DNA from: a virus
Lineage: Duplodnaviria; Heunggongvirae; Uroviricota; Caudoviricetes
Virus record (IMG/VR): IMGVR_UViG_3300031555_002194
Coordinates: 1 to 64,000 of that record
Direction: 5' to 3' (one strand)
Length of the DNA: 64,000 nucleotides
Positions 1 through 64,000 of the stretch are shown piece after piece (the first letter of the stretch is position 1; each line of letters starts with the position of its first letter). Below the pieces are notes generated by a model that worked only from the letters and a program-made list of their open reading frames with translations, had not been told where the DNA came from and did not search any database. The position numbers and the translations under genes were made by a program.

Positions 1-497
1 ATTTAAAGAAATATCAAATTGGAGAAGATGGAAATCAAAGATTCGACTTTAATACATATTTAAAAGATTTGCTTGAATTAAAAATTGTTTTTGATGTCGA
101 AGAAACAGATGGAGAATTTTTATGGAAGTTTAAGGATAAGTACACAGACTTAATGGCAGAGCTGCTTCGTGCTAGTACATATGGTGCGAAGCGCCCTCCG
201 TTTAGTCCAAAAAACCTTCCTATTAGAGAGTACACGATCCCAGAAGAAGACATGAAAAAGTATAAAGATATTGTTAGCACTGTGCCAAAAGAAAAATTTG
301 TTCTACTCACACACATTCAAAAGAATTTTATTTCAGGACATATCCCTAAAAAACATAAGGAATATAGAAAAGCTGATATGAATGTATTGATGAGGAAAGA
401 ACAACTTAGAGGCAAGGAATTTATTCATTATCTTGGTTTCTGGGACGAGTACATTCAATACATACAGAAAGAGGTAAAAAAGGTGATTCAATGTTAA
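1..497 (+). CDS. 3' end of a gene that begins upstream of the window, product unknown
   Basis: Frame is open from nt 3 to the TAA at 495-497. The ORF-finder start at 69 is an internal TTG. Confidence 0.4.
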   Translation, partial: LKKYQIGEDGNQRFDFNTYLKDLLELKIVFDVEETDGEFLWKFKDKYTDLMAELLRASTYGAKRPPFSPKNLPIREYTIPEEDMKKYKDIVSTVPKEKFVLLTHIQKNFISGHIPKKHKEYRKADMNVLMRKEQLRGKEFIHYLGFWDEYIQYIQKEVKKVIQC

Positions 498-706
498 TTT
501 TTCAGACAAAATATATTCTTTGTAAAATAAGTCCTTACATTGAATTTCATGACGGAACCGGACAGATGACAGAACGATTTGAAGATGCTATGATGTACGA
601 TTCAAAAGAGTATGCAGAAAAAGATATGGAAACATGGGATGAAGATGCAAAAGAAGGCATTAAAGCGTTTCCGGTTGAGATTACATGTAGATTGTGAGGT
701 AATGTT

Positions 707-940
707 ATGCCTGAAGTTTTAAGACGAGGTTATAAAGATGTTAAATATGTTAATTGCGAATATTGCGGATCTCGTTTGAGATTTTACTATCATGAAGTAA
801 AAACAGAAATAATATATGGCAGTAAAGATGGTAAAGAATTTCAAACTTTAGTCGGTAAGATAAATTGTCCAGCGTGTCATAACATTATACGTGTTTGTAA
901 AGATGAAATATGGAACGACAATGTTTCTACAACATATTGA
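707..940 (+). CDS. small zinc-ribbon protein (CxxC...CxxC)
   Basis: 77-aa ORF with two CxxC pairs. An RBS-like AGGTAATG context lies upstream. Confidence 0.45.
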   Translation: MPEVLRRGYKDVKYVNCEYCGSRLRFYYHEVKTEIIYGSKDGKEFQTLVGKINCPACHNIIRVCKDEIWNDNVSTTY

Positions 941-955
941 TAAAACAGCAATTTT

Positions 956-1402
956 ATGAGGTATAAAATGAAGCAAATTTATTTCTATAGAACAACAATT
1001 TTAGTCAGACTAAAAGATGATTCAATTGTTACCATCAAAGGCGAAGCGAGCAAATGGTGTTATGGTGATATTCCTGAAAACAAAATTGAAAAATATGAGA
1101 ATTCAAATACAATGTTTGATGATTTGTGCAACGTAATGAACGTTACTCCAAGCATTTCTCTGTTTGGTAAGAAAAAATATTTTGATCAAAAAACATTTTT
1201 TTGGACATGGAGCGTAGATGGAACGGTAAAACAAGATACTATTCATTCTTTTGTCGTTTATACAAATTATAATACAGGAAATCCGCCAATCAAAGCTTTG
1301 CAGAAAGAATTGACTTTTATGGAATATACAGAATTGATTTTTGATAGAGAGCAGGATTTAAAATCGGTTTTGTCTGCACGACAACAATTTTACGAGGTAT
1401 GA
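956..1402 (+). CDS. hypothetical protein
   Basis: 148-aa ORF, tightly packed in the early operon. Confidence 0.45.
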   Translation: MRYKMKQIYFYRTTILVRLKDDSIVTIKGEASKWCYGDIPENKIEKYENSNTMFDDLCNVMNVTPSISLFGKKKYFDQKTFFWTWSVDGTVKQDTIHSFVVYTNYNTGNPPIKALQKELTFMEYTELIFDREQDLKSVLSARQQFYEV

Positions 1403-1565
1403 AAAATGAATTGGTATCAATTGTACAAACGCATTGGAAAACAAAATATTGGTCATACGCAACGTAATAAAATCAATGTGTTTATTGATGACAAGAAATA
1501 TATTGTTTCCTCTTGTATTTATGAAAATGGCAAATTAATTGGATTGAAATGTGAAGGTGAAACCA

Positions 1566-1823
1566 ATGAGCAATAAAAACGAAACAAAAGAAGAAAAGAA
1601 AGTAGCCAAAAAGGATATGTTAAAAGATCCAAATTTCAAACAGTTATATGATGTTTGGGGTTTGCTTGGTCAGATTGAAACACAGGCAAGATTCATCAGA
1701 GATAAATCCAAGAGCAGATTTGTAAAAGACGAGGCTCTGATTATGCTGACAAGAATTGAAATGTTAAAGCAGGTATATTTCATGCCTGATGCGGAGGAAA
1801 AATCTGATGAAAGAAGTAATTAA
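1566..1823 (+). CDS. hypothetical protein
   Basis: ORF 1551-1823. The internal ATG at 1566 is preceded by GAAGGTGA. Confidence 0.4.
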   Translation: MSNKNETKEEKKVAKKDMLKDPNFKQLYDVWGLLGQIETQARFIRDKSKSRFVKDEALIMLTRIEMLKQVYFMPDAEEKSDERSN

Positions 1824-3093
1824 AATTTTCAAGCAACTACAGAATACATCCGGCAAGAAGGACAAAGAGGCGATTATCGCAGCCAATAAGGATAATGAGC
1901 TGTTTAAGAAATGCCTTGTATTCCTACTGGATGATAATATTCAAACAGGATTGAAATCGAAGTCTCTGCAGAAGAATATCAGATATGATAATTACATTAT
2001 GTTGCTAGAATCTTGGGAACATTGTATGGAATACTTCAAAGAGAACAATACTGGTAAAGATTATGACATTCTGATTGCACAGGCGTTTGTCAAATCCCAA
2101 GACGAAGAAGACAGAGAATTCTACGAACAGATGATCACAAAATCTTTGAAGCTTGGCTGCGATAAACGCACAGTAAACAAAGTTATTCCAAATCTCATCT
2201 TTGAATGGAAAGTGCAGCTCGGTTCTCCACAGGACAAGTTGAAACTGAAAAAAGGCGAAAAGTTCTTCTTGAGTCAGAAACTAAATGGTTTTCGTGGTAC
2301 ATACTGCAATGGTCAGTTTTTGTCTCGTCAGGGCAAACAAATCACAGGTCTGCAACACATCATCAATGATATTAATAAATTGAATCTTGATACATACTTT
2401 ATTGACGGCGAACTTATCAGAAAGAATGTGGATAGAGTGGATGATAATGAGAATTTCCGTCTGTCCGCATCTATTATCAATTCTGATGCGGTGGAAAAAC
2501 CTGAAATTGAGTTTGTAATTTTTGATATCTTTCCTGTAGAAACAATCAATGGCGATAAGACTATTGAAAAATATTCTGTAAGAAAACAACGTATGCAGGA
2601 TATTGAAAAAATCATTGAGCAAACTGGTGTTGAAAATCTAAAAATTGTAGAAATGGTATATGAAGGCAATGACACATCTGAGATAAATAAATGGCTTGAT
2701 CTTGCCGTTGATTTTGGCTGGGAAGGGCTAATTTTAAACAAAAACATTCCATATGAATTTAAACGTTCTGCAGGTGTTATTAAACTGAAAAAGTTTAAAG
2801 AAATTGCGCTTAGATGTACAGGTGTAAATATTTCTGATGAAGGCAAGTATAAAGGAATTATGGGTTCTATTGAATGTAAATATTATGACTGGTTTGTAGA
2901 TTGTGGGTCTGGGTTCTCTGATGAAGATAGGGCATTTTACGCAGAATATCCAGAAGCAATTATAGGTAAAATTGTTTCTATTAAATATAAGGAAGAAAGC
3001 AAAAACAAAGATGGCGGACAGTCAATTCAATTCCCTAGTTTCCTTGGTATTCGCACAGATAAAAATATCCCTGATGACGAAATAGAAGAATAA
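1807..3093 (+). CDS. ATP-dependent DNA ligase
   Basis: Ligase nucleotidyltransferase motifs are present: KLNGFRG (motif I, KxDG-like), FIDGELI (III), EGLILNK (IV), IKLKKF (V). The second ATG at 1807 follows a GGAGG. Confidence 0.8.
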   Translation: MKEVIKIFKQLQNTSGKKDKEAIIAANKDNELFKKCLVFLLDDNIQTGLKSKSLQKNIRYDNYIMLLESWEHCMEYFKENNTGKDYDILIAQAFVKSQDEEDREFYEQMITKSLKLGCDKRTVNKVIPNLIFEWKVQLGSPQDKLKLKKGEKFFLSQKLNGFRGTYCNGQFLSRQGKQITGLQHIINDINKLNLDTYFIDGELIRKNVDRVDDNENFRLSASIINSDAVEKPEIEFVIFDIFPVETINGDKTIEKYSVRKQRMQDIEKIIEQTGVENLKIVEMVYEGNDTSEINKWLDLAVDFGWEGLILNKNIPYEFKRSAGVIKLKKFKEIALRCTGVNISDEGKYKGIMGSIECKYYDWFVDCGSGFSDEDRAFYAEYPEAIIGKIVSIKYKEESKNKDGGQSIQFPSFLGIRTDKNIPDDEIEE

Positions 3094-3104
3094 AAAAGGA
3101 GGTA

Positions 3105-3614
3105 ATGTTTATCAGACTTACTAAAGAGAAGATTGTTGTAGGAGCAATTATGTTATTCCTGTGTTGCTTCCCATTTATACATTATACATATTTTGGAAGA
3201 AATACTTTGCCAAACACAACAATAGAACAAACAAACGAAGAAACCATTCCAGAAACAGATGAGGTCATGCCGGAAGATGAACTCTCTGCTGGTGAAACTA
3301 CAGAACCAACAAAACCAGAAGTTGAAGAAAAAACTTATCTTGGAAAGTTTGAATTAACGTTCTATTCAAAAGAACAGTTTCCAAATTCTAAAACTTCCAC
3401 AGGTGTATATCCTACTGTTGGTAGAACCGTTGCTGTCGATCCTAAAGTAATTCCATACGGAACAGCCGTCGAAATTGATGGGTTTGGTGTAAGAATTGCC
3501 GAGGACACTGGTGGTGCTATTAAAGGTAAAAAACTGGATATTTTTGTAGAAACAACGGCAGAAGCTCTACAGCTTGGTAGACAGAAAAACATCGATGTCT
3601 GGATGGTTGAGTAA
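3105..3614 (+). CDS. 3D-domain (MltA/YuiC-like) cell-wall-binding protein
   Basis: N-terminal TM segment. The C-terminus VAVDPKVIPYGTAVEIDGFGVRIAEDTGGAIKGKKLDIFVET matches the 3D domain. Confidence 0.7.
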   Translation: MFIRLTKEKIVVGAIMLFLCCFPFIHYTYFGRNTLPNTTIEQTNEETIPETDEVMPEDELSAGETTEPTKPEVEEKTYLGKFELTFYSKEQFPNSKTSTGVYPTVGRTVAVDPKVIPYGTAVEIDGFGVRIAEDTGGAIKGKKLDIFVETTAEALQLGRQKNIDVWMVE

Positions 3615-3649
3615 AGAACAAATGAAGAGACGATAAGGAGATGATGTGA

Positions 3650-4438
3650 TTGAAAGTTGAGATTCTAAACCCTGAAGTGTTAGAAAACCTGTACAAAAAT
3701 CATGGTGAATTTGCATGTACTTGTTATGACACACCTAAGAAATTTGCTGATAAGGTTGGTAAGTCTTGTCAGGAAAGTGGTCATATGAGTGGAAGTCGCT
3801 GCGAATATATCAAATTTGAGATTGAAGGTGACAGAGGTACTCTGGAGCAAATGATGCGTCATGAAATCGGTGTTAGATATGATGAAATCGACAAATATGC
3901 TTATAGCGATAGAATCGAAATGATTGTCGATGTAAATCCTAACAACATTGTAAAAAACATGCAGTCTTTCAGATATGTTGACAAGAATGATTTTACATAT
4001 GTTATCCCTAAAAACATTGAAAGATATCATGATGTAAAAGAACTGTATGAAGATACGATGGCTTTCATTGATGCAAGAAGAAAATTGATGAGAGACATGC
4101 TGGTTGGACATGGTGTTGATTATAAAAAAGCTGTAGAAGATGCAAATTTTGTTCTGCCCAGAGCTACAAATTTAATTCTGACAATCGCATTTACACCTGA
4201 AGCATTGATTCAATTTATGTTTAAAAGACTGTGTACAAGAGCGCAAGATGAGATTACAGATATTGCTATTTTAATGAAACAGGAAGTTGCAAAAATCAAC
4301 GAAAGATTTGCAAAAGAACTTGTTCCTCATTGCAAATATCTACTGTGGTGTCCAGAAGGTGAAAAATGCTGTGGTGCTTATCCTACAAAAGATGAATTGA
4401 TGAAGACAATTGCAAATTTAAAGAAGGTGTCTGAATGA
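3650..4438 (+). CDS. ThyX-like (flavin-dependent thymidylate synthase-like) protein with non-canonical motif
   Basis: GHMSGSRCEYIKFEIEGDRGTLEQMMRHEIGVRYDE resembles the ThyX core HxTPFEH..FTF...RHRxxS..SxRY. However RHR is replaced by RHE and the conserved Ser positions differ. Confidence 0.4.
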   Translation: MKVEILNPEVLENLYKNHGEFACTCYDTPKKFADKVGKSCQESGHMSGSRCEYIKFEIEGDRGTLEQMMRHEIGVRYDEIDKYAYSDRIEMIVDVNPNNIVKNMQSFRYVDKNDFTYVIPKNIERYHDVKELYEDTMAFIDARRKLMRDMLVGHGVDYKKAVEDANFVLPRATNLILTIAFTPEALIQFMFKRLCTRAQDEITDIAILMKQEVAKINERFAKELVPHCKYLLWCPEGEKCCGAYPTKDELMKTIANLKKVSE

Positions 4439-4965
4439 ATAACAAGCCACTAATTCTATTAGTAGGCAAATCTGGTTCCGGCAAGACAACTGTTGCTAAA
4501 TATCTGGAAGATAACTATGATTTCAAAATGCTCGATTCGTATACAACTAGACTTCCTAGATATGAAGGTGAAAGAGGTCATATCTTTGTAACAAAAGAAG
4601 ATTATCATAATGCAAAAAACATTGTAGCAAGTACATTTTTTGACGACAACTACTATTGGGCAACTCAGGAACAATGCGAAGAAGCTGATGTATACGTTGT
4701 TGATCCAGACGGTGTTGATATGTTTGAAATGAAGTTTGATGCAACTAAACGTAGATATATAATTGTCTATCTTGATGTTCCAGTTTATAAAAGATTTATC
4801 AGAATGTGGAAACGAGATGGTTCTATCAAAAAGGCTATTGGAAGAATTGTTCACGATCATAAAAAATTTGGAAACTTCCATGATAGAGAAGGAATCTGGC
4901 GCAGCCACTATGACACAGTTGAAGGCACAGTAAAGCTTATTAGAGTGTTAAGGAAGTGTTATTAA
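4435..4965 (+). CDS. P-loop nucleoside/nucleotide kinase (dNMP kinase-like)
   Basis: Walker A motif GKSGSGKTT near the N-terminus; size is typical of phage dNMP kinases. Confidence 0.55.
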   Translation: MNNKPLILLVGKSGSGKTTVAKYLEDNYDFKMLDSYTTRLPRYEGERGHIFVTKEDYHNAKNIVASTFFDDNYYWATQEQCEEADVYVVDPDGVDMFEMKFDATKRRYIIVYLDVPVYKRFIRMWKRDGSIKKAIGRIVHDHKKFGNFHDREGIWRSHYDTVEGTVKLIRVLRKCY

Positions 4966-5405
4966 TGAATTACAAAAATATAATTTATGTATCACATCCT
5001 TTTGGTGGAGATGCGGACAATGTTATGGTTGTAACAAATCTTATTAGTATGTTACATAACGAATATCCAGAATACCTATTTCTATCTCCAATTCATGCAT
5101 TTGGTCATATGTACGATTACACAGAATATCAGGAAGGCCTTGATATGTGTCTTTGGTTACTAGCCCAATGCGATGAAGCATGGGTGTTTGGCGATTACCA
5201 GAGCAGTGTCGGTTGCATGTCAGAAATCGCCTATTGTCAGAATCATTTAATTCCATGTCGCATTGTTGAAGAAAAGTGTCTTGGTATTAAACAAGAGCCT
5301 TGCAAATGTCACGAATGCAGCTTGGTTGACTATGATGAGTATTATCTTATCTGTCATAAAGATAAACTGAAGCAGATGTATGATGAGGTGACTGGCAATG
5401 AATGA
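4956..5405 (+). CDS. nucleoside 2-deoxyribosyltransferase-like (DUF4406-like) protein
   Basis: Pattern YVSHPFGGD...WVFGDYQSSVGCMSE is typical of the Rossmann-like deoxyribosyltransferase-like family. This is a weak call. Confidence 0.35.
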   Translation: MLLMNYKNIIYVSHPFGGDADNVMVVTNLISMLHNEYPEYLFLSPIHAFGHMYDYTEYQEGLDMCLWLLAQCDEAWVFGDYQSSVGCMSEIAYCQNHLIPCRIVEEKCLGIKQEPCKCHECSLVDYDEYYLICHKDKLKQMYDEVTGNE

Positions 5406-5634
5406 AGATAAATTCTTTGATACGGATAGAAAGCTATTACTGGATCTGATTTGTAATGAACAGGTACATATGCTGATTAAAAATCACAATGCCTACGAAT
5501 CAGAAAAATACAAAAGATTAGAGAGATTGAAGGTCTTGGTAAAAGACCTTTGATTTATCTTTTAACTTACTGAAGATAAATTTTAAGATACGAAAGATAA
5601 ATTGCGAAGATGCAAAAGAAAATTTATATAGGAG

Positions 5635-5853
5635 ATGATTAAGTTGGATATCACATTTTATTCTACACATTGTCCAAAATGTAATGTGCTTGAAAAGAAA
5701 ATGAAAGAAAAAAATCTGTCCTATGCTGAAGTGAATGATATTGACGTTATGAAAGAAAAAGGAATTGATACTGTTCCAGTCCTTGAGATTAACGGTGAAA
5801 TGATGGATTTTGCAACAGCGAATAAATGGATTAATGCACAGGAGGAACAGTAA
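5635..5853 (+). CDS. nrdH: NrdH-like glutaredoxin/thioredoxin-fold redoxin
   Basis: 72 aa, CPKC active-site motif near the N-terminus, located immediately upstream of nrdD. Confidence 0.7.
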   Translation: MIKLDITFYSTHCPKCNVLEKKMKEKNLSYAEVNDIDVMKEKGIDTVPVLEINGEMMDFATANKWINAQEEQ

Positions 5854-7779
5854 TTGGAAATTAACATTAAGCTAAACAAAAATTTTACAACTGCATTCAA
5901 TCGTATGATGAATGATTACGGTGAGGAACTAGCAAAACTAAACGGCTTTTCTGATGAGCAACTAAGTTATACAGATTTTATCGATAACTTTGTTGACAAA
6001 CAGACGGTAGCAGATGCAAGTATTGATGGTAATGCTAATGCTGGTACAAAGGATATTTGTTCTCTTGAAGCAGAAATGAGCAAACCACATTCTAAACTAT
6101 TAGCGTTCAATAAAATCTTTTTTGAAATGAACAAAAAATATGGTTTCAAAACAGCAAATGACTGGTTGAGAAATGAATGGGATGGTCATATGTATCTGCA
6201 TGATGCAGCCAGTGCTACAATGAAACCTTATTGCTTTGCATATGATATCGAAGGTCTGGTTACAAAAGGTCTGTATTTTGTTGATAAATTTAACGCACAG
6301 CCTCCACAGCATCTCGTTACATATACCGACTTTGTTGGTGAATTTGTAAGCTGGACTTCTAACAGAACAAGTGGCGCTTGCGGGCTTCCTAGTTTTCTAA
6401 TTTATTCCTATTATTTCTGGAAAAAAGACGTAGAAAATGGTTATTACACAGACACACCTGAGAGATATAGAGATCAGGAATTCCAGAGAATTATTTATAA
6501 ACTGAACCAGCCTTACCTAAGAGTAAATCAATCTGCGTTCACAAACTTCTCTATTTTTGACCGTTCTTACATGGAGGCTCTGTTTGGTGGTAAAGAATTC
6601 CCAGATGGCACATTCATGATTGATTACATTGATGAAATGATTGAATATCAGAAACGTTTCATGGAAGTTGTAAGTGAAATCAGAAGTAAGAACATGATGA
6701 CATTCCCTGTTTTATCTTTCTCTCTACTTCGTAAAGATGGTAAATTTGTAGATGAAGATTTTGCCAAATGGTGTTGCAGACATAATATGAAATGGGCTGA
6801 TAGCAACTTCTTCGTTAGCGATGACATCACAAGCCTATCTAACTGTTGCAGACTGGTATCTGATGTGAAAGAACTAGGGTATTTTAACAGCCTTGGCGGT
6901 ACAGCACTTGAAGTTGGTAGTATCAAAGTAAATACTATTAATCTTGCAAGACTTGCATATGAAAATAAAACAAAAGAAGAATATCTGGAATCTTTGGTTG
7001 ATAAAGTTATCATCTGTCTGAAAGCACTTGATTGTGTAAGACATATCATTTCCAGAAATATCGAAAAAGGTCTACTACCAAATTATTCTAAAGAAGTAAT
7101 GAGCATGGATAATCAGTATAACACTATCGGTATCATTGGGGTATATGAAGCTCTGCAGAAATACGGCTATACATATCAAGACGAGTTTGGCAATACATTC
7201 TACACTGATGAAGGCGTTGAATTTGCTAAAGACATTCTGAAATGTATCACAGATACAAAGAATGAATTTGGTAAAGATAAGGATTACTCTATTAATATTG
7301 AAGAAATTCCTGCAGAAAGAGCTGCTGCTATCCTGATGGAAAAAGATAAATTCTTCTATCCTCATGAAAAATATGAACTGCCTCTGTATGGTAATCAGTG
7401 GATTCCTCTGGGTGTTAAAACAACTCTACATGAAAAAATCAGACTGAGTGCAATTCTAGACAAGGCTTGTTCCGGAGGTTCTATTGCTCATATCAATCTG
7501 GACGCACCATTGGAAGATTTTGATACAGCATGGAAAATGCTAAATTATGTTGCTGATCAGGGCGTTGTGTATTTTGCTTTCTGTGTAAGAATTAGTACAT
7601 GTAAAAATAATCATGGTTTCTATGGTAATACATGTCCTTATTGCGGAGAACCTGTTCAAACTACATGGCAAAGAATTGTAGGTTTCCTAACACCTACAGA
7701 CACATATTCTTCCACAAGAAAAGAAGAATTTGCTAAACGTGACTGGTATGAGCTGGATCGTATGAAGGAGATTGGTTAA
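5854..7779 (+). CDS. nrdD: anaerobic ribonucleoside-triphosphate reductase (class III)
   Basis: 641 aa. The C-terminus carries a zinc ribbon CPYCGE...C and a glycyl-radical-like RIVGFL motif. Followed by nrdG. Confidence 0.85.
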   Translation: MEINIKLNKNFTTAFNRMMNDYGEELAKLNGFSDEQLSYTDFIDNFVDKQTVADASIDGNANAGTKDICSLEAEMSKPHSKLLAFNKIFFEMNKKYGFKTANDWLRNEWDGHMYLHDAASATMKPYCFAYDIEGLVTKGLYFVDKFNAQPPQHLVTYTDFVGEFVSWTSNRTSGACGLPSFLIYSYYFWKKDVENGYYTDTPERYRDQEFQRIIYKLNQPYLRVNQSAFTNFSIFDRSYMEALFGGKEFPDGTFMIDYIDEMIEYQKRFMEVVSEIRSKNMMTFPVLSFSLLRKDGKFVDEDFAKWCCRHNMKWADSNFFVSDDITSLSNCCRLVSDVKELGYFNSLGGTALEVGSIKVNTINLARLAYENKTKEEYLESLVDKVIICLKALDCVRHIISRNIEKGLLPNYSKEVMSMDNQYNTIGIIGVYEALQKYGYTYQDEFGNTFYTDEGVEFAKDILKCITDTKNEFGKDKDYSINIEEIPAERAAAILMEKDKFFYPHEKYELPLYGNQWIPLGVKTTLHEKIRLSAILDKACSGGSIAHINLDAPLEDFDTAWKMLNYVADQGVVYFAFCVRISTCKNNHGFYGNTCPYCGEPVQTTWQRIVGFLTPTDTYSSTRKEEFAKRDWYELDRMKEIG

Positions 7780-8262
7780 TTGAGATTAAAAGCATTAGTT
7801 GACGAAGATTTTGTAAATTACAAAAAACCATCAATGTTTTTGGGAACAACAACCTGCAATTGGAAATGTTGTGTAGAACAAGGTTTAGATCATTCTATCT
7901 GTCAAAATTCTCAATTAGCAACATCTGAAATGATTGAAGTACCTACGGATGAAATATTCCGTAGGTATACTTCTAATCCTATTACAGAAGCGATTGTCAT
8001 TGGTGGGTTAGAGCCATTTTTACAATTTAATGAGTTGATTGAATTTGTTTCTACCTTTAGAAGCAATCAGTGTTATGACGATATTGTGATTTACACAGGC
8101 TATTATCCTGATGAGATCAAACATGAAATTGAAATATTAAGAAAATACAAAAATATCATTGTTAAATTTGGCAGATATGTTCCAAATCATGAAAAACATT
8201 TTGATGAAGTGTTAGGAGTTTATTTAGCGTCTAACAATCAATTTGCAGAAAAGGTGAGTTAA
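7780..8262 (+). CDS. nrdG: anaerobic RNR activating protein (radical SAM)
   Basis: 160 aa directly after nrdD. Has an N-terminal Cys cluster CNWKCC; start codon is TTG. Confidence 0.6.
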   Translation: MRLKALVDEDFVNYKKPSMFLGTTTCNWKCCVEQGLDHSICQNSQLATSEMIEVPTDEIFRRYTSNPITEAIVIGGLEPFLQFNELIEFVSTFRSNQCYDDIVIYTGYYPDEIKHEIEILRKYKNIIVKFGRYVPNHEKHFDEVLGVYLASNNQFAEKVS

Positions 8263-8263
8263 A

Positions 8264-8443
8264 ATGAAAATTAGAGTATCAGATGATACTGAGCTGGTTG
8301 CAGAAATCAGACAAAAATTAAAAGAAAACAATAATTACTGTCCATGTCGCATTGAAAAAACAGATGATACAAAATGTATGTGTAAAGAATTTAGAGAACA
8401 AGAATCTGGAGAATGTCACTGTGGGCTATACGTAAAAGAATAA
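8264..8443 (+). CDS. small Cys-rich ferredoxin-thioredoxin-reductase-like protein (CPC..CMC..CHC)
   Basis: 59-aa ORF that is not in the ORF track. Motifs CPC-x9-CMC-x10-CHC resemble the FTR catalytic subunit. Abuts nrdG. Confidence 0.4.
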   Translation: MKIRVSDDTELVAEIRQKLKENNNYCPCRIEKTDDTKCMCKEFREQESGECHCGLYVKE

Positions 8444-8477
8444 CAAAAGAAGACATATAAGAAAAGAGAGGTAAATA

Positions 8478-9371
8478 ATGATTGCTTTTATTATTAAAAT
8501 TGTAGTCGGCATTGCTATTCTTGGTGCGATTCTAGCAAACCTTGATAGCATCATTCACGCCTTTAAAACATTGACAAAAGACAAGGATGCAAAGGCTAAA
8601 AGAAAAATTGGTTTCGTTTCCGTCATCGCAATTCTGCTTGTTATGACATTTATGTTTGGTACAACTGTCGTTCCTTCTGGCTCTACTGGTGTCAGAGTAA
8701 CATTTGGTGCTGCCAGTGACGAAGGGCTGGATGCTGGTTTAAAATTCCATATTCCATTTGTTCAGAAAATCGTAACAGTAAACAACAAAGTTGTAAGAAC
8801 AGATGTGGACGCTTACAGTGCATCTAAAGACCTGCAACAGATTCATTCTACAATCTCTGTGAACTATAGCATCAAACCAGAAAGTTCTACAAAGATTTAT
8901 AAGACAATCGGTAACGATCCAGAAAATACAATTGTAAGACCTGCAATTCAAGAAGCATCCAAAGCAACAACTGCCAGATACACAGCCGAAGAACTGATTG
9001 CGTCCAGAGATACAGTATCTATGGAAATGTGTGCAGAGATTCAAGATAAACTGGAAGATTACGGGATGATTGTAAAAGATGTAAATATCATTGACTTTGA
9101 CTTCTCTGAAGAATTCAATAAAGCCATTGAAGAAAAACAGACAGCACAGCAGAAAGCTCTGAAGGCTGAACAAGATCTAGCAAGAATCAAAGTAGAGGCT
9201 GAACAGAAAGTAGCGACTGCTAAAGCCGAAGCTGAAGCGTATGAACTGAAAAATAGAACCATCACAGATAAAGTTATCCAAATGGAATTCCTTGAAAAAT
9301 GGGATGGTAAAATGCCTTCCGTTATGTCTGATGGTAACATGATGTTTGACATAAGCAGTATGATGAAATAA
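8478..9371 (+). CDS. SPFH/band-7 (prohibitin/stomatin-like) membrane protein
   Basis: N-terminal TM segment, an SPFH core, then a C-terminal Ala/Glu/Lys coiled coil. Confidence 0.75.
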   Translation: MIAFIIKIVVGIAILGAILANLDSIIHAFKTLTKDKDAKAKRKIGFVSVIAILLVMTFMFGTTVVPSGSTGVRVTFGAASDEGLDAGLKFHIPFVQKIVTVNNKVVRTDVDAYSASKDLQQIHSTISVNYSIKPESSTKIYKTIGNDPENTIVRPAIQEASKATTARYTAEELIASRDTVSMEMCAEIQDKLEDYGMIVKDVNIIDFDFSEEFNKAIEEKQTAQQKALKAEQDLARIKVEAEQKVATAKAEAEAYELKNRTITDKVIQMEFLEKWDGKMPSVMSDGNMMFDISSMMK

Positions 9372-9503
9372 AACAAAACATATCTTTGATTGGAAGTGGG
9401 CTATCGCAGCTCACTTCCTTTTTATTGAAAAAATCGGTGTCAGATTGCGAAGGAAAGTAGAAGTAAATATTAGATGGTTATTATTTATCAACAAAATTGA
9501 GAG

Positions 9504-10238
9504 GTGTATCAAATGGTATTATTCAACAAGTATCTTGAACCATTAACGTTTGATGACGGTCAGGTGTTAACAGACAATGATATTAAAAAAATTAAAAATG
9601 AAATTGGCAAACCCAAAGGTGGTTATGTATGGGTAGAAGGTTACAAAGGGATGGATGAAACAATGACATGCGATGGTGGCTATAGTAGCGCATGGTCTAT
9701 AAGAAGAAACGTAAAGCAATATTATATGAACACTGTAGCAGCTATAGATAAAGATCCGTTAACGTGTAAGACAGGATTTCATTTGTGCAAAAATTTGCAA
9801 CAGGTATTTGGTTATTACAAATTTAATTTTCACAATAGATTTTTTAAAGTTTTAGCATTAGTAAAATACGAAGACTATATCGATTGGAACGAAAAAATTT
9901 CTTCGAAAATTTTAATTCCTATTGAAGAAGTAACCCCAATGTTTGACGAAGTTTGTGATATGGGCGGTGGAATTTATTATAAAGGTGCGTATTTAAAAGA
10001 ACGTGATTACAGAGCCATTAGGATAGATAAAATTTTTGCTACGCCGGAAGATCTGTTAGAAGCAAAGTTTACACAAGAGATGAAAGAATATGGCATTTGT
10101 GACGAGCTGTGCAGTTTCGTTTTCAGAAAAATTAGTTTCGACAAATGTGAGCAATTTATTTCAATGGTAAAAGAACTGCGTAAACAAAATGTAAGTGACG
10201 ATGCGGTTGCTACAGCCATGATTTATATGTTGAGGTGA
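9504..10238 (+). CDS. hypothetical protein
   Basis: 244-aa ORF with an RBS-like GAGAGGTG upstream. Confidence 0.4.
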   Translation: MYQMVLFNKYLEPLTFDDGQVLTDNDIKKIKNEIGKPKGGYVWVEGYKGMDETMTCDGGYSSAWSIRRNVKQYYMNTVAAIDKDPLTCKTGFHLCKNLQQVFGYYKFNFHNRFFKVLALVKYEDYIDWNEKISSKILIPIEEVTPMFDEVCDMGGGIYYKGAYLKERDYRAIRIDKIFATPEDLLEAKFTQEMKEYGICDELCSFVFRKISFDKCEQFISMVKELRKQNVSDDAVATAMIYMLR

Positions 10239-10521
10239 TAAATATGGCAGTTTACACAGAAGATGTAAAAGATAAAATCAAAGATTGGTTTGCAGGATGC
10301 ATATATTTATCTGATGTAAGAGAGTTATATAACGCTATCCGCGCTGAAGCAGACATCCAACATGACATGATTACAGAAGAAATAGTGAAAAGGGATTTAA
10401 GAATGACACTGCCATAAGGAGGAGCATAAATGCTTAGATATTGCGAAAGAGCAAAATGTTGGTCTTGTTGTGATGGTGAATGTTTAAAATGTGCATCGCT
10501 GTTAGGATTGGAGGAATTGTA

Positions 10522-10980
10522 ATGAAAACGAAAACACCAGATTTTAACCTAACATGGTATGTTTACCGCCATAACATCAACAAAGACCAGATTTACAAAT
10601 ACAACATTTTTGACCACGGACGTTTCAGCGAAGAAGTTTACGAACTCATAAATAAACATGGAATGACATACGAAGATTTTTCAGAGAAACTTCGTTGTAC
10701 TCTAATGTATTACTTCTGGTGTAAAGCAGAACATGAAATCGTAATCACATCATTTCCTCCGTATATCGATAAGAAAGAGTTTAATAGATTATCTTCTGAA
10801 GAATTTAGAGTATGCTCCGATGTTCGTTTGAGATGTGGCGAGAAGATTGATATTTATGAACAGATCAGAATGAACTGGGATGTGTTTGTAGATTATGTAT
10901 GGAACAGCAAGAAGAGAGGTAGTAAGAATGACACCAATGGAACTAAAAACAACAAAGAAAGGGACGTACCTGAAAATTGA
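10522..10980 (+). CDS. hypothetical protein
   Basis: ORF 10480-10980. The internal ATG at 10522 follows GGAGGaattgta. Confidence 0.4.
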   Translation: MKTKTPDFNLTWYVYRHNINKDQIYKYNIFDHGRFSEEVYELINKHGMTYEDFSEKLRCTLMYYFWCKAEHEIVITSFPPYIDKKEFNRLSSEEFRVCSDVRLRCGEKIDIYEQIRMNWDVFVDYVWNSKKRGSKNDTNGTKNNKERDVPEN

Positions 10981-11260
10981 TCCGACATATGATGATTTCG
11001 GCGCAGTACTGAACTGGGCTGTACGTTACTGTCTTGGCAGAATGACATATGCACCAAGTATGACCATTCAGTTCATCACTCCACTGATTCCATATCTGAG
11101 TGACAAGACTCTGTGGTGTTTTGATAGAGATATTGAAGATCATCAGAAATACGGGAAAAGTTTTGGTATGGATTGTGATGAACGAGACTGGATGAGGTTC
11201 TGGGAGAATGTAAAGGCTGAGATTAAGAGAAGGGATGAAGAAAATGCAACAAACACTTAA
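10928..11260 (+). CDS. hypothetical protein
   Basis: ORF 10895-11260. The internal ATG at 10928 follows GAGAGG. It overlaps the previous gene in another frame. Confidence 0.4.
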   Translation: MTPMELKTTKKGTYLKIDPTYDDFGAVLNWAVRYCLGRMTYAPSMTIQFITPLIPYLSDKTLWCFDRDIEDHQKYGKSFGMDCDERDWMRFWENVKAEIKRRDEENATNT

Positions 11261-11603
11261 TATAACAAAATCAACAGAAGAACTAAAGAAACTGATCACA
11301 GAAAATCCTGATTTGCCAATTGTAGTTCTCGCAGGTGAAGAAGCTAACATAAGTGATTGCGGTCAATGGATGTTTTGTTCTGATATTTGGTTTTCCATTG
11401 ATGAAATTCTTGACTATGAATATTACGACTATGGCGATGCTATTTTTACAGACAGAGATAGATTAGAAGAAAAAATTGAAGAAGATTTATATGACGATTA
11501 CAAAGACAAACCAGAAGATGAGTATGAAGCTGCAATTAAACAAGAACTAGAAAAGTACGAACCATATTGGAAGAAAGTAATTGCAATCTGGGCAACGAAT
11601 TGA
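11235..11603 (+). CDS. hypothetical acidic protein
   Basis: 122-aa ORF. Confidence 0.35.
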   Translation: MKKMQQTLNITKSTEELKKLITENPDLPIVVLAGEEANISDCGQWMFCSDIWFSIDEILDYEYYDYGDAIFTDRDRLEEKIEEDLYDDYKDKPEDEYEAAIKQELEKYEPYWKKVIAIWATN

Positions 11604-11897
11604 GATTGAGCTGATAAATCGATGGTTTCATTGGGTACGATGGAGGACAAAATGAAAACTAAAAAACAAGTACAGGCTGAGATAGAATATGCAACTATTT
11701 TTACGCTTAAAGAATTTGAAGAATTATTAGAAAGTAAATCAATTATACCATATGACGGCGTTGGTTATTTTCATGACGGAGAAAAAGAAACTAATATATG
11801 CGTTTGGGATGACGGACTTACATGGAATGGCGTAAAGAAATATCCATATGTTTGTTGGTATAACAAGTAATTAAGAAAATACATGGGAGGAATAATT

Positions 11898-12194
11898 ATG
11901 AGTCGTAAAACAATTGAGTACAAAGGTGAATTTAAAGTAAGTCTAAATTTTGCAATGACATCTGGAGAAGGTGTAGATGATGCAGTCGTAGAAGAAGTGG
12001 TAAAAATGATGAGTAATGGAATGCATGAAGATATCAAAGATGCATTAGAATTTCATTTTGGTGACGAAGATGATGTAGTACAGAATTTAGAAATTAAATG
12101 CGAAGAAATTGACCATGTTATTAATGTCATTGACAACACATCTGATCCAGAAACAATTCAGAAAGATGACAAAACTGAAAGCGGTGAGGAGTAA
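11898..12194 (+). CDS. hypothetical acidic protein
   Basis: ORF 11883-12194. The ATG at 11898 follows GGGAGGaataatt. Confidence 0.4.
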   Translation: MSRKTIEYKGEFKVSLNFAMTSGEGVDDAVVEEVVKMMSNGMHEDIKDALEFHFGDEDDVVQNLEIKCEEIDHVINVIDNTSDPETIQKDDKTESGEE

Positions 12195-12955
12195 TGAATC
12201 ACAAATCCCGTGTATTCGTCACAGGCGATTGTCACCGCAACTTTGATAAAATCTATGACTTCTGCAACAACATAGAAACAACCGTGGATGACATCATGAT
12301 CATCGCTGGCGATGCCGGGATTAATTGGTATTTAGATACAGTTTTCAACTATGACAAGCACCTGAAACTCGCACTGTCACATCTGCCTATCACTCTAGTG
12401 ATAGTTCATGGCAATCATGAAGAACGTGCTTGGAACTGTCATGGATACAAACATGACATATACAAAGTTGGCTGCGACAATATCCTAGCGTGGGCTGAAC
12501 CAGAATTTCCGAATCTATTATTTGTAGATGACTTTTCTATTCAATGCATTAAGAATAGAAGATTCCTGTTTCTTGGCGGTGCATATTCAATAGATAAATG
12601 GCAACGCCTCATGTATGGCGGTAGATGGTTTGAATCTGAACAGATGTCGCTAGAAGATATGGAAATAGCTATCAAACAACTGAGAGCAGATAGAAAAGCA
12701 TTTGAGTGCAGCATCAATCATAGAAAGCATCAGTTTGACTACGTAGTATCTCATACATGTCCATTGAAGTATGAACCGACAGAAGTTTTTCTTGCTGGCG
12801 TTGATCAGAGTAAAGTTGATAAAAGAACAGAAAAATTTCTGGATGATGTAGAAGATATTATTAGTTATGGAACGTGGGCTTGTGGGCATTGGCATACGAG
12901 CAAGACAGTGGATAAGATGAGATTTATCTACCATGACATTATTGAATTGGAGTGA
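12194..12955 (+). CDS. calcineurin-like metallophosphoesterase
   Basis: Motifs VFVTGDCHRNF, IIAGDAGINW and VHGNHEE match the GDxH/GDxxxR/GNHE metallophosphatase signature. Confidence 0.7.
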   Translation: MNHKSRVFVTGDCHRNFDKIYDFCNNIETTVDDIMIIAGDAGINWYLDTVFNYDKHLKLALSHLPITLVIVHGNHEERAWNCHGYKHDIYKVGCDNILAWAEPEFPNLLFVDDFSIQCIKNRRFLFLGGAYSIDKWQRLMYGGRWFESEQMSLEDMEIAIKQLRADRKAFECSINHRKHQFDYVVSHTCPLKYEPTEVFLAGVDQSKVDKRTEKFLDDVEDIISYGTWACGHWHTSKTVDKMRFIYHDIIELE

Positions 12956-13352
12956 CGATATGACAAATGAAGAAAAGAAAGTTAGGATTTCAGAACTAAA
13001 TTATCAAAAAGGTTTGATTAATAATGAAATTATGGAACTTGAAGCAGAATTAAATGATCAGTTACGAGAAGATTATACTGGTAGACTTTATACGAGTGGT
13101 GGCAGTTATCTAAAAGTAATTGATGGTAAGGATGATAGATGTTTAGTATTAGAAGTTTACATCCAAGAAAATATGTTTAATGGTGATTTAGTCCCGAAAA
13201 ATAATGAGTTTACAATGCGTGTTGAAGTTTATCACATGAGAAAATATTTAATTGAGCAATGGATACAAATTGACATGCAAGATGAGGATTATGGTGATGA
13301 CTGTGCAAGAATCACTCATTATATTAAAGAACATTTTTCAAATTATATGTAA
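12933..13352 (+). CDS. hypothetical protein (N-terminal coiled coil)
   Basis: 139-aa ORF. It is the first of three consecutive small proteins with similar architecture. Confidence 0.4.
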   Translation: MTLLNWSDDMTNEEKKVRISELNYQKGLINNEIMELEAELNDQLREDYTGRLYTSGGSYLKVIDGKDDRCLVLEVYIQENMFNGDLVPKNNEFTMRVEVYHMRKYLIEQWIQIDMQDEDYGDDCARITHYIKEHFSNYM

Positions 13353-13387
13353 TTTATAAAATGCAAATTTCATTAGGAGGGTAGAGT

Positions 13388-13768
13388 ATGACAGAACAAG
13401 AATACAATCTGAAACAAGAAGAATTAAAACAAGTTAGGAAGGATTTAGAAGATCTTCGTCAGCGTGAAAATGAATTACGCAGAGAAGTTCGTAAGTATGA
13501 ATCATATGAATTTAAAAATAAATATTTCTATGATACCTGTGGAGGTTATTATCTTAAACCAACTCAATTAAGTGGGGACTACCTTCATTTCACTGCTATT
13601 TCAAAATTTTATAACTATGATGGCATCATCGAATATGCTATTGAAGAAACTTATTACTCTCTTGATTCTATGGGAAGTATAAAAGAGATTTCAGAAGAAG
13701 AATTTACAAATGGTGTAAATCAAATTTTTGAAGATGCGAGAAAAACAATTTTTGGAGATGATCAGTAA
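13388..13768 (+). CDS. hypothetical protein (N-terminal coiled coil)
   Basis: 126-aa ORF with a GGAGGG RBS. Confidence 0.4.
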   Translation: MTEQEYNLKQEELKQVRKDLEDLRQRENELRREVRKYESYEFKNKYFYDTCGGYYLKPTQLSGDYLHFTAISKFYNYDGIIEYAIEETYYSLDSMGSIKEISEEEFTNGVNQIFEDARKTIFGDDQ

Positions 13769-13770
13769 TA

Positions 13771-14130
13771 ATGGAAAATACACTATTTGCTTTAAGATTT
13801 TTTCAAAAAGAAAAAGCGGACGCAGAACAGAAATTCAGAAATTTCTACTTAGAACATTACGAAGAAATTTCCAATACATATTTCTACCATAATGGAATTG
13901 GTGTCTATTGCAAGTTCTGTCCGTTAAAAGCGGAAGTTCTGCAAGGTGGTTTGCAATACACTGGCTATTATATCGGCAAAAACTTTCAAACATCTCTGCC
14001 ATCTGTGTACGAGCGTTCAGGCAGCTTTAAAATCGAAAGTTTGAATTTTGATGAAATCGAGATTTTATCAAAAGAAGAATTCGTTACCGGACTGAAAGAA
14101 CAGTTGCAGGACGCATTAGATAAGATATAA
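13771..14130 (+). CDS. hypothetical protein
   Basis: 119-aa ORF. Confidence 0.4.
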   Translation: MENTLFALRFFQKEKADAEQKFRNFYLEHYEEISNTYFYHNGIGVYCKFCPLKAEVLQGGLQYTGYYIGKNFQTSLPSVYERSGSFKIESLNFDEIEILSKEEFVTGLKEQLQDALDKI

Positions 14131-14346
14131 AAGGAGAGAAGAAGATGAATGAGTACACTATCATTGATACGATTCAGGTGACTAGAATTATTCGATCTGA
14201 TAACCAAGAGGAAGAACAGGCTTGCATTAACGAAAATGGTCGGTTTGTAATTGCCAAATTAATCGGATTCGATGACGTAATCGTTTTAAACCATCAAGTA
14301 TTTATCAGAAATGGTGAAGATAATCTGAAAGAAGGAGAAGAATAAT

Positions 14347-14670
14347 ATGACAATTAACTTTAGCACACCATATGTTGCTGTGGTTGATATGCTGCTATCT
14401 ATTGCAGTTGTTTTGTATATCACACAGGGAATGGCAATGCATAGCATTATCAGAAAACACAAACTGGAACAAGAATTAGAAAAGTTTGCAAACATATTTT
14501 ATTTTGAAACAGCCGTTGTTTTAACACTGTTGACCTTTTTAATTTGTCATTTTGTGCAGGAAATTTTTATTAACGGATCTGTTGTAACAAGTGGTGTTAT
14601 TGGTTTTATTTTAGGAGTTGTTGGCGGTATTGCTGTTGTTAGATATGTGAAAAAGAGGGTGGGTAAATGA
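14347..14670 (+). CDS. small membrane protein (2-3 TM)
   Basis: 107 aa with hydrophobic segments and a basic C-terminus. Confidence 0.4.
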   Translation: MTINFSTPYVAVVDMLLSIAVVLYITQGMAMHSIIRKHKLEQELEKFANIFYFETAVVLTLLTFLICHFVQEIFINGSVVTSGVIGFILGVVGGIAVVRYVKKRVGK

Positions 14671-15521
14671 GTGAATTAGTTTTTTGTACAAAAGAACATA
14701 TTGCAGAGTATATAAGAGATGCGAAAGAAGAATTGCATGAAAATGTAAAAGATTATATTCGTAAAGGACATGCCAGACCTAGACTATTAATCATTCAGGT
14801 TGGTGATAATCCTGCGTCCAATAAGTATGTAGCTGGTAAAATTTCTGATGCCAATGAAGTGTGTATTGAAACATCCTTGATGAAGTTTCCTGAGACTCTT
14901 ACATACGCAGAACTGACAGAATTTCTTTTCAAAGAAAGAGATAACTTCCACGGAATCATAGTTCAATTACCTCTTCCTGAACACCTACAAAGAGAATTGG
15001 TAAACATTCAGGAATACATTAGACCAGATCAGGATGTTGATGGTTTCAGAATTGATTCCTTTCATAATGCTTGTACGCCGGAAGGTATTGTTCGTTACTT
15101 GGAGTACAGTAAGGGTGCAGATTGGCTCGTTGGTAAACACGCAGTCATTGTTGGACGCAGCGATTTAGTTGGTAGACCTCTTGCAAAAATGCTGCTTGAT
15201 CGTGATTGCACTGTAACTGTTTGTCATTCTAAAACAAAACATCTGAAAGCGGTTTGTAAGAATGCAGATATCCTTATTAGTGCTGTCGGTAATGCAAATA
15301 TGATTGATAAGAATTTTATAAAGAACAGCAAGACGGTTGTTATTAATGTAGGTTTTGATTTTGTTGACGGTAAAATGGTAGGGGATATTGACGTTAATTC
15401 TGTTAAAGAAACTACTCAGTGGTGTACTCCTATTATTGGCAGCTCTGGACTGTGGACAAGATTATCTTTGATGCAAAATACTTTTGATGCGTATGTAATG
15501 CAAGAGGAGATTGATATGTAA
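14667..15521 (+). CDS. folD: bifunctional 5,10-methylene-tetrahydrofolate dehydrogenase/cyclohydrolase
   Basis: Contains GKHAVIVGRSDLVGRPLAKMLL...CTVTVCHSKT...ADILISAVGNANMI, the canonical FolD NAD(P)-binding and catalytic signature. Confidence 0.85.
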   Translation: MSELVFCTKEHIAEYIRDAKEELHENVKDYIRKGHARPRLLIIQVGDNPASNKYVAGKISDANEVCIETSLMKFPETLTYAELTEFLFKERDNFHGIIVQLPLPEHLQRELVNIQEYIRPDQDVDGFRIDSFHNACTPEGIVRYLEYSKGADWLVGKHAVIVGRSDLVGRPLAKMLLDRDCTVTVCHSKTKHLKAVCKNADILISAVGNANMIDKNFIKNSKTVVINVGFDFVDGKMVGDIDVNSVKETTQWCTPIIGSSGLWTRLSLMQNTFDAYVMQEEIDM

Positions 15522-15829
15522 TGACTCAAGAAAATATGTATGAAAAAAGATGGATAATTGCCGGATTAACATTTGAAACTGCCTGTGACCTAATGTGTAA
15601 AATAGAAGAAACATGTGGCAAAGAAGTTCTAAACAGAATTAATGGTAGAAATCATATGCGTACAGAGTTTGCTGATGGAACAATCTTAAGATGGTTTCCT
15701 ACAACTGAAAATTGTCATGGTCAAAGATGTGGGAAAGTGTGGTGTGATAAAAATATTGACCGTAATATTTTTAAGTATGTAGTATTACCAATGTATTTTG
15801 GCAAACTTGAAGATATTATTTGGGTGTAA
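15521..15829 (+). CDS. hypothetical Cys-containing protein
   Basis: 102-aa ORF. Confidence 0.35.
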   Translation: MTQENMYEKRWIIAGLTFETACDLMCKIEETCGKEVLNRINGRNHMRTEFADGTILRWFPTTENCHGQRCGKVWCDKNIDRNIFKYVVLPMYFGKLEDIIWV

Positions 15830-15941
15830 TGAAATTATTTTAGAAAAATCAAAAAAACGACCTTCGTAAAACCCAGTAAATACTGGCTCAAACGAAGATC
15901 GAAATGCCAATGAAATGGTGATTTCATCAGGAGGTAATTAA

Positions 15942-16121
15942 ATGAATTCATATAATTTTGAAATTGCACATGGCTATAAAATCCTGAGAGGTTATATTGG
16001 TGCTGACTCCAAAGAAGAAGCAATTGAAGCAATTCTAAGAGGCGAATATGAAGATATTATTGACGAATTTGATACCGATGAATTAACAGTCGGATATGAG
16101 TTAGTTGATATATGGGAGTAA
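15942..16121 (+). CDS. small hypothetical protein
   Basis: 59-aa ORF absent from the ORF track. The ATG is preceded by AGGAGGtaattaa. Confidence 0.3.
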   Translation: MNSYNFEIAHGYKILRGYIGADSKEEAIEAILRGEYEDIIDEFDTDELTVGYELVDIWE

Positions 16122-16347
16122 GATGCGATAAATGAAAACAAATAATACATACAAAGGTAAAATACACAAAGATTCATTAATTGAAGATTATCCATGTCAT
16201 AAAAGACAACATTCTAAAAATAAAAGAATGAAACGCAGGATTGCAAAAAGAAGATTGGATAATGAGATTTTTGAATTATATGAAGTTCCAAAAGGATATT
16301 TTGGAGAAAAGAAACAGTCTTTATTAGAAATTAAGGAGAAAGAAACC

Positions 16348-16782
16348 ATGAAAGAAATTAAAATTAAATACCACAACAAAGACATTGAAAAATTGACATA
16401 CATTGATGGCAAATCTGATTGGATCGACCTGAGAGCAGCCGAAGATGTTGTAATGAAAGCTGGTGAGTTTAAACTGATTAACCTTGGTGTAAGCATGAAA
16501 CTTCCCGAAGGTTACGAAGCTCATATTGTTCCCAGATCAAGTACGTTCAAAAACTTTGGCATCATTCAGACAAACCATCAGGCAGTCATTGACAACTCTT
16601 ATTGTGGCGATAATGATATCTGGAGATATCCTGCATACGCATTGAAAGATACAGAGATTCATGTAAATGATAGAATTTGCCAATTCAGAATTGTAGAAAA
16701 CCAACCTAAGATTAATTTTGTAGAAGTTGATTTTCTGGACGGTCAGGACAGAGGCGGAATTGGCAGCACAGGCAAACAGTAA
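16348..16782 (+). CDS. dut: dUTP diphosphatase (trimeric dUTPase)
   Basis: Motifs [31 protein letters not shown] and RGGIGSTG are present. The ATG at 16348 follows AAGGAGAAAGAAACC. ORF-track 16132-16782 adds a 72-aa highly basic in-frame N-terminal extension of doubtful reality. Confidence 0.8.
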
Positions 16783-16810
16783 TGAAAGTTCCGTTTTATG
16801 AGGTGATTCT

Positions 16811-17074
16811 ATGATTACTGCAAATGAGGCTAGATGTATTGCTGAAACTTACACCAACATATATGGTAGAGCGATTTACAACGCCGCTAAACAAGGTTTT
16901 CGTGAAACATATGTATTTGTTAATGTCCCTGCTAGAGATCTTATTACGGATGTAGAATATGAAAATATAACATTTTCAATTATGAGAGATTTAACAAAAC
17001 TTGGGTATAAGACAACAATTACAGATATGCAAGCAGACCGTCTTCTATATAAATTAAAAATCAGTTGGGAATAA
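16811..17074 (+). CDS. hypothetical protein
   Basis: 87-aa ORF. Confidence 0.4.
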   Translation: MITANEARCIAETYTNIYGRAIYNAAKQGFRETYVFVNVPARDLITDVEYENITFSIMRDLTKLGYKTTITDMQADRLLYKLKISWE

Positions 17075-17219
17075 AACATATCAATAACACATTATATATC
17101 ACATCACAGTGCGTTTCTGACATCGTAAAAAAAATCGGTGTTAGTGACGCACTTTTTGTAGAAGTAATAAGTAAGATAAAAAATTTACTACTTATACAAA
17201 AGACAAAGGTGTGATAATT

Positions 17220-18446
17220 ATGAACAAAGAGGAATTATTGAATTTCGCTCTGGAAAATGGTATACTTGATTTACAACACATCCAACACGAAATTCAAATG
17301 CGTGAAAATGAAAAATATTTAAACCAACATCCGTATTCCATTTGGGAAGGCAATAACGGTAAGCATTATACCTATATCCAAGATGACAATACCGAAAAAC
17401 GTAAATTGGTCAAAAGGAATACGAGAGAAGAAATTGAAAAAGTTGTTATCGATTACTGGAAAGCAAAAGTCGAAAATCCAACTCTTCAAGAAATATTTGA
17501 CAGATGGAATGATCACAAACTTCAGTTACAAAAAATTTCTGATGCAACATATATTAGAAACATTGCATTGTTCAAAAGACATTTCAGCGATATTCAAAAT
17601 ATGAAAATCAGAAGTGTAACAAAAGAGTTTTTAGTAGATTTTCTTGAACATCAAATTCCTAAATTTAACATGACTGCAAAAGCATTTTCTAATTTGAAAA
17701 CACTTGTCAAAGGCATGTTTAAAAGAGCAAAAAGAGACAAGTTTATTGACTTTCATATTGAAGATGTATTTATTGAATTAGACATTCAAGACAGAGAATT
17801 TAGGAAAGTGATCAAAGAAGATTGTCAAGAAGTCTTCAACGAAGAAGAGACGGATAAAATCATGGAATACCTGTTTCAAAACATTGATATTTACAATCTT
17901 GGTATCATATTGTTATTCGTTACAGGTATGAGAATTGGTGAATTGGTGGTGCTACAATCTTCAGATTTTGATGACGATGGCAGAGTGGTTAAGATCAGAA
18001 AAACAGAAACAAGATACAAAGAAAAGGATGCACATACTTGCATTTATGGCATTAAACATTTCCCTAAAACTGAAGCTGGCGTAAGAAATGTAATCATTCC
18101 AGATGATTATTTATGGATTGTTAAAAGGCTAAAAATGCAGAATCCTTTTGGCGAATTCATCTTTATGAAAGATGGAAGAAGAATGACAACCAATATGTTT
18201 AGAAATAGGTTGGGAAAAATCTGTAAATATCTTGGCATACCTCACAAGACACCGCATAAAATCAGAAAAACTTACGGCTCTATTCTAATCGACAACAACG
18301 TAGACACAAGATTGATTACTGATATGATGGGTCATACAAGTATTGCCTGTACTGAACGACACTATCATAGGAACAGAAAAAGCCTTGATAGAAAGTCTGA
18401 AATCATTAGCAGCATTCCTGATTTTCAGATTAAAGCAGTAAGGTAA
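17220..18446 (+). CDS. int: tyrosine recombinase / phage integrase
   Basis: C-terminal catalytic signature HKIRKTYGS...MMGHTSIACTERHY gives the R..H..R..Y tetrad positions. The ATG at 17220 follows AAAGGTG. Confidence 0.85.
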   Translation: MNKEELLNFALENGILDLQHIQHEIQMRENEKYLNQHPYSIWEGNNGKHYTYIQDDNTEKRKLVKRNTREEIEKVVIDYWKAKVENPTLQEIFDRWNDHKLQLQKISDATYIRNIALFKRHFSDIQNMKIRSVTKEFLVDFLEHQIPKFNMTAKAFSNLKTLVKGMFKRAKRDKFIDFHIEDVFIELDIQDREFRKVIKEDCQEVFNEEETDKIMEYLFQNIDIYNLGIILLFVTGMRIGELVVLQSSDFDDDGRVVKIRKTETRYKEKDAHTCIYGIKHFPKTEAGVRNVIIPDDYLWIVKRLKMQNPFGEFIFMKDGRRMTTNMFRNRLGKICKYLGIPHKTPHKIRKTYGSILIDNNVDTRLITDMMGHTSIACTERHYHRNRKSLDRKSEIISSIPDFQIKAVR

Positions 18447-18700
18447 TCATACTGGTAATCATATGGTTACTTTATGCCCAAAGTAATCGCGAGGTAATCA
18501 AAGGTAATCAAATAAAATCGACAAAAATGTTGATTTTCTGGGAAAATATGAATGTTCGCCAATGGTTCGAGTCCCACCAGGCGCAGTCTTATATCTGTAT
18601 TTTCCCTTGAGAAATCAAGGGATTTTTTATTTTCACAAAAGACAAGTAATCAAAAGGTAATCACTGAGGTAATCAGAACATACATTTGTTGTGAAACCTG
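18440..18700 (+). other. putative attP region: tRNA 3'-end core (~18563-18585) flanked by ≥8 GGTAATCA arm-type repeats
   Basis: GGTTCGAGTCCCACCAGGCGCA corresponds to a tRNA T-loop plus 3' acceptor stem, but no complete tRNA gene is present. Copies of (G)GTAATCA lie on both sides. The region sits immediately 3' of int. Confidence 0.55.
18604..18633 (+). terminator. rho-independent terminator-like hairpin (likely the tRNA terminator carried on attP)
   Basis: CCCTTGagaaatCAAGGG followed by ATTTTTTATTTT. Confidence 0.5.
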
Positions 18701-18956
18701 CAAAACAATTCTCTAAGAAAGGAGGAAAGTTTTGGATGTGTTGTTTGCTTTAATAAAATGAATGTGCAATTTGTAGTATTAAAGAAGATAATATTCGTGA
18801 AAGATTGCCAAAAAAATATTTTGTCGTAGACAAATATGAAAGTACAAGTCTGATTTTGCGAAAAATTAAAATGTTAAAATTTAGAAAATGGAGTATAATC
18901 TAAAATGTAAAGTGTTGGTACAAGCTCACAGAATTGATTTTAAGGAGGATTTATAT

Positions 18957-19184
18957 ATGGCACGAACAAGAAGACCTCGTAATAACAAAACAACGACAGA
19001 ACTGATCATGGAAGCTCAGAACGCCATCGAAATTAAAGAACAGGAATTACATGAATTAAATGAACAGTTGAAAGAGTTATACAAACAGTTAGAACAAGAA
19101 AAAATCGAAGCGTTGTTGCAGACAATTAAAGAAAAAGACATCTCACTTGACAGAGCTAAAGAAATCATTGATAATATTGATTGA
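18957..19184 (+). CDS. small basic N-terminus / coiled-coil protein
   Basis: Strong RBS AAGGAGGatttatat before the ATG. A putative TATAAT −10 lies about 60 nt upstream. Confidence 0.45.
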   Translation: MARTRRPRNNKTTTELIMEAQNAIEIKEQELHELNEQLKELYKQLEQEKIEALLQTIKEKDISLDRAKEIIDNID

Positions 19185-19227
19185 GTTGATCCACAGTCAA
19201 TTCCATCTTTCTAAATCCAAAAGAATT

Positions 19228-19260
19228 CGTCCTGTTTATGCAGGACGTTTTCTTTTATTT
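19228..19260 (+). terminator. rho-independent terminator
   Basis: CGTCCTGtttatgCAGGACG followed by TTTTCTTTTATTT. Confidence 0.55.
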
Positions 19261-19269
19261 AAATAAAAA

Positions 19270-19305
19270 GGTAAAAAAATGGGAATGCCATATAGACATT
19301 CCCAA
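19270..19305 (-). terminator. rho-independent terminator for the − strand late operon end
   Basis: GGGAATGtctatatggCATTCCC followed by ATTTTTTT on the − strand. Downstream of the tail-collar gene. Confidence 0.5.
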
Positions 19306-19340
19306 AATTAACTTAAAAATATTTTTAAATTCTCTTTTAA

Positions 19341-19892
19341 TTAAGAGGTTCTTTTCCAAATATAAACTGCTAAATATGGAGGCATGTTATTGTGAGCTAC
19401 ATTGCCACCAATATTATTAATTGTAATATCATGAATATGATTTCCATTTGATGTTGTTGCACCAAGAATATAATCGGCGCCTGTTGTAGCTCTGTGAACA
19501 GAATAGCATCCACCACTAGAATTATATACTGCATCTTTATCTGCGCCAATTTGATGAGTATGTGCGCCATTTTCAGATAATGACGCAGTGTGATTATGAC
19601 TTGGTATTTCATCAACTGTTAATGTATGAATGGCTTCGCCACCAACGCTTCCTGCTTCATAATTATTCCCAGCAGCAAGCAAAAATGTATCTTTAATTTG
19701 TTCCCATGTTCCAAATCCAAATAATACAGATGGGTTTGCATTAATAACAGACATGTAAATAGATCCTATCGGCTATACTTGCTCTAAAACAACAGTATCT
19801 CTGTTAATCATTATCCTATTTTCATTACCAGAAGTAGAATCTAAAAAATCTGAATATAACATTCCATCATCAGTTAAATATATATCCATCAT
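19341..19892 (-). CDS. phage tail-collar-domain fibre protein (with in-frame TAG at 19773-19775)
   Basis: HTLTVDEIPSHNHTASL...HNNMPPYLAVYIWKRT is the tail-collar signature. The conserved N-terminal PIGSI motif lies upstream of the ORF-track ATG and across an in-frame TAG. Frame is open back to ATGATG at 19887-19892. Confidence 0.55.
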
Positions 19893-19977
19893 TAAATGGC
19901 GGTGGGTTTGTCATCATATTATAGGCACTACCTCGTAAAAATTTTAATTTTGCTATGATAATCACCACCTTAGAACA

Positions 19978-20796
19978 TTATTTTCGCAACTTGTTTTTCA
20001 TTATTAATTCTGAATCATATAATGTTACAGTGTTATTACCCAATATTTTTTTAATACGACCAAGGTCTATTAATAGTTTTTTCAGTTCGTCAATATTTAA
20101 ACTACATTTATGATCAGAACCTTCCATGTTTTTATCTAGCGTAATATGCCGCTCAATCAATTCGGCGCCCAAAGACATAGCGACAATTGTAGGCAATGTA
20201 TCAACTTCATGACCACTATATCCAACCTTTAGATGCGGATATTTTTTTTGATATGATGTTATAACATTAAGATCAAGTTCATTATCTAAAGCAGGGTATG
20301 TGCTGTTACAATGCATAATTCCACACAGATTATTTAGTGCAGATATTGCATTTTTAATTTCTTCTTCTGTACTCATTCCATCTGAAATAATTACAGGTAC
20401 GCCCCATTCGTTAACCGCATTTAACAATTCCATATCTGTAATACACGCACTTGGTATTTTAACAAATGGGATGTCATCAGTATATCTTTTCATAAATTCA
20501 ACACTGTCAACATCCCACACGCTTACCGTCCATTGGATACCATTTTTTTTACAGTAATCATTGATAATATCATATTCAGTTTGATCAAACTCAACATCAT
20601 ATTTGTATTCCAAATATGTCATTTCTTCATTTTTCCAGATGCGTTTTTGTGTTTTTTGATGTTCTGGAACACAAACATCTGGATTCCGTTTTTGAAATTT
20701 AACAACATCAACACCACAGCGTTTCGCTTCTTTGATGAGTTGTAAAGCGATATTTAAATCGCCATTATGATTGATGCCAATTTCTCCAATAAACAT
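19978..20796 (-). CDS. NeuB-family nonulosonic acid (sialic/Kdn-like) synthase, TIM-barrel domain only
   Basis: MFIGEIGINHNGDLNIALQLIKEAKRCGVDVVKFQ, VGYSGHE and ERHITLDK closely follow the NeuB/PseI/LegI consensus. The C-terminal SAF domain is absent. Confidence 0.8.
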   Translation of the reverse strand: MFIGEIGINHNGDLNIALQLIKEAKRCGVDVVKFQKRNPDVCVPEHQKTQKRIWKNEEMTYLEYKYDVEFDQTEYDIINDYCKKNGIQWTVSVWDVDSVEFMKRYTDDIPFVKIPSACITDMELLNAVNEWGVPVIISDGMSTEEEIKNAISALNNLCGIMHCNSTYPALDNELDLNVITSYQKKYPHLKVGYSGHEVDTLPTIVAMSLGAELIERHITLDKNMEGSDHKCSLNIDELKKLLIDLGRIKKILGNNTVTLYDSELIMKNKLRK

Positions 20797-20843
20797 ATTA
20801 TAATCTCCTTTTATTCCTTATAAATTAAAATTTGTTTTACAAA

Positions 20844-22082
20844 TTAAAAAGTTCCCCATTCAATTGCGGCTTCAACAACTTCGTCAACATATGTTATATC
20901 AGCTTTATTGGCAATTTCACCAAGTCGTTTATCTTCAGAATAATTAGTAGAAATTAATGCAATAGTAATATTTTTACTTGTTGCTAAATCAAAATCTTCC
21001 TGACTTAACAGATTGTATGTATGTGGAGAAACAGATATTGTGATTGCGCTTGTATTTGCCGCAGAAGAAACAATATAAGAAATAGAATCATAATCTACAG
21101 GCGACCATGAAATATTTAAATTAACTTTAAGATTTTTAATATACAATCTTCTTAAAGAAGGACAGCTACCAAAAGCTTCTCTCCAGCTGCCAGATTTGGC
21201 ACCAAAGTTAGTTGTATTAACTGCATCAAAAGTACCAGCACACTCAATGTTTCTTGCGTCAAACATCAGACCTCTACAATCTTTTGGTAATGTAATAGTG
21301 AATCTAGAAGAATCATGACCGGGGAAACCAACAACTCTTGCCCCATAATAGCTAAATGCTTGAGTTGCCCATGTTGCTTGCGCAAAACTATCTTTATACA
21401 ATTGATTACTCCAGTTAGGGTCACTGTTTACGCCAAATGCAAGGTAAAAAGACTTAAATGTGTTTTCAGGAATAGTTGAATAACACAGAGGTAGTTGGGT
21501 ACTACTACATAGTGTATAGTTCGTTCTTTTGCTAACATCACTGATGTATGGATTATCGCTCCAAAAAATACAGTTTGTATATTGTGCAAATTGCACTTGA
21601 TAAGCACCTTGGTTGCCTTGGCTCCATTTAGAATACATAGCCTCATCATTCATATCAAACAGAATATTTGAGAACAATTTAACACCTTCAAGCCAAGGAT
21701 AATATGTTGCTAAAGCGCCGGGGAATGAAGTTAATGATAAAATAGAATTCTCAGATACTGTAACAATTTCAAATGTATCACCTTCAGCAAATGTGATTTC
21801 AACATTTGAGTTTGCAGGGTATACTTTGGAAATACCGTTGGTAACAACCGCTACATCTTCAATACAATAAAAGCCTAATACTGTATTTGAACTTAATTTT
21901 TGATACAAATTTTCAACATATTCTTTGCTTGCTTTTGTTTCGTCTAGTGATCTGATAGATGCATCAACAGTATCTTTGTACAAAGAACCATCTTCGTTAA
22001 ACACTTGAGAAGATAAAGTTTTAGGCGCAATTTTTGTTTGTTCGTTGTCTGTTAACCAACGAACCTTGATGTTTTCATTCAT
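20844..22082 (-). CDS. tail fibre / receptor-binding protein
   Basis: N-terminus MNENIKVRWLTDNEQTKIAPKTLSSQV resembles conserved tail-fibre N-termini. The body is Ser/Thr/Asn-rich and β-strand-like. Confidence 0.5.
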   Translation of the reverse strand: MNENIKVRWLTDNEQTKIAPKTLSSQVFNEDGSLYKDTVDASIRSLDETKASKEYVENLYQKLSSNTVLGFYCIEDVAVVTNGISKVYPANSNVEITFAEGDTFEIVTVSENSILSLTSFPGALATYYPWLEGVKLFSNILFDMNDEAMYSKWSQGNQGAYQVQFAQYTNCIFWSDNPYISDVSKRTNYTLCSSTQLPLCYSTIPENTFKSFYLAFGVNSDPNWSNQLYKDSFAQATWATQAFSYYGARVVGFPGHDSSRFTITLPKDCRGLMFDARNIECAGTFDAVNTTNFGAKSGSWREAFGSCPSLRRLYIKNLKVNLNISWSPVDYDSISYIVSSAANTSAITISVSPHTYNLLSQEDFDLATSKNITIALISTNYSEDKRLGEIANKADITYVDEVVEAAIEWGTF

Positions 22083-22096
22083 TTATTAACCCTCCT

Positions 22097-23260
22097 TTAT
22101 TCAAAGCGTTTGAAGAATAAGAAGGTTTCTTCGCACACGGGTTTAATTTCAATTTCAGTACCATCATAGGCAATTGTATTGCCTACTGGATTGGGTACAG
22201 GATCTCCAACATAAGCGGTTTCGTGTCCGCCTGTTTCATATAGTTTTAAATAAGCGGTGCCACCAGCATTTTGAATACTTTTAATAAATGCTTCTGTTGG
22301 TTCGTAGCGAACTGTATCATCGTCCATACAATGCCAGAATTTAACTGGGCAACGATAATGTCTATATTCAAGACCATCAGCTCCAGTAGTGACATTGCAT
22401 TTCATTGGATTGTAACCCATGATTTTCTTTTCATCATAAATCCATTTTAATCTATCTTTAGTAGATGTTGATTCTGGATCTAAATCAAATCCGTAAACAT
22501 TGGCTAAAACTGCGCCGGGGCCATTTACAGAACACCAAGGCCAAGGATCAAGCCAAATCTGGTTATAAGTGTCTAACACAGGACTCCAACCAGCCTGTGC
22601 CAAAACAGGAATATGGCTATGTAAAACAATGTTGGTTGTAGTGATGCCACCTTCAGAAATACCAACTAAGAATACTTCTGGATGGAAATTAAAGTTTTCC
22701 ATTGCGTAATTGTATGCTTTAATATGGCTTTGAATTGCAATGAAAGAACCAACAGAGTCCTGAAGTCTTAGATTTCCTTTCTCAATCGCATATTGTTCTG
22801 GTAATCCGTTAACATCCATTACGGCATATCCATTTGCAACCAAATATCTTGAAATAGATTGGAATTCAGCCTGAGAACTATCTGCTGTAACTGTACCACC
22901 GCCACCATGTGCGCTAATTACAAGACGAGTTTTTTTGCCTTTATCTGTATAAGAATCAGGGAAAATTAACACACCATAATCAGTGTATGGTTGATAGCTG
23001 TCATTAAACTCTGGGCCAAGATTGTCTTCTGGAATATACATGGGGGCGCAATTTACTTCAACTGTAAAGCGATGAATTGTTCCTGCATATTTAGATCCAG
23101 TTTCTGCAACAACAATGTCTTCATCATCTTCTTCACTAATAAAAGCAACATTTTCTTTGTCTGCTTTATATAAAAGTTCTTTATCAAGTTCCTCTTTTAA
23201 TGTGGTTACACCATTATAATCGAGAAATTTATATTGATTTATCATAAAATTCTCCTCCAA
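22097..23260 (-). CDS. α/β-hydrolase esterase of the HSL family (HGGG + GxSxG)
   Basis: Oxyanion motif SAHGGGG and nucleophile elbow GISEGG. Located among the fibre genes. Confidence 0.6.
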   Translation of the reverse strand: MEENFMINQYKFLDYNGVTTLKEELDKELLYKADKENVAFISEEDDEDIVVAETGSKYAGTIHRFTVEVNCAPMYIPEDNLGPEFNDSYQPYTDYGVLIFPDSYTDKGKKTRLVISAHGGGGTVTADSSQAEFQSISRYLVANGYAVMDVNGLPEQYAIEKGNLRLQDSVGSFIAIQSHIKAYNYAMENFNFHPEVFLVGISEGGITTTNIVLHSHIPVLAQAGWSPVLDTYNQIWLDPWPWCSVNGPGAVLANVYGFDLDPESTSTKDRLKWIYDEKKIMGYNPMKCNVTTGADGLEYRHYRCPVKFWHCMDDDTVRYEPTEAFIKSIQNAGGTAYLKLYETGGHETAYVGDPVPNPVGNTIAYDGTEIEIKPVCEETFLFFKRFE

Positions 23261-23265
23261 TATAA

Positions 23266-23300
23266 TGTTAAAAAGAAAAGGGCAGTTTTTACACTGCCCA
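23266..23300 (-). terminator. hairpin terminator downstream of the coiled-coil fibre gene
   Basis: GGGCAGTgtaaaaACTGCCC followed by TTTTCTTTTT on the − strand. Confidence 0.5.
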
Positions 23301-23323
23301 ATTCTAACAATTTAATAAGACTA

Positions 23324-24868
23324 TTATGCAAACAGAGCTTTGATGTCATCTTCAGCGATAGCTTCAACACTATGTACTACAGTTTCCAGAGTGTCGATTC
23401 TACCAGACAGAGCTTCTTCTGCTGCTGTAGCTCTATTTGTTTCAACCAGAACATCAGCATCGATAGCAGCGTCTGCTTCTTCTTTTGTGTAGTAGCCAGC
23501 AAATTTAGCGTCAACGCCATTGATTATTTCTGTCAGTTCAGATTTCAGTGCAGCGTCCAGTTCAGCAGCTTTTGCTTCAGCATCAGACTGTGCTTTAGAT
23601 TCAGCAGCCATAGCTCTTTCTTTTTCAGCTTCTACCAGAGCTGTCATGTCTTCAACAACTTTTGCGTCTGCTGCTTTGTAAGCTGTATCCATATCGGAGA
23701 TAGCTTTTTCATTAGCAGCGATTCTTTCGATTGCACCATTCAGGGCTTCAACAGTTGCATAGTCACCAATTTTCAGAGCTTCGATTGCTTTCTGAACATA
23801 AGCAACAACTGTAGCTTCTTCGCCCTCGCCGCCAATACCATCAACGATTGCTTCCAGAGCAGCTACTTTACCAACGATTACATCAGCTTCCGCAGCTTCG
23901 GACGTGATGTATGTCTGCAGTTCTTTCAGGCTATCCAGAGCTTCGTCCAGTGTTTGACCATCTTCCAGTTTCATGAAAGCGTCCATTCTAGCTTTTTCAG
24001 CTTCGATAGCTGCTTCCAGTTCAGCGTCTTTTTCATCCAGAGCTGCTTTTTCAACGGATGTCAGATAGTCATCTTCGATTGCTTTCACACGAGCATCGTT
24101 ATCTGTTTTGTACTGTGTCAGCGCTGCATCGATACCATCAGCTTTTTCATCTACTTCTGCAATATCTTCTGCGATTGCTGCTTCAGCTTCTGCTCTCAGG
24201 CCTGCTTCTGCTTCAACAGCTGCTTGGATAGCTTCTGCAATAGCAGTTGCTGTCATAGCATCTGTGATACCATAACCTTCCAGTGTTGTTGCTTTATCAG
24301 CTTTGCCTGCAACAGCCGCATCATTAGATTCAATGTAAGAATCCAGAGCACCCTGAACTTCTTCAGCAGCGCCTTTTGCTTCATATGTATTTGCCAGATC
24401 CAGAGCTTCGATTGCATCTTCGATAGCTTCAGTGATGGAGCCAACGGAACCTTCTTCGTCACCTGTCAGTGCAGAAACGATTGCTTTCAGGTCAACGATG
24501 TCACCTTCAGCATCTGCCACTCTGCCCATTACTGTTTCGCCTTCACCAAGTGCTGTTACACCAACTTTTGCGGATAGTGCGTCAATATTACCATTGATAG
24601 TTTCGATAAAACCATCAATCTGTTCTGTTGTGTAGTAGTCATAAGGCAGTTCAATGCTAAATGCAGCCTGTGCTTCGCCTACAGGAGCATCTACTGTATA
24701 GAAGTGCATTGTAGAAACGCCTGTTGTTTCATCTTTAGAGATGGATACAGTTTTGATGCTGGACGCTGTTGCATCGCTAATCTGACCTTCTACCCAAGAT
24801 TTTAGTTCACCATGATATGTTGTCAGGTTTTCCAGTGTCATGAAATTGAATGTTTTGATTTCTGCCAT
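23324..24868 (-). CDS. Ala/Glu-rich coiled-coil fibre protein (fibritin-like architecture)
   Basis: 514 aa with long heptad-like AEAEAA/ALDEKDAELEAAIEAEKA segments. Its GC-rich codons contrast with the AT-rich genome. It generates a long Cys/Phe-rich shadow ORF on the + strand. Confidence 0.5.
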   Translation of the reverse strand: MAEIKTFNFMTLENLTTYHGELKSWVEGQISDATASSIKTVSISKDETTGVSTMHFYTVDAPVGEAQAAFSIELPYDYYTTEQIDGFIETINGNIDALSAKVGVTALGEGETVMGRVADAEGDIVDLKAIVSALTGDEEGSVGSITEAIEDAIEALDLANTYEAKGAAEEVQGALDSYIESNDAAVAGKADKATTLEGYGITDAMTATAIAEAIQAAVEAEAGLRAEAEAAIAEDIAEVDEKADGIDAALTQYKTDNDARVKAIEDDYLTSVEKAALDEKDAELEAAIEAEKARMDAFMKLEDGQTLDEALDSLKELQTYITSEAAEADVIVGKVAALEAIVDGIGGEGEEATVVAYVQKAIEALKIGDYATVEALNGAIERIAANEKAISDMDTAYKAADAKVVEDMTALVEAEKERAMAAESKAQSDAEAKAAELDAALKSELTEIINGVDAKFAGYYTKEEADAAIDADVLVETNRATAAEEALSGRIDTLETVVHSVEAIAEDDIKALFA

Positions 24869-24947
24869 AATAAATGACCTCCTAAATTAAAATAAAATAG
24901 TAAAATAGTAACTATATAAAAACACTCAAGGTGTCTTTATTTATAAA

Positions 24948-25820
24948 TTATTCAAAAAGATTTGCAATGTCGTTGTGTTCAATATCATACAGTCTTTCAG
25001 CAAATGCCTCGTCGATCTTTTGATCAAACTGTTGAGCAATTGTTTCTTCGACAATGTCATTGATTTCTGCTTTTAAGTATCCTGCAACATATGCTTCTAC
25101 TTCGTCTTTTGTTAGAAAATCTTGTGCGGACATCCACTGTTCTGTGATATATTTATCTGTTTCGCAGTGGAAATCTTTGTCCAGAATAAATCTTACAATT
25201 TGTTTACCAGATACTTTTGTAACAAAAATATCTGTGCCAGAGTGTTCAACTGTAAACAGCGCATCTTTACTTCCAGAATGAATTGCTTCATAATCTCCAC
25301 CGATAACATACTGTCCAGTAATACAATAAACACCATCTTCTAATTCAGATACGATAATTGCATTAGAAAGACTGCCATATAAATGCAGAATAGGTTTGTC
25401 TTCTAAATCTGCATATTTACGATTATTGATATAATCAATAACATTTTCTGCTTCACCATAATCACCGATCTTACCATTGATAACAGTGACTACATCATCC
25501 ATCTTTGCGTAAGAGTCCAAGGAAATGCTATTGATAATTTCTTGTTTCAGTGCATCAACTGTTGCGGCATCCAGCCCAATTTCAACAGCCCATAAATTTT
25601 TTGCACCATTCTTGAAATACAATACATTGTTGCTATATACGACTTCTGTAATTTGATCGTAGCCACAAATAGGGACAAGCACACCAGCTTGTGTTACCCA
25701 CGCAAAAGATTGACTCTCTTCAATAAAACAAACAGCGGGATATCTTAGATAACCTCTGTCTAAACTCTGCTGTGCAACCTCATGAGTTGAAGCGTGATAA
25801 TATTGAGGTATAAGAGCCAT
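24948..25820 (-). CDS. hypothetical structural protein
   Basis: 290-aa ORF with a TAA stop. Confidence 0.45.
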   Translation of the reverse strand: MALIPQYYHASTHEVAQQSLDRGYLRYPAVCFIEESQSFAWVTQAGVLVPICGYDQITEVVYSNNVLYFKNGAKNLWAVEIGLDAATVDALKQEIINSISLDSYAKMDDVVTVINGKIGDYGEAENVIDYINNRKYADLEDKPILHLYGSLSNAIIVSELEDGVYCITGQYVIGGDYEAIHSGSKDALFTVEHSGTDIFVTKVSGKQIVRFILDKDFHCETDKYITEQWMSAQDFLTKDEVEAYVAGYLKAEINDIVEETIAQQFDQKIDEAFAERLYDIEHNDIANLFE

Positions 25821-25823
25821 ATT

Positions 25824-26096
25824 TTATCCCTCCGTTTCTAATTGTTTTTTTAATTTGACATAAGTGGACTCTGAAATTTCTTCAATATGATATTCGGTAT
25901 TGTCTGGCTGAAAATTATACAAACCATCAATATGAAAGCATTTTTGTCCATCAGATGATAATACAGCCTCTGCAATTTCCTGTTCACATAGCAGTACAGC
26001 ATTGTGTTTTTGCTGATATCGCACATATTGAAGTTGTGACAACAAGTCCACAACATTATCGTTTAAAGTGATTTTCCAAAACATAACTGCCTCCAA
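25824..26096 (-). CDS. hypothetical protein
   Basis: 90-aa ORF. Confidence 0.4.
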   Translation of the reverse strand: MEAVMFWKITLNDNVVDLLSQLQYVRYQQKHNAVLLCEQEIAEAVLSSDGQKCFHIDGLYNFQPDNTEYHIEEISESTYVKLKKQLETEG

Positions 26097-26103
26097 TTAA
26101 AAA

Positions 26104-26133
26104 AAGAGGGTCATTAAGACCCTCCGTTTCTTT
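26104..26133 (-). terminator. hairpin terminator after the giant fibre gene
   Basis: GGGTC/GACCC stem flanked by A/T runs. Confidence 0.45.
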
Positions 26134-29100
26134 TTACACGCCAAAGGAGAACATTAATAGAACACCATATTTATTAGTGTTTGGTGATTTGATATTGTAA
26201 GTAGTACCATCTGCTTGAACCAGCCACCAATAAGATGTAGAAGCCACATTAGGAGAGCGAGTCCAATATTCTTCATAAACATCTGGCGTATCTACTTTCG
26301 CTCTTTTTCTCATTGTAGGATTTGTTATATAAGAAACACATCCGTTGGTTTCGTATGAATATGGTTCTGTATTTTTTGAATTATCCAAATCATACACAGC
26401 TGGAATGTAGAAGTAACAATTAGAGTTAGACACTTCGGACGATTTATCACCAACTGAAGAACTAACGACAACTGGTTTGATTAGCGCTTTCCATAGAGGG
26501 GAAATTGCCTTAACCAATCTTGTATTCAGCTTTCTATTCAATACTGAATCTGCCCAACCACCAGAGTTACTACTTGTTTCATAGATGATAGAGTTCATGC
26601 TCATCAGATTTGTTGCCAAGAATGTCATTTTTGACATTTTTGTATGTTCGTTTGCTAAATAGTGTGCTCTAAATTTAGCCAATTCCATAGGGATAACTTC
26701 GTGAGTCCATTGAGCAATGTCAGAACATACTTTGTCGCCAAGATCAGCTTTCCACAGTTTGCACCAATAAATAGTACCTTTACAGTGTTTTTCAATAAAA
26801 CCGTCATCGGCTTTTGCTGCGCCAAGAATTAAAGAATAATTATGTTCTGGAACTCTCGGTGCTACTAATGTCTCAATTGAAATATCTTCTTGGCTAATAT
26901 TACTCATGTAAACATGAACAGTATTGCTGCCTGCCTCATGTCTCAGCACAAGCATTTCTCTATTTGTTCCATTTGCAGGAATAGCGGTTTTGTTGTTCCA
27001 AGCCAATTTTACACCAGTGTAAGAATTGTATAGTTTAAAACCATTCATGCCATTATTTTGCATACACTGCATCAAAGTAGCACCATCTGCATTTCCTTCT
27101 GCAAATGAGAAATCACATGCTAATGTCCAAGAACAATCAGTTTCCATTAATACAATACCAGTGTCAATAAAGTTCGAGCCATCAAAATCAGTTTTTTCGT
27201 TGATAATAACAGTTTCTTCGATATCATCTGCGTGGAAATCATGACCAATTTCAAAATTGATACTATCTTTGATTGTTAGCACATCTTGTTCTAGGCCAAG
27301 TTTCATCATTGCATAAATTTCAACTTTGCTCATTTCAGAAAGTTCTTTGTTGTCAAAGCATCCTTCTGAGTATTCAAACGAATCAAATACCGCATTAATA
27401 TTTTTGTTGCCATCAACTAGTCCACTATTGTCCCAGTGGCTGAACAGATAATATTTATATGCAGATTCTTCTGCTGTATACAGTGGCAGATCTTCATCGT
27501 AAGGTACTATAGACCCGTAAGGGGCTGTTGTTGTTTGTAGAACTGTGCCTTTAGATGAATATGTCACAACATAATTTCTGACACTTTCAGAATAAGTTGC
27601 TTTAACAACTTTATCGCTAAATACCTGTCCTGTTAATGGAGTATCCCATTCTTTAAATGTAAAGTTTGTGCTTACTGTACTTTCTAAAGTAGGGGTAGGA
27701 ATAGGGTTGTCAGTTCTAGTCAGAGGATCTACTGCGTATCCACCTTTATCTACATATTGTACATCCAGTATAGTTTCATTATCGTCTGCGTTCACAAAAG
27801 TAACTGTAAACTGATTTACTAATGTATTGTAAGTAATATTTAAATCACTCCACGCATCTTTATAAATTTGTAGACTCTTTTCTTTTGCAACTGTTGTATG
27901 TACAGTACCAGTTAAGATGGACTGATCAACTGTGTAACCAGAAGAGTCAACACCTCTGAATGTTAACATTCTATCTAAGATAGATGTGTTTTCCAGATTA
28001 TAACTTGCATCCCAGTTCATATTGATTAAACGCAATGTGTTTAACATAGGTGCGTTATTGATGATATTGTATGTGTTCACTGCTGGTGTATTTTCCACAA
28101 TTAAGAACTGAAGATTGTTATATCCAGACATCTCAAATGTTTCCAGATAATTCAGATTCTTCATTGTTAGAGAGATTACTGCAGGAATGTATGCAGACAC
28201 AAGTTTTCCACCATTAGCAAAAATGATACCTGTTGCACCGGAGTTTTCAGCTCTAAGCTCAACCAGATTGTTACATTGAGATAGGTCAACAACAGAGTTG
28301 ATTCCAGTTGTATTTCTGATATCCAGATATTCAAGCAATTTGTTATTGCCAAGTGTCAGCTGTGTTAGATATGTGTTAGCATATCCATTTGCATCACTAC
28401 CAATTACAAGGCTCTGCAGTCTGGATGCTTTAGAGAAGTCATTATCACCAATATAACATTTAGATAGATCGCCAATTGCCTGAATGAAGCTTGCACCATA
28501 AATCAGTGTAATATCTGCTGTGTCGCCATCATAAGGAATTGTGTATTCTACACCAGCTTTTGCTCTAAAGTTTGTAGGTGTTGTGTTGCCACGCTTAACA
28601 CCAAGGTACATGTCAGAATATGGTGTAATATACAGTGTGAAATCCTGTTTAATTGCGGCACCAACGGGGTTGTTGAAACGCATCATAATTTGGTCTGCAG
28701 TTGCTGTCGTACCAAAGTATTTTGTTGCAAAATACAACTCCTGATTGCGTTCAAACATTCTACGCTGATATTTTTTACGGCCATTCAGCATTTCTTCTAA
28801 GAAACGAGGTGTTTGTGCGCCTTCGATAGAGTTATCAATAGAAATACCAAGGTAAGTTCTCAGATATTTTCTTTGAATATCAAGTCTCCAAATTTCTTCG
28901 GGGAATTCACTTTGTGCTTTATCAAATTGTTCAATCAAACTTGTAGCACTCCACGCATTAGCACTTTCTCTGTTAACAAACATTGCTTGCAGCTCATCTT
29001 TAAACAGGTCACGGATTCTACAGAAGAATGTACTTTCTGCCGCGCGATAGATATAAGAAGAAGTAGGATCGCCATCTACATAATAGTCTGTATCTTCTTT

Positions 29101-32100
29101 ACCATATGTCAGAACCAGTTTGCCTACATTGTCAATACCTAAAGATGTGTCCATGTCATAGCCAAAACATAAGTCCCAGCGATATACACCATCATCACAT
29201 TTGCCATAATGCCAGAAAGAGTTTTTAGCTCTGTTATCTACCATTGTATATCTTTCTGTGAACAGGTAATAATATAGGGCGGAGTCAACGATAAAATATT
29301 CATGCAGACGATCATGAAATTCTTGGTCAGAAGATGTTACTACAAATTTGTAGAACTCTCTCCACGCATCAATATTTGCTTGACGCTGTTCGTCAGTAAT
29401 ACCTTTCTTTTCGTATCTAAATTCATAAGATTTAGAACCAAAAGATTTGAAAGAGTAAGTTGTTGTACCATCATCTTCAACTTCTGCTTCGTATTCATAT
29501 TCAGCATACAGTTTGTCGTATGCGTCATTTCCAGCTTTCCATTCACTCTCAGGACAAATTCCATCTTTACCAGTAGGGAATTCTGCCAAAACAACATCGT
29601 AGTCAGTAATTTCTACAATGCATTCTTTGGGGTCAGAATCATCATTCATTCTGGTTTTATCTGTCTTTTTGTCATCACCGATGTTACCAAGAGCGTAGTA
29701 ATGGTATGTGTCAGAGTCTTTAAATTCTCTGTGATTACTAATATTTGGATCATACTCACGAACAAAGATTACACAGTTGTAGAATTCCATTGTATCCTTA
29801 ACTTTAGGATCGTTGGCTTTAGCAGGGCGTACAACTGGGTTGAACTCATTATATCTACGAGCTAACTGTGCATTATTCTGGTTTTCAGAAGATGCAATGT
29901 TTACTTTAACATTATAGAACGCAGCGGGAACTGAGTTTCTAGTTAAAGTTACTTTATCTGTTTTTGTTTTACCATCACCCAGCGTAAACTCAGATTCATC
30001 ATTGTTCATAATCAGTCTCAGGTTTCTGCCAGCGTAACCGTATTCATTAGAGGATGTGCCCTGACCAGAGTGTGAAGCACCAGTACATACCCAGTTATCC
30101 AGTACGGGGTCGCCACCTTTATAAATCATCTGGATAGTTGTGTTGGGAACTTTGTCGTCTTTGTCATTTGTAAACCAAGGACAATCAATCAGAATGATTC
30201 TCAAGTCTGGACATTTTTCAGCCAGAACTTCAGGTTTCAGAACGCCATCTTCATAGATATCATTACGATTATAACGAGCAATCATTTCATCAGCATTTCG
30301 TGCGTCAGCAATAAAGTTAGACAAAATATCTCTGTCACTCAAACTTGCTGTGTAAGCCTTCATGCGATAGATATGAACATCACAGTCTGCGCTACCAATA
30401 GTGATAGGTTTTGCATTTAACTGCATGAAAGATGTATCTGCAGAATAAATCATTGGTCTATTGCCAACGCCATCTTCATATGTCAGCACCATAGGGATGT
30501 CTGTATCTTTATTGATATTAAATTCGAATTCGATAATATCTTCTTCACAATAAGGAGAGTACAGGCTCTTATTGCTAGAATAGATTGTTGCTCCTTCGAC
30601 TTTCATATCCAGACCAACGCCACTTTCCATGCATGATACGAATGATGTATCTCTGTTTCTTACATTGGTAGTTTTAAATACCAGTTTAAATTCTTTACCA
30701 TTTCTCTTAGGGTCATCGGAAAACAAATTGTAATTGATAATAGCATTTGTACCAGATTTTACACAGAAATACTGATCACCATTTTCATCAATCTGATATC
30801 CGCCATTTACCCAGTCGAAGTTGTCAGAAACAGTCATTGTAACATCACCATCAGACCACAATCTGTCAGCACCGTTATTAGTTCTGCCAATAGGGTTGAA
30901 GTCAAATGCAAGATTACCAAGAACAGGGGAAATAGTGATATCCAGTTCTTCAACTGTTACATTGATTGTTTTAACTGTGTCTCCGCATGTGATTGTTAAC
31001 ACATGATCGCCAACATCAGCTGTTTTATACTGCCATGTATTTACATTCTGTGTTAATGTTAGGTTAGATACAACATTGCCATCAACTGCTAGAGTTACTT
31101 TAGGTGTTTCCGTAGAAGGATCGTAAACTACATATTCAATATTTGTAGAGTCATACTGTTTTACAGTAATTTCAGGAGTTCTGCAACCAATTACAGGAAT
31201 ATCACTTTCTGAATCAAACCAGATAATATCTTTATAAATATGGTCTGGTTCAACATGTACATTATTCACTGTTGCTGTGATATATGCTTCTAAGAAATGT
31301 GCGCCATGTTCCTGTGCTGGCAGAGTGTAAGACATAGGAATGCCAGAAGCGGATGTTGTTACACTGGGTAGCTCTTCTCCATCTAAGATAAAATGAATCT
31401 CTTTAGAAATAGCACCGTAAGGTGTATATGCAAACGAAACATCTCCCATAGATTGAGGGAATGTATCATTAAAGTTTGATTCTAATTTAATATCGATTTT
31501 CTGAACAGTCCATGTTTTAGTAACAAGGCTTCCTGCACTATCAGTAATGCTTAATGTTAATTTCTGAGAACCTAAAGAAATAAATTCTGTTGCATCAAAT
31601 GTGTTTTCACCATCTGTTGCAATACCAGTAGCAATAACTCTATTTCCGATTCTCCATGTGTAATCGCCCTCAGATACAATATCGCCTGAAGAGTCTGTGC
31701 CAGAAAATCTATAAGTAATTTCCACCTTATCATCAACAGTAACGATAACAGGAGATGTAGTTACATATTCAATTTTCAGAACACTGCTTGTAGAAGATCC
31801 GCCGCCTCCAGCAATTTTGAAACTGCTTTTTGCAGTACGCACTTCATTGTCACCTTCGCCTTGAATTTCCCACAGAGTGTAAAGATATTCTTCATCATAT
31901 GTAGCTTCATATGTTGTCTTAGGAGAGTTATCAAAACTATTCATTGTTTCTTCTAACTCAACAACTTTTTCAGTGAGTGCTGTAATATTATCCTCATTAT
32001 TATCAACATCAGACTCAATAGCGCCTAACTTTGTATTGATAGAAGATTCTAATGCTGACACTTTTGTGTCAACAGAAGAACTGATAGACGCTAACTGAGA

Positions 32101-33402
32101 GTTAACAGAAGATTCTAGGCCTGTAACTTTATTAGAAACTTCCGATACGCTTTCTACAGAAGCCTTTTCGTCTAACAGATTATCTGTATCTTCTTTTGTG
32201 TAATAATTACTTTTTAATGTTTCAGGTAATCCATCAATAGCACCATGGATTTCTTCTAATTCTTTATCAACTTCTGTTTTATTATCATTGATTTTAGAAT
32301 TTAATGTTGACTCTAATGTTGATACAGCAGATGTAATATCTTTGTTGATTTCCTGTTGGAATGCCAATGTCCAATCTGCAGAAGGGTTGATGTCGCCAAT
32401 TTCTGTTGAAGTAATTTCCGTTTCATTGTTCATGAAACTCAATGTTCCTTTGCCATCAACAACTTCATATTTTACTTTTAAATTCGCAAGGCTATCGATA
32501 ATAACCTCACTAAGAATTGTCTGTTCCTCTTCAGACTCAACATCTGTAAATGTTAATTTGCCAGTAATATTGTCATAATCAACTTTTAGCTGTTGTAAAC
32601 TATCTATATCTTCACAGAATGCACGGAGTGATGATAGTTGTGCATCAGATTCTTCTTTTGTATAATGGTTGTTTTTGACATTTTCATAAATGTTAGGCTC
32701 AACCGCTGACTGAACATCTTTTGTCAGATTTTCTAAATCTGCTCTCATATTTTCATAAGTTGTCTCTGCGTTTTCTTCACTAGCCTTTGCGGAATCTGCA
32801 TACCATTTTGCATTTGTCATATAAGAAACCATCAAGTTTTCAAATGTAACATACCAGTCATTTGATGGCTGCACAATACCGCCATATGTTAACGCTTCTA
32901 AAACAGTAAGTCTACCATCTGGTTTTGTACGGAACTTATAGTTTTCATTTTTCTCATTTACACCAAAAGCGGTGATTTCAAATTGAACTTCACCAGCAAT
33001 GGATGTAACGCTTTCATTCACAAGCCAGCCAAATGTGATATGGCTATCACTGTATCTAACATTGACAACTTCGCTGACATCGCCACGACCATTTTTATTA
33101 TTCCAATGGACTTGGATAAACATGTCCATTAAGTCAATACCATCCCAATATCTGGGCATTTTAAATGGAATATATTGGCTGTTTGTTTCTTGTGTAATGT
33201 TAATTTGTGATGCATTTACACTGATACTCTTTAAAGGGTCAATTGTAGAAAATTCTTCGTCATAATACTTTTCATAGAATTTATATCTACCATCATCACA
33301 AATAACAAAATTTTCTGTAACAACATCGTCTTCAACAGATCTTTTCATAGAAAAAGTAGAAGCGTTTAAAAGGTTTCGTTTAGCTTCATTTAAGGATGCC
33401 AT
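26134..33402 (-). CDS. giant (2422 aa) tail fibre / host-adhesion protein
   Basis: A single uninterrupted ORF. β-rich, Thr/Asn/Asp-rich repetitive modules, no TM segment. It lies between a 235-aa gene (34129-33422) and further fibre genes. Confidence 0.6.
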   Translation of the reverse strand: MASLNEAKRNLLNASTFSMKRSVEDDVVTENFVICDDGRYKFYEKYYDEEFSTIDPLKSISVNASQINITQETNSQYIPFKMPRYWDGIDLMDMFIQVHWNNKNGRGDVSEVVNVRYSDSHITFGWLVNESVTSIAGEVQFEITAFGVNEKNENYKFRTKPDGRLTVLEALTYGGIVQPSNDWYVTFENLMVSYMTNAKWYADSAKASEENAETTYENMRADLENLTKDVQSAVEPNIYENVKNNHYTKEESDAQLSSLRAFCEDIDSLQQLKVDYDNITGKLTFTDVESEEEQTILSEVIIDSLANLKVKYEVVDGKGTLSFMNNETEITSTEIGDINPSADWTLAFQQEINKDITSAVSTLESTLNSKINDNKTEVDKELEEIHGAIDGLPETLKSNYYTKEDTDNLLDEKASVESVSEVSNKVTGLESSVNSQLASISSSVDTKVSALESSINTKLGAIESDVDNNEDNITALTEKVVELEETMNSFDNSPKTTYEATYDEEYLYTLWEIQGEGDNEVRTAKSSFKIAGGGGSSTSSVLKIEYVTTSPVIVTVDDKVEITYRFSGTDSSGDIVSEGDYTWRIGNRVIATGIATDGENTFDATEFISLGSQKLTLSITDSAGSLVTKTWTVQKIDIKLESNFNDTFPQSMGDVSFAYTPYGAISKEIHFILDGEELPSVTTSASGIPMSYTLPAQEHGAHFLEAYITATVNNVHVEPDHIYKDIIWFDSESDIPVIGCRTPEITVKQYDSTNIEYVVYDPSTETPKVTLAVDGNVVSNLTLTQNVNTWQYKTADVGDHVLTITCGDTVKTINVTVEELDITISPVLGNLAFDFNPIGRTNNGADRLWSDGDVTMTVSDNFDWVNGGYQIDENGDQYFCVKSGTNAIINYNLFSDDPKRNGKEFKLVFKTTNVRNRDTSFVSCMESGVGLDMKVEGATIYSSNKSLYSPYCEEDIIEFEFNINKDTDIPMVLTYEDGVGNRPMIYSADTSFMQLNAKPITIGSADCDVHIYRMKAYTASLSDRDILSNFIADARNADEMIARYNRNDIYEDGVLKPEVLAEKCPDLRIILIDCPWFTNDKDDKVPNTTIQMIYKGGDPVLDNWVCTGASHSGQGTSSNEYGYAGRNLRLIMNNDESEFTLGDGKTKTDKVTLTRNSVPAAFYNVKVNIASSENQNNAQLARRYNEFNPVVRPAKANDPKVKDTMEFYNCVIFVREYDPNISNHREFKDSDTYHYYALGNIGDDKKTDKTRMNDDSDPKECIVEITDYDVVLAEFPTGKDGICPESEWKAGNDAYDKLYAEYEYEAEVEDDGTTTYSFKSFGSKSYEFRYEKKGITDEQRQANIDAWREFYKFVVTSSDQEFHDRLHEYFIVDSALYYYLFTERYTMVDNRAKNSFWHYGKCDDGVYRWDLCFGYDMDTSLGIDNVGKLVLTYGKEDTDYYVDGDPTSSYIYRAAESTFFCRIRDLFKDELQAMFVNRESANAWSATSLIEQFDKAQSEFPEEIWRLDIQRKYLRTYLGISIDNSIEGAQTPRFLEEMLNGRKKYQRRMFERNQELYFATKYFGTTATADQIMMRFNNPVGAAIKQDFTLYITPYSDMYLGVKRGNTTPTNFRAKAGVEYTIPYDGDTADITLIYGASFIQAIGDLSKCYIGDNDFSKASRLQSLVIGSDANGYANTYLTQLTLGNNKLLEYLDIRNTTGINSVVDLSQCNNLVELRAENSGATGIIFANGGKLVSAYIPAVISLTMKNLNYLETFEMSGYNNLQFLIVENTPAVNTYNIINNAPMLNTLRLINMNWDASYNLENTSILDRMLTFRGVDSSGYTVDQSILTGTVHTTVAKEKSLQIYKDAWSDLNITYNTLVNQFTVTFVNADDNETILDVQYVDKGGYAVDPLTRTDNPIPTPTLESTVSTNFTFKEWDTPLTGQVFSDKVVKATYSESVRNYVVTYSSKGTVLQTTTAPYGSIVPYDEDLPLYTAEESAYKYYLFSHWDNSGLVDGNKNINAVFDSFEYSEGCFDNKELSEMSKVEIYAMMKLGLEQDVLTIKDSINFEIGHDFHADDIEETVIINEKTDFDGSNFIDTGIVLMETDCSWTLACDFSFAEGNADGATLMQCMQNNGMNGFKLYNSYTGVKLAWNNKTAIPANGTNREMLVLRHEAGSNTVHVYMSNISQEDISIETLVAPRVPEHNYSLILGAAKADDGFIEKHCKGTIYWCKLWKADLGDKVCSDIAQWTHEVIPMELAKFRAHYLANEHTKMSKMTFLATNLMSMNSIIYETSSNSGGWADSVLNRKLNTRLVKAISPLWKALIKPVVVSSSVGDKSSEVSNSNCYFYIPAVYDLDNSKNTEPYSYETNGCVSYITNPTMRKRAKVDTPDVYEEYWTRSPNVASTSYWWLVQADGTTYNIKSPNTNKYGVLLMFSFGV

Positions 33403-33421
33403 TGTTCTCCTCCTTTCTCTA

Positions 33422-34129
33422 TTATTTCATCATAGAATCAATGTCGATCACTTCGGAGCCTTTAAAAATTTTATCAAGATAAGTTACACCATCTGCTTCG
33501 CCATCCATATCAACATCAATCATCTGAGAGATTGTATGTTCAGAAATATCGTCCAAAGCAACGCCTTCGCCAGCAACGCCATTCATTGTAGCAATATGGA
33601 TCTTTTCATCATTAATAACGATGTCTGTTGCCATATTTTCATACATCATCTGACTCTGTGCTTCTAGATTCTGGCTTAACATTTCCAGAGCAATCAGTCT
33701 TTGATCGATGCCGCTAAACATTTCATCAATTTCAATATCAGACCAAGGAACAATAGGTGTGATTGTAATATAACCCTCTTGAGAATTTCTGTTTACCCAT
33801 TTCGCTTCTTCGTCAATAAACTGTAGGCTATAAATTCTGAATACAACAGCAATGTCACCAGCTTCGGATGTTAGCTGTAGATCGCCGGGAACAATAAACT
33901 GCATATAAGCATCATCTTTATATGTTCCTTTAACCAGTTGTAGCAGCTTCAGTTTATTTGAAATAGGCAGTTTGTACTCCATGTAAACAATAGCGTTGGA
34001 CATATCTATGTCTTTATACTGTTTGTGAATTAAAATTTGAATTTTATCTGCACAATTAGTACGCTGCATAATTGTTTCTTTGTTTGTAGTAATAACCTGA
34101 TTGTTATCATTTACTAAAAGTGTATACAT
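33422..34129 (-). CDS. hypothetical protein
   Basis: 235-aa ORF. Confidence 0.45.
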   Translation of the reverse strand: MYTLLVNDNNQVITTNKETIMQRTNCADKIQILIHKQYKDIDMSNAIVYMEYKLPISNKLKLLQLVKGTYKDDAYMQFIVPGDLQLTSEAGDIAVVFRIYSLQFIDEEAKWVNRNSQEGYITITPIVPWSDIEIDEMFSGIDQRLIALEMLSQNLEAQSQMMYENMATDIVINDEKIHIATMNGVAGEGVALDDISEHTISQMIDVDMDGEADGVTYLDKIFKGSEVIDIDSMMK

Positions 34130-34153
34130 CTTATTTTGTCACCTGCCTATTAA

Positions 34154-34876
34154 TTATTTCTTTTTTGTTAGAATAGGAGTTTTGCCTTTGCTGGATACAT
34201 CAAACCCACAAGCTTGAGCAATATCTCTGGTTTTAATATATGTGTAACCATCTTTGTTGATTGCGGATACGGTATAATCTAATCCGTCAACTTCAATGTT
34301 TATATTTTCTACCACTTCGTCGTCCTCCTTATATTTTTCGGGTACTTCAATAGACCAATAATACTTAACCTGTTTAGAGAAAATGTCCCAAGATGCTTTT
34401 AAACATTTTGCTTTTGTATTATAAGGGTCTTTAATTAAAACATTATTTCCGTCTAAAGCGTATACAAGAACATAATGTCCACTCGTAGTCCAATCGCCTT
34501 TACCCATTACAGCAATGAGCCAGTTTTGTTTTTTAAGTTCTTGTTTTGCTCTTTGATGAACTTCTGCGTTTGGCTTCCCATAACAATTTACACTGTTCAT
34601 CATTTCGCATTTAATACCATACTCTGCCATTTGTGGTTTGAAATATGCATAGTAAGTACCCTGACGTGGTGCTTTATAACCATGTTTGAGTGACCACGCA
34701 GCAGTATCAGCCGGAGTTACTTTCTTGTCAGCCAAAGAAGCAATTACCATAGCAGAACATGCTATACCACATCCTTCAGCTTTAATTGTTGTTTTTTCAC
34801 CTTTTGCAGAATAATCGTTGTTCGCCCAGCGTTTATCTGTCTGCATATAAAGCACAGGCTCTAGTTTTTTACCCAT
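34154..34876 (-). CDS. endolysin: papain-like Cys peptidase domain plus copper-amine-oxidase-N-like cell-wall-binding domain
   Basis: Catalytic-Cys context EGCGIACSAMV. The C-terminus IEVDGLDYTVSAINKDGYTYIKTRDIAQACGFDV resembles the Cu_amine_oxidN1 wall-binding fold common in Clostridia. RBS is AAAGGAGTGG. Confidence 0.55.
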   Translation of the reverse strand: MGKKLEPVLYMQTDKRWANNDYSAKGEKTTIKAEGCGIACSAMVIASLADKKVTPADTAAWSLKHGYKAPRQGTYYAYFKPQMAEYGIKCEMMNSVNCYGKPNAEVHQRAKQELKKQNWLIAVMGKGDWTTSGHYVLVYALDGNNVLIKDPYNTKAKCLKASWDIFSKQVKYYWSIEVPEKYKEDDEVVENINIEVDGLDYTVSAINKDGYTYIKTRDIAQACGFDVSSKGKTPILTKKK

Positions 34877-34933
34877 GTCGGAACCACTCCTTTCTACAAT
34901 AAAATAACCCTTTCATCAAACACGAAAGGGCGG

Positions 34934-35248
34934 TTAGTTTTCTTTAATCTCTTGTGCCTGTGTTCCTTCTACATTAATTCGTAGATTTGTAACAGCAGCT
35001 TTTAAACAAGTTTTAATCTGAATCATGTCAATTTTTAGATGCCATTTTTTAAGTTGTTCAACCATCATCTTTTCTGCTTCAGCCGCTTTGTCCTCGATTT
35101 CTTTTGTGATCGCCAGTTCATTTACAGCATCGGCAATTTGAACAGCCAGTCTCATTACAACTGCATTTTTAAAAATGGGCGCACCATATCTATACAGCAT
35201 AAATAAAACAATAATCTGTACAATTAATGTAATATCAAACATTTTCAT
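34934..35248 (-). CDS. holin-like single-TM protein
   Basis: 104 aa with an N-terminal TM segment and a charged C-terminus. Adjacent to the endolysin. Confidence 0.4.
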   Translation of the reverse strand: MKMFDITLIVQIIVLFMLYRYGAPIFKNAVVMRLAVQIADAVNELAITKEIEDKAAEAEKMMVEQLKKWHLKIDMIQIKTCLKAAVTNLRINVEGTQAQEIKEN

Positions 35249-35268
35249 ACCTCCATTTATTCAAAAAA

Positions 35269-35646
35269 TCACATATCAGGATATATATTATCTTCATTCA
35301 AATCAATAGTTTCGTATCTATAATCACTGCCATATTTTTTCTGTTCTTTATTAACAGCTTCTCTATGCATTGCTTCAATTTCAAATTTATCCTTCGATCT
35401 CTGACGAAAAGCATATGCGCCAAGGGCAACAACACCAAGATATCTAGCAGTAACAATTAACTCATTAAGAAAATCAAAGTTTTGGAACTCTATCATTACA
35501 TCAAGAACTCTATCAGTAAACCAAATTGCGTAAATCAAAACGCAGCCTGTAATAATTTTTGAGAACTCTTTGTGTTTTTTTAGATATGCTTTAAGAAAAC
35601 TATCCTGTTTCTTTTTCTTTTTTATTTTGTTTTTTGTGGTAGCCAT
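35269..35646 (-). CDS. small 2-TM membrane protein (holin/antiholin-like)
   Basis: 125 aa with a poly-Lys N-terminus and two hydrophobic helices. Confidence 0.4.
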   Translation of the reverse strand: MATTKNKIKKKKKQDSFLKAYLKKHKEFSKIITGCVLIYAIWFTDRVLDVMIEFQNFDFLNELIVTARYLGVVALGAYAFRQRSKDKFEIEAMHREAVNKEQKKYGSDYRYETIDLNEDNIYPDM

Positions 35647-35657
35647 ATTACATCACC

Positions 35658-36329
35658 TTAATCAAACTCTTCTTCTACAGACCATGTGTACATTTCTGGC
35701 TGTACATATTTCTCTACAAAAGAGTTGCCATTTACAGCGAAGTACTCCTCAACCAGACCTTCCAGTGATTCGAGTTCCATCTTGGTAATTCGTTTTGTCT
35801 GATGATGTAAGCGATATGCTCGCATGATCTTATCTTTCAGTTCAGCACGAATTCTTTTCTGATTCTTTTCTTCACTTTCCTTGAAACGCTCATCAGTCTT
35901 TTTCTGATTCTGATCAATCTTTTCACCCAGAGCATTAATAGCATCTGTCAACCTATCAAAACTCTCCATTGTACGACATTGCTGTTCATCATATTTATCA
36001 CGATACTCAACAGATACTTCCCAATGTTCCTCATTGGCTTTTTCGTAATCTTCAATTTTCTTCTGAAGATTAGATACTTCGCCTTTGAGTTTTTGAATGG
36101 TATTATCTTGTTCTTTAATAGTCTGTTCATGCTCATCAACTTTTTTATCGGCGTTTATAAGCATCTTTTTATACTCGTCATTTTTCTTTTTCGTGTTATA
36201 AATGCCATCTCCAAACGCTTTGATTTTTTTAGCATTCTTGACCAGAAGAATAACTACAATTCCAATTACAACCAAAATCACCAAAGCGATATTAGGAGAT
36301 AGTTCCATTACTTTATTTACGGTGTCCAT
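35658..36329 (-). CDS. TM-anchored coiled-coil protein
   Basis: The internal ATG (MDTVNK...) follows GGCGGTGAG. One TM segment is followed by a long charged coiled coil. Confidence 0.4.
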   Translation of the reverse strand: MDTVNKVMELSPNIALVILVVIGIVVILLVKNAKKIKAFGDGIYNTKKKNDEYKKMLINADKKVDEHEQTIKEQDNTIQKLKGEVSNLQKKIEDYEKANEEHWEVSVEYRDKYDEQQCRTMESFDRLTDAINALGEKIDQNQKKTDERFKESEEKNQKRIRAELKDKIMRAYRLHHQTKRITKMELESLEGLVEEYFAVNGNSFVEKYVQPEMYTWSVEEEFD

Positions 36330-36452
36330 TTTCTCACCGCCTTTATAGAAAGTGTTGCCATTTAATAAAGACCTCGCTTTCACGAAAAATAACCCAATAC
36401 ATCGGGTATTACAAACATGATGAAACATAACTTTCATCTCATTTATAAGTTG

Positions 36453-37106
36453 TTAAAAATCCTCTTTAATCCTTACAATATCGTCCAGTTCTGTGGTTGA
36501 ACTTTCGATAATAACCAAATCTGTAATAGCTCTGACTTGATGAATAGTGCCAGCAGGAATTCTCACAGTATCTCCAGTATGAACATTAAATTCTTTACCA
36601 TCAATTCTAGCAACGCCAGAACCGTTGACAATATGCCATGTTTCATTTTTCTTCACATGATACTGTAAAGAAATATTTTTACCAGCATCGATATGAAGTT
36701 TTTTCATAGCATACTGTTTCGTAATATCAATTAGGTATTCTTTACCCCAATGTTTATCAACAACAGTTAGACTATCTGTATGACCAGAAGAGATAAAGTC
36801 ATTTGCATTACAGCCTCTATCGTCAACATATATGTCTGCAGCCATCTTACCAGTTTGCATCTTATGGTACTTAACTCCCCAACGATGAAGCTGATCACAT
36901 GTAATGTCACTCCAATCAATTCCAGTTTCAGTGCCACGGGCTGTATAAAAAATAATTTCATGTCCAGCATCATACAGTTGATTTATTTTAGCAATCATAT
37001 CTTTATATGGTTTTGCGTCGAAATAATCTTTCTCCTGAGAGCAAATGGTACCATCGATATCAAAAATATACTTCAGAGGTTTCGTATTTGAATTTTGCAT
37101 ACTCAT
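36453..37106 (-). CDS. HAD-superfamily phosphatase fused to a cupin domain
   Basis: FDIDGTI is HAD motif I (KdsC/NANP-like). The C-terminal half (LHIDAGKNISLQYHVKKNETWHIVNGSG...) is a cupin β-barrel. Start is the ATG after AAAGGAGG. Confidence 0.6.
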   Translation of the reverse strand: MSMQNSNTKPLKYIFDIDGTICSQEKDYFDAKPYKDMIAKINQLYDAGHEIIFYTARGTETGIDWSDITCDQLHRWGVKYHKMQTGKMAADIYVDDRGCNANDFISSGHTDSLTVVDKHWGKEYLIDITKQYAMKKLHIDAGKNISLQYHVKKNETWHIVNGSGVARIDGKEFNVHTGDTVRIPAGTIHQVRAITDLVIIESSTTELDDIVRIKEDF

Positions 37107-37728
37107 ATTCCTCCTTTGTATCAATGTCAATAGTTTGTTCTTCAGGAATTTCAAGAAGAATTAAATCGTCTTTCAACATATATCCGTCTTCTTTAAATTT
37201 CTTTCTGTTGAAGATATGGAAGCAGTGGGCGCATTGAAGCCAAGGTTCAATTTCTTTTGTGGTTAGACGCTTGTAGTCAACATCTGTTACAGCATCCATG
37301 TTGTCGTTCCACAACCAATTTTGAAATTTCTTTGCGCTAGTACCATAATCTTTACCACTGTTTAAGAACTTACTGATTGCAGTAATAATAGTTTGTGGAG
37401 ATAGAAAGATAAGGCATGGATTGAGAAACATCAGATATTTTTCTGCCACATCAAGAACGTCTTTGAAGATGAACTGCAGTGGTCCTTCTGCTTCGGCAGT
37501 AGCGGGATCTCTGATAATAATTTGAACATTTGAATATTTCTCAGCAATATCAATTAGTTCTTTATCACAAATTAGCACATAAGTATTAATACCATAATAT
37601 TTTTTAATATAGTCCAGCTTCTTACAACAAATTTCAAACATACAAGTATCACCAATTGGTAAAATCTGTTTGTTTGGTAATCTATGACTGCTTAGTCTTG
37701 CTGGCACAAAAATTCCTACATGTCTCAA
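37060..37728 (-). CDS. CMP-sugar (acylneuraminate/Kdo-type) cytidylyltransferase
   Basis: N-terminus GIFVPARLSSHRLPNKQIL matches the NeuA/KdsB/PseF P-loop-like motif (PAR.GS.R.P.KN). Confidence 0.65.
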   Translation of the reverse strand: MRHVGIFVPARLSSHRLPNKQILPIGDTCMFEICCKKLDYIKKYYGINTYVLICDKELIDIAEKYSNVQIIIRDPATAEAEGPLQFIFKDVLDVAEKYLMFLNPCLIFLSPQTIITAISKFLNSGKDYGTSAKKFQNWLWNDNMDAVTDVDYKRLTTKEIEPWLQCAHCFHIFNRKKFKEDGYMLKDDLILLEIPEEQTIDIDTKEEYEYAKFKYETSEVYF

Positions 37729-38543
37729 TATAGAATGCCTCCTTTTTCTCGTGTATATCTACCACCGCCATTATTACAATAATAACAGGGCATATCAGGC
37801 GTATATTTTGCCTGAATTACATTTTTTAAAAATGTCAAATATTTTTCTGAATACAACATATCAGTTAAAGATTGTTGTTTTAAATTTCCTAAAATATAAT
37901 CCTTTTGATTTTTACAATCGCTTCTAACGTTGCAACAAGGGCTTACTGTTCCATCATAATTTACGCCAATAAAAAAAAGAGGCTCGTAACACGGAGCTTC
38001 TCTCTTATTTAATGAATATTGAACTAGATTGCCGCCACGATCAGATATTTTAGCAACTTCAGTCCAAGAATAATAGTATAAAATTTTCTTGTTGTAGTAC
38101 GTTCCAACAAAGTAATGGTCATATTCCTGAATATCTGACACATGCCATTCTTGCAGTTTGTTAAATACATATTCTTTCCCTTTGCGATCGTAGTCCATAA
38201 TCGTTAGTTCATCAATAAACATTGTTTTCAAGACTTCTTCTGTGATATAATCACCATTCGTATTAGACACTGTAATTGCTTCCGGAAAAATTTTTTTGAT
38301 ATATCCGATTGCCCAATTCAGTAAATTAACATCGGAAAATGGTTCATTATAACGTGAGAATGAAAATTTTCCGGTATAGCCATTTTGTTTTAATTCACAA
38401 AGAAGAGAGTGGAATACACTACTATCTAAGTATTTGATATCGTTCTGTCTATCAATATAACTGTTTGGACACCAAGTGCATTTTCTATTACAGTAGGAAA
38501 ATAGTTCAATTTCAACCAGTCTAAGATTTTGAATTAACTCCAT
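37725..38543 (-). CDS. radical SAM enzyme with C-terminal SPASM/twitch-like Cys cluster (paralog 2)
   Basis: Radical SAM CxxxCxxC motif is CNRKCTWC. C-terminal Cys cluster PCYEP...SPCCNV...PCYYC. Start ATG at 38543 follows AGGAGGG. Paralogous to the upstream gene. Confidence 0.65.
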   Translation of the reverse strand: MELIQNLRLVEIELFSYCNRKCTWCPNSYIDRQNDIKYLDSSVFHSLLCELKQNGYTGKFSFSRYNEPFSDVNLLNWAIGYIKKIFPEAITVSNTNGDYITEEVLKTMFIDELTIMDYDRKGKEYVFNKLQEWHVSDIQEYDHYFVGTYYNKKILYYYSWTEVAKISDRGGNLVQYSLNKREAPCYEPLFFIGVNYDGTVSPCCNVRSDCKNQKDYILGNLKQQSLTDMLYSEKYLTFLKNVIQAKYTPDMPCYYCNNGGGRYTREKGGILY

Positions 38544-38544
38544 T

Positions 38545-39525
38545 TTATCCCTCCTGTATTTCTGATGCTGCATCTTTTTGTTCAAATTCTTCGTAAATAT
38601 AATTCCAACCAGAAGGTGACCCATAACAATTAATATATCTCTTTTTCTGACAATATTTACAGGGCTATGGATAATCACCATAACGAACTCTGAGTTTTTC
38701 TCTAATCTTTTCTGCTTTTTCAGAATAGTAGATATCAACCAACGGAGTGTCTTTGATATTTCCAAGAATATATTCTTTGTGATCAGGGTTGTCTGGGCGC
38801 ATATGGCAACATGGCATCACAGACCCGTCATATGCAATAGTAATGAAATATTCTGGTTCCGGACATTCTCTGGTTCGTTTATTCATATTTTCAGACCATT
38901 CGTACTGTGGCAAGTCTCCTTGTTTAAAAAATCCGCCACGATTTTCTAGTTTAATATTTTTAGACCAGTTCAATTGAACAGTCACAGATTCCATATAACG
39001 ATGTATGCCATGCAGTAAATCTAGATTTTTATCATAGCCAATTACTAGCACGCCCAACTCTTTTAATTTTTGCTTCCAATATTCCAACCCTTTGTTGTCA
39101 TAATCTTGAATTGAAACATTGGTTAACATCATGTGTTCCAAATTTTCTTTTGTAAGATAGTCACCATTTGTGTTTGTAATATAACATATTCTGTCATCTA
39201 ACACGGAACGAGCTTCATCTATGCGTCTTCGTAATAATTCAGGATCGCTAAAACTTTCTTGATAACCAAGAAACGACATAATGGCAGATGTTCCAACAGG
39301 CTCTTTACCATCTTCTCTATCCGGGAAAAATAAAGTATTATCTTTACCAAAATCTGCTTCTTTTAATTGTCTAATAAGACTTGTAAAAACATCATCAGGC
39401 ATAATTTCTTTAAAACTTCTATCAAAAACTTTGTTTGGACACCAGTCGCATTTTCTATTGCAAAAAGATTGTAATTCGAGGTCTATTCTACGAATGTGAT
39501 GCAAGTTTCTTACTCTTTCACCCAT
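38545..39525 (-). CDS. radical SAM/SPASM-like enzyme (paralog 1) containing an in-frame TAG at 38665-38667
   Basis: Radical SAM motif CNRKCDWC. After the TAG the frame continues 40 codons (PCKYCQKK...) to TAA at 38545. This restores the PCxYC motif conserved in paralog 2. Confidence 0.6.
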
Positions 39526-40571
39526 TTTAAGAACACCTCCTCGTTGTTAATAATAGGACTTGGTTTTACCTTACTATCGTGCAAATAAATCAAATCACGT
39601 AAGAAAATAGGGTACGCATGTACAACTCCAAGAATATCATTCATCATTGTGGTTTCTGCTTCTACTGTATATTCGTTTATTAACGTTTCGCCATTGTTTT
39701 TTATTGTTTCTAATGCTTTCTGAAGCAGATCGTTATCATATAAAATATCACATCCATACATATCTTCAATGATATATCTATATTTTACAGAGCTAGGAAG
39801 ATGGATATATTTACAAACCTTTTTATATGTTTTAAAATCAAAAGGAAGAATTAAGCAAAATACCTTAAAGTCTTCGCTGATTTCTCCTTCCATCGCAAGA
39901 AGCTTTAAAGATACAATTCTATGATTGCCTTCAAATACATATAAATCATCACTCTCATCATCCATCGGAGCAACAACAAAAGGCCACCATGTTCCATTTT
40001 CTATAATAGATTTTGCAAGGCTCAGTTTGTCAGAATGCGCATCTCGAAGAAATGGGTCGTTTACAAAATGTCGCCATGTCTTCTGTGTGATAGTTGGACG
40101 AATATTCAACTCACTAATTGGAATAAATTTTGCCTGAATAACACCTGTTTTTAATAGATTTTTCAAATTTACATTTAAATAATCTTCTTCATACATACGT
40201 CGAACTTCTTCCAAAGAATATTCACGGCGATATTGACAATCTGAGTAAGATCTATTTCTATTTGGGACAGATTCTCTTTTTTGAATATCAAAAACAAATT
40301 CGTTTGTATTCATGTCAATATGGCTACTGATAATAGAATTTTCATATGACATAGATTTGTCATAATCTGTTTTGCTAATAATATCATGTCCAACATCTTC
40401 TCTTTTAATATATTGAAAATTCTCATCACACTCAAATCTTGAATCTAAAAAAGATTCAATATCAAACTGTGTATCATTTGGAGTTACAATTGTCAGAATT
40501 TCTTTATCTCTATTATCAAAGAAAACTATTATTTTATCATTGAAACTATCATTGAACAAGGTTGTCACCAA
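39510..40571 (-). CDS. hypothetical protein with weak ParB/Srx-like motif
   Basis: 353 aa. FEGNHRIVSLKLL resembles a ParB/sulfiredoxin-fold motif (GxHR). Confidence 0.35.
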   Translation of the reverse strand: MVTTLFNDSFNDKIIVFFDNRDKEILTIVTPNDTQFDIESFLDSRFECDENFQYIKREDVGHDIISKTDYDKSMSYENSIISSHIDMNTNEFVFDIQKRESVPNRNRSYSDCQYRREYSLEEVRRMYEEDYLNVNLKNLLKTGVIQAKFIPISELNIRPTITQKTWRHFVNDPFLRDAHSDKLSLAKSIIENGTWWPFVVAPMDDESDDLYVFEGNHRIVSLKLLAMEGEISEDFKVFCLILPFDFKTYKKVCKYIHLPSSVKYRYIIEDMYGCDILYDNDLLQKALETIKNNGETLINEYTVEAETTMMNDILGVVHAYPIFLRDLIYLHDSKVKPSPIINNEEVFLKWVKE

Positions 40572-41208
40572 CCTTCATAACCAATTTATCTGCCGGATGT
40601 AATTGATCATGATATTTTATCACAATATCATTAGCCGTATACAGTTGGCCATTCATTTTGACAGATAATCTGAATAATGGCGCAACATTAAAATTAGGAA
40701 ATGTTTTATTGTTTGTATGTGTTGCTGATGTATCAACAATTGTAATTACATCTGAAATAGTAAAATTCCAAACACTGTTTGCAGATAAAAACCATGTTCT
40801 AGGCACTGATATTGTTGTCGTAGCAGAATGAATAATAGAGCCAGAAACTGCTGCGCCAGTACCATTATCTGCAACCGCAGTAGTCAACGACATATTATAA
40901 AGGGTGATTGACGTACCAAGTTTAACATTGTTCAGTTTGATAGTCGGCAATGTTTTGTATGTAAATGTAGAACATGTAAAACCATTTGTGCCTGTTCTGG
41001 TAATGTTATTTTTAGAATAAATAGTAATATTTATATCTACAATATCACCCTTGGGAACAAATGAATTTATTTTCATATATGCACTAGATGTAATTTGGCT
41101 TGTATTGGATGCAGTTGTATAGTATGTTGCAGACCAAGAATATGTGCTGGAAAATGTAGATCCGAACACACCAGATTCAGTAGTGTAGGGGAGTGTAATT
41201 GAAGCCAT
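40549..41208 (-). CDS. Ser/Thr-rich β-strand protein (structural?)
   Basis: 219 aa, roughly 35% Ser+Thr. Confidence 0.4.
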   Translation of the reverse strand: MASITLPYTTESGVFGSTFSSTYSWSATYYTTASNTSQITSSAYMKINSFVPKGDIVDINITIYSKNNITRTGTNGFTCSTFTYKTLPTIKLNNVKLGTSITLYNMSLTTAVADNGTGAAVSGSIIHSATTTISVPRTWFLSANSVWNFTISDVITIVDTSATHTNNKTFPNFNVAPLFRLSVKMNGQLYTANDIVIKYHDQLHPADKLVMKVGDNLVQ

Positions 41209-41468
41209 ACAATCCCTCCTTAAATTGTAATCCAGATGTCGCCATTTTCCATTTTGTTCACATCTGCTTCTTCTGTAGAAATAATAATATTTCTTACTTG
41301 TTTTACTGTGTAATCTTCATTGCTTTGAGCAATGAGCTTTGCTTCCATCTGTGCTTCTTTAGATGTCTGCATCATATCTTCGGGTGGAAGTAAATTTAAA
41401 TTAAATAAAGCCATGTTTTCATCTCCTTTTAATTAAAAAAGAGAGTGGCTTTATGCCACCCTCGAATA

Positions 41469-43250
41469 TTATGTTAAATCAGGGTAAATGTAAATATTAT
41501 ATGCTGTGTTGTAATAGTATGTGCCATCGTTTGTCCAAGTGATTGCAGCGCCTACAATAGATTTTACATTATTAATTAACAAAGTGTTGAATGTAGTAGA
41601 GTTTGCATAGCAATGAATATTGTATATACGAGAATTGTTTTTTCCATAAAAACAATTTACTGCATTAGACACTTTGTTTGATAATATATATATGTCACCA
41701 TCAAGATTAACACACCCATAATATGTATTACACATATTAATTACATTGTTACCACATACCGGAGAACCTGTTAAATTTGTACAACCACTATACGCTCCAG
41801 CAATATTAGTTACATTTTGTCCAAAAACAGGTGTCCCAGTGATATTTGTGCATGCACTATATGCGAATGCCATATTTGTGACTTTTTCGCCACAAACAGG
41901 AGAGCCTGTTAAATTGCGGCAATTAAAATATACACCACGCATATTTTTAACATTATCACCACAAACAGGGGAACCTGTTAATTTAACACAGTTATAATAT
42001 GTTTGAAACATTGTAACGACCTTATTGCCACAAATAGGAGACCCTGTTAGGTTTGTGCATCCTAAATATGTTTGATACATATTTGTCACATTACTTCCAC
42101 AAACAGGATAGCCTGTCAGGTTTGTGCAACTAGAATATGTATTACACATATTAATTACATTGTTTCCGCAAACAGGAGAGCCTGTCAGGTTGTGACACTG
42201 CCGATATGTATTTAACATGTTAGTTACTTTATCACCACATACAGGCGAACCTGTAAGATTTCCGCAGTTGTAGTATGCATGTGTCATATATATAGTATTT
42301 GTACCACACGCTGGAGATCCATTTAAATTAAAACAATTAGCATATGAATTTATCAAATGCACAACGTTATCTCCACACGCAGCATCTCCAACAATATTTT
42401 TACAAGCCTGATACGTGTTAGTCATATCAATAACATTATTACCGCACACAGGATATCCTGTTAAGCTATAACAATTGTTATACGTCTAATACATATTAAC
42501 AACTTTATCTCCGCATACAGGAGAGCCTGTGAGGTTGTGACAATAATCATATGTACCAGACATATTAACAACTTTATCTCCGCATACAGGAGAGCCTGTT
42601 AAATTAGAACAAGACACATATGTCTGGTACATATTAACAACGTTTTCGCCACAAATAGGAGACCCAGTTAAATTTTTACAACCGCGATATGTGCCACGAA
42701 GATTTGTTACATTATTTCCACATACAGGGGAACCTGTAATATTGTTACAAAAATAATATGTAAAAGACATGTCTGTCACATTCTCGCCGCAAATTGGAGA
42801 GCCAGTAAGATTATAACAATTGTAGTATGTATGATACATATTTTGTACATAACTATCACAAACAGGAGAACCTGTGAGATTTATGCATCCGTTAAAAAAA
42901 AATGATTTGTTTTGAATTTTAATATTCTCATCATATAACTCTGATGTGATATCATGTCTATGGTTTGCCAACCATTTAACCGAAGCTGCTGACGTATATA
43001 ATTTTCTTACATTGTAAACATTATCCGGTTGTTCATTTATGTTATTTGGATCATTACAAAAAAGCAAACTACCATTATTCTAATATAAAGCGTAACCAAT
43101 CTAATCATTGTAAATTAATTTTGCAACATTATTTTTATCGCCGTACTATGCCATAGTAATACCTGTGGCTAAGTCATAGTTGTTTCCATAATAAATTTCT
43201 GTAATATTTTTTATAGTACCATTTGGAGTTATATAAATATTTTCAACCAT
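41469..43250 (-). CDS. Cys-rich BspA-like leucine-rich-repeat protein B (about 595 aa, with in-frame TAGs at 42486, 43080, 43101 and 43146)
   Basis: Tandem ~19-aa repeats Y.NC.NLTGSPVCG.NVTNM. ORF-track pieces 42486-43067 and 41469-42449 share one frame. The TAG replaces Gln in the recurring NMYQTY motif. An N-terminal extension back to the ATG at 43248-43250 (RBS GAGGAGTG) is inferred. Confidence 0.55.
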
Positions 43251-43255
43251 ATTCA

Positions 43256-43960
43256 TCACTCCTCATATACAAAATATAATGTACCTGCTTTTAAATAGTT
43301 ACCTTCTAGGATCTGTTCGGTGGAAACCACGATAGGAAGGTCTGATATTAGATGTTCATGTGTTGGGATACATTCTTGATATAGCTGACCTCTTTTTTCT
43401 TGTAGTTTATACAATCTCACAATATGAATCTCTTGTGTGCAAATAGTTCCACTTTCACAACACATAATGTTCCCATTCATTACATCTTCTTTTGTCGTAG
43501 GGGTGGAACAGTTCCAGCACATTATTCCGCTAGTATTAACAATATCAGGTGAGAGACTAATAGAGTTGCTGACTTCAGAGCCATATTCTTCATTGTATAT
43601 TGATTGCGTAAAAACGAATGATTGAGAATCGTCACTACTAATACGGACTACAGATGAATAATATTCTTGTTCCTCTTCTGTTAATTCACTTTGTATTGCG
43701 ATTGCAGAATATTGATTACCATTATATTCAAGAATATATTGACCTCCAACAACAAGCGTTTCACATTCTAACCCAAACCATAAATTGGACTACCATTCTT
43801 CTTGTGTTTCTGAGTCAATATTATATTGTAAATTATCATTATATTCACAAATACAGATTGGTTCAATTTTATCTTCTCCAAACGGCTTTCCTTCTATCTT
43901 ATCCCATTCTGCTTTTCCAGACCCGCCACCTACAGGCAGATCACCATAATAAATACCCAT
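43256..43960 (-). CDS. Cys-rich hypothetical protein (in-frame TAG at 43790-43792)
   Basis: ATG at 43958-43960 follows AAGGAGTG. The frame is continuous to the TGA at 43256 apart from one TAG. The ORF track shows only the last 88 aa. Confidence 0.5.
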
Positions 43961-43979
43961 TAAGTATCACTCCTTATAA

Positions 43980-44003
43980 AAAGGAGGGTGATTAACCCTC
44001 CTG
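43980..44003 (-). terminator. rho-independent terminator
   Basis: GGAGGGTtaatcACCCTCC followed by TTTTTTAT on the − strand. Confidence 0.55.
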
Positions 44004-44030
44004 AGTATTCGCATTATTATTAAATTAACA

Positions 44031-44270
44031 TTATTCGCTAATCTGACTTTGCAGTTTAGCAATTTCAGCTTTTTTCTTTCTAACTTCTTTTTCCAGATGA
44101 GACTTTAGGAATGTTCTACCTTCAACATCATCGCCCTCAGCAATCAGTCTGATGTTTTCATCGATCATCCACTTCATCTGATTTACTTCAGCCTCGATAC
44201 CCATAATTTTATCTTCAACGGATTCTTCTTCCATTTCAAATTCCAGTTCCATGTTTTCGTTCATTTCCAT
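44031..44270 (-). CDS. small acidic coiled-coil protein
   Basis: 79 aa. Its start overlaps the GT2 stop (TAATG). Confidence 0.4.
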   Translation of the reverse strand: MEMNENMELEFEMEEESVEDKIMGIEAEVNQMKWMIDENIRLIAEGDDVEGRTFLKSHLEKEVRKKKAEIAKLQSQISE

Positions 44271-45490
44271 TATTGTTCCTCCTCGTTATCTGTAAAAATA
44301 TAACCTTCTTCTCCCAGAACACCAGACTTCATATCAAGTTCGTGTACCCAAGCGGGTAATTCTTTTCTAATAGAATCAAACTCAGTTCTACCACCGTACT
44401 CGTCAGTTCTAATTTTGTCCATAAATTCAAAGAATGTCATTTCAGGAATAATTCCGATCATCTCCTGACCACGGGCAGCACTCTGAGATGTGTACATCAT
44501 TTTCAGAATATCATTATCAATATTCTTTTCAAAATCCTTATAGCAAGAATGATAAAATCTTTTTGCATTAAAGAAATTCTGTTTTGCAAACATAGGCTTT
44601 CTTTCTAAACACTGAATGTATGTAAAATACTGACCAATCATCTGTTCTACAGCAAATCTCATTACGTTGCCATTAAAAGGATTCTTTCTCTGACAGAATT
44701 TAACAGCATTGATTGCAGCAGCAGTTGCACCAACCTGACACAGATCCCAGTTGTACAGAGGTTCACCACCATTTTCTTCAATGCCAATTCTAGTAATAGA
44801 ATGATCACTACCTGTTTTCCATAGATAGATAGGGGAGTCAATCAGATTAATCTGAAGAGGCGTACCTTCGATTGTCATTCTAATCATCCAGTTTAATTCT
44901 CCATCTTCCATTGCTCTGAGTTTGCTAAATCTAATACCTTGTTGTCTTAGGAATGGAACATTATATAGTCTGCCAAATACCCAAGGATGACCAATGTCGT
45001 TTCTAGGCATTGTTCTAGGTGGAATCTGCTGACCACTTTGCATTAACTGCATTTTTGTCGCAGAGTTCAGATTACCTTCTGCAACTTCCTGCAGGAATGC
45101 ACCCTGAACTTCGATACAATTAGGTGTGATATTGTTGTACAGTTCTTCTAAAGCAAATGGTGTCATTAAGACATCGTCTGCGTCCATAAATGTGATCCAG
45201 TCTGTTTTACATGCTTCTAGTGCTCTTTGACGAGCCAGACCGGGGCCAGTATTTTTCTCGCAATCTAGAATTGTAATGTCTAGAGTAGGGTAGAGTTTTT
45301 TAAGGTAAGAGTATGTACCATTGTCCGAAGGATAATCATTCGCTAGGATGATAGTTGTGTCTGCTGAAATTGACTGCATCAGCACAGAAGCGAGTAGGGT
45401 AGGTAATGTCTCTTTTGCTTTATAAACTGGCACACCGATTGTTAGTTTTTTGATGTTTGAAGTGTTTTGATTATTTGTGAAGTTATTCAT
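44270..45490 (-). CDS. family-2 glycosyltransferase (GT-A fold)
   Basis: IGVPVYKAKE...ILANDYPSDNG...FMDADDVL carries the DxD motif. The internal ATG at 45490 follows AAAGGAGA. Confidence 0.75.
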   Translation of the reverse strand: MNNFTNNQNTSNIKKLTIGVPVYKAKETLPTLLASVLMQSISADTTIILANDYPSDNGTYSYLKKLYPTLDITILDCEKNTGPGLARQRALEACKTDWITFMDADDVLMTPFALEELYNNITPNCIEVQGAFLQEVAEGNLNSATKMQLMQSGQQIPPRTMPRNDIGHPWVFGRLYNVPFLRQQGIRFSKLRAMEDGELNWMIRMTIEGTPLQINLIDSPIYLWKTGSDHSITRIGIEENGGEPLYNWDLCQVGATAAAINAVKFCQRKNPFNGNVMRFAVEQMIGQYFTYIQCLERKPMFAKQNFFNAKRFYHSCYKDFEKNIDNDILKMMYTSQSAARGQEMIGIIPEMTFFEFMDKIRTDEYGGRTEFDSIRKELPAWVHELDMKSGVLGEEGYIFTDNEEEQ

Positions 45491-45596
45491 ATTTTGTCTC
45501 CTTTTAATCATTTTGATTATCAATCAAACAAAAAGATAGCGAGGATAGTCGCTCTCTAGGTTTGGTAATTTAATTGATGATTTATATTTATTGTTA

Positions 45597-47390
45597 TTAT
45601 GTTAGGTCAGGATAAATGTAAATGTTATATGTTGTGTTGTAATAGTATGTGCCTGCATTTGTCCATGTGATGTTTGCACCAACTAAAGATTGCGTGTTGT
45701 TGATTAGTAATGTATTAAATGTTGTAGAATTTGCGTAACAATGAATGTTGTATTGACGAGAGTTATTTTTGTTGTAGAAACAATTAAGAACATTAAGTAC
45801 GCTTTTAGAATACCAATATTGATTGCCAGCGGATAAATTTATGCAATTAGCATACGCATTACCCATAGTAGTAACTTTATTCCCACACACAGGGATCCCT
45901 GTTAAATTTGTACAATTATAGTATGCTGCCAACATATTTGTAACATTATTGCCACATACTGGTGAGCCATTTATATTGATACAATGCCAATATGCAGCAT
46001 GCATACTTGTAACATTATCGCCACACACTGGTGATCCACTAAGTTTTCTGCAATTAATATATGTTCCAATCATACAAGTGACATTATTACCACACACAGG
46101 ACTACCATTAAGATTTCTACAATTAATATATGCATAATACATATTTGTGACATTATTGCCACATATAGGAGAGCCTGTTAAATTTTGGCAATTTTCATAC
46201 ACATTAGACATGCTTACAATCTTATCACCACAAACAGGCGACCCAGTGATTTTGTTACAGTATTGATACGCTCTAATCATATTAATCACATTATTGCCAC
46301 ACACGGGGCTACCATTAAGATTGAAGCAATTAACATATGTTGTGTACATATTTGTAACATTATTGCCACACACAGGAGATCCTGTAAGGTTACGGCAATT
46401 AAACTATGCCCAACTCATATCAGTAACATTATCACCACACACTGGTGCACCTGTAAGGTTGTAACAATGCTAATATGTGTGATCCATATTTGTAACATTA
46501 TCACCACACACTGGTGCACCTGTAAGGTTACGGCAGTTATGATATGCACAAGACATATTTGTAACATTATCACCACACACTGGAGAACCTGTTAGGTTGA
46601 AACAATTATAATATGTATTAAACATATTTGTAACATTTTGCCCACATGCAGGAGATCCTGTAAGGTTACGGCAGTTATGATATGCACAAGACATATCTGT
46701 AACATTATTCCCACACACTGGTGCACCTGTAAGGTTGTAACAATGCTGATATGTGTGATCCATATTTGTAACATTATTACTACATACTGGTGCACCTGTA
46801 AGGTTACGGCAGTTATAATATGCGTTTTTCATATTTATAACATTGTTTCCGCACATAGGAGCACCTGTAATATTTCTGCAGTTTTCATAAGCATAAGACA
46901 TATTTGTAACATTATCACCACACACTGGTGCACCTGTAAGGTTGTAACAATGCTGATATGTGTGATCCATATTTGTAACATTATCACCACACACTGGTGC
47001 ACCTGTAAGGTTACGGCAGTTATGATATGCACAAGACATATTTGTAACATTATCACCACACACTGGAGAACCTGTTAGGTTGAAACAATTATAATATGCG
47101 TTTTTCATATTTATAACATTGTTTCCGCACATAGGAGCACCTGTAATATTTCTGCAGTTTTCATAAGCATAAGACATATCAGTAACATTATTACTACATA
47201 CTGGTGCACCTGTTAGGTTATAACAATTACAATGCATACTTGCCATATTAACTATATTTGAATAATTTAATTGAATATTTGACAATTTGTTCATATTGTA
47301 GAACGCATTTGACATATTAGTTGTCTAGATCTTCACATTATTAGGTACAACTATTTTAGTCACATTGTTCCATTGTTGAAAATTAATCAA
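45597..47390 (-). CDS. Cys-rich BspA-like leucine-rich-repeat protein A (about 598 aa, with in-frame TAGs at 46404, 46470 and 47325)
   Basis: ORF-track pieces 46470-47315 and 45597-46373 are in one frame. The TAG at 46470 aligns with Gln in the repeated HTYQHCYNLTG motif. A TTG start at 47388-47390 after GGGGGTGA is inferred. The C-terminal ~60 aa is near-identical to protein B. Confidence 0.5.
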
Positions 47391-47409
47391 ATTCTATCAC
47401 CCCCGATAA

Positions 47410-48972
47410 TTATAAAACAATAGTGTCGTAGTCAGGAACGATTATCTCTGTACTAGGCTCTCCATTATAAGTTCCTTTCCATTCAGTTAATGTATATGTT
47501 CCATCAGAATTTGATTTATATTTAAAGTCTTTTAAATAACTAGGATAATCGAAGAATAGCTGCGCAATTCCATTTACATCACCTAAATATGCTTTAACAA
47601 TATTTCGTGCTACTGGTTTTATATACGCCTCAGTTTCTATTTGCGAATAAATATTAAATACCATACTGCAATCATCGCCATTATTCTAGCTTGAATCTTT
47701 TTCATACAAAAATGTTATAGAATCATCACTTTGCAACGAACATGTATTAGTTCCATTCTGTTCTCCAGAAGCTTCTATAATAATTTCAGATGTACCATCA
47801 TTTTTATCAATTCTAATTGTAAAAACATCATAATCAGGTTCAGAGGATACAGACCAATCAAATACAAGATTTATATCCATACGTGCGGTCAATGTAGTAG
47901 TCGCAATCCCTTCAACATTATTATTTGTACTAATAAGTGCATTGTTATTCCAATTAAAATAATAATCATTACCATTTAAAACAGAAAAATATGTATTGAT
48001 ATTATCTTTTGTTATGGGTGACTTAATATATGATAATTCAGTAGGTACACCAATATAAATACAAGACACAATATGAGCAACATCTTGAACTGTTGTAGAT
48101 GGTGTTTCAATTGTTGTTATAAAATTAGAAATTTCAAATGCTCCTTGTGGCACTTCACTTTGTGAATATTCATATGCAAAAAATACAGATTCTCCAGCAT
48201 TAACAAAATGATGTTCAAATTGAAAATTAGATTCAGTTATTTCATACTAAGCAATTTCATTTCCGTCGCAATCACAAACTGTGACATTTATAATTGAGAA
48301 CAATATCGGAGTTGATAAAACAGCATTAAATGAGATTGTTTGATTGTTTATAGCTGATTTAAACTCTATCCACAAGCTATGTGTATCTGTTATAGTTATT
48401 GGTGCACTAACAATTTTCCCATCTAACCAATAAAACGGATTTCCCGTATCAGATGGATCTGTGCCAATATAAATATTGCTTAAATCAACAAAATACTCGT
48501 CAATATTTTCCGGAGTAATATCAATTGTATTTGTTTTCTTTTTTTTCAATGTGATTTGGATGTCGGAAAACACCCTGTCTCCCTCTTCCAAATACATTTC
48601 ATCTTGAAACATAAAAAATACAAATTCATCTTGTTTTAAACTACATTCGAACAAAAAATCATTATCAGGAATATAATAACTTTCATCATCATTCGGCATT
48701 AACTATAAAAGTCCGGCACATCCAGTCATTCTAAATGATAATTTTTCAATATCACACAATGCATCAAAACTCATATCAGCATTTTCTCTCTGACCACAAG
48801 CAGTGTTAATGATTCTGTTATTGTCCCAGAAAAAATAAAATCCAGAACTGCTATTATCATCTCGCGCGCCACAGCCAAGATATTCGTCACAATTGTTTGC
48901 TGTAATGTTAATCACAACTTCTTCATACTCTGGAACTTCGGTTTTTACACCAATACAAGCTAATTTACTCAT
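47410..48972 (-). CDS. structural protein, 521 codons, read through TAGs at 47686, 48247 and 48703
   Basis: Four ORF-track pieces share one frame: 48703-48972, 48247-48699, 47686-48153 and 47410-47664. Each junction is a single TAG with open frame between. The final stop is TAA. Confidence 0.5.
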
Positions 48973-48983
48973 ACTAGCTCACC

Positions 48984-49724
48984 TCACTCAATAACGAAAT
49001 ACAAATGTCCCTCAGCCAGTGGAGTCTCTCCTGCAACTATATCTTCTGTTCCGTAAGAATAGGGTAGGTTAATATTAGAAATTGCGTTATATACAGCTTT
49101 TGCACTAGGAGTGTCATCATCTGTGGAATTTTCATCAATCACAGTAACTTTAGTGTCAGGTACTACTGTCCATTCGCCAGTAACAACCTTTAACATTTTG
49201 CCATTGTCATAATTATTTACTTCAGGTAGAGCAACAGGCATAGGAACAACTGCCCATTCACCATTAACTACCTGAACAATTTTACCATTGTCTTCTGCTG
49301 TAACTTTAGGAAGACCACTGCCAGATGCATTTTCACTATCAGTTGTGAAATACACACAGTTGTCATCTCTGTCTTCAATAGCATCCAGTTCTTCCTGAGT
49401 ACCAACCCAGAATGTGATTTTCTGACCTTTGTTCTGCTCAACAACAGAGCTAGAATCCAGACCGCTCAAAGCATCTTTTACAGCTTTAGCGGTAGGGATC
49501 ATTGTATCACTATCTTCTAAAGTAGTGGACAATGTTGCGCCATTCAGTGTGTACGCATCGCCAGCGTTTAATTTAACCCTCTGGTTATTAGGTGTGTCTA
49601 CTGTACCTAGATTCATATCGATGTACATATAGCCATCGTATGTTACCTAGCAATAGCCTTCATGAAAAGGAGTAATATCTGTTGAGATGCGAGAAGCATC
49701 ACCGTGTAAAATTTTAAATAACAC
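48984..49724 (-). CDS. structural protein (GTG start, in-frame TAG at 49647-49649)
   Basis: GAGGTGAattata precedes the GTG at 49722-49724. The ORF-track ATG at 49628 lies 6 codons downstream of the TAG. Confidence 0.45.
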
Positions 49725-49810
49725 TATAATTCACCTCGTTATGATTCATAGTATTATGCTTTGCTTTAGCGTCTCTGACCGCTCCTAAAGCATAATATGT
49801 TTTTAAGTAA

Positions 49811-49838
49811 CAAAAAAACAAGCCATCAGCTTGTTATA
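49811..49838 (-). terminator. rho-independent terminator
   Basis: AACAAGCtgatgGCTTGTT followed by TTTTTGTT on the − strand. Confidence 0.5.
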
Positions 49839-49849
49839 TTAACATATAA

Positions 49850-51316
49850 TTATTCATAATTGTAAGTTTGTTCTGCAATGATAACGTCAGAAGCAACAAC
49901 ATCTACCAGTTTACCAGAAGCAGGAAGTTCAAGTTGACCTTCTGGTGCTGGGAACTGATTAAACCATACTTCGTTATCTTGGATATATGCATTATATGTA
50001 TTATATTCGGAATTTACCCATTCTTCCCATGTCATACCTTCTTCTCCTGTAAACTCATATCCGTTAGGTAGATAGAATGAGATTGTTTCTGGTTCTATAG
50101 GAGTTTCTGGCTCTTCAGGTTCTGCTGGAGGTTCTGGTTCAGGAATAACTTCTTCGATGTAATTAACAGGATAATATTCCACAAAGAACTTCATTTCAGA
50201 AGATGGCAGAGATGCGACTGTAAATGTTAGTGCATTTTCAGATAATGCAATAGCAGTAATATTGTCATCAATTTTTGCGATTAAATTACTTGATGTTTCA
50301 TATGGTTTAACATTTACAACCTGTCTTGTTGCGTCAGATAAAATACCATCAATTGTTACTGTTTGAGTTAGTGTTTCTTCATCCCAGTTTTCAACAAGCA
50401 GAGTTGCTGTTGTTAGATTATGAATGGCACTATTAGCTATATCACAAACTTCACCAATGGCATTTTCTAAGTTTTGGTAATCATCAGATGTTAAATAGTC
50501 TTGTTCGATACCTTTAACTTCGGCTTCTACAGAAGTAAGACGTCCAGCATTATCTCTCGTGCCATTGTACGCATCATCTGCTGTGTTTTGTGCAGTTTGA
50601 ACATCTTCCTGCAATTGCTCAACATCATCTTCTAAGGCACTCACTCTTTTAACAAGTTTTGTGGAACTTGTTGTATCAGACTGAATCCATTCTGCAACTT
50701 CTTGTAATGTGTCAAAGTCTGCTGAAACATTTTTACCTAAGACTGTTTCGATCGCTTCTGTTTTAGCTGAATCAATCGCATCTGTTAATTCTGATTTTGT
50801 ATCTGTAACAAGTTTGCGTAGATTCGTATCTGTGTCATCAATATCTTTAGTTAATTTTGTATCAGTATCAGAAATTGATTTTTCCAATGCTTCTCTTGTA
50901 GAATTAATTGTATTTGTTAAGTCTGTTTTAGTTGTATTAATAGAATTTGTCAGACTATCTTTTGTATCATCAATATAGTCAGTTAAATCGCTTTTTGTTT
51001 GATTTACATAATCAGTCAGCTCTGAGGATTCAATCTGTTTCCATACTTCATCAAATCTATAAAAAGAGTTTTTGTCTTTTACAAAATATAATACAGCTGT
51101 GTTTGCAGATTCAGGCAGATTTTCCTATGTATCTACTTTTAAATAGTGACCATATGTTTTGAATTCACCATCTGGTAGCGCAAGATGAATACATTCATTT
51201 GTTGCAAAATAAATGGCTCCTTGCTCAGACTTTGTTGGAATTCTTTCTAATGGCCCTTGTACTAATTTAACAATATCAGACAATGTTGCCACCGTCCTTT
51301 CTGCCTTCGCCGCCAA
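49850..51316 (-). CDS. repeat-containing fibre/baseplate protein (in-frame TAG at 51125-51127)
   Basis: The 79 codons between the TAG and the ORF-track start encode the same TK(S/D)DLTD/TNTI repeat style as the downstream 345-aa part. The exact start is uncertain. Confidence 0.45.
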
Positions 51317-51821
51317 TTACTAAGTTCATAACAACATTTTCATTCAATGTAGAATCTTCGTTTCTCTCAGGTCGTTCTTCAAACGCAGTGAAAGTAATTG
51401 TACCAGTATCTTGATTAGTTGCAAGAATTTTGCATCTTGATACAATTTCCAGATTGTCAATATCCATATCTGCTGCTGCAAAAATAATGTTTGTTGGAGT
51501 AACACCTGATATACTAACTGTCTGTGTATATGGAGCATCGGAGTCAAATTCATAAACCATATTCCATGTTGAATTATACATATAACATACATCATACATT
51601 ACATAACCAATGTTTGCTGTGCCAACTTCAGGCAGTTCAGTAACAAACTCAAATGTATTGACAACAATACCTTGAGTAGAAAGTTCTGTTTTTGCTGCTG
51701 TTATTTTTTCCTCATCAATAACACCAACCCAGTCTGTTGCTGGCAAAGTGATTGTTGTCTGAATTAATTTGTCTTTCTGCATTTTTAATATTTTTTTATA
51801 ATCATGTAAGCTATAATACAT
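51276..51821 (-). CDS. hypothetical structural protein
   Basis: 181 aa with a TGA stop. Confidence 0.45.
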   Translation of the reverse strand: MYYSLHDYKKILKMQKDKLIQTTITLPATDWVGVIDEEKITAAKTELSTQGIVVNTFEFVTELPEVGTANIGYVMYDVCYMYNSTWNMVYEFDSDAPYTQTVSISGVTPTNIIFAAADMDIDNLEIVSRCKILATNQDTGTITFTAFEERPERNEDSTLNENVVMNLVIGGEGRKDGGNIV

Positions 51822-51842
51822 AACAATCCTCCTTTCCCAGTA

Positions 51843-53264
51843 TTAAACATAGATCCATCTCATATAAGTTGCTTCACTGTATTTATCAGTGGAAACACTA
51901 GGTGTTATATAATATACATTACCAACTTGTTTATAAACCCTTGTACATTGGTAAGTAGGATTAACACCATACTCATCAAATGTTGTGAACACTTCTGTTT
52001 CTGTTCCATCTTCATTTTCTGTTAAAACTGCTCTGGCAACAACAACATTGTTTTTATCAGTGTCAATTAATCTAGCTTCCATGGTGTATACAGGCTCATT
52101 ATCTGTAATTGTGATTTCAACATCATCTCTTTCAAAATAATGCTGATAAATCTTCTTCTGCAGACTTGTGCCTGCGTTGTCAAATACATAATTTGCCTCA
52201 GTTTCAGGCATATAAGACATATAACCAGAACCAACTTTAGTCTTCAGAATAACATGGCCATCGTTCTGAACATGTAGCCATAGACCACCTTCTTCTAAGA
52301 ATGCAGGGGTTTCCGCACCAACGGCAAGCTGTAAAGAAACATCCAATTTAGTCCAATCTTCAGAATCAGCAGATGGTTCACTGCCAGTGCATCCATTAAT
52401 TGTGTACCATAGATAACCATTGTGAGAAACTAAATCATTTGCAGTATAAATTGCGGTAGAATCCCACGCACCACGAGGGGACATGCCAGTGCCAGATTGA
52501 CCATCAAAATAGTCAACATTTTTAACTGGAGTATAACCAGCTTCACCTCGATCGCCCTTGATAGACATCTGCATATATTTATCTAAATTTTCAATGGGGA
52601 TTTCACCAGCTTTAATATCGTTGCTGATAACCATAAAATACTGGTTTACATCTTCGACCTGTCCAATAGATTTCCATTTACCTTTTGTGTAAATATAACA
52701 CTCATGATAAACACCAATTGATTTTCTTAGATGATATTTTTCAGGGTCTTTTGCTGGATCAAATTCTAAAATATAAATTGTATCGCCTTCGCCAGTAGTA
52801 GGAAGTTCGTCTACAACCACCATTTCAGACATCATGATTCCAATTTCTCTAGAAATATTATAATAACGCACAGGATATCTGACGATATCATACATGTGCA
52901 AAGCATTTTCTGTATCTTCTGTACCATCATCATTTTTGGCATCAGTACACATTGTTGCTGCCCAGTCACCTTTTAGCTGACCGATTTTATAAATCTTTTC
53001 TCTAACATCATCAAAGAAGAAATGTTGTAGAGCCAGAATAGAGTGGTGTATTCTTTTTAATTTGTCAGCGTTAATCTGACAATCCATCAAATGTGGATTT
53101 TGTGCCAAAATGTTCAACGCAGCAGAGTTGTTGCCAAATGATAAATACTGGTCATACTGTCTGATCAGCTCCATATCATTTGCAGTAGGGTCTGCAAAAT
53201 TCACTTGCTTGTCCAATTGATCAGGAAAGCTTGAATGCGTATACTCAGGATAAGTAATACTCAA
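51843..53264 (-). CDS. baseplate/tail structural protein
   Basis: 473-aa ORF with a TAA stop. Confidence 0.5.
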   Translation of the reverse strand: MSITYPEYTHSSFPDQLDKQVNFADPTANDMELIRQYDQYLSFGNNSAALNILAQNPHLMDCQINADKLKRIHHSILALQHFFFDDVREKIYKIGQLKGDWAATMCTDAKNDDGTEDTENALHMYDIVRYPVRYYNISREIGIMMSEMVVVDELPTTGEGDTIYILEFDPAKDPEKYHLRKSIGVYHECYIYTKGKWKSIGQVEDVNQYFMVISNDIKAGEIPIENLDKYMQMSIKGDRGEAGYTPVKNVDYFDGQSGTGMSPRGAWDSTAIYTANDLVSHNGYLWYTINGCTGSEPSADSEDWTKLDVSLQLAVGAETPAFLEEGGLWLHVQNDGHVILKTKVGSGYMSYMPETEANYVFDNAGTSLQKKIYQHYFERDDVEITITDNEPVYTMEARLIDTDKNNVVVARAVLTENEDGTETEVFTTFDEYGVNPTYQCTRVYKQVGNVYYITPSVSTDKYSEATYMRWIYV

Positions 53265-53285
53265 CTTATATTTCCTCCTTTCTAA

Positions 53286-54833
53286 TCATTTAACAATATC
53301 AAAATTGTACAAAGGGGAATACTCAATGAGTGTTAACGACATTACACCACTAGGATGTTCGGAGTTAATGCTTTGCACAATCCAGTCTTTTACCTCGTCA
53401 GTTGCAGATAGTTTAAATTGAATTTTTTCATTACCTTGCAACCATGGAATAAAGACCATTTCTAAAGTTACTGTATAGACAACTTTTGCGGCCAGCCATG
53501 TTTCATATTCTGCTCTTGTAATACAGTCGTCAATTGCTTCAATGTCATCATATTCGCCACCCTGAAACGCCTTCATTCTTTCGCCAATTCTTTCAATAGC
53601 AAAAGGGGAGTCAGGTATAATTGTCTATGTTATATCAGTTGTACCATGTTTTTCTTCATCTGCTTTTTTCTCTTCCGCAGTTGGATCAGTATTTCTTAGT
53701 TTGTTTACAGCAAAAATCTGATACTGACCAAGAAGGTACATGTTTTTTCTTCTATATCTAAATACATAACCAGCATCTTTCAAAAAAGAATTTTTCTTTA
53801 TTTTTTCTTCTGAACTGTTTGTTATATCAAATGTACCAACCAGAGTTTCTTCTCCGTCTGCGGTTGGCTTATTATAAATAGCTATTTTAGCATTGTCTGC
53901 AGCATCAACAGCTGGAATTTTAACCGCAAACTTTGTACTTGTTGGCAAACTTTTATCATCATTTAATGCGATACCAACAAAGTGAGCGGAGTATGTATTT
54001 GACGCAGCATCGTATGTACATTCTGTTGTATAATGATCTGTATCAAGACACTTACCCCAAACCTTGCTAACATTTCTAATATCTTTTAAAACACCATTAT
54101 CTGTTTCTGACATATATAATTTTTGCAAATAATCATTAGACAAAACAGGTGGATCTGTTTCAGGCATAATGTATTGTCTACAAATAAATGTGCCATCTGT
54201 ATCAAAAAACATTTCGTATCCGGGGTGCAAATCCCTTAATGTTGTAAGTATAGACCAAACTGTGTCTGTTGCACCAAATTCCAAATCGTGAGGAATTGGT
54301 TTTGGCATATCTGCAACATAATAGTTTTTAAAAGGTGAATATTCTGTTAGTGTGTGAATAATTGCTTCACGAATAGTCCATTTTTCTTCTTCATAGATAA
54401 CAGTTTCTAACCCCTCTAAAGAGCCACCAACATCACCATTCAAATAACATACTAAATCAGAACAGTTAATAGATAATGTGCCAGCTTGAACATTGTAGTT
54501 CTAATCAGTCATCACAAAGATACCTTTGTCGTAATACTTAATCTCATCATCAAAATTTGGTACACGATAGCCAATGTACACTTTGATAAATTTGTTGATC
54601 CACAATAACTTGTCTTCTTCTATGCCGATGTTTTTATTAATAACACCAAGCGTCATAGAAAATGTATGTCTAATATCTGAATCAACATTTGTTGATAAAC
54701 TACCAGAAATGAATTCATGCTTCATTTCATATACTTGCTGAAAATGTTCATTCAACAATGCGATTTTTACATACCACATCTTTTCTGGATAGTATAATTT
54801 TCTCAGGTCGTCATTGGTAGGGTAGTAAGCCAT
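53286..54833 (-). CDS. baseplate/tail protein, 515 codons, read through TAGs at 53625 and 54501
   Basis: ORF-track pieces 54501-54833, 53625-54443 and 53286-53576 share one frame, joined by single TAGs with open spacers. The final stop is TGA. Confidence 0.5.
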
Positions 54834-54835
54834 AC

Positions 54836-55741
54836 TTATGCACCTACTTCCAGATAATTAGTAAATCCATGATAATACAGGTCGGAATTGTTATATACAT
54901 CGCCAACCTCTACAAAGTTAACTGTTGTATTAACATTATCAGGATGTCCGTCAGCAGTCTCAGTAATTTGATCCACAACTGCGGCCATGTAGATTTCGCC
55001 ATTATAAAGTTTAACAATTTTCGTTTTCTTGTTATTTAAGAATTGACGAGCTTCTTTTCTGACTTTCCAACCATTTTCAAAGTCGAAAGTACATGTTTGA
55101 GGATCGTAGTCAACAAACATACCTGTAATAGCGAATTTATCATAATCCAGAGCAGAGTAATAGTTAATATAAGGATACTTAGAGTTAATAGGCTCTAAAG
55201 TAGATCCATAAACATTTCTGGACAAATTGTTTTTAGACAAGTTTGCGATAATATGATAACCTTTTGTTGTATCCATAATGAATGCACCATCAAATTCTAC
55301 ATATACGCCAACTGTCTGAGGATTTGCTTTTTCAACACCATTCACTACAGGAACTGCAGCGTATTCATAATTTGTTTTAGATGCAACCAGAATGTCATTA
55401 TAATAGAAGTTAAGATTTTCTTTATCACCATTAACATCGATTTCTAAAATCTTAGTAAATTGCAAATCGCCATCGACACGCTTTTTGATTAATAACTTAG
55501 AAATTGATTCAATAGGGAATTTAATATTACCAGCTAATAGATTTTCATCAAATGTGGCATGTAATACTGTTGTATGACCCCATTCTTCGATATCTGCAAA
55601 AGGATCTCTTGCTAAATTACTATCTATATATAAATCGCTAAACACGCCATTTTCAATTGTAATTTTATCCACTGCTACATGATAAGGAACTGGCGTAGGA
55701 TCTAATGACATATTGTATTTAAAAAAAGAACCTAAGAACAT
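54836..55741 (-). CDS. tail/baseplate protein
   Basis: 301 aa. Its start overlaps the upstream stop (TAATG). Confidence 0.5.
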   Translation of the reverse strand: MFLGSFFKYNMSLDPTPVPYHVAVDKITIENGVFSDLYIDSNLARDPFADIEEWGHTTVLHATFDENLLAGNIKFPIESISKLLIKKRVDGDLQFTKILEIDVNGDKENLNFYYNDILVASKTNYEYAAVPVVNGVEKANPQTVGVYVEFDGAFIMDTTKGYHIIANLSKNNLSRNVYGSTLEPINSKYPYINYYSALDYDKFAITGMFVDYDPQTCTFDFENGWKVRKEARQFLNNKKTKIVKLYNGEIYMAAVVDQITETADGHPDNVNTTVNFVEVGDVYNNSDLYYHGFTNYLEVGA

Positions 55742-56925
55742 TAGTTCGCGCCTCCTTCTCTAAGTGAATACGCTGATCCTTCTGGAACAGCCTGAATACG
55801 AATATCAAACATGCCATCTAAATGTTTGAAGTAAATGATAACCTGTTGACTAGGTTTTAAAGCTTCAATTTTATTGCTTTGAATGATGTAATTAAATTCT
55901 TGTCCACCAACCATTTGTTTTGCTGTCAGTTCGGCATAAAACATTGGTACATTATATCCAATAAAATTGCCCCAGTTCCAAGAAATACTAACCGTTGCAT
56001 TAACTAATTGAAAATTTGTAATAGTTGCAAAGTTTGGAATGTCAGATACAATGATATTGCACATAAAATCTTCAACAGCAAATTCATCGAAATGTACCTT
56101 TTCACCATTTAACAACTGAACTTTGTCACCACCAACATATGTTAAATCAACAGGGTCAGACTAGCCTTCGATTGATACAAAGTTAGAAGATAAATAAACT
56201 ACACCATCATCAGGCATATTCTCTGCATTAAAAGATAGGAATAAGTCTGGTTCTTGGTAATTGCAAGAAAACTGTACGAGTGGAGTTGAAATCATCAGGC
56301 CACTAACAGTTTTACATGTAGCCTGTAAGTAATACTCACCATTGTCTACTAGGTCAGAAATTTTTACAGTTTTTGTAGAAGCAAGTTTTGTGCCACTTGA
56401 CCACACAAATGTTTTCTGAGCACCAGCATATAATGTCATTGACCATGTGTCTAATAATTCATCATTTTTTTCTTGGTAATATGAAACTCCAACTTCAAAC
56501 CAGCTACTATAAATAACATCTTTATTTTTAAGATTGGAGAATGAAAATACTGGTGTTTTAAAACATCTCAGAGCAACACGAGGGCTTGGCGCGCTGTATG
56601 CCAGTTCTTCAACTATTACTTCATATTCTTCATTGGTTTCAGGATTAATTTTCTTTTCAGTTCTTCTGGTTTTAACTTTTACATACAATTCAAAATTATA
56701 TGCGTTACTATTAAATAACAAACCAGAAGGAACTTTTGCGACAGCATCTAAAATAGTATTTGCTTGTTCAAGTGATTCAACAGTTTGAACTAATGTATTT
56801 GTGATGTTGTCGTAAATCAAAATTTTATAGCCATAAATCTGAGAGCCGTTATATGTATAATGTAAATCACATCCAAGATCGGCATCAAAAGGCATGGTAT
56901 TTAAAATAATAGGGGAGACATCCAT
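55741..56925 (-). CDS. tail protein (possible distal tail protein), 394 codons, read through TAG at 56161
   Basis: ORF-track pieces 56161-56925 and 55741-56115 share one frame. The 15 codons after the TAG are open. Confidence 0.5.
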
Positions 56926-56949
56926 TTAATAATCATCTCCTTTCTTTAT

Positions 56950-57201
56950 TTATCGATTCGGGTGAATGTATAGGTTGTCAGGATTATCTCTTCCTTGAGG
57001 GAATAGAACGAAAACCATTTCGTCCACAGAGTATGAAAAATATGATTTGATAGCATATGTTTTATCTGCAATTTGAACTTTGTATCTGTTATTTGGCAGA
57101 ATTTCAACAACTCTACCTCTTTTAGTTTGGTCATAAGAAAAGGGTGTATTTTCTATTACAATCTTTACCATTTCCAAAACTCTTTCAGTTTCTGGGGACA
57201 T
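56950..57201 (-). CDS. small tail-associated protein
   Basis: 83 aa, directly downstream of the tape measure gene. Confidence 0.4.
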   Translation of the reverse strand: MSPETERVLEMVKIVIENTPFSYDQTKRGRVVEILPNNRYKVQIADKTYAIKSYFSYSVDEMVFVLFPQGRDNPDNLYIHPNR

Positions 57202-57276
57202 AAATTCACCTCCGTATAAAATGGAAGGAGAGGGCGGTAAGATGTTCTTACTTTCCTCTCCTTATGTTTGTTATAT

Positions 57277-60200
57277 TTATTTCTTAGTCATATATTGTTT
57301 TGCTAAGTTAGGCAGATTTTGAATATCTCTGATAAATCCATTTACATCTTGAACATTAGGAAGAGCAATGGAATCAATGTGGTAGTTATTTTGAACTGTA
57401 CCAGCACCAGCTGTTGCTGCTGCTTTAACATCAATAATCTGTGGATTTATTTTGATGGTATTTTTGCTAATAATGTTGTCCATAAAAGCTTTAGGGTTCG
57501 CACCAAACTCCCACAGTTTTTTAGAAACGTCTGCAGGGATTACATTGCCACCATTACGGATACGGATGAAACGTCCTTCGTCTGGTTCGATGATCATTTC
57601 TGGGCCTTTTTCATCGACGTTAATGATACTACCAGAAATATTAGTTCCACCTTTTGCGAATTTTGAATAATTTGTATAAGAATTCTGTGCAACCGTTTTA
57701 CCACTACTATCTTTGTATGTTGTAGTTTTTGTACCACCACTATAAGATACAGTTTTTGTTACAGTTTGACCATTTAATTTTGTAGTAGTTGTTGTGGAAT
57801 CAGATCTATGTTTAGAACTAGAACCACCACTAGAACCACCACTAGAACCACCACTAGAACCACCACTAGAAGATTTTGCACTTGCTATAGTTTTTGCAGC
57901 ATCGCCAACTGCATCAGAAAATTCTTTTGCACTACTTTTAACACTGTCTGCAGCATCATAAGCTGCATCACCAGAATAATTACTAGCATCACCAGAATAA
58001 GTAGATGCTTTCGTATTGTCACTTACAGCTTTAGTATTTTTATTTGTAGTTTGAATATCCTGAGAACCATCAGTACCACCAGAATATCCATATTTATTAC
58101 GAATAGCTTCTGCTTCTTTATGAGCGGCATCTTTTTCTGCCTTTGTTGTAGCACTATTATACTTATCCTGTGCAGCCTTAATTGCGGCCTTGTCACTATC
58201 AGACATTCCATACTTATCTTGAATCTTTTGGCCAGATGTTTTGCTACCAGAAGAAGAATTGGAACCTTTAGATCCTGTAGCCACATTCAATCCATTATCA
58301 ACAGCACCATTAATATAAGAAGAACTTGTACTATTATAAACATTATCAAGAGTATCCTTGATCTCTTGCAAATCTTCTTTGTAAGCTTGTTGAGATAGGT
58401 CACCAAAGTCTTTGGTATATGTTACCCAACCATTATTAATTGGGTCTTCGATTGCACTCTGAACTCTATCAGAAATGATTTGTCCCATTTTGTTATAGTC
58501 AAAACCATTATCTGTTGCACCATTATCATAATCATACTTCTGCTTAAGTTCTTCAGCAGTCATAAAGGATTCGGCTGCGTTTACAGCAGTAATAATAGAC
58601 TGAGTAATATAACCATTACTATTAGAGTCTTTTTCATGACCAGAGCCATATTTTTCAACAGCAATAGCCTTTTCTAATCTGTCTATCAGTTCTTTACTAC
58701 CATTTTTCTTTGCTCTTTCAAGTTCATCTTCTAATTGAGCAATATAAGAACCAGAATCAACTTTAGAGTTTGTTGTACTTCCATAAGGTGTTGTTGCAGC
58801 AGCATATGCATTCTTACCAATTTGAATATATTCTTCACTATATCCATCATGATAACCTTGTAACTGTCTAAGTATTGTTTCAGCAGCGTAAGTATTGCCT
58901 TGACGCATTGCAGTTTCATAAGCAGTTTGAAGTTGTTTGATCCAACTCTTCTCGTCTGAAGTCATTGAACCCCAATCCAAATCAGCAAATGGATCTTCAA
59001 GTAATTCCTCAAGAGGAATTTCAAGTTCAAGATTTGCAAGTTTGTAAATCAAATCTCGTAATGCTTTGGTATTATCATCTGTGGCATCAGTATTGTCGTC
59101 TGTTTCGCCGCTCAGAATATCTGTATAATCCATATTTTCTAGAACAGCGTCGACATCTTCCCTAGTAATGTCAGTATTATTTTTTAGGAATGTTTGTAAC
59201 TCATCACTTTCAAGGATATTTTTCTTAATTTCCTCTAATTGTTCTTCTGACTTTGCAATTAAATCTTGATTTGTAATGACATTCATGCCAACAACATCTG
59301 TTAAGTCTGTTGTACCTTTTTTGATTTCAGTACCCCATAAACCTTCAGGAATTGCAGTAGATTTATCATCAATCTTTGTGCTTGTGAATTTGCCATTTTC
59401 ATCTTTGGCATCAATTCGATAAGTACCGCCTTTGGTATATACAATGTCACCAACATTTGCTTCTTTAGGAGCTTTGCCATCTTTGTTTACATACCATTCT
59501 CTATGACCTGCGTTAGCAGTATCCACAACAGGCTGTGGCATATTGAACATCGCAATCATTTTGGCGAACATATCCATCATTTTCTGATATTCGTCCGCCA
59601 TGTGTTCGTTCAGTTCTTTGGTATTTTTATAAATCTGATCTTGGATATCAAAGTATTCATCTTTGAAATTGTTGAATACACTAATTCTGCCATCAAGAAC
59701 ATCATCTTCCCAGTCTGCACCAAGACGTTCTTCAGCAAGCAGTTCGTTTCTATATTTTTCATACTCATCAGGAATTTCTGCCCATTTGTTTTGCAGTTCC
59801 TCCAGAGCTTCTTTTTGTTTCTCTAGAGTTTCAATAGATTGTTCAAATTCAATGTCAGCTAGATTTTCTTCTGCTTCTTTAATAGCATCGTCGTTAGCTT
59901 CCCAAACCCAACCAACGCCTCTTTTTAGAACTCTTCTTGTTTTCTGAGATTTTGCAGAATCCAAAGCAGCCTGTGCCTTTTGCAGTTCAATTGCAGATTT
60001 ACGTTCTTCATTTGTTTTCTGCAGAGCTTCAATTTCTTTATCAATGTTTTCGAGACGTTCTTCAAACAAGTTGTCAATTGCAGACAGTACGCTATCACGA
60101 TCTTCGAGCTGCTTTTCAAGAAGTTCATTTTCACGTTCAATGCGGGAATCATAATAATCCATCCACATTTTCTGAAGTTCTTTGATGCGATCTTTGTCTG

Positions 60201-62745
60201 CATCTGTGCCTTTTTTCATTAGAGCTTGCAGTTCTTTTTCAAGGGACTGCATAATACCATTCATGAGTTGTAGGTCTTCGTCAACAACGTCGGATCTATT
60301 AGAGAACAGTTCAATTAGATGTTCTGCGTCAGAGATTGCGTCATCAAAACGTTCATTATGAAGTTCTTCTAACTCTTTCTTGACGTCAAGAATAGAGTAG
60401 GAGAGGTCTTTCCACTGTTCTGTAGATTCTTTGTTTGCGTCATTGAGTTCTTCTGTTTTCTCAATGAGTTCCCAATATTTTTCTTTCTGTTCATCAGAAA
60501 GGTTGAGGTTATTGATTAACTCTTTGTTGTGGATCGTGAGGGCGTCTGTGAGACGGTCATAATCAATGTTGAATCCAAGGTTACGAAGAGCGTCTACGTT
60601 TGCACCGATTTCTTCATCACGGGCGTTGTTCAGGTCTTCGACTGCCTGTTTCTGTTGGGCGTATAGTTCTATTTCTTTGTTTTTCAGCGCAATACGTTCT
60701 TCAACATCGTCTGTATGTTCGTATGCTCTGTTGAGGTCAGAAAGGGTGGACTCAAGGTCTTCGATGACACGGGTATACTTTTCGTACTTGTCGATTTCGG
60801 CTGACCAAGGGTCGGAAGAGGAGCCTCCGGAGGAGGAACCGTCTGTTGGCATATAGTCGTCAATTGCAGCCAAAGCATCTCGTGCGTCATTATCTATCTT
60901 CCACTGAACAAGCTGTTCTTCATTTTTTAAAGTTTCAGACTGAATACGAGGTGATACCCATCCGGTTTTACCGGATTTCATCTGTTCATAAGTTGACAAC
61001 GCAGAAACTGTACCCATTACTTGCAGATACAGCTTTTTAAATTCGTTAATTTGACCATCAAGAGAAAATCTTGTTTTGCTGGTTTGATACAACGCCCACT
61101 GTAGCTTATTTAATGCGTATGTGGACATGTTTGCAGACTTTGCCTCTGCAATCAATGCCCTAATTTCACCTTCACTTGCTTCTGTAAGGTTCTTACTTGC
61201 CAGCCACTCATTTTCTTTAGCCCTTGTTAGTGCGCTCGTTGCGACTTCTGCGGCGTTAGTAACACCTTTTTGTTTTAACCAAGCGACGGTAAGATCTTTT
61301 GTTTCTTCCGTAATATTCTTTAACGGGTCTTGTGCATAAAACCAAGCTGTTACTAATTCATCAAACGCGTCTTGACAGGCGTTAATATCAGAAGGAGAGT
61401 TTGATACAATGTCTATAAAATCCTCAAGCGCAGATCCTGCAGATTGGAAAGTTGTATAAAACTCACTATCTTTTGCAAGAGCGCTAAAATCAAAGTCGCC
61501 AGCATCTTTTACATCATTGTAAACGGCTGCAACTTTTTCAAAACCGTCTGATGTTTTTTCAAGTTCTGCCAAATATTCAGACTTAGAAACTATTTCAAAC
61601 TCAATTGGATCTTTCGCAGAATCACGAAGATCGTCAACCATATTTTTTAAGTCTTCTGGAGAATATTGACCAATATCTTTAAGACGGAACAAATAAGTCA
61701 ATTCTTCTTGAGATAGGCTTTGCAACCAAGTTGCATCTACACCATCAACTTGATTTTGAATATATTCTTTTGCTTTCGACTGATCAATTTCAACACCAAG
61801 CGCAATACTGATTTCGTTTTCTTGTGATTGTAATTCGTCAATAACGCTTTGTTGTCTTTCTAACTCTTTTTCCCATTTTTGTCTTTCTGCTGGATCGTCA
61901 TCCCATGTTCCAGCTTCTAGATGATTATTGATCAGATTATAGCGTTCTTGTGCAGCATTCTGTTGCTCTAATATTGCTACTCGTTGTGCTTCGAGGACGT
62001 CCGTAGCATCTTTTTCCATTTCCGCTAAACCGACAGCACCCCAATTATCAAAATTCTCAATTTCGTTCAATGTGGCACGATATTCTTTCAGTGCTTTGAT
62101 GTTTCTGTGAATAGCAATTGCATTGTCCGCAGCCCCACCAAGCATACCATCATTTCCATCAAGAATATTTTGATTAGATTGTAAAATTTCTTTTTCAGCT
62201 AACTCTTTGTTTTCTAAAGCTAAAAGTTCTTTTTTTATTTCGAGCTGACGCTCTAACATATTTAACCGTTCTTGTTCTGCGTCAGTCAGTTTTCCAGAAC
62301 TTGCCAGTTCATCATATGCTGTTTGAAGATCTTCAACTTCTGCTGTTAAGTTTTCAACAATTTCTTTTTGTTCTTCAACTGTGACATTTATCCAGTCCCA
62401 AATTTCATATAGGACTTTAAGAGCAACCATAACAGCCAGCATAGCGCCCATATTGATTGCGGTTTCCTTTAATGCTTTAGAAAACTTTTTAGCATTGCTA
62501 CCAGCACCAGCCATTGCAACATCCAATTCATCAAGACTGCCACCAGCCGCTTGAATGTCTTTTGCTGATTGAAGAACGTTTTTATCTACATCTGCAAATT
62601 GGCTCGCAAGATTATCTAAGTTTTTACCCGCAAATGAACCTTCTGCCTCTATTTTTTTTAAAGCGTCAACAAAATCGGTGGTTCCAGCGTTTAATTTCTT
62701 TGGTTCATTAGACAACTGTTTTAACCTATCAACAATTGTAACCAA
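57277..62745 (-). CDS. tail tape measure protein
   Basis: 1822 aa with long coiled coils, an internal (GGSS)n tract and a typical C-terminal region. Confidence 0.8.
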   Translation of the reverse strand: MVTIVDRLKQLSNEPKKLNAGTTDFVDALKKIEAEGSFAGKNLDNLASQFADVDKNVLQSAKDIQAAGGSLDELDVAMAGAGSNAKKFSKALKETAINMGAMLAVMVALKVLYEIWDWINVTVEEQKEIVENLTAEVEDLQTAYDELASSGKLTDAEQERLNMLERQLEIKKELLALENKELAEKEILQSNQNILDGNDGMLGGAADNAIAIHRNIKALKEYRATLNEIENFDNWGAVGLAEMEKDATDVLEAQRVAILEQQNAAQERYNLINNHLEAGTWDDDPAERQKWEKELERQQSVIDELQSQENEISIALGVEIDQSKAKEYIQNQVDGVDATWLQSLSQEELTYLFRLKDIGQYSPEDLKNMVDDLRDSAKDPIEFEIVSKSEYLAELEKTSDGFEKVAAVYNDVKDAGDFDFSALAKDSEFYTTFQSAGSALEDFIDIVSNSPSDINACQDAFDELVTAWFYAQDPLKNITEETKDLTVAWLKQKGVTNAAEVATSALTRAKENEWLASKNLTEASEGEIRALIAEAKSANMSTYALNKLQWALYQTSKTRFSLDGQINEFKKLYLQVMGTVSALSTYEQMKSGKTGWVSPRIQSETLKNEEQLVQWKIDNDARDALAAIDDYMPTDGSSSGGSSSDPWSAEIDKYEKYTRVIEDLESTLSDLNRAYEHTDDVEERIALKNKEIELYAQQKQAVEDLNNARDEEIGANVDALRNLGFNIDYDRLTDALTIHNKELINNLNLSDEQKEKYWELIEKTEELNDANKESTEQWKDLSYSILDVKKELEELHNERFDDAISDAEHLIELFSNRSDVVDEDLQLMNGIMQSLEKELQALMKKGTDADKDRIKELQKMWMDYYDSRIERENELLEKQLEDRDSVLSAIDNLFEERLENIDKEIEALQKTNEERKSAIELQKAQAALDSAKSQKTRRVLKRGVGWVWEANDDAIKEAEENLADIEFEQSIETLEKQKEALEELQNKWAEIPDEYEKYRNELLAEERLGADWEDDVLDGRISVFNNFKDEYFDIQDQIYKNTKELNEHMADEYQKMMDMFAKMIAMFNMPQPVVDTANAGHREWYVNKDGKAPKEANVGDIVYTKGGTYRIDAKDENGKFTSTKIDDKSTAIPEGLWGTEIKKGTTDLTDVVGMNVITNQDLIAKSEEQLEEIKKNILESDELQTFLKNNTDITREDVDAVLENMDYTDILSGETDDNTDATDDNTKALRDLIYKLANLELEIPLEELLEDPFADLDWGSMTSDEKSWIKQLQTAYETAMRQGNTYAAETILRQLQGYHDGYSEEYIQIGKNAYAAATTPYGSTTNSKVDSGSYIAQLEDELERAKKNGSKELIDRLEKAIAVEKYGSGHEKDSNSNGYITQSIITAVNAAESFMTAEELKQKYDYDNGATDNGFDYNKMGQIISDRVQSAIEDPINNGWVTYTKDFGDLSQQAYKEDLQEIKDTLDNVYNSTSSSYINGAVDNGLNVATGSKGSNSSSGSKTSGQKIQDKYGMSDSDKAAIKAAQDKYNSATTKAEKDAAHKEAEAIRNKYGYSGGTDGSQDIQTTNKNTKAVSDNTKASTYSGDASNYSGDAAYDAADSVKSSAKEFSDAVGDAAKTIASAKSSSGGSSGGSSGGSSGGSSSKHRSDSTTTTTKLNGQTVTKTVSYSGGTKTTTYKDSSGKTVAQNSYTNYSKFAKGGTNISGSIINVDEKGPEMIIEPDEGRFIRIRNGGNVIPADVSKKLWEFGANPKAFMDNIISKNTIKINPQIIDVKAAATAGAGTVQNNYHIDSIALPNVQDVNGFIRDIQNLPNLAKQYMTKK
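57828..57880 (-). repeat. 12-nt tandem repeat (ccactagaacca x4) encoding a (SSGG)n linker in the tape measure protein
   Basis: Direct repeat visible on the + strand. Confidence 0.6.
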
Positions 62746-62749
62746 ATTT

Positions 62750-62800
62750 CCGTCGTTGTCATAGTTTACTACGATAATATAACATGATATAATTTATATA
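62750..62800 (+). promoter_or_regulatory. putative sigma-A-type promoter for the + strand gene at 62841
   Basis: TTGTCA, a 16-nt spacer, then TATAAC. A second TATAAT follows 4 nt later. The region is divergent from the tape measure start. Confidence 0.35.
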
Positions 62801-62840
62801 ACTCTTGGAAAGTTACAAGATATAGACGGAGCGTGATTGT

Positions 62841-63317
62841 ATGCAGATATATTTAAGATATTGTCCAATTTGTGCTAACGAAAATATTAGGCAAGAAAGT
62901 CATAGCAATATTTATGTTCCCGGAATGGATGATACATTTATAGATGAAAAATGGGCAGACACTGTATGTTCTAACCACAAAGAGCAACACTTAATTAAAA
63001 TGACTGTAACATGCGAAGAATTCCAAACAATTAGACGCATCTCTAACGATCCTAAGTTCACTCTCGCTATGAACGAATTAAAGGAGCGAGACATTATTGA
63101 ATACAACCTAAGATTATCTCAGTTCAAAGCACAGTTAGCCCAGACACCGCAGCAGAGTCCAAAACAACAAGAAAAAAACACTGTCAAATGCCCCAAATGC
63201 GGTTCCACCGCTATCGCAACAGTCAACCGTGGTTTCTCTATCATCACTGGGTTTGTTGGTTCCGGCTCCGCCAGAAACGTGTGCCAGAAATGTGGGCATA
63301 AGTGGGACCCTAGGTGA
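62841..63317 (+). CDS. double zinc-ribbon protein
   Basis: CPIC near the N-terminus and CPKC...CQKC near the C-terminus. RBS GGAG. Confidence 0.45.
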
Positions 63318-63677
63318 TTAGATTTCCATAGGTTCCTGACTACGTTTGCGATCCAAATCCCAAAATTCTTTATGTAACTTAAATTCTTTTGTATCTTGAA
63401 GAGTTTTTGGAAATGCTTCATTGCCAAAGCATACACGGAATTCATCAGCATTATATTCTTCTATCATTTGATTGAAATGTTCAATGCCTTCGATTGTGAA
63501 ATCTACAGACGGCATATAGACTTGACTTTTCATAGTTTCAAGTATTTCATCAAATAATTGCTCGAAAACACATATTGGAAGGTGGTATTTTTCGCAAACT
63601 TTCAGTAATTCAATTTCTGCGGCTTCAACACGATAGCTCATATCTAACATAAATTTCACAACCTTTCTATCAATCAC
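63318..63677 (-). CDS. hypothetical protein
   Basis: 119-aa ORF. Confidence 0.4.
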   Translation of the reverse strand: MIDRKVVKFMLDMSYRVEAAEIELLKVCEKYHLPICVFEQLFDEILETMKSQVYMPSVDFTIEGIEHFNQMIEEYNADEFRVCFGNEAFPKTLQDTKEFKLHKEFWDLDRKRSQEPMEI

Positions 63678-63691
63678 AAGGAGATTTATAA

Positions 63692-63931
63692 ATGAGGTTA
63701 AATAACGATGCCGTTAGAGGCGTTTTAATGTATCTTGGAGAATATCTAGGATATGTTGATCTAGATTCAGATGTACCATGTAAACATGAATCAATGGTTA
63801 TTGGTGTTATTGCCGATGGAGCTGTAACAAATTATTCTGAAAATGTAACTTTGTTCAACAAAGTTGACGCAGTATATGCGGTTGAACAATTGATTCGTGC
63901 AGGATATTGTTTGCAAGAACTGTGGGTATAA
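63692..63931 (+). CDS. hypothetical protein
   Basis: 79 aa with an AAGGAGA RBS. Confidence 0.4.
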   Translation: MRLNNDAVRGVLMYLGEYLGYVDLDSDVPCKHESMVIGVIADGAVTNYSENVTLFNKVDAVYAVEQLIRAGYCLQELWV

Positions 63932-63949
63932 GTGGTAAATGAACATAGA

Positions 63950-63987
63950 AAAAGACACCTACTAAAGGTGTCTTTTGTTTTATACAA
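63950..63987 (+). terminator. rho-independent terminator
   Basis: AAAGACACCtactaaaGGTGTCTTT followed by TGTTTT. Confidence 0.6.
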
Positions 63988-64000
63988 TAGTTTCTTCATC

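Follow-up and report, generated by a model that had tools for sequence, protein, structure and literature searches.

The stretch of DNA analysed here, 64,000 nucleotides and referred to as the window, is most of the genome of a tailed phage of roughly 80-100 kb. The host is a gut member of the Clostridia, and the phage carries an integrase. A Ruthenibacterium lactatiformans genome and a Clostridia MAG harbour relatives of it, and no close relative was found among GenBank phages. The early/replication module, on the + strand, contains the integrase and, among other genes, those for DNA ligase, ThyX, NrdD/G, FolD and dUTPase. The genes that concern us most are ten late genes on the - strand, each of which contains at least one TAG triplet in its reading frame (Table 1).

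Table 1. Coordinates of the TAG-bearing late genes and of early-module features in the window
Feature	Coordinates	Strand	Codons	In-frame TAG	Further details
Early/replication module	1..19200	+			33 genes; terminators TAA 22, TGA 11
Integrase (early module)	17211-18446
Gp10_C-type baseplate/tail-fibre tip protein	19341..19892	-	183	19773	Pfam Gp10_C match, residues 36-182
Radical-SAM/SPASM enzyme, paralog 1	38545..39525	-	326	38665	Pfam SPASM and Radical_SAM
Cys-rich 23-residue-repeat protein 1	41469..43256	-	595	43146, 43101, 43080, 42486	Single frame from ATG; Shine-Dalgarno GAGGAG upstream; TAGs also in independent contig L287
Hypothetical late protein	43256..43960	-	234	43790	Continuous frame from ATG; AGGAGTGA upstream of ATG; TAG also in L287
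Cys-rich 23-residue-repeat protein 2	45597..47390	-	597	47325, 46470, 46404	TTG start downstream of GGGGGTGA
Hypothetical tail-associated protein	47410..48972	-	520	48703, 48247, 47686	Three TAG-separated ORFs in one frame; TAGs also in L287 and L288
Tail-tip-domain protein	48984..49724	-	246	49647	GTG start after GAGGTGA; weak Pfam Phage_tail_C match; TAG in five independent contigs
Coiled-coil tail-fibre-like protein	49850..51292	-	480	51125	TAG in six independent contigs
DUF5048 baseplate protein	53286..54833	-	515	54501, 53625	
Baseplate-module protein	55741..56925	-	394	56161	TAG in four independent contigs

The two repeat proteins had been described in the original prediction as LRR arrays. 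Neither gave a Pfam LRR call; both are built from a Cys-rich repeat of 23 residues, of which protein 1 has 18 units. One further TAG, 47394, is outside the coding sequence, since it comes after the Shine-Dalgarno sequence of protein 2 but before its TTG start.

TAG in the reading frames of the late genes

All 18 TAGs that the original prediction had placed in frame are so placed: each coordinate reads CTA on the + strand, that is, TAG on the - strand, and belongs to the frame of a long ORF on that strand; all fall within the ten late genes. Among 67 genes the terminators are TAA in 48 and TGA in 19, with TAG in none, an outcome of P ~2e-5 given the 15% share of TAG among stop trinucleotides in all frames. 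No in-frame TAA or TGA and no frameshift was found in the 67 genes examined, and only TAG interrupts frames. TAG is therefore a sense codon in ten late genes and never a terminator here, as had been claimed. Under code 11, the ORFs that end in TAG are followed directly, without a change of frame, by a further ORF, for example in the runs from 48978 to 47410 (three TAGs), 54857 to 53286 (two) and 43262 to 41469 (four). When only TAA and TGA count as stops, ten genes stay open across their TAGs, so that annotation with the standard code breaks ten genes into fragments, in line with the figure of at least ten given beforehand.

The lengths of the frames beyond TAG argue in the same direction. The chance of a stop-free run is 2e-10 for the 424 codons that follow TAG 51125 and 8e-3 for a run of 91 codons; for the 39 codons after 38665 it is ~0.13, and there homology decides. 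Reading through gives full-length proteins that match many homologues, and TAGs are spanned both by Pfam domains and by homologues of full length. The Gp10_C match takes in TAG 19773, beyond which the predicted tail-collar PIGSI motif is recovered as PIGSIY, and the PCxYC motif expected after TAG 38665 is present as a conserved PCKYCQK with the same placement in homologues. More than 40 full-length homologues of the DUF5048 protein (~516 residues, at most 85% identical) span both of its TAGs. The homologue P0241 aligns across TAGs 48703 and 48247 of the hypothetical tail-associated protein; TAG 47686 is covered by other homologues and, less strongly, by P0241. Orthologues of the baseplate-module protein in L007-L012 and L295 align across TAG 56161.

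The in-frame TAGs are confined to the late genes, as had been noted. None occurs in the 5791 codons of the 33 early genes, all of which, as stated earlier, end in TAA or TGA, and 18 occur in the 14169 codons of the 34 late genes (Fisher p = 0.006). Within the late set they are unevenly spread: counted as tyrosine, TAG makes up ~6.5% of the tyrosine codons of the ten genes that carry it (18/279) and none of those in the remaining 24 (0/511; p = 5e-9). The absence of TAG from these 24, among which are two giant ORFs and the genes for holin and lysis, was unexpected and counts against the recoding account given below.

A check for assembly errors had been proposed, and the TAGs proved reproducible. 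Assemblies made independently from six or more samples (JGI and ENA contigs L282-L292) have identical TAGs, and every site of Table 1 from 42486 to 56161 recurs in them, so that assembly errors are not the cause; at 53625 the TAG of the window is replaced by TTA (Leu) in one strain variant, L285. No nucleotide context motif was found around the 18 sites, which points to general decoding of TAG rather than to site-specific readthrough.

Residues aligned with TAG

The original prediction had named glutamine as the most likely reading of TAG. We compared the TAG sites with the corresponding columns in homologues, and at every site on a conserved column (five in the window) the conserved residue is tyrosine. 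The column of 19773 has Tyr in 114 of 118 Gp10_C homologues, within the motif VYPxGSIY, also written VY-P[IV]GSIY. Among baseplate homologues, Tyr stands opposite 54501 in 45 of 47 and opposite 53625 in 46 of 47. TAG 46404 takes the place of a Tyr that is invariant in the 23-residue repeat (36 of its 38 other units have Y there), and the one orthologue available for 49647, from L011, has Tyr opposite TAG. Variable columns, which give no information on the amino acid, account for about half of the TAG sites. They include the columns of 48703, 48247 and 47686, along with 56161 (S, E, K, D, A) and 42486, at a variable repeat position; the column of 38665 (E 29, K 16, D 15, ..., Q 3, Y 2) is likewise too variable to be informative.

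The same pattern extends to the relatives, of which L007, L011, L012 and L293 carry TAGs of their own at other Tyr columns. In six related phages, 41 TAG sites have two or more informative orthologues; Tyr is the majority residue at 21 of them, Phe at three, Lys at one and Leu at one, 15 are mixed, and Gln is the majority at none, contrary to what had been predicted. Across ~190 aligned pairs the residue opposite TAG is Y in 100, F in 24, L in 11 and Q in two. The log-likelihood of TAG identity is -220 for Tyr and -532 for Gln; in another comparison it is -323 for Tyr and -460 for Phe. Since Phe codons differ from TAG by two mutations, the matches to Phe reflect Tyr/Phe exchange at the amino-acid level and not mutational proximity. 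Mutation of TAT or TAC to TAA is as easy as mutation to TAG, and in-frame TAA is nonetheless absent, which we also count in favour of the tyrosine reading. Comparison with the relatives thus shows, as far as aligned residues can tell, that TAG here stands for tyrosine and not for glutamine.

Decoding of TAG and alternative readings

The explanation that best accounts for these observations jointly, and which we consider quite likely, is that TAG is never a terminator in this phage and is a sense codon in ten late genes, where it would be read as tyrosine by a suppressor tRNA. That tRNA would be an amber suppressor with the anticodon CUA, charged by the tyrosyl-tRNA synthetase of the host, a natural counterpart of the supF-type suppressor, and would act late in infection. 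ARAGORN and Rfam searches, including a permissive mode, covered the window, 9.3 kb beyond its right end (L001) and 5.2 kb beyond its left end (L013), ~78 kb of the genome altogether, and detected not a single tRNA; nor was a CUA tRNA found in ~60 loci of relatives. As no suppressor tRNA was found, the decoding agent is one that we infer. Its gene may reside in the head/packaging part of the genome, which lies beyond these ~78 kb, a host-encoded tRNA being less likely. More distant relatives end early genes with TAG, even with tandem TAG-TAG, in agreement with the published model of standard decoding for early genes and altered decoding for late ones.

Tyrosine might also be inserted by a near-cognate host tRNA-Tyr (GUA/QUA), with release factor 1 blocked or outcompeted late in infection. 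Parallels exist in the readthrough of the tobacco mosaic virus UAG by tRNA-Tyr and in UAG decoding in RF1-deleted E. coli. The outcome of the tRNA searches agrees with such a mechanism, as does the sparse use of TAG here, 18 codons in total. About half of the predicted code-15 phages, moreover, have no Sup-CTA tRNA (PMC11210395). Against near-cognate decoding, the genome is incomplete, its head and packaging genes being unseen, genes with three to four TAGs would have to be decoded efficiently, TAG is far denser in relatives such as L012 than in this phage, no readthrough-promoting context surrounds the TAGs, and no function targeting RF1 was recognised in the parts scanned. We therefore regard it as unlikely.

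Glutamine, the reading of genetic code 15 in crAss-like, Lak and phAss-1 phages, has in its favour that it is the sole amber reassignment described and validated for phages so far (PMC10607447, PMC11210395, bioRxiv 10.1101/2022.01.06.475225). Two repeat units, moreover, differ from their nearest copies solely by CAG versus TAG. The matches on which the prediction of Gln was based, NMY[TAG]TY and HTY[TAG]HC, are real, but no positions of the repeat vary more than the two at which they fall. At 46470, one of the two, Tyr is the commonest residue, although the nearest copies have Q. The Q that database homologues show at some TAG columns is TAG in the DNA, translated by gene callers that applied code 15. 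Conserved Gln columns coincide with none of the TAG sites, in contrast to the Tyr columns of the window and of the relatives, and the pair counts and log-likelihoods go the same way. Glutamine in place of the invariant Tyr of VYPxGSIY, or of either of the two in the baseplate protein, would be a non-conservative change, repeated independently in several phages. Glutamine is on these grounds very unlikely.

That TAG should specify another residue (Phe, Leu or a non-canonical aromatic), or be decoded ambiguously, is hardly probable. Phe is the second commonest aligned residue, the strain variant at 53625 has Leu, and alignment statistics cannot tell Tyr from a Tyr-like non-canonical residue. The log-likelihood of Phe, however, is ~137 units below that of Tyr and that of Leu more than 300 below, the strictly conserved columns have Tyr and not Phe, and no Pyl-type or other extra aminoacyl-tRNA synthetase gene was seen in the parts of the genome scanned. 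Pyrrolysine was considered in its own right and, for the parts of the genome scanned, rejected: no aminoacyl-tRNA synthetase was seen there, the two radical-SAM proteins are of the SPASM type, not PylB-like, and the TAG columns are Tyr/Phe, not Lys.

Finally, true stops (decaying pseudogenes, a defective prophage, assembly errors or deliberate truncation), although the default of the standard code and the way in which gene callers split these very genes in the JGI and ENA records, have next to no probability, being already contradicted by frames broken only by TAG and never by TAA, TGA or frameshift, by conserved domains and motifs that carry on past the TAGs, by the breakage of essential baseplate/tail genes in several relatives at different sites, nearly always Tyr codons, and by TAGs that are identical between samples and never serve as terminator.

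Relation to known recoding systems

The tyrosine reading with a suppressor tRNA has its nearest counterparts in the code-15 gut phages (crAss-like, Lak, phAss-1 and the Borges et al. clades). They share with this phage the use of TAG as a sense codon in a host that presumably keeps the standard code, the concentration of recoding in late and structural genes with early genes free of it, the depletion of TAG as terminator, the fragmentation of genes by standard-code annotation and a low G+C content. They differ in the residue, Gln in theirs and probably Tyr in ours; no Sup-CTA tRNA was seen in the sampled 78 kb of this phage, its lysis genes are without TAG, and its lineage is Clostridia-associated.

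Precedents for tyrosine at UAG exist elsewhere. In E. coli, supF is a tRNA-Tyr in which one anticodon change, GUA to CUA, gives efficient insertion of Tyr at UAG, with charging by TyrRS. This provides the mechanistic precedent, though supF is a laboratory or mutant allele of a cell, whereas the reassignment here is fixed in coding sequences of a natural phage clade and its tRNA is a predicted one. Tobacco mosaic virus likewise has Tyr inserted at a viral UAG, but at one programmed site with a downstream CAR-YYA context, through low-efficiency readthrough by a cellular tRNA-Tyr, as against 18 sites that share no context in genes requiring the full-length product. Code 29, the nuclear code of Mesodinium, reads UAG as Tyr together with UAA; it is genome-wide and eukaryotic, and the phage reassignment is partial, viral and limited to late genes. 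We rejected code 29 itself, since TAA remains the main terminator (48/67 genes) and never occurs in frame; the phage code would be a TAG-only variant.

The one mention of TAG to Tyr that we found in the phage literature is made in passing and concerns predicted tRNA isotypes, 1.1% of phage tRNA-Sup being assigned the Tyr isotype (PMC10879173). Recoding of TAG to tyrosine in a phage thus looks new, and it bears on current phage annotation tools, which, like the original prediction, assume glutamine at TAG.

TAG as a sense codon in the late genes

Recoding of TAG in the late genes of this phage is confirmed at the level of sequence. Every coordinate cited in the original prediction proved to be a TAG on the - strand, in frame with the surrounding ORFs, and ten genes are continuous when TAA and TGA are taken as the sole stops. 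With starts set by Shine-Dalgarno sequences, 18 TAGs lie within coding sequences; one more, at 47394, falls in the spacer upstream of a TTG start and was not counted. In a curated list of 33 early and 34 late genes, the early genes contained no in-frame TAG in 5791 codons and the late genes 18 in 14169 codons. The 67 terminators comprise 48 TAA, 19 TGA and 0 TAG; given that 15% of the stop trinucleotides in all frames are TAG, the probability of this absence is P ~2e-5. Stop-free runs of 39-424 codons follow the TAGs, for which P in the composition of the window ranges from ~0.13 (39 codons) to 2e-10 (424 codons).

Readthrough also restored conserved protein features, as had been proposed: the radical-SAM motif PCxYCxK is located past TAG 38665, and PIGSIY follows TAG 19773 in the Gp10_C-type protein. 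Pfam matches to Gp10_C and SPASM extend across TAGs, the DUF5048 match starts just past TAG 53625, and more than 40 baseplate homologues (~516 residues, <=85% identical) align end to end over both TAGs of the DUF5048 protein. Finally, identical TAGs were found in contigs assembled independently from at least six JGI/ENA samples, which excludes sequencing or assembly error.

The amino acid at TAG

The proposal that these TAGs encode Gln was not borne out: the conserved columns opposite the window TAGs hold Tyr, and among the relatives' TAG sites with two or more informative orthologues, none has a Gln majority. Judging from these alignments, TAG is probably read as Tyr in the window phage. The DUF5048 protein has two TAG columns; among its closest homologues, 45/47 have Tyr at the first and 46/47 at the second. 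At the column of TAG 19773, within the motif VYP[IV]GSIY, 118 homologues of the broad Gp10_C family have Tyr 114, His 2, Phe 1 and Trp 1. TAG 46404 occupies the single invariant aromatic position of a 23-residue repeat unit, which is Tyr in 36 of 38 other units, and opposite TAG 49647 (gene 48984-49724) the orthologue in L011, a relative, has Tyr. The TAGs at 38665, 42486, 46470, 47686, 48247, 48703 and 56161 lie in variable columns, uninformative on the amino acid; for the 520-residue protein and the radical-SAM protein, this placement came from homologue searches. For the TAGs at 43080, 43101, 43146, 43790, 47325 and 51125, an alignable homologue was not found.

Two repeat matches that had been cited for Gln are real single C/T differences between near-identical units, but they fall at the two most variable repeat positions, at one of which Tyr is the commonest residue. 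One strain variant does not fit neatly with the Tyr reading: L285, a contig of another sample that is otherwise 99.9% identical, has TTA (Leu, at 2206-2208) opposite TAG 53625, through two adjacent base differences. In more distant homologues this column holds Phe, Met or Leu.

The repeat proteins themselves are paralogs built of copies of the 23-residue unit NMxxxYxxCxNLTGSPVCGxNV. They had been labelled LRR arrays, a label that did not hold, as Pfam has no LRR match for this Cys-rich unit. Unit number varies between samples (L287:7183-8063 compared), and this variation suggests a hypervariable host-recognition protein.

The relatives carry their own TAGs, mostly at other sites than those of the window. 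Their late-gene loci (L007-L012, L293 and L295) were translated with TAG as X, and the residues opposite each X were tallied in the other genomes. Where two or more orthologues were informative at a TAG site, Tyr was in the majority at 21 sites, Phe at 3, and Lys and Leu at 1 each; 15 sites were mixed and 0 had a Gln majority. Aligned pairs opposite TAG included Y 100, F 24, L 11 and Q 2. Scored against the substitution profiles of these alignments, the residues opposite TAG gave a log-likelihood of -323 under Tyr, -460 under Phe and lower values under every other residue (in the first tally, -220 for Tyr vs -532 for Gln). Phe codons lie two changes from TAG, so that the matches to Phe are explained by exchange of Tyr and Phe in the protein. 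This distance, and the complete absence of in-frame TAA from the TAG-bearing genes examined, though TAT/TAC->TAA is as accessible as TAT/TAC->TAG, argue that the Tyr signal stems from decoding and not from mutational neighbourhood. The Tyr forms of two TAG-spanning peptides would be EQV[Y]PIGSIYMSVINANPSVLFGFGTWEQIK and GIFVMTD[Y]NYNVQAGTLSINCSDLVCYLNGDVGGSLEGLETVIYEEEK, Tyr and Gln residues being 35.0 Da apart.

Public records have Q at invariant Tyr positions because code 15 was applied by the gene caller. The lone Q at the first TAG column of the DUF5048 protein (public record P0024) is a TAG in the DNA translated in this way, as is the Q in records P0003 and P0022, and a screen for Q in conserved-Y columns gave P0004, P0010 and P0040 as further likely cases. 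Phage stop-codon recoding is currently divided into TAG->Gln and TGA->Trp, and gene callers and databases hard-wire the former. If the TAG->Tyr clade is real, annotation, structure prediction and homology search of its members would be systematically wrong at tyrosines.

Distribution and decoding of TAG

TAG accounts for 18 of the 279 tyrosine-type codons in the ten genes, for 0/511 in the remaining 24 genes of the late set (p = 5e-9) and for 0/295 in the early genes. The holin gene, the peptidase gene and two giant ORFs are TAG-free; the giant ORFs (2422 and 1822 codons) jointly hold 198 tyrosine codons, and neighbouring tail genes carry TAG. Two possibilities, both speculative, are that the TAG-bearing genes are expressed later, or that tail modules were imported by recombination from more heavily recoded relatives.

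A sibling phage, L295 (JGI 3300032167, 179-kb contig), co-occurs in samples of the recoded phage and has syntenic late genes, a baseplate protein 66% identical to that of the window and no in-frame TAG in 21 kb. Even between close relatives, the amount of TAG differs widely. The relatives L007, L011 and L012 have 3 TAGs, about a dozen, and more than twenty in 21 kb, respectively; in some relatives TAG makes up about 1/10 of tyrosines, vs 18 TAGs in the window phage. The tail-fibre genes of L012 also include a reverse transcriptase (RVT_1) that may belong to a diversity-generating retroelement. In less closely related phages TAG, even tandem TAG-TAG, stands at the C-terminal ends of early genes and is conserved there; in these genes it appears to be a genuine terminator.

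No motif was found in the sequence around TAGs, and since there is no shared context and several genes have three or four TAGs, decoding must be general and efficient. ARAGORN and Rfam (gathering and permissive thresholds), run in a check for a CUA-anticodon tRNA, gave no tRNA genes in the ~78 kb of the window, L001 and L013. No CUA tRNA was found in any fetched locus of relatives; the tRNAs in their early regions are for Ile (UAU), Leu, Met and Gln, plus two odd ones, all with anticodons other than CUA. When IMG/VR was scanned for a Tyr-like CUA anticodon arm combined with a T-arm, no contig of the window clade was among the matches listed. Near-cognate reading of UAG by host tRNA-Tyr after RF1 interference is possible. 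We consider it unlikely that there is no dedicated suppressor tRNA and that the phage instead causes UAG to be decoded by host tRNA-Tyr, for instance through inactivation of RF1 at a late stage. The simplest decoding agent would be an amber-suppressor tRNA of tyrosine identity, active late in infection.

Among the matches listed, unrelated IMG/VR phages have CUA tRNAs of 89-94 nt with the acceptor end U1-A72/G73 and a conserved ~20 nt insert (..CTGAAGG/CTGAGGGCG..) in the variable region; a second CUA tRNA, of 73 nt, is present in both L104 and L121. As support for Tyr, the 89-94 nt tRNAs were rejected, their acceptor ends being Gln-like and the phages unrelated to the window clade. The early region of L022, a relative, encodes a tRNA of 90 nt that has the class II shape, its variable arm being long, and the anticodon UAU, reading AUA; its acceptor begins GCGAA with discriminator A, as in tRNA-Leu, and if charged by LeuRS it would put Leu at AUA codons. 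In L074 and L076, a tRNA-like gene adjoining tRNA-Gln(UUG) has an anticodon loop of just 6 nt (CTCACT), for which ARAGORN gives an anticodon of 2 bases; the gene may encode a frameshift-type tRNA or be a pseudo-tRNA.

Genome content, hosts and relation to known codes

The window (34% G+C) consists of a + strand block of replication and nucleotide-metabolism genes and a - strand block of late genes at 19.3-62.8 kb. Exact-protein look-ups extended it to ~78 kb through the same phage in other samples: to the left, L013 contributes 5.2 kb that encode a DnaE-like polymerase together with a RecD-like helicase, and to the right, L001 contributes 9.3 kb that encode PemK, a cysteine desulfurase and a tape-measure protein that has one in-frame TAG of its own. 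No head or packaging genes were seen in this ~78 kb, so the genome must be larger. IMG/VR had no match to exact DNA words taken from either the window or L001, and rightward extension via Aminotran_5, the tape-measure N-terminus and a 213-residue chaperone-like protein gave no match in IMG/VR or JGI metagenomes.

Features of the window, its extensions and related loci
Feature	Location	Strand	Remark
DNA ligase, ThyX, NrdD/NrdG, FolD, dUTPase-like protein, SPFH-domain protein	1-19.2 kb	+	
Tyrosine integrase	17211-18446	+	
Gp10_C baseplate-tip protein	19341-19892	-	
NeuB	19978-20796	-	
2422-residue protein with DUF6273	26134-33402	-	giant ORF
C39-like peptidase and holin	late block	-	
Phosphoheptose-isomerase-like protein	36453-37154	-	
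Two radical-SAM/SPASM paralogs	37725-39525	-	
Two Cys-rich repeat proteins	41469-43256, 45597-47390	-	18 and 21 units, respectively
GtrB-like glycosyltransferase	44270-45523	-	
Tail-fibre-like proteins	late block	-	
DUF5048 baseplate protein	53286-54833	-	TAGs 54501, 53625
1822-residue protein	57277-62745	-	giant ORF
PemK-family toxin gene	L001:1802-2221		just right of window, between 1822-residue and tape-measure genes
Cysteine desulfurase	L001:9766-10908		
Reverse transcriptase (RVT_1)	L012:17240-18442		
Terminal TAG of early genes	L030-L043, gene ~5032-6684; L021/L031, gene 6637-7680		codons 541-542; codon 342
90-nt tRNA(UAU)	L022:767-856		
tRNA-like gene	L074:6784-6854, L076:4157-4227		
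89-94 nt CUA tRNAs	L083, L090, L104, L115, L119, L121, L127, L133, L149, L154		unrelated phages
DNA of Q-artefact records	L011, L293, L012		P0003, P0022, P0024, respectively

Several genes of the late region have sugar or cofactor functions (NeuB, the phosphoheptose-isomerase-like protein, both radical-SAM/SPASM paralogs, the GtrB-like glycosyltransferase and the cysteine desulfurase), to which relatives add CTP-transferase and mannose-6-P isomerase-like genes; these may constitute a nonulosonic-acid or glycan modification pathway.

Megablast against GenBank phages found no close relative. The best matches there were 25-29% identical for the baseplate protein (Enterocloster phages) and <35% for the DnaE-like polymerase, and most late proteins had no annotation in PHROGs. 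A 65%-identical polymerase lies within a 267-kb contig of Ruthenibacterium lactatiformans 585-1 (NZ_JXXK01000002.1) and an 80%-identical one on a 72-kb contig (GenBank JAZQHR010000103.1) binned with a Clostridia MAG. These matches suggest that the phage is temperate and that its hosts are Oscillospiraceae or other Clostridia.

The window phage and its recoded relatives would represent a clade of Clostridia phages with its own code, in which TAG is Tyr and TAA and TGA are kept as stops. The phenomenon is a form of phage stop-codon recoding; late-gene bias and terminator avoidance are common to the window phage and to crAss-like, Lak and other gut phages. However, code 15 is defined by Gln at TAG columns, and the conserved TAG columns of the window phage hold Tyr; code 29 differs in that TAA is reassigned too. 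Phage amber reassignment is invariably taken as Gln in the searchable literature, often by default (PMC8008677, PMC10607447, PMC11210395). We found no description there of TAG->Tyr as a phage code, the sole hint being in PMC10879173, where 1.1% of the phage tRNA-Sup genes associated with ribozymes were given a Tyr isotype by prediction.

For genetic-code engineering, a gut phage with a natural system for suppressing amber codons by Tyr would be of potential interest. Also, standard-code, lightly recoded and heavily recoded close relatives from the same samples provide a natural series for the spread of a code change. If the TAG->Tyr clade is real, amber reassignment in phages would have arisen more than once, with different amino acids, and the amino acid would have to be inferred for each lineage instead of being assumed.

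Follow-up and report, generated by a model that had tools for sequence, protein, structure and literature searches.

Why does a gene for a NeuB-family sugar synthase lie beside an esterase gene among the tail-fiber genes of a phage? The locus is on the minus strand of the window, i.e., the whole 64,000-nucleotide stretch of phage DNA analyzed here. A sequence-only reading had joined the two genes in one model, in which the esterase removes O-acetyl groups from a host glycan for adsorption and the NeuB pathway rebuilds or masks the same glycan for exclusion. Our analysis favors, at slightly better than even confidence for it as the whole explanation, two unrelated neighbors: a displaced gene of a Kdn-type cassette and a swappable fiber esterase. 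The genes at the locus are as follows.

23324-24868, minus strand: fiber-like protein of 514 aa, Ala/Glu-rich and coiled-coil, upstream of the esterase
22097-23260, minus strand: fiber-type esterase (putative fiber enzyme) of 387 aa, with an N-terminal helix/anchor (about residues 1-55) and an alpha/beta-hydrolase domain (about 55-387)
20844-22082, minus strand: fiber-like protein of 412 aa, the esterase's partner by co-inheritance
19978-20796, minus strand: NeuB-like synthase of 272 aa, a TIM barrel without SAF domain (from ORF and Pfam)
19341-19975, minus strand: disrupted short tail-fiber gene, of which only the Gp10_C/tail-collar ORF 19341-19754 remains

The synthase is recognized by the Pfam NeuB profile (PF03102, E = 2.3e-66, residues 20-255). 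The match scores 224 bits against a gathering cut-off of 22.1 and covers profile positions 1-239 of 241. A Pfam search found no SAF domain. The chain stops after the TIM barrel, in agreement with the sequence-only reading, and falls approximately 75 aa short of the 349-aa NeuB and PseI chains with solved structures. Among the matches listed, all 120 closest homologues are 253-291 aa long. Assignment to the NeuB/NnaB equivalog TIGR03569 (221.8 bits, cut-off 399.65) or to PseI (TIGR03586; 166.8 bits, cut-off 340.25) was rejected.

In the alignment, the equivalents of E25, K53, Q55, K129, S132, S154, Y186, S213, H215, E234, H236, and D247 of Neisseria meningitidis NeuB (NmNeuB) are all conserved, and these PEP, metal, and catalytic positions are invariant or nearly so across 201 homologues. 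They include the metal ligands His215 and His236 (H196 and H217 in the phage protein), the PEP-binding Lys53, Lys129, Ser132, Ser154, and Ser213 (K33, K113, S116, S138, and S194), and the catalytic Glu25 and Glu234 (E5 and E215). The exception is Glu134. Its equivalent is Cys118, and among the 201 family members the position is occupied by C, L, S, M, H, or A and in no case by an acidic residue (E or D). Arg314 is absent as well because it belongs to the missing SAF domain. Judged from the alignment, the sugar-binding determinants of Neu5Ac synthase (Arg314 and Glu134; roles taken from PMC8208679) are therefore missing. The phage protein has in common with NeuB of N. meningitidis (1XUU), PseI (8H2C), and SpsE (1VLI) a TIM-barrel NeuB domain, the ligands of the metal, and the Lys and Ser residues that bind PEP. 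It differs from them in lacking the SAF (antifreeze-like) domain and Arg314, in the residue at position 134, and in scores that fall far short of the NCBIfam equivalog cut-offs.

The same SAF-less architecture is seen in the "environmental" NeuB group (PMC8208679) and in the 290-aa Leptospira protein 6NCS, which is the best PDB match (5e-33). The Trp that this group has at the F112 position is invariant in the phage family. No member of the group has a demonstrated substrate, and the paper is silent on phages, whereas IMG/VR holds at least 279 viral copies of the SAF-less NeuB. Cellular members of the SAF-less group include Brevibacterium. Since marine relatives adjoin PseB/PseC-like genes, the family is tied to no single sugar. 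Neither the NeuB-like gene nor the esterase gene is carried by any isolated phage.

In its relatives (loci designated L plus a number below), NeuB abuts its own pathway genes, not fibers. When neighbor clusters from 83 NeuB loci were searched against the window by tblastn, the partner genes were located at 36456-40574. With the adjoining Ser/Thr-rich gene, they span 36453-41208.

44270-45523, minus strand: GT2 glycosyltransferase (PF00535, 2.7e-18), among DUF285/LRR repeat genes
40549-41208, minus strand: Ser/Thr-rich protein of 219 aa, linked to the cassette by synteny
39510-40571, minus strand: ParB/sulfiredoxin (Srx)-like protein of 353 aa, with an EGNHR motif and weak fold matches
38665-39525, minus strand: radical-SAM/SPASM protein 1 (SPASM 1.6e-11; motif CNRKCDWC)
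37725-38765, minus strand: radical-SAM/SPASM protein 2 (SPASM 1.7e-10, Radical_SAM; motif CNRKCTWC)
37060-37728, minus strand: CMP-sugar-type cytidylyltransferase (PF02348 CTP_transf_3, 5.3e-9, above gathering)
36453-37154, minus strand: HAD phosphatase/PMI-type cupin fusion (DIDGT motif at residues 32-36; PF01050)
20844-36437, minus strand: separating block of 15.6 kb between the HAD-cupin gene and NeuB

These products confirm that the phage carries a nonulosonate-type pathway, with NeuB, the cytidylyltransferase, the HAD/PMI-cupin, the two radical-SAM/SPASM proteins, and the GT2 all in the window. The cupin part of the fusion matches PF01050 above gathering (1.5e-13), and the protein also matches GMP_PMI (1e-12) and the TIGR01689 capsule phosphatase (5e-7). 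In L093, L002, L004, and L095, its gene immediately precedes NeuB, as a small HAD gene does in 58 loci. The cytidylyltransferase has PseF and KdsB (both sub-threshold) as its best NCBIfam matches. A homologue occurs in 64 of the first 87 loci compared, and by a separate count a cytidylyltransferase is present in 66 NeuB loci. Both radical-SAM/SPASM proteins have the CxxxCxxC cluster motif and a C-terminal SPASM domain; the true start of protein 2 is probably Met75, near 38543. The ParB/Srx-like protein has no Pfam or NCBIfam match, and its EGNHR motif (compare the GxxR(H)R type) is invariant in the only 16 homologues found. The AF2 model (pLDDT 86.5) suggests a putative NTP-binding core; the protein may serve the cassette as a kinase or another NTP-dependent enzyme. 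Its top Foldseek matches are ParB, SbnI, PadC, sulfiredoxin, Noc, and KorB, all weak (E of 3e-3 or higher, TM about 0.2). Weak as they are, the matches to ParB, SbnI, PadC, and sulfiredoxin are mutually consistent.

The cassette runs in the order Ser/Thr-rich, ParB/Srx-like, two radical-SAM/SPASM, cytidylyltransferase, HAD/PMI-cupin, and NeuB-like synthase. These genes are contiguous with NeuB in at least 10 loci (L093, L002/3, L004, L095, L006, L007, L001, L097, and L138). Wherever the flank is readable, the cassette lies in or beside tail genes, flanked by Baseplate_J, Mu Gp48, Phage_tail_C, DUF5048, and homologues of the window's tail genes. The L093 cassette is 63-78% identical to that of the window gene by gene, and the GT2 of the window is 87% identical to one 0.8 kb upstream of the L093 cassette.

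In the window, this order is broken. The 15.6-kb block, which holds lysis-like genes, a 2422-aa protein, fiber-like genes, and the esterase module, is absent between HAD-cupin and NeuB in all of the contiguous loci named above. The NeuB-like gene is the stranded terminal enzyme gene of a normally contiguous phage sugar-nucleotide cassette. A flank with FolD, dUTPase, and small genes is common to the window, L093, and L091, which makes L093 and L091 sister phages. L091, whose NeuB is 82% identical to that of the window, shares the split arrangement. The block would have been inserted between HAD-cupin and NeuB in this phage lineage, and the insertion would have left NeuB beside the fibers and the integrase/att end.

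What would the cassette make? By its gene content, the enzyme set most likely represents a Kdn-type route that is phosphorylated and draws entirely on central metabolites. Isomerization of Fru-6-P to Man-6-P would fall to the cupin, and the SAF-less NeuB-like enzyme would join Man-6-P and PEP into a 3-deoxy-nonulosonate-9-phosphate. Once the HAD domain had stripped the phosphate, the cytidylyltransferase would convert the free ulosonate to a CMP-sugar. Tailoring or feeding of the route may be the part played by the two radical-SAM proteins and the ParB/Srx-like protein. In the relatives and the window, the synthase is linked to a phosphatase, a CMP-synthetase, and a Man-6-P source, as in a pathway of the Kdn-9-P type.

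The route from Man-6-P and PEP to Kdn-9-P, followed by a phosphatase and CMP-Kdn formation, is established in Bacteroides thetaiotaomicron (BT1713-1715) and Prymnesium parvum (PMC6200933). Common to those systems and the phage set are a NeuB-family synthase acting on a sugar-6-phosphate and PEP, a HAD-type phosphatase, a CMP-sugar synthetase, and a start from mannose-6-phosphate. In contrast, neither the SAF domain nor an equivalent of E134 is present in the phage synthase, and the phage phosphatase is a HAD domain of about 100 aa fused to a PMI-type cupin. The phage set also adds the two radical-SAM/SPASM proteins and the ParB/Srx-like protein, is linked to tail genes, and has a putative product. 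Cyanophages likewise pair an ulosonic-acid synthase with a CMP-activating enzyme, as in KdsA/KdsB and other viral cell-wall-sugar genes (PMC12801897). However, their synthase is a KdsA rather than a member of the NeuB family, partners of the radical-SAM, HAD-cupin, and ParB-like kinds are lacking, and the genes are not beside fibers.

The next question is where the sugar would go. A scan for TM windows detected nothing resembling a transmembrane segment in the cassette enzymes or the GT2. Because the cassette proteins are soluble and their genes run in the same direction as the tail genes, we lean toward cytoplasmic attachment of the sugar to tail or fiber proteins of the phage itself. The Ser/Thr-rich protein is a candidate glycan acceptor or fiber domain. 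It is 73% identical to the L093 product in the same position, recurs as a domain within a 1000-aa tail protein in L002, and in L006 lies at the N-terminus of the product encoded next after NeuB. No CMP-sugar transferase of the sialyl-, Kdo-, or Maf/MptE-type is recognizable in the window. CMP-sugars are not known substrates of GT2 enzymes.

A host envelope or flagellar glycan is a close alternative target. It has its own full explanation in lysogenic conversion, possible though rather unlikely, in which the cassette including NeuB is a prophage "moron" that feeds a CMP-ulosonic acid to host glycosylation while the virion stays unmodified. Flagellin, S-layer, teichoic acid, or capsule would be altered, blocking superinfection or changing recognition. 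O-antigen modification by phage Gtr and Oac, and the prophage protein TarP, are precedents. The cassette and NeuB are near the integrase/att end: NeuB is approximately 1.4 kb from an att core resembling a tRNA 3' end, with the integrase beyond it, and NeuB is followed by an integrase in L093 and a serine recombinase in L002. Both 41440-34931 and 23280-19304 are flanked by terminator-like hairpins, which would allow them to be transcribed independently. However, the cassette has no membrane protein, flippase, or polymerase. It is also co-oriented with the tail module, internal to it in several loci, and followed after NeuB by further late-type genes in L006, L007, L138, and L001, and in four lineages it comes with a Ser/Thr-rich structural domain.

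Virion glycosylation has been described in mycobacteriophages (Freeman et al. 2023, as cited in PMC12619734 and PMC12801897). The likeness lies in glycosyltransferase genes embedded among structural genes and in cytoplasmic modification. Those phages use host nucleotide sugars, whereas this one would bring a complete pathway for a putative acidic ulosonic sugar. The most detailed version of virion decoration, a temperate phage of rumen or gut Clostridia with a self-sufficient, radical-SAM-tailored CMP-Kdn-like pathway that decorates its own tail fibers, is doubtful as a whole. If virion decoration is true, this would be the first case of a nonulosonic acid on a bacteriophage virion, and the SAF-less NeuB core, which hundreds of uncultured phages from marine and gut sources carry, would point to a widespread, undescribed virion-glycosylation system.

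Could the stranded NeuB instead be a decaying leftover, non-functional once cut off from the cassette, like the collar-fiber pseudogene? The gene is 15.6 kb from its partners, and the very next gene is damaged. The remnant at 19341-19754 (Pfam Gp10_C, 9e-16, and PHROG tail families) is the 3' part of a collar-fiber gene of originally about 205 aa. Three-frame translation revealed ATA at the start, a frameshift in TATATAT near 19880, and an in-frame TAG near 19770; a terminator-like hairpin follows at 19304-19280. NeuB had been placed directly upstream of a tail-collar fiber gene, and the adjacency holds, but the fiber gene is not intact. NeuB itself, however, is a full-length ORF with every catalytic residue conserved and is under purifying selection (dN/dS 0.12-0.21, with 0.21 against L091, which has the same split layout). 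Its leader, including the RBS, is identical in L091, and the 100%-identical protein is found on 7 contigs, the 6 read being JGI metagenomes. Decay is therefore improbable.

The esterase is, by its motifs, an alpha/beta-hydrolase superfamily serine hydrolase with Ser-Asp-His in canonical order. It has an oxyanion motif (H118GGGG, in SAHGGGG) and a nucleophile elbow (G200-I-S202-E-G204). On closer alignment, the triad S202/D314/H346 is intact and invariant in 20 homologues, down to 44% identity. The AF2 model has an alpha/beta-hydrolase core (pLDDT 78) and matches many alpha/beta hydrolases in Foldseek with probability 1.0. The top 30 matches are S9 peptidase catalytic domains, so the protein may act as a peptidase. 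The HGGG and GxSxG motifs had suggested the HSL family (lipolytic family IV), a label that had to be dropped because Pfam gives no Abhydrolase_3 match at E of 0.01 or below and the nearest folds are S9-like. The best Pfam matches, all below gathering, are Hydrolase_4 (22.4 bits against 27), Peptidase_S9, and BD-FAE.

The esterase had also been placed between two fiber genes. The flanking genes have no family match, and their fiber nature is suggested by composition, N-termini, and synteny. The 514-aa protein, whose gene is followed by a terminator-like hairpin at 23299-23280, has no match in Pfam or PHROG and is 68% identical to the product of a 528-aa gene upstream of NeuB in L091. The 412-aa protein has none in Pfam, PHROG, or NCBIfam. 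An 866-aa protein from a 200-kb jumbo-phage contig (L086/L087) matches it at 77% identity over that protein's first 407 aa, and the gene for the 866-aa protein directly follows an esterase homologue of 90% identity. The esterase gene is thus among fiber-like genes in two unrelated phages, and the module is mobile. The catalytic domain is 85-94% identical behind differing N-termini in proteins of 397-558 aa; these N-termini include collagen repeats (one protein) and FLDxxGVxxLW-type starts. Because the same domain sits behind many N-terminal anchors, it behaves like a fiber-borne enzyme, and a virion location is predicted.

A shared glycan for the two enzymes is the least probable of the explanations: they are adjacent in one terminator-bounded stretch (23280-19304) and both plausibly deal with glycans, but neither esterase homologues nor the pair formed with the 412-aa gene occur in about 170 NeuB-bearing loci, no NeuB lies within 10 kb of the esterase module in the jumbo-phage contig, sister phage L091 retains NeuB with other fiber genes at the corresponding position and lacks the pair, the ancestral place of NeuB is beside its own pathway genes, and the esterase fold is not SGNH. 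Known sialate-O-acetylesterases use the SGNH fold. The proposed functional pairing thus finds no support, and nothing points to an O-acetylated sialate as the esterase substrate. The synthase, too, lacks the Neu5Ac-type determinants. Because the module is mobile, the genes do not co-occur, and the relatives are laid out differently, the adjacency is a by-product of module shuffling.

As one of two unrelated neighbors, the esterase would most likely remove ester groups from a polysaccharide on the host surface while the phage adsorbs. Receptor-destroying esterases include SGNH-type tailspike deacetylases and the HE proteins of influenza C virus and coronaviruses. Like these, it would be an attachment-mounted enzyme that edits receptor-glycan esters, its mounting on the virion being putative. 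Unlike the SGNH enzymes, it is an alpha/beta-hydrolase whose fold is closest to S9 domains and to esterases that degrade cell walls, among them Xanthomonas LipA. The domain would have been recruited from a cellular Clostridia esterase family behind a short N-terminal anchor, and the esterase and 412-aa genes would then be exchanged among phages as a host-range module. Standalone relatives of 307 aa, 47-51% identical, are present in cellular loci, and one of them adjoins a GDSL esterase and two rhamnosidases.

The noteworthy result of this analysis lies beyond the coordinates originally considered. A compact gene set, tail-linked and bearing radical-SAM enzymes, is predicted to be a sugar cassette centred on a large, uncharacterised branch of the sialic-acid synthase (NeuB) family without SAF, the C-terminal antifreeze-like domain of solved NeuB and PseI chains. 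Phage sugar-pathway genes and enzyme-bearing fibres are kinds already known, and the cassette is a variant of these. Phage-encoded sugar pathways are usually interpreted as host-surface "auxiliary" genes, and their actual targets are largely unknown. The window itself is AT-rich (G+C 32-39%) and consists of a plus-strand replication/lysogeny arm and a long minus-strand tail arm. ORFs and profile matches confirm that a NeuB-like synthase and an esterase lie between tail/fibre-like genes, as the sequence-only reading had placed them.

Features of the early arm, the att end and the distal fibre block
14667-15521, +, FolD-like protein (methylene-THF dehydrogenase/cyclohydrolase), early arm
16132-16782, +, dUTPase, early arm
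17211-18446, +, integrase, from its own sequence and the Phage_integrase match of the corresponding gene of locus L088
19341-19754, -, ORF of 137 aa with a Gp10_C/tail-collar domain (9e-16, plus PHROG tail matches), downstream of NeuB
19978-20796, -, NeuB-like protein, 272 aa, Pfam NeuB over the entire domain (E=2.3e-66)
20844-22082, -, fibre-like protein, 412 aa, zero Pfam, PHROG and NCBIfam matches
22097-23260, -, putative esterase, 387 aa, alpha/beta-hydrolase
23324-24868, -, Ala/Glu-rich coiled-coil protein, 514 aa, upstream of the esterase

Two sister phages, L091 and L093, keep the FolD-like and dUTPase genes at 52-95% identity, and the homologues in L091 are annotated. The sequence GGTTCGAGTCCCACCAGGCGCA at 18564-18585 (+), 120 bp past the integrase gene, resembles the T-arm and acceptor 3' end of a tRNA. 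ARAGORN found no full tRNA at this site, and a complete tRNA-Thr is present at the equivalent place in L093. The site is probably the att core, which would put NeuB about 1.4 kb or less from the prophage end. A PHROG scan gave zero matches for the NeuB, esterase and fibre-like genes, and the DNA of 19001-27000 gave just short, irrelevant matches in 50,697 GenBank phages. A 447-aa Cys/Ser/Phe-rich ORF at 23234-24577 (+), antisense to the Ala/Glu-rich fibre gene, is an opposite-strand compositional artefact and was discarded as a gene.

The NeuB-like protein aligns with solved NeuB, PseI and SpsE chains over the TIM barrel only, which upholds the earlier description of a barrel without SAF. Its best PDB match is 6NCS, a SAF-less Leptospira protein of 290 aa (5e-33). 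With residue roles taken from PMC8208679 and the NeuB structure literature, the equivalents of E25, K53, Q55, K129, S132, S154, Y186, S213, H215, E234, H236 and D247 of N. meningitidis NeuB are kept, and they are invariant or nearly so across 201 family members. The sugar-site determinants are not kept. Arg314 is missing with the SAF domain, the E134 position is Cys in the window and Glu/Asp in 0 of the 201 members, and the F112 position is an invariant Trp. Without Arg314, which binds the N-acetyl group, and without E134, the site could suit another acceptor sugar, possibly a phosphorylated one. Scores fall well short of the curated cut-offs (222 vs 400 bits for NeuB/NnaB and 167 vs 340 bits for PseI). 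By these HMM scores and residue patterns, the protein is placed in the NeuB superfamily with its predicted condensation chemistry intact; it is not demonstrably a Neu5Ac or pseudaminic-acid synthase. It falls in the "environmental, SAF-less" group pointed out in PMC8208679, for which no substrate is known. Members of this group are spread widely over cellular genomes, those of Brevibacterium, Neomarinimicrobiota, candidate phyla (CPR) bacteria and Asgard archaea among them, and the family occurs in at least 279 IMG/VR loci of uncultured viral contigs. A tblastn search of 50,697 GenBank phage records returned 3 distant matches only. As far as these collections show, the branch is common among uncultured phages and, bar those matches, missing from isolated ones.

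The company of NeuB was defined by clustering the neighbour genes of 83 NeuB loci and searching the clusters back against the window. A CTP_transf_3 cytidylyltransferase accompanies NeuB in 66 of the 83 loci, and a HAD-like protein of about 100 aa lies immediately upstream in 58. Two layouts are built on this core. The "marine" layout adds PseB-like, DegT, Maf/MptE-like, GT1 and GT2 genes; no homologue of the Maf/MptE-like companions was found in the window. In the "type A" layout, which belongs to the clade of the window NeuB, the core is joined by a PMI-type cupin, by between one and three radical-SAM/SPASM proteins and by a 350-aa protein of unknown family. The entire type-A set was recovered in the window, 16 kb from NeuB.

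Cassette genes of the window
36453-37154, -, HAD domain (DIDGT) fused to a mannose-6-phosphate-isomerase-type cupin (PF01050, 1.5e-13)
37060-37728, -, cytidylyltransferase
37725-38765, -, radical-SAM/SPASM protein with a CNRKC(D/T)WC motif
38665-39525, -, radical-SAM/SPASM protein with a CNRKC(D/T)WC motif
39510-40571, -, 353-aa protein with zero Pfam and NCBIfam matches
40549-41208, -, Ser/Thr-rich protein, 219 aa

The cassette amounts to 7-8 soluble proteins and is always found in a phage context. Tail genes adjoin it in every locus with a readable flank; they include Baseplate_J, Mu Gp48, Phage_tail_C and DUF5048 genes, as well as homologues of tail genes from the window itself. The 353-aa protein has just 16 detectable homologues, with an invariant EGNHR motif. 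Its model (pLDDT 86.5) has only weak structural neighbours, namely ParB-N, SbnI, PadC and sulfiredoxin, which suggests an NTP-binding or phosphotransfer role. It was considered as the missing glycosyltransferase and dropped, since the model resembles ParB/Srx-fold proteins. Neither the cassette nor phage SAF-less NeuB genes are described in the searchable literature.

Among 43 large ORFs in the flanks of type-A cassettes (L005-L007, L012, L022, L028, L097 and L138), 7 encode further Radical_SAM proteins, four of the seven with Fer4_12. By these counts, radical-SAM enzymes are unusually enriched around the type-A cassette.

Four activities are recognisable in the cassette, all predicted: a PMI-type isomerase, a NeuB-type synthase, a HAD phosphatase and a CMP-sugar synthetase. 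Step for step, they correspond to the phosphorylated Kdn route demonstrated by biochemistry for B. thetaiotaomicron and Prymnesium, in which Man-6-P and PEP give Kdn-9-P, then Kdn and CMP-Kdn (PMC6200933). In the corresponding scheme for the phage, the cupin would turn fructose-6-phosphate into Man-6-P, the NeuB-type synthase would condense this with PEP to Kdn-9-P, the HAD domain would release Kdn, and the cytidylyltransferase would form CMP-Kdn. The radical-SAM pair and the ParB/Srx-like protein would have no explained place in this route. The product is likely a CMP-activated 3-deoxy-ulosonic acid; that it is Kdn-like is a tentative and somewhat doubtful assignment. The identity of the product would give the SAF-less NeuB branch a function.

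The sugar may decorate phage tail or fibre proteins, a reading that we favour while rating it as rather less than probable. We lean to it because TM-like segments are absent from every cassette protein and from the GT2 glycosyltransferase, no flippase or polymerase is present, the cassette genes are co-directional with tail genes, and a Ser/Thr-rich structural domain is tied to the cassette in four lineages. The virion glycosylation of mycobacteriophages (Freeman et al. 2023, cited in PMC12619734 and PMC12801897) is a precedent. Lysogenic conversion, in which the cassette would modify a host surface or flagellar glycan, is the serious rival, rated somewhat lower. In its favour are the position of NeuB near the integrase and the tRNA-3'-end-like att core, and terminator-like hairpins on either side of 41440-34931 and of 23280-19304. 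The window has no recognisable CMP-sugar transferase, a gap for virion decoration and lysogenic conversion alike. Knowing the product would also make clear if phages put sialic-acid-like sugars on their adsorption apparatus or on their lysogens. The answer matters for phage-host recognition and superinfection exclusion, and possibly for immune or mucus interactions in gut ecosystems; decoration of the virion with such a sugar would be of high interest if true.

The gene order of relatives accounts for the distance between NeuB and its partners. In L093, the genes run from a tail-tip protein through an LRR protein, GT2, 220-aa protein, ParB-like protein, two radical-SAM proteins, cytidylyltransferase and HAD-cupin to NeuB and an integrase. 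Its flank matches that of the window (a small gene 92% identical, FolD and dUTPase), its cassette genes are each 63-78% identical, and its GT2 is 87% identical to 44270-45523. The cassette is also contiguous in L002/L003, L004, L095, L006 and L007, in three Clostridia-type MAG contigs (L096, L097 and L138) and, in reduced form, in L001, a 4.7-Mb bacterial genome where it sits in a cluster of tail genes that is probably a prophage. By parsimony, the contiguous layout is ancestral. Only in the window is NeuB seen apart from the cassette. L091 appears to have the same split; its NeuB is 82% identical, and the gene for a 514-aa-fibre homologue lies a short way upstream of it. The dN/dS of NeuB is 0.21 vs L091 and 0.12-0.13 vs relatives with the contiguous layout. 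The leader with its RBS is identical in L091, and a 100%-identical protein is recorded on seven contigs, of which the six examined all stem from JGI metagenomes. Judged by these comparisons, NeuB is maintained despite separation from its partners.

The separating block of 15.6 kb (20844-36437), between the HAD-cupin gene and NeuB, holds a TM and coiled-coil protein, a C39-like peptidase, a 2422-aa protein, fibre-like genes and the esterase module. A lysis-like set lies mid tail arm, between the cassette and the 2422-aa protein:
34154-36437, -, 259-aa protein (one TM segment, long coiled coil), 125-aa protein and Peptidase_C39_2 protein (5.5e-11)
A terminator-like hairpin (34931-34907) stands just upstream of the C39 gene. 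The 2422-aa ORF (26134-33402, -) contains LRR-like repeats and, at its C-terminus, DUF6273 (2.9e-5); it also matches PHROG 14959, a family of unassigned function (2.5e-77). On the other side of the cassette, four paralogous genes (41469-47315, -) are made of a 23-aa DUF285/BspA-LRR repeat (…NLTGSPVCGxNVTNM…). The GT2 gene lies among them. All four match a single 582-aa L093 gene, and they look like a receptor-binding gene family that has expanded and may be variable.

The sequence-only reading had the esterase and NeuB jointly handling a sialic-acid-like glycan. A nonulosonate-type cassette does exist in the window and a fibre esterase is plausible; the functional pairing of the two is not supported. 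No esterase homologue was found in the other NeuB loci examined (about 170), and in L091 genes of 314 and 64 aa precede NeuB in place of the esterase and the 412-aa gene. These two genes recur jointly, at 90% and 77% identity, in a 200-kb jumbo-phage contig that carries gyrase, ligase and multi-domain lysins, with no NeuB within 10 kb of the pair. The adjacency is best explained as a distal host-range module swapped at the end of the fibre block, beside a stranded NeuB. The module would be a clean case of two-gene exchange, at about 90% identity, between a temperate and a jumbo phage.

The esterase has sub-threshold Hydrolase_4, Peptidase_S9 and BD-FAE matches, nothing significant in a PDB sequence search, and zero tblastn matches in the 50,697 GenBank phages. 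H118-G-x-G-G, G-x-S202-x-G-G, D314 and H346 are invariant in 20 homologues (down to 44% identity); the catalytic triad S202, D314 and H346 is intact. In the model (pLDDT 78), a helix near the N-terminus (residues 15-35) is followed by an acidic linker, which is disordered, and by an alpha/beta-hydrolase core. Its nearest PDB folds are S9-peptidase catalytic domains, with the Xanthomonas LipA cell-wall esterase and a rumen lipase also listed; the nearest entries in a viral structure library are actinophage "esterases". The "HSL family" label was rejected on these folds and the absence of an Abhydrolase_3 match. By its motifs and modelled fold it belongs to the serine hydrolases and is probably an esterase; peptidase activity is possible. 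With its S9-like alpha/beta-hydrolase fold it would bring a new class to the folds of fibre-mounted phage enzymes. Proteins of 397-558 aa share the catalytic domain at 85-94% identity behind N-termini that are unrelated. Among these N-termini are FLDxxGVxxLW-type starts and glycine-rich repeats, and one 58%-identical relative has a collagen repeat. Standalone versions of 305-313 aa, 47-51% identical, occur in ordinary cellular loci of Clostridia and Oscillospiraceae, one of them adjoining a GDSL esterase and two rhamnosidases. Such a distribution is as expected of a cellular enzyme that phages have recruited to their fibres.

Phage recodings of TAG to Gln and TGA to Trp are known. In the related phage L002/L003 (Logan SRR14160769_472), the genes at 8808-10834 have four in-frame TAG codons across the cytidylyltransferase, HAD-cupin and NeuB, all aligned with conserved tyrosines of three homologues (12 of 12 comparisons). 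TAG may be decoded as Tyr there, or the codons may have arisen from TAY very recently in a suppressor background; the 18.6 kb available for this locus yielded no tRNA. The tail-collar gene of the window (19341-19975, -) is disrupted, its sole intact ORF being the final 137 codons. The upstream frame, IAKLKFLRGSAYNMMTNPPPFNDGYIF, has a good RBS and ATA replacing ATG; a frameshift follows within a TATATAT run, and then an in-frame TAG right before the collar-domain PIGSIY start. TAG recoding was ruled out for this remnant because the same gene is frameshifted and its start codon is gone, no tRNA is encoded, and 7 of the 34 minus-strand ORFs checked stop at TAG.

Follow-up and report, generated by a model that had tools for sequence, protein, structure and literature searches.

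The locus lies on the minus strand of a gut-type phage, within a stretch of 64,000 nucleotides that was analysed as a whole and is called the window below. The genes and features on which the analysis rests are the following.

41441..41463, minus strand: terminator-like hairpin (9-bp stem with six GC pairs, then a T-run)
40549..41208, minus strand: Ser/Thr-rich protein of 219 aa, first long gene of the transcription unit
39510..40571, minus strand: protein X, the "ParB-motif" protein, 353 aa
38545..39525, minus strand: rSAM-1, radical-SAM paralog 1 ("type 1"), 326 codons with one in-frame TAG, CNRKCDWC motif
38665..38667, minus strand: in-frame TAG of rSAM-1, context ...YGDYP-TAG-P-C-K-Y-C...
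38541..38555, minus strand: rSAM-1/rSAM-2 junction, read directly from the sequence
37725..38543, minus strand: rSAM-2, radical-SAM paralog 2 ("type 2"), 272 aa, CNRKCTWC motif
37060..37728, minus strand: cytidylyltransferase of the CMP-sugar synthetase type, 222 aa, TTG start
36453..37100, minus strand: HAD phosphatase-cupin fusion, 215 aa, FDIDGTI motif
19978..20796, minus strand: NeuB-family PEP-condensing nonulosonate synthase, 272 aa
44270..45490, minus strand: GT2 glycosyltransferase (Pfam Glycos_transf_2, 2.7e-18)
41469-43262 and 45597-47396: Cys-rich proteins with 23-residue repeats (BspA-like), near the radical-SAM pair
17211-18446: integrase

The five ORFs from X to the HAD-cupin fusion, which the original prediction had singled out, lie on the minus strand at the coordinates given there and carry the quoted motifs. 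The operon runs from the 219-aa protein through X, rSAM-1, rSAM-2 and the cytidylyltransferase to the HAD-cupin fusion. Overlaps of 23 nt (219-aa protein gene and X start), 4 nt (rSAM-2 stop and cytidylyltransferase gene) and 41 nt (cytidylyltransferase and HAD-cupin genes) join its members. The two paralogs had been described as overlapping, but they abut: AGGAGG (38555-38550) is followed by the TAA stop of rSAM-1 (38547-38545), one spacer base and the ATG of rSAM-2 (38543-38541), and this arrangement of ribosome-binding site, stop and start, which had been noted correctly, suggests translational coupling. The hairpin just upstream suggests that the operon is transcribed as a unit of its own; terminator-like sites number 16 versus 4.0 +/- 2.0 expected, counted by consensus match only. 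Situated among tail genes, the locus forms a late operon with tight coupling, and its gene order is conserved in relatives. The 219-aa protein has an 83% identical homologue at the equivalent position in L001, the closest relative, and segments of it match a 939-aa protein encoded ahead of X in L003, while family searches (Pfam, NCBIfam, PHROG) returned no match. It is probably structural and fibre-related, and a possible candidate acceptor.

About 25 metagenomic phage contigs (L003, L010, L012, L019-L029, L032-L036, L041, L044) share the order X, one to three radical-SAM genes, cytidylyltransferase, (HAD)cupin and NeuB. The NeuB gene of the studied phage lies about 16 kb away from the operon, but its proposed membership of the locus is borne out by about 20 related contigs in which it directly follows the cytidylyltransferase/cupin genes. 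Cytidylyltransferase, cupin and NeuB accompany nearly all module-bearing loci, and in relatives the cytidylyltransferase always comes after the radical-SAM gene(s). The HAD/cupin found no match at 1e-5 in L020, L022, L023 and L035; since the HAD was not detected in every relative, the 9-phosphate route discussed below may not be universal. Conservation of the module does not extend to the GT2 or the Cys-rich repeat proteins. Of about 30 loci that carry the module, L001 alone yielded a GT2 homologue, which places this enzyme outside the conserved module and argues against its proposed role as the transfer step. No CMP-nonulosonate transferase was identified, and neither a sialyltransferase nor a Maf-like protein was present among the scanned ORFs. 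A comparison with 50,697 deposited phage genomes gave no match to X or rSAM-2, and the module therefore counts as a novel variant. The combination of a probable sialic-acid-like sugar operon with two radical enzymes was encountered neither among deposited phage genomes nor in the searchable literature.

Homology identifies both radical-SAM proteins, along their full length, as relatives of BtrN (PDB 4M7S/4M7T), a radical-SAM enzyme that acts as 2-deoxy-scyllo-inosamine dehydrogenase in butirosin biosynthesis and has one auxiliary cluster ("twitch"). The phmmer alignments cover residues 13-293 of rSAM-1 (4M7T, 6.8e-11) and residues 8-260 of rSAM-2 (4M7S, 7.2e-21), and the family profile matches BtrN over its full length or nearly so at 4.1e-34. 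Phage enzymes and BtrN share the size class, the CX3CX2C cluster motif and the single auxiliary 4Fe-4S twitch domain, whose four Cys are all aligned. The C-terminal Cys clusters are present as described, but they comprise these four BtrN-type ligands and one extra Cys instead of a full SPASM domain; the assignment as SPASM peptide maturases was rejected. The phage proteins differ from BtrN in their low similarity of only about 25-30%, in the roughly 20-30 residues inserted in type 1, which also has a C-terminal tail, in their setting (tail modules beside nonulosonate genes versus an aminoglycoside cluster) and in the accompanying ParB/sulfiredoxin-fold partner, which BtrN lacks. The two paralogs are about 36% identical and belong to separate orthologous clades across phages, indicating an old duplication. 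Many relatives encode one radical-SAM protein only, and the pair is thus dispensable to the module; single-copy loci such as L006 fall with type 2, the copy retained when there is one. Bacterial homologues reside in Kdo/nonulosonate glycan islands, adjoining genes for CTP_transf_3, KdsA-like synthase, PMI-like, HAD and MptE-like (Maf-type) proteins. Of the two functions originally proposed for the pair, BtrN-type chemistry on a sugar is the better one.

The cytidylyltransferase exhibits the motif PARLSSHRLPNK and exceeds the gathering score of Pfam CTP_transf_3 (5.3e-9, 36.6 bits); its best NCBIfam matches are the PseF (1.4e-10) and KdsB models, all under the curated cut-offs. NeuB matches NeuB_NnaB (1.2e-65, positions 3-276 of 329), PseI (6.7e-49) and the 290-aa sialic acid synthetase PDB 6NCS (5e-33), and it lacks the C-terminal SAF domain. 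Scores of both enzymes fall under the NCBIfam equivalog cut-offs, hence no substrate is assigned from these models. The HAD half of the fusion (about 36786-37079) matches phrog_1238 at 5.5e-30, and its closest relative of solved structure is AfhF, a sugar phosphatase that acts on the terminal phosphate. In predicted fusions, members of this HAD family are joined to NeuB, CTP_transf_3 and SIS sugar-phosphate isomerases, which agrees with the proposed phospho-sugar route from synthase via HAD phosphatase to CMP activation. The cupin half (about 36462-36767) matches Pfam MannoseP_isomer (1.5e-13) and Cupin_2 (1.1e-9), and its top structural match is phosphomannose isomerase.

Protein X, whose role had escaped the original prediction, is a core, radical-SAM-linked part of the module. 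Its gene adjoins a radical-SAM gene in relatives, it is present in two copies in L025 and L030 (with two and three radical-SAM genes, respectively), and X-rSAM fusions are predicted in some relatives, that of P0016 requiring TAG to be read as sense. The ParB/sulfiredoxin-fold core (about residues 145-240, motif E214-G215-N-H217-R218) is common to the superfamily of CTP-binding ParB, PadC and KorB, ATP-using sulfiredoxin and the serine kinases SerK and SbnI, and EGNHR is a GxxR-type motif that binds nucleotide phosphates in these proteins. X is distinguished from them by its own N-terminal beta-rich and C-terminal helical domains, for which no relatives were identified, and by its link to radical-SAM enzymes in place of partition or DNA binding. 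Neither a Pfam ParBc match nor an HTH or other DNA-binding domain was recognised in X.

We consider it reasonably probable (roughly 60%) that the operon and the displaced NeuB gene encode a late-expressed, self-contained route to a CMP-activated, radical-SAM-tailored 3-deoxy-non-2-ulosonic acid, most plausibly of the Kdn type. The PMI-type cupin would convert a central ketose phosphate into an aldose-6-phosphate, in the simplest case Fru-6-P into Man-6-P. NeuB would condense the latter with PEP to a nonulosonate 9-phosphate (Kdn-9-P), the AfhF/GmhB-like HAD would take off the terminal phosphate, and the CTP_transf_3 enzyme would form the CMP-sugar. The two anciently diverged BtrN-type enzymes, each with a predicted radical-SAM cluster and one auxiliary 4Fe-4S cluster, may then abstract hydrogen at secondary carbinol carbons; the resulting ketones would permit epimerisation or other tailoring that needs neither O2 nor NAD. 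X is probably their partner and may bind the substrate by its nucleotide moiety, or else an NTP. Radical enzymes of this kind would be oxygen-sensitive, and we count the phage genes for NrdD and an NrdG-like protein as support for an anaerobic host. In the Kdn and eukaryote-type sialic acid route, a sugar-6-phosphate and PEP yield a 9-phosphate, which a HAD phosphatase and CMP-sugar formation then process, as exemplified by the Kdn-9-P synthase and phosphatase of Bacteroides thetaiotaomicron. The phage module has the same four-activity logic, backed by the NeuB-HAD and cytidylyltransferase-HAD fusions in the wider HAD family, but its HAD is of the AfhF/EcbF-BcbF type and not of the KdsC type, its NeuB lacks the SAF domain, and the radical-SAM steps and X are extra.

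The same pathway could instead be expressed from the prophage as a moron, with host transferases using its product to remodel a host surface glycan (capsule, S-layer, flagellin or teichoic acid), which we regard as possible but rather unlikely. The phage is temperate, as its integrase attests, terminator-like hairpins bound the unit, the site between fibre and lysis genes is a classic moron site, the conserved module comprises no dedicated transferase, and in L010/L011 the module is located at the prophage end beside host genes. A precedent is the conversion of pseudaminic acid to 8-epi-pseudaminic acid by EpaA/EpaB of Acinetobacter baumannii prophages (PMC12053666). It resembles the present case, and lends the favoured reading a precedent too, as phage-borne nonulosonic acid tailoring by reductase/dehydrogenase-domain enzymes, one of which has a CTP_transf_3 domain. 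However, EpaA/EpaB, which bear aldo-keto-reductase (EpaA) and reductase/dehydrogenase-type domains, rely on the host Pse pathway, whereas the phage module comprises radical-SAM enzymes and its own synthase, phosphatase and cytidylyltransferase. Against expression from the prophage, the operon overlaps the upstream fibre-like gene, and L017 harbors a cytidylyltransferase and NeuB-HAD pair three small genes downstream of the major capsid gene. Finally, TAG suppression is needed for rSAM-1 here and for the HAD-cupin and X in L003, and in recoded phages suppression is tied to late lytic expression (bioRxiv 10.1101/2021.08.26.457843). The need of full-length rSAM-1 for TAG as Gln hence points to late lytic expression of the self-contained route, with a target on the virion (tail-fibre region) or, late, on the cell surface.

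Feeding of the sugar into DNA hypermodification, on a modified base as in arabinosyl-5-hydroxycytosine (Afh) and with X as a ParB-like DNA-binding component, is improbable. It would accommodate the ParB-type fold of X, the ThyX, FolD, dCTP-deaminase/dUTPase-like protein and nucleotide kinase of the phage, and the kinship of its HAD to AfhF of phage HY126, a D-arabinose-1,5-bisphosphate 5-phosphatase (PDB 9IQW; PMC13326640). AfhF, however, serves UDP-arabinose synthesis, whereas the phage HAD is fused to a cupin and tied to NeuB and a CMP-type transferase, and NeuB with CTP_transf_3 defines ulosonic-acid activation. The module always resides amid tail, fibre and lysis genes and never in the replication module, it is accompanied by neither a DNA glycosyltransferase nor a base hydroxylase, and no DNA-binding domain was recognised in X. 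We know of no use of a CMP-sugar in DNA modification.

Under the standard code, the frame of rSAM-1 is closed at TAG 38667-38665 ("...YGDYP*"), right before "PCKYC" and two codons ahead of Cys289, so that its PCxYC cluster is present only if TAG is read as sense; a stop would cost two of the four auxiliary-cluster Cys ligands. The original prediction had passed over this codon unnoticed, but its read-through proved justified. The alternative, a GAG-to-TAG nonsense mutation that left rSAM-1 a pseudogene in a decaying locus with rSAM-2 alone functional, is very improbable. The TAG does align with Glu (GAG) in the 91%-identical relative and most orthologues, and a search of the window and of 10 kb past one end found no suppressor tRNA. 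Yet none of the window's roughly 60 ORFs terminates at TAG, all nine TAG-ended fragments run on in frame for 39-430 codons, these genes lack in-frame TAA or TGA, and coverage climbs to 0.96 only with TAG as sense. The 22 codons past the TAG differ from L001 by six synonymous and no non-synonymous changes, and most of the 68 rSAM-1 homologue clusters are 300-330 aa long and uninterrupted across this position. Relatives have their own in-frame TAGs in other module genes, and L037 encodes a tRNA with a CUA anticodon. As far as reading frames and repeats tell, TAG is reassigned in this phage: otherwise identical 57-nt repeat units differ solely by CAG/TAG, which makes Gln the most likely meaning, also in rSAM-1. 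The 14 in-frame TAGs of the window lie in late genes, and this distribution, the avoidance of TAG as terminator, the CAG/TAG interchange and the tRNA of L037 resemble TAG-to-Gln (code 15) gut phages (bioRxiv 10.1101/2021.08.26.457843; PMC9523058), from which the studied phage differs in that no suppressor tRNA was detected in the window and in the restriction of its TAGs to one 20-kb block.

The proposal that the radical-SAM pair acts as RiPP-type maturases, installing thioether or other cross-links in the nearby Cys-rich repeat proteins, is most improbable despite Pfam SPASM matches of 1e-10 to 1e-11, given that only one auxiliary-cluster motif is present, that no RRE/PqqD-type domain was detected by Pfam and the BtrN alignment begins at residues 8-13, that the repeat motif is limited to the studied phage and L001/L002 among the module-bearing loci tested, whereas the sugar genes are nearly ubiquitous, and that the full-length homology is to a small-molecule dehydrogenase, with bacterial homologues in glycan islands.

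The locus lies on the minus strand of the window and is listed here in transcription order, followed by the displaced NeuB gene.

41463-41441: terminator-like hairpin ahead of the transcription unit
41208-40549, minus strand: Ser/Thr-rich protein, 219 aa, first gene
40571-39510, minus strand: protein X (the ‘ParB-motif’ protein), 353 aa, second gene
39525-38545, minus strand: radical-SAM paralog rSAM-1, 326 codons, third gene
38543-37725, minus strand: radical-SAM paralog rSAM-2, 272 aa, fourth gene
37728-37060, minus strand: cytidylyltransferase (CT), 222 aa, fifth gene
37100-36453, minus strand: HAD-cupin fusion, 215 aa, sixth gene
19978-20796: NeuB, about 16 kb downstream of the operon

Adjacent genes of the operon overlap by 23, 16, 4 and 41 nt. 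The exception is the radical-SAM pair, whose genes abut without overlap (TAA, one base, ATG) with an AGGAGG just upstream. The reading frames and motifs of the original prediction are essentially correct, as FDIDGTI, PARLSSHRLPNK and CNRKC[DT]WC are all present in the window sequence, and an identical 215-aa HAD-cupin protein is encoded on contigs of up to 78,439 bp. An in-frame TAG in rSAM-1 had gone unnoticed.

The gene order X, rSAM (one to three copies), CT, (HAD-)cupin and NeuB is conserved in about 25 phage and prophage contigs, which were gathered by look-ups and a profile scan of IMG/VR. Scanning viral contigs with a single protein returned nothing; the module loci were recovered with profiles. 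NeuB is the next gene after the cupin in L003, L010, L012, L019, L024-L029, L032-L036 (in L035 it directly follows CT), L041 and L044, and it is located about 1.3 kb past CT in L020, L022 and L023. Its shift by about 16 kb in the window is best read as an insertion of lysis genes and a 2422-aa protein, which contig L001 probably shares. The module is always located amid tail, fibre and lysis genes. The glycosyltransferase GT2 (44270-45490), to which the transfer step had been assigned, has a homologue in L001 only among the module-bearing loci and is not retained as part of the module; a dedicated sialyltransferase or Maf/MptE-like transferase was not found in the scanned window ORFs. The 50,697 GenBank phage records contain no match to the locus DNA or, by tblastn, to X and rSAM-2, and only three of them are matched by NeuB. 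We found no literature linking radical SAM with nonulosonic acid or BtrN with a cytidylyltransferase, and nothing relevant, by titles and abstracts, on radical SAM, NeuB and phage together. The module is a predicted new variant of nonulosonate biosynthesis.

The proposal of a nonulosonate pathway holds, based on the NeuB and CTP_transf_3 families and the conserved gene order. NeuB matches the NCBIfam model NeuB_NnaB (1.2e-65, 221.8 bits) and stays below its equivalog cut-off of 399.65 because the C-terminal SAF domain is missing, as it is in the 290-aa synthase 6NCS. The matches to sialic acid and pseudaminic acid synthases in the PDB range from 5e-33 to 1.7e-29. CT scores 36.6 bits against Pfam CTP_transf_3 (gathering score 22.6) and remains below equivalog level for PseF and KdsB. 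The DxDGT, T and K...DD motifs are intact in the HAD half of the fusion, and the HAD family is fused elsewhere to NeuB, CTP_transf_3, SIS sugar-phosphate isomerases and PF01467 nucleotidyltransferases. In phage HY126 the sugar phosphatase AfhF strips the terminal phosphate from arabinose-1,5-bisphosphate ahead of nucleotide activation (PMC13326640). In the unrelated phage contig L017, a NeuB-HAD fusion gene comes after a CT gene, the pair (7369-9122) lying three small genes downstream of the portal, protease and major capsid genes, and no radical-SAM gene is visible up to the contig end. The PMI-type cupin and the phosphatase would favour a Kdn-type sugar, but only because the search for precursor genes of the hexosamine, Pse and Leg routes came up empty (NeuC, PseB/C/H/G and Leg-type genes are absent from the window ORFs scanned).

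The two radical-SAM proteins exhibit the N-terminal CX3CX2C motif as CNRKCDWC (rSAM-1) and CNRKCTWC (rSAM-2), with C22, C26 and C29 invariant in 23 sequences. In Pfam, the pair scores only for half of the SPASM motif and, weakly, for Radical_SAM. The family profile A1, built from 23 members, matches the radical-SAM 2-deoxy-scyllo-inosamine dehydrogenase BtrN of butirosin biosynthesis (4M7S) at 4.1e-34 and near full length (profile 10-291 of 306, chain 7-245 of 269); the single sequences match at 6.8e-11 (rSAM-1) and 7.2e-21 (rSAM-2). BtrN has a single auxiliary cluster, and the Cys of its segments ...msC..., ...lPC... and ...lCknC... align with C221, C239/C240, C289 and C292 of rSAM-1, whose four auxiliary-cluster Cys are all invariant in A1. 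Five Cys are conserved in the C-terminal half, where only a CX2C comes after the first auxiliary motif; the motif of a second SPASM cluster (CX2CX5CX3C and one distal Cys, 7-8 Cys altogether) is absent. The Pfam SPASM matches reflect the common first half-motif. The BtrN matches, the seven aligned Cys and the missing second SPASM motif identify rSAM-1 and rSAM-2 as predicted BtrN-type ‘twitch’ enzymes, in agreement with one of the two options initially offered for them. Their identity as SPASM peptide maturases (SCIFF, ranthipeptide or anSME-like) was rejected on the missing second cluster motif and the near full-length BtrN match, and neither Pfam nor NCBIfam detects an RRE/PqqD-like peptide-recognition domain in them.

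The paralogs fall into two orthologous clades that are common to divergent phages, which is indicative of an old duplication and implies different roles. A third type is present in the standard-code prophage L010, and many relatives have a single copy, which in L006 clusters with type 2. BtrN-like genes are also found in the bacterial glycan islands L008 (8141-16162) and L007 (7686-16679), where they lie beside a full Kdo-type set comprising a KdsA-type synthase, a PMI-like protein, a ribulose-phosphate (Ru5P) epimerase, HAD and CTP_transf_3. Both islands also carry MptE-like (Maf-type) proteins, methyltransferases and TPR proteins. These islands suggest that bacteria, too, have radical-SAM tailoring of ulosonic acids.

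The core of X has a ParB/Srx fold, and its nucleotide-phosphate motif E214-G215-N-H217-R218 (EGNHR) is the counterpart of the GxxR / DGxHR box. Across 39 distant family members, conservation is complete at G215 and H217 and reaches at least 90% at R218. Neither X nor 39 relatives have any Pfam match at E <= 0.01; the flanking domains match nothing, and there is no HTH among the matches. A partition-type ParB role was dropped owing to the missing Pfam ParBc match and HTH DNA-binding domain. Membership in the defence system PD-Lambda-5_A was also rejected, as the PADLOC matches are weak (best 7.9e-6) and restricted to the ParB motif (residues 179-227); we read them as a probable reflection of the shared fold and not of a defence function. 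The X family is small, with 229 representatives in 1.84 billion proteins, and homologues precede the rSAM genes in L010 and L012 (8.8e-28 and 4.7e-47, respectively). X has no similarity to the proteins at its position in the bacterial islands (MptE-like in L008, 768 aa in L007). Two copies of X accompany two rSAMs in L025 and three in L030, and fusions of X and rSAM in either order are predicted for the database proteins P0226, P0016, P0181 and P0213. The P0016 fusion holds only if TAG is read as Gln. It is a public protein that equals such a translation of L018 1079-2626, where X and rSAM-1 share one frame with nine TAGs; with codon 195, a TAG, read as sense, X and the radical-SAM enzyme would form one polypeptide. 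We infer that X is a candidate nucleotide-binding partner of the radical-SAM enzymes.

With standard-code translation, rSAM-1 would end at a TAG (38667-38665) directly ahead of ‘PCKYC’, which would delete two of the four auxiliary-cluster ligands. This codon is one of 14 in-frame TAGs in the window genes at 36.4-57 kb.

In-frame TAGs, minus strand, block 36400-57300: 38667, 42488, 43792, 46406, 46472, 47688, 48249, 48705, 49649, 51127, 53627, 54503, 56163 and others

None of the approximately 60 window ORFs (at least 90 aa, coding strands) truly terminates with TAG. Nine TAG-ended fragments, all within 36.4-57.3 kb, each extend in frame by 39-430 codons. Reading TAG as sense raises the long-ORF coverage of this block from 0.845 to 0.960, compared with 0.870 for TGA and 0.811 for TAA. 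In a repeat protein, the 57-nt unit at 46490 differs from its counterpart at 46973 solely in having TAG for CAG. The 22 rSAM-1 codons past the TAG show six synonymous and no non-synonymous changes relative to the 91%-identical L001, which points to a tail under selection. The relatives have TAGs of their own: one interrupts the HAD-cupin gene of L003, and one of the nine in L018 is located at the conserved Gln of a GYQE motif. Elsewhere the TAG columns of the alignments are mixed (E, Y, F), and orthologues have Glu (GAG) at the position of the rSAM-1 TAG, which corresponds to a Glu-to-Gln replacement. The 121-kb module-bearing viral contig L037 encodes five clustered tRNAs. One of them (498-588) has a CUA anticodon and precedes the module by about 9.4 kb. 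According to ARAGORN it is 91 nt long, i.e., longer than its neighbours, and its Rfam tRNA match reaches 52.5 bits. Its ends (5' UGGGG, 3' ...CCCCAGCCA) appear similar to those of bacterial tRNA-Gln. No suppressor tRNA or other Rfam RNA was found in the window, and no suppressor tRNA in the first 12 related loci or in contig L014, which covers 10 kb past the window end. The missing TAG terminators, the gain in coverage, the CAG swap, the selected tail, the TAGs of the relatives and the L037 tRNA together lead us to conclude that TAG is a sense codon in this phage and most likely encodes Gln. TAG reassignment is known as ‘code 15’ (bioRxiv 10.1101/2021.08.26.457843; PMC9523058). The practical warning is that standard-code annotation truncates rSAM-1 and splits most tail genes of this phage.

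All sense TAGs fall within a single 20-kb baseplate/fibre block, and none occur in the early genes, in the tape-measure gene or between 19 and 36 kb. Such patchiness suggests that the TAG-rich block was acquired through mosaic exchange with a phage in which recoding is heavier. The module itself is found both in TAG-recoded phages and in the standard-code prophage L010.

Nonulosonic acids (sialic, pseudaminic and legionaminic acids, Kdn) shape immune and phage-host recognition. To our knowledge, all known tailoring of these sugars is carried out by NAD(P)-, PLP- or acyl-CoA-dependent enzymes, and a CMP-nonulosonate route with BtrN-type radical-SAM enzymes and a ParB/Srx partner would add new chemistry to this class. 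Based on the observed families, synteny, BtrN relationship and recoding, the cupin would provide an aldose-6-phosphate, most simply by converting Fru-6-P to Man-6-P, which NeuB would condense with PEP. HAD would take off the 9-phosphate and CT would form the CMP-sugar. The BtrN-like enzymes would be putative oxidases of secondary hydroxyls, opening the way to epimerisation or other tailoring, and X may hold the nucleotide moiety or an NTP. Our tentative reading, to which we assign a probability of about one in four, is that these phages of anaerobic gut bacteria make a new nonulosonic acid whose CMP form is oxidised or epimerised by the BtrN-like enzymes; X would guide them via the cytidine nucleotide or represent a new CMP-sugar transferase or kinase, and the sugar would be put late on tail-fibre or other virion proteins. 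Sialic-acid-type biosynthesis would then have its first radical-SAM step and the ParB/Srx fold a new role, and the module would be the first phage-encoded system for virion ‘sialylation’.

Its in-frame TAG suggests that rSAM-1 is expressed late in the lytic cycle and hence speaks for a target on the virion or, late, on the cell surface. Lysogenic conversion of a host glycan, which invokes the same chemistry with another target, is a possible though doubtful alternative. The nearest functional precedent is a prophage system, the EpaA/EpaB enzymes of Acinetobacter, which epimerise pseudaminic acid via reductase/dehydrogenase-domain enzymes and include a CT domain (PMC12053666). DNA hypermodification is improbable, because the position of the module and its CMP-type chemistry speak against it. 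Still more improbable is that rSAM-1, with its in-frame TAG, is a pseudogene; we dropped this explanation, as it is contradicted by the absence of TAG terminators, the CAG swap, the selected tail and the TAGs of the relatives. The originally suggested thioether or other RiPP-style cross-linking of the neighbouring Cys-rich repeat proteins is the least credible explanation, since the enzymes are apparently BtrN-type without a second SPASM motif, and the repeats are confined to the window and L001/L002 among the module-bearing loci tested. Decoration of virions by the product, if it takes place, would represent a new way of masking or targeting in gut phages that bears on mucosal persistence and phage therapy, and the module could serve as a defined, clonable set of five to six genes in which to find new nonulosonate chemistry.

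The early module on the plus strand (1789-18446) encodes an ATP-dependent DNA ligase, ThyX, a nucleotide kinase, NrdD, an NrdG-like activase, an SPFH protein, a metallophosphoesterase, FolD and a dUTPase/dCTP-deaminase-like protein, and it ends with a tyrosine integrase (17211-18446). This gene content, including the integrase and NrdD, indicates a temperate phage of an anaerobe, and NrdD together with the NrdG-like gene points to an anaerobic host, which suits oxygen-sensitive enzymes. The host is probably a member of the Firmicutes; the species-representative genomes contain a single X locus, in a Peptococcaceae MAG.

Downstream of the holin/lysin region lies a 2422-aa protein (26134-33402, minus strand; phrog_14959, function unknown). 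It is followed by several proteins without annotated function and a weak alpha/beta-hydrolase (22097-23260), after which come NeuB and a protein with a Gp10_C-like baseplate domain (19341-19754). Together these genes form an unusual second structural-looking block past the lysis genes. Two proteins of about 600 residues (41469-43262 and 45597-47396, minus strand) are split by TAG under the standard code. They consist of Cys repeats of about 23 residues (...NxxxAYxNCxNLTGxPVCGxNVTNM...) that are reminiscent of BspA-type leucine-rich repeats, some units being near-identical in DNA, and share a C-terminal domain ending in ...YNIYIYPDLT. Both are probably receptor-binding fibres. IMG/VR yielded no exact match to the end of the window. 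Contig L014, which is linked to the region past the 64-kb end of the window by an identical copy of the 62841-63317 protein, harbors a PemK-family toxin gene (1802-2221), a second PhageMin_Tail protein (3514-5391) and an Aminotran_5 gene (9766-10890), whose cysteine-desulfurase-type product might supply sulfur for Fe-S clusters.

Follow-up and report, generated by a model that had tools for sequence, protein, structure and literature searches.

A 64,000-nt stretch of Caudoviricetes DNA (IMG/VR record IMGVR_UViG_3300031555_002194, positions 1 to 64,000), here called the window, carries two cysteine-rich repeat genes, g1 and g2, in the neighborhood of a glycosyltransferase (GT2) gene and a pair of radical SAM (rSAM) genes. 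We asked what kind of proteins the two genes encode and which of these neighbors is linked with them.

Two repeat genes and TAG recoding

The initial annotation described two paralogous minus-strand genes that bracket the GT2 gene, and both their limits and this arrangement were confirmed (Table 1). The products are 595 aa (g1) and 597 aa (g2) long. Two start codons are candidates for g1: one ATG, at 43256, overlaps the upstream TGA, and the other, at 43250, lies at a better distance from a GAGGAG ribosome-binding site. The start of g2 is a TTG preceded by GGGGGTG, and the resulting N terminus, L-I-N-F, matches M-I-N-F of the homologue P0006.

Table 1. Features of the g1-g2 region (window positions)
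Feature	Position	Strand	Description
Terminator-like hairpin after g1	41441..41463	-	
g1, Cys-rich LRR protein	41469..43256	-	~123-aa N-terminal domain, 17 units of 23 aa, one degenerate unit, C-terminal cap
g1 C-terminal cap	41472..41750	-	Last unit, degenerate coils, ...NIYIYPDLT; conserved across the family
g1 17-unit array	41715..42887	-	69 nt per unit
Upstream partner of g1	43256..43960	-	234 aa, one in-frame TAG, MGIYYGDLP...LYFVYEE
Terminator-like hairpin after GT2-orf78	43982..44002	-	
orf78, small coiled-coil protein	44031..44270	-	79 aa; ATG overlaps GT2 stop codon
GT2 glycosyltransferase	44270..45511	-	413 aa; GT-A domain with invariant DADD motif, helical C-terminal domain
Weak terminator-like hairpin between g2 and GT2	45538..45553	-	
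g2, Cys-rich LRR protein	45597..47390	-	~55-aa DUF285-like lead-in, 20 units of 23 aa, one degenerate unit, C-terminal cap
g2 C-terminal cap	45600..45878	-	72% identical to g1 cap
g2 20-unit array	45846..47225	-	69 nt per unit; units 1-12 (46398-47225) with recent segmental duplicates
Upstream partner of g2	47410..48972	-	520 aa after read-through of three in-frame TAG

Under the standard code, neither gene is an open reading frame (ORF); each is broken into several ORFs. The interruptions are four in-frame TAG codons in g1 (43146-8, 43101-3, 43080-2, and 42486-8) and three in g2 (47325-7, 46470-2, and 46404-6). No in-frame TAA or TGA was found in either gene, the internal stops all being TAG. 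g1 and g2 are intact only under TAG-to-Gln recoding, and several observations within the window supported such recoding. Unit 11 of g2 differs from unit 4 by a single base, which turns CAG into TAG. When the TAG of the second rSAM gene is read through, the product contains PCKYC, matching PCYYC of its paralogue, and its SPASM domain is completed. TAG is not the true end of any ORF in the window. In-frame TAG is absent from the early plus-strand genes and the integrase gene and present in eight other late genes, as it is in relatives. This early/late pattern agrees with that of published phages reading TAG as Gln (bioRxiv 10.1101/2021.08.26.457843; PMC9523058). Recoding had no place in the initial annotation.

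The fragmentation under the standard code would also be seen if g1 and g2 were decaying pseudogenes or assembly artefacts with real stops, and g2 does contain 143-nt exact repeats, at which a short-read assembly could lose or gain copies. We consider this scarcely credible, because TAG alone interrupts the frames over about 1,190 codons in an AT-rich genome, neither the register nor the consensus of the repeat is broken at any TAG, the other late genes and the relatives behave alike, and g1 lacks long exact repeats.

Both genes consist almost entirely of one repeat, whose motif had been recognized correctly but whose unit had been put at 19 to 20 aa (57 to 60 nt); its true length is 23 aa (69 nt) exactly, and the register is perfect throughout both arrays. 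The consensus is C-x-N-L-T-G-S/A-P-V-C-G-x-N-V-T-N-M-x-x-T/A-Y-x-x, and the three residues missing from the earlier 20-residue motif are variable positions. Each unit has two near-invariant cysteines, as proposed, but the total is 39 in g1 and 48 in g2 rather than about 50 per protein. Nor are the arrays as wholes near-perfect repeats at the DNA level: the mean pairwise identity of units is 63% in g1 (maximum, 80%), where the longest exact repeat is 40 nt, and 71% in g2. Only the 5' half of g2 has near-identical copies; here, units 1 to 12 contain recent higher-order duplicates (units 3 and 10, 100% identical; units 2 and 6, 99%; units 4, 7, and 11, 94 to 99%) with exact repeats of 143 nt at a 483-nt spacing and 91 nt at a 276-nt spacing. 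Because of the 143-nt repeats, the copy number in this half could be mis-assembled. The C termini of the two proteins are shared, as had been noticed, with 72% identity over the last 93 aa, and the DNA similarity of the two genes at the 3' end stops at the stop codon.

Predicted fold and the role of the cysteines

The assignment of the repeats to the BspA-type leucine-rich-repeat (LRR) class was supported by several searches. g2 matched Pfam DUF285 with 41.9 bits (cutoff, 25; E = 9.8e-11), and homologues carry PF03382 (DUF285) and PF13306 (LRR_5). An AlphaFold model of g1 residues 270 to 595 (pLDDT, 95.7; pTM, 0.91) contained a single short strand in every 23 residues. The best PDB matches of this model, 4gt6, 4fs7, 4h09, and 6mlx, are gut-bacterial BspA-like LRR_5 proteins and TpLRR, although these matches are weak in absolute terms (E ~1e-3; TM, 0.33 to 0.46), probably due to differing curvature. 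Matches in BFVD were phage and giant-virus BspA/LRR proteins, with a TM of up to 0.68. Thus, g1 and g2 are predicted to be solenoids of the BspA/TpLRR/DUF285 class. The initial annotation overstated how unusual such proteins are in phages, since many phage and giant-virus genomes have annotated BspA/DUF285 LRR proteins. The family of g1 and g2 is large and unnamed, with about 2,700 clusters at E<=1e-10, and the best matches of the LRR proteins are 43 to 58% identical. A search for a close homologue among isolated phages found none. Many of the carrier contigs are phage-like and 100 to 280 kb long, and the family occurred only twice in 185,579 species genomes. The labels of metagenome-assembled genomes (MAGs) around relatives were Dialister for one relative and Kiritimatiellae and Bacilli for others.

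What the regularly spaced cysteines do was examined with 1,138 units. C1 is retained in 93% of them and C10 in 91%. Where C10 is lost, its substitute is usually V or I, the pattern expected of a residue buried in the core. The two cysteines of one unit are not lost together (odds ratio, 1.5; P = 0.29), and no co-loss was shown for C10 of one unit and C1 of the next. C10 residues of neighboring units are lost together (odds ratio, 6.8), which could reflect shared ancestry of neighboring units. As read from these substitution patterns, not from model coordinates, the cysteines appear to be buried and spaced as two ladders stacked within the solenoid, and not to serve as intra-coil disulfides, metal sites, or rSAM targets.

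The last two of these possibilities had been raised in the initial annotation, namely, that the paired cysteines bind metal or are thioether cross-linked by the neighboring rSAM/SPASM enzymes, as in RiPP maturation. Two rSAM-SPASM paralogues do lie about 2 kb away (37725-39525), peptide-modifying maturases are found among SPASM enzymes, and the repeats are substrate-like in carrying regularly spaced cysteines. However, the pair is not adjacent to the repeat genes as had been stated, since two unrelated genes (39510..40571 and 40549..41208) lie between it and g1, and it sits with genes for a cytidylyltransferase and a HAD/cupin isomerase, a sugar-nucleotide context. No rSAM homologue was found in any of the 28 related loci searched, versus thousands of members of the Cys-LRR family. 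Together with the replacement of C10 by V or I and the lack of co-loss of the two cysteines of a unit, this makes metal binding or modification by the rSAM enzymes very improbable.

Tail context and a probable adhesin function

g1 and g2 lie downstream of tail genes: the gene at 53286-54833 matched a PHROG tail protein (E = 7e-16), and that at 51843-53264 matched tail fibre families. No signal peptide was seen in either sequence by direct reading, and a PHROGs search with the two proteins gave no match. Both are preceded by a partner gene. The last ~40 aa of the product of 47410..48972 are the lead-in motif that precedes the LRR array in fused homologues such as P0003; fusion of this gene to g2 by a simple frameshift was ruled out by a TGA at 47397-9. 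The stop codon of the partner of g1 overlaps the g1 start, and the same pairing was found in the related locus L034. Relatives have between 4 and 32 units. Most of the variation falls at six positions of the coil (2, 12, 18, 19, 22, and 23); positions 1, 6, 8, 10, 14, 17, and 21, including both cysteines, are near-invariant. GT2-orf78 is a 74 to 84% identical DNA island, whereas alignment of the flanking LRR genes is limited to the repeat level.

Taken together, the paralogues g1 and g2 probably encode diversifying adhesin subunits of the distal tail fibre in a gut phage whose late genes use TAG for Gln, and they are genetically coupled to GT2. We infer that they are present in the virion and bind a receptor. 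Receptor binding with diversification by repeat number is plausible because of the position downstream of tail genes, the lack of a signal peptide, the range of 4 to 32 units, and the six variable positions. Each protein would be a solenoid of 17 or 20 coils closed by the conserved cap, its core built by the near-invariant positions, and the freely varying positions would make up an extended variable face for binding a structure on the host surface. Point changes at these positions may drive diversification, together with gain or loss of whole coils, singly or several at once, of which the recent duplications in g2 are an example. Each LRR gene is the last of a two-gene cassette with a probable adaptor protein ahead, and the conserved TarP-like GT2 and the small coiled-coil protein sit between the two cassettes.

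LRR domains are generic protein binders, and the lack of a signal peptide and of a PHROG structural match would also fit intracellular proteins outside the virion whose binding to host proteins might serve takeover or anti-defence. We regard this as improbable, given that g1 and g2 close the tail module, belong to the late strand, and have recoded TAG like other late genes, and that fusions join homologues to sizeable fibre-like N-terminal regions and to multi-module proteins of 1,000 to 3,700 aa.

The GT2 gene and its acceptor

The conserved partner of the Cys-LRR genes is GT2, not the rSAM pair, a point that the initial annotation had missed. A GT2 orthologue adjoins a Cys-LRR gene in all ~17 independent lineages sampled and is usually 0 to 120 nt downstream of the LRR stop in relatives, a spacing that suggests co-transcription. 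Of 28 LRR-anchored loci, 22 had it beside the LRR gene; the remainder were truncated or were additional copies from the same contigs. Conversely, a Cys-LRR gene was detected in six of eight GT2-anchored loci (L029, L031, L032, and L034 to L036); the remaining loci, L030 and L033, represent the same lineages in truncated form. The pair was also present in both MAG loci, L037 and L038. Since this pairing is conserved across the family, GT2 probably works in the same process as the LRR adhesins, acting either on a cell-wall glycopolymer recognized by the adhesin or on the adhesin itself.

It is possible, but only tentatively so, that GT2 is a TarP-like modifier of the host wall glycopolymer that serves as the receptor of the LRR adhesins. 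Its best PDB sequence match was the prophage enzyme TarP (6h1j; E = 2.7e-9), and the top Foldseek matches were TarP, RmlT, and TarS (E ~1e-13; TM normalized to the target, 0.5 to 0.65), although the structural likeness is only at the level of a generic GT-A plus helical domain, with 15 to 19% identity. The PHROGs label was "GtrB-like O-antigen conversion," in the moron category. Consistent with this, GT2 has no TAG among its 22 Gln codons, terminator-like hairpins flank it in the window, the window contains an integrase gene, and in L036 a TagD-like cytidylyltransferase gene comes just after GT2 and its small ORF. On the other hand, GT2 is universal in the relatives and closely tied there to late tail-fibre genes, and since bacterial genomes hardly contain the family, lysogeny is not evident. 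If GT2 does act in this way, it could provide superinfection exclusion or keep progeny virions from sticking to debris, and its linkage to the adhesins would reflect a shared target. This reading bears on the GT2 acceptor only.

Dedicated transferases modify repetitive beta-helical adhesins, as HMW1C does HMW1 and Aah does AIDA-I, and SunS-type GT2 enzymes carry out S-glycosylation. By analogy, GT2 might glycosylate the LRR proteins themselves, with the near-invariant loop N-L-T-G-S-P-V-C-G-x-N-V-T as the N-, O-, or S-linked acceptor, producing a hyperglycosylated fibre. Besides the tight linkage, GT2 is 77 to 96% identical among relatives, far above the LRR proteins, which fits an enzyme recognizing the invariant part of the repeat. 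With phage-like carriers and its rarity in species genomes, the pair looks like a core component and not a lysogenic-conversion accessory. Each unit also offers two N-x-T sequons (N3, 73%; T5, 76%; N13, 66%; T15, 64%), but N-L-T and N-V-T belong to the ordinary LRR/DUF285 consensus as well and may be structural. The enzymes nearest to GT2 in sequence and fold glycosylate wall teichoic acid, not proteins, the SunS model scored 15.9 bits against a cutoff of 350, and the TAG-free, hairpin-flanked gene is moron-like. We view the LRR proteins as a rather unlikely acceptor. This alternative, too, concerns only the acceptor and fits the tail-fibre function of g1 and g2. A gene of 74 to 82 aa, the counterpart of orf78 in position, follows GT2 in the close relatives L029 to L036.

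TAG codons in the reading frames of the repeat genes

Under the standard code, the minus strand at 41469-47390 gave four fragments (41469-42449, 42486-43067, 45597-46373 and 46470-47315). In a straight translation, each pair of fragments formed one unbroken repeat protein, interrupted by TAG only: the first Cys-rich leucine-rich repeat (LRR) gene, g1, contained four in-frame TAG codons (43146, 43101, 43080 and 42486) and its paralogue, g2, three (47325, 46470 and 46404), with no in-frame TAA or TGA in either. With TAG read as a sense codon, two full-length genes were obtained (see the table), and the limits 41469-47390 proposed in the initial annotation were matched exactly. The start of g2 is a TTG after GGGGGTG, and the database homologue P0006 begins with M-I-N-F at the same position.

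Features of the window discussed in the text
Feature	Coordinates	Strand	Remarks
ATP-dependent DNA ligase	1789-3093	+	early region
Anaerobic ribonucleotide reductase (NrdD)	5854-7779	+	early region
Tyrosine integrase	17211-18446	+	early region
Giant gene	26134-33402	-	2,422 aa
Peptidase_C39_2-like	34154-34876	-	E = 5.5e-11
HAD phosphatase fused to mannose-6-P-isomerase-type cupin	36453-37154	-	
CTP_transf_3 cytidylyltransferase	37060-37728	-	
Small radical SAM/SPASM enzyme	37725-38543	-	paralogue of the next
Small radical SAM/SPASM enzyme (rSAM2)	38545-39525	-	TAG read-through needed for SPASM
g1, Cys-rich LRR protein	41469-43256	-	595 aa
g1 upstream partner	43256-43960	-	overlaps g1 start
orf78, coiled-coil ORF	44031-44270	-	79 aa; ATG overlaps GT2 stop codon
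GT2 glycosyltransferase	44270-45511	-	between g1 and g2
g2, Cys-rich LRR protein	45597-47390	-	597 aa
g2 upstream partner	47410-48972	-	520 aa; four standard-code ORFs joined, three TAG read through
Tail fibre PHROGs	51843-53264	-	upstream of g1 and g2
Tail protein (PHROG)	53286-54833	-	E = 7e-16; upstream of g1 and g2
Giant gene	57277-62745	-	1,822 aa

That TAG is a sense codon (Gln) in the late-side genes, and never a terminator in the window, is supported by four independent observations. Unit 11 of g2 differs from unit 4 by a single base, which turns CAG into TAG, and unit 7 also has CAG there; in g1, the TAG of unit 6 aligns with CAG in unit 4 and CAA in unit 12. The standard-code frame of rSAM2 (38665-39525) appears to end in TAG. 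Read-through gives Q-PCKYC..., comparable to PCYYC in its paralogue, in a frame that stops one base short of the paralogue's ATG, and the Pfam SPASM domain, which spans this TAG, is whole only in this reading. None of the 24 early, plus-strand ORFs ends in TAG, and all eight minus-strand ORFs that seemed to do so continue in frame. Nine late-side genes (late genes at 38545-56925, minus strand) contain in-frame TAG, which is absent from the early plus-strand genes, the integrase, GT2 and the two giant genes. Conserved sequence runs on across the in-frame TAG sites.

The same pattern has been described for TAG-to-Gln phages of gut microbiomes (bioRxiv 10.1101/2021.08.26.457843; PMC9523058). As in the code-15 gut phages (crAss-like, Lak, Garnet/Topaz and others), TAG in this AT-rich phage (35% GC) is confined to late, structural-side genes, spares the early genes and the integrase and never acts as a terminator. 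Unlike them, this phage has no suppressor tRNA within the 64-kb window, where ARAGORN found no tRNA at all, tRNA(CUA) included; such a tRNA is present in only about 40% of TAG-recoded genomes (bioRxiv 10.1101/2021.08.26.457843). It also lacks DNA likeness to deposited phages: a 14-kb megablast query matched none of 50,697 phage records, tblastn against phages gave only 31% matches, in two Synechococcus phages, and no cultured relative came to light. Under TAG-to-Gln recoding, g1 and g2 would be expressed late. For annotation, the standard code splits such genes at TAG, and related contigs often break inside the arrays; therefore, their mis-annotation and under-assembly in metagenomes is systematic.

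The 23-residue Cys-rich repeat

Both arrays ran in perfect register at 23 residues per unit, g1 having 17 units and g2 20, and each array was followed by one degenerate unit and a conserved C-terminal domain (the cap). The unit consensus was C-x-N-L-T-G-S/A-P-V-C-G-x-N-V-T-N-M-x-x-T/A-Y-x-x, and the proteins contained 39 (g1) and 48 (g2) Cys residues. According to TRF, the array period was 69 nt. The motif first reported had the right residues and the wrong length, 19-20 aa or 57-60 nt; it drops three variable residues, and the true period is therefore 23 aa or 69 nt. The description of the arrays as near-perfect tandem DNA repeats held for part of g2 and failed elsewhere, the mean DNA identity between units being 63% in g1 and 71% in g2. 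Exact repeats in the arrays were counted directly, and the longest in g2 were 143 nt at a 483-nt spacing and 91 nt at a 276-nt spacing. Recent block duplications were found only in units 1 to 12 of g2 (unit 3 equals unit 10, units 2 and 6 are 99% identical, and units 4, 7 and 11 are 94-99% identical), a segment where short-read assembly could also err. Between the two caps, 72% identity was found over 93 aa together with numerous synonymous differences; the likeness stopped at the stop codon.

Within g1 and g2, positions 1, 6, 8, 10, 14, 17 and 21 of the unit were invariant or nearly so, and positions 2, 12, 18, 19, 22 and 23 each displayed 3-11 different residues. Hypervariability among relatives had been anticipated, and relatives did differ in the number of units, which ranged from 4 to 32. 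Near relatives shared an island of 74-84% identical DNA over GT2-orf78 (44058-45646 in the window), and the LRR genes flanking this island matched at the repeat level only. Three related contigs (L032, L034 and L036) end inside the Cys-LRR array, within a few hundred bases of GT2, which suggests that short-read assemblies are broken by the arrays or that arrays differ within populations. Diversification would proceed through six surface positions per coil and through the number of coils, and a solenoid adhesin varying in these two ways would be a clean system for host-range variation.

In 1,138 units from 120 homologues, the Cys at position 1 (C1) was present in 93% and that at position 10 (C10) in 91%, with C10 substituted mainly by V or I. 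Losses of C1 and C10 within one unit were independent (odds ratio 1.5, p = 0.29), and C10 of one unit and C1 of the next were never lost together. C10 was co-lost in adjacent units with an odds ratio of 6.8, to which common ancestry of neighbouring units may contribute. Because C1 and C10 do not co-vary and C10 gives way to V or I, an obligatory intra-coil disulfide is disfavoured; as far as sequence can tell, the pattern fits two stacked, buried ladders, and not such a disulfide or a metal site. The Tenebrio antifreeze protein has two Cys per 12-residue coil, joined as a disulfide. The g1 and g2 proteins resemble it in that each coil of their regular solenoid has two invariant Cys, but their coil Cys do not co-vary and C10 is replaceable.

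The last 326 residues of g1 were modelled by AlphaFold with a pLDDT of 95.7 and a pTM of 0.91. The model has one short strand per 23 residues, within N-V-T-N-M, and the cap forms a small sheet and a helix. Its best PDB matches were BspA-like LRR_5 proteins of gut bacteria (4gt6, 4fs7 and 4h09) and TpLRR (6mlx), with a probability of 0.99-1.0 but an E value of about 1e-3 and a TM score of 0.33-0.46. In BFVD, the best models (TM scores up to 0.68) were proteins of phages and giant viruses that carry a BspA family or LRR annotation. Pfam DUF285 (PF03382) matched g2 with 41.9 bits (cutoff, 25) over residues 24-127 only and did not match g1; PF13306 (LRR_5) at E <= 0.01 and NCBIfam TIGR02167 matched neither protein. 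Matches to Kazal_2, KfrB, DUF7736, nitrite reductase and HetL were dropped because they contained no individually significant stretch (stretches = 0), and we attribute them to the Cys/Asn-rich composition of the repeats. The BspA-type assignment made from the sequence thus stands, on the 23-residue period, the DUF285 match of g2 and the LRR-solenoid model with BspA/TpLRR as top PDB matches. Since the nearest PDB and BFVD models are BspA or LRR proteins, the fold class is known and already common in viruses, and the view that an LRR-built phage protein is unusual was overstated. The distinctive feature of g1 and g2 is that their DUF285-like unit is compact, at 23 residues, and holds a second invariant Cys.

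Like BspA and TpLRR (PF13306), g1 and g2 have a period of 23 residues, and the solenoid modelled for g1 has a single short strand in every coil. In our own mapping, the Cys at position 1 and the A/T-Y pair correspond to ...AFxxC... of TpLRR, whose consensus has Pro where g1 and g2 have the second invariant Cys, in the P-V-C-G turn. Compared with BspA and TpLRR, the g1 and g2 repeats are far more uniform, the proteins carry neither a signal peptide nor a cell-surface anchor, and the family is phage-borne. The unit core N-V-T-N-M-x-x-(A/T)-(Y/F) is the DUF285 signature; in our alignment, the DUF285 loop "l-s-n-W-d-t-s" is three residues shorter in g1 and g2 and carries C-G. The unit also differs from TIGR02167 ("bacterial surface protein 26-residue repeat") in being 23 and not about 26 residues long. 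In NCBI naming, DUF285/TIGR02167 proteins are BspA family LRR surface proteins.

The repeat and the cap recur together in more than 551 database homologues, all of them unnamed and many with precomputed PF03382 and/or PF13306 matches. At E <= 1e-3, a profile of the cap plus two units matched 8,360 clusters built at 50% identity; at E <= 1e-10 it matched 2,719. Multi-module proteins of up to 3,775 aa were among them. Four giant members (P0361, P0362, P0375 and P0391; 2,267-3,775 aa) had 30-37 matched stretches, and in each of P0001, P0022 and P0061 at least two array-plus-cap modules are strung together. In bacterial genomes the family is almost absent, with two contigs of metagenome-assembled genomes (MAGs) in 185,579 species. 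The 23-residue Cys-LRR subfamily is very regular and very large, and it appears to be phage-restricted. Although gut bacteria, phages and giant viruses abound in BspA/DUF285-type LRR proteins, a ligand is known for almost none of them.

The glycosyltransferase partner and the radical SAM cluster

Related loci were found with an alignment of the cap domain as the query; a search with a single LRR protein found nothing. An orthologous GT2 (E 1e-39 to 1e-234) lies directly downstream of the Cys-LRR gene in 22 of the 28 LRR-anchored loci; in the other six, the locus is truncated or the LRR gene is an additional copy on one of the same contigs. Conversely, six of the eight GT2-anchored loci (L029, L031, L032 and L034-L036) carry a Cys-LRR gene; the eight are completed by L030 and L033, truncated copies from those lineages. 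Both loci from the 185,579 species genomes, each on a MAG contig, have the pair, and the three sets together represent about 17 independent lineages. GT2 is far better conserved than the LRR proteins, at 77-96% identity in subfamily 1 (>749 matches) and 80-100% in subfamily 2 (>2,291 matches).

GT2 matched Pfam Glycos_transf_2 at E = 2.7e-18, with an invariant DADD (DxD-type) motif. An AlphaFold model built from database proteins (pLDDT 81.9) had TarP, RmlT and TarS as top Foldseek matches, and TarP was also the best PDB match by sequence. These three enzymes are wall-teichoic-acid glycosyltransferases, and TarP is phage-encoded. GT2 shares with them a GT-A fold with DADD followed by a helical domain, at 15-19% identity; unlike them, it is flanked by tail-fibre cassettes, and its linkage to Cys-LRR genes is universal. 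The S-glycosyltransferase SunS offered little resemblance: its model TIGR04195 scored 15.9 bits on GT2 (cutoff, 350), and SunS was not within the top 50 fold matches.

The radical SAM pair had been considered a possible modifier of the repeat Cys. That proposal gained no support, as tblastn and phmmer found no homologue of either enzyme in the 28 related loci; the conserved partner of the Cys-LRR genes is GT2, not the radical SAM pair. The genes at 36453-39525 look like a lineage-specific sugar-nucleotide cluster, because a cytidylyltransferase and the HAD/cupin isomerase adjoin the radical SAM genes.

GT2 would be functionally coupled to the LRR adhesins, and two acceptors were weighed. The modelled fold suggests that GT2 modifies a wall glycopolymer recognised by the adhesins. 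From its universality, tight spacing and conservation, GT2 may instead glycosylate the fibre itself. In an extended form, which we consider improbable, the pair would be a dedicated tail-fibre glycosylation system, in which GT2 decorates every coil at the invariant N-L-T-G-S-P-V-C-G / N-V-T loop, with the sugar possibly on Cys (S-linked) or Asn, and the radical SAM/cytidylyltransferase/HAD-cupin cluster of this phage supplies an unusual activated sugar. If fibre glycosylation were true, a widespread group of large gut phages would carry a sugar-coated, protease-resistant fibre. The conserved adhesin-glycosyltransferase pair has a directly testable logic: the enzyme alters the receptor or glycosylates the fibre.

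Genomic context and predicted role of the LRR proteins

Both g1 and g2 lie downstream of the tail genes on the late strand, that is, in a tail-module position, and each is the last gene of a two-gene cassette. The g2 upstream partner ends in a lead-in motif of about 40 aa. In fused homologues, P0003 for example, this motif comes before the LRR array; here, as in L001 and L035, the lead-in and the array are separate genes. A frameshift fusion of this partner to g2 was ruled out by a TGA at 47397-9 in the g2 frame. The LRR proteins and their upstream partners had no match in PHROGs. Terminator-like hairpins follow g1 and GT2-orf78, and a weak one follows g2. All close relatives (L029-L036) have a gene of 74-82 aa on the 3' side of GT2.

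The evidence best supports reading g1 and g2 as genes for two paralogous adhesins of the distal tail fibre, each an LRR solenoid of the BspA/DUF285 type with Cys ladders. We infer their virion location and ligand binding, as well as the burial of the Cys residues and the acceptor of GT2. The fold class was already known, as were phage LRR proteins and the recoding of TAG; new are the definition of a large 23-residue Cys-ladder subfamily restricted to phages and the invariant association of this subfamily with a TarP-like GT2. Neither this subfamily nor the LRR-GT2 pair was described in the literature that we searched on DUF285/BspA in phages and on virion glycosylation.

The early region encodes a ligase, NrdD and an integrase, a set that would suit a phage whose host is anaerobic and of gut type. 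In L001 (17895-19244) and L029 (1096-2343), genes near the LRR-GT2 module encode proteins with Mtd_N, the domain at the N terminus of the major tropism determinant. The two giant genes contain no in-frame TAG and have almost no family matches; the sole one, DUF6273 at the C terminus of the 26134-33402 product, also occurs in tail-region genes of L029. The Peptidase_C39_2-like product is probably the endolysin, because L003 pairs this domain with PG_binding_1.
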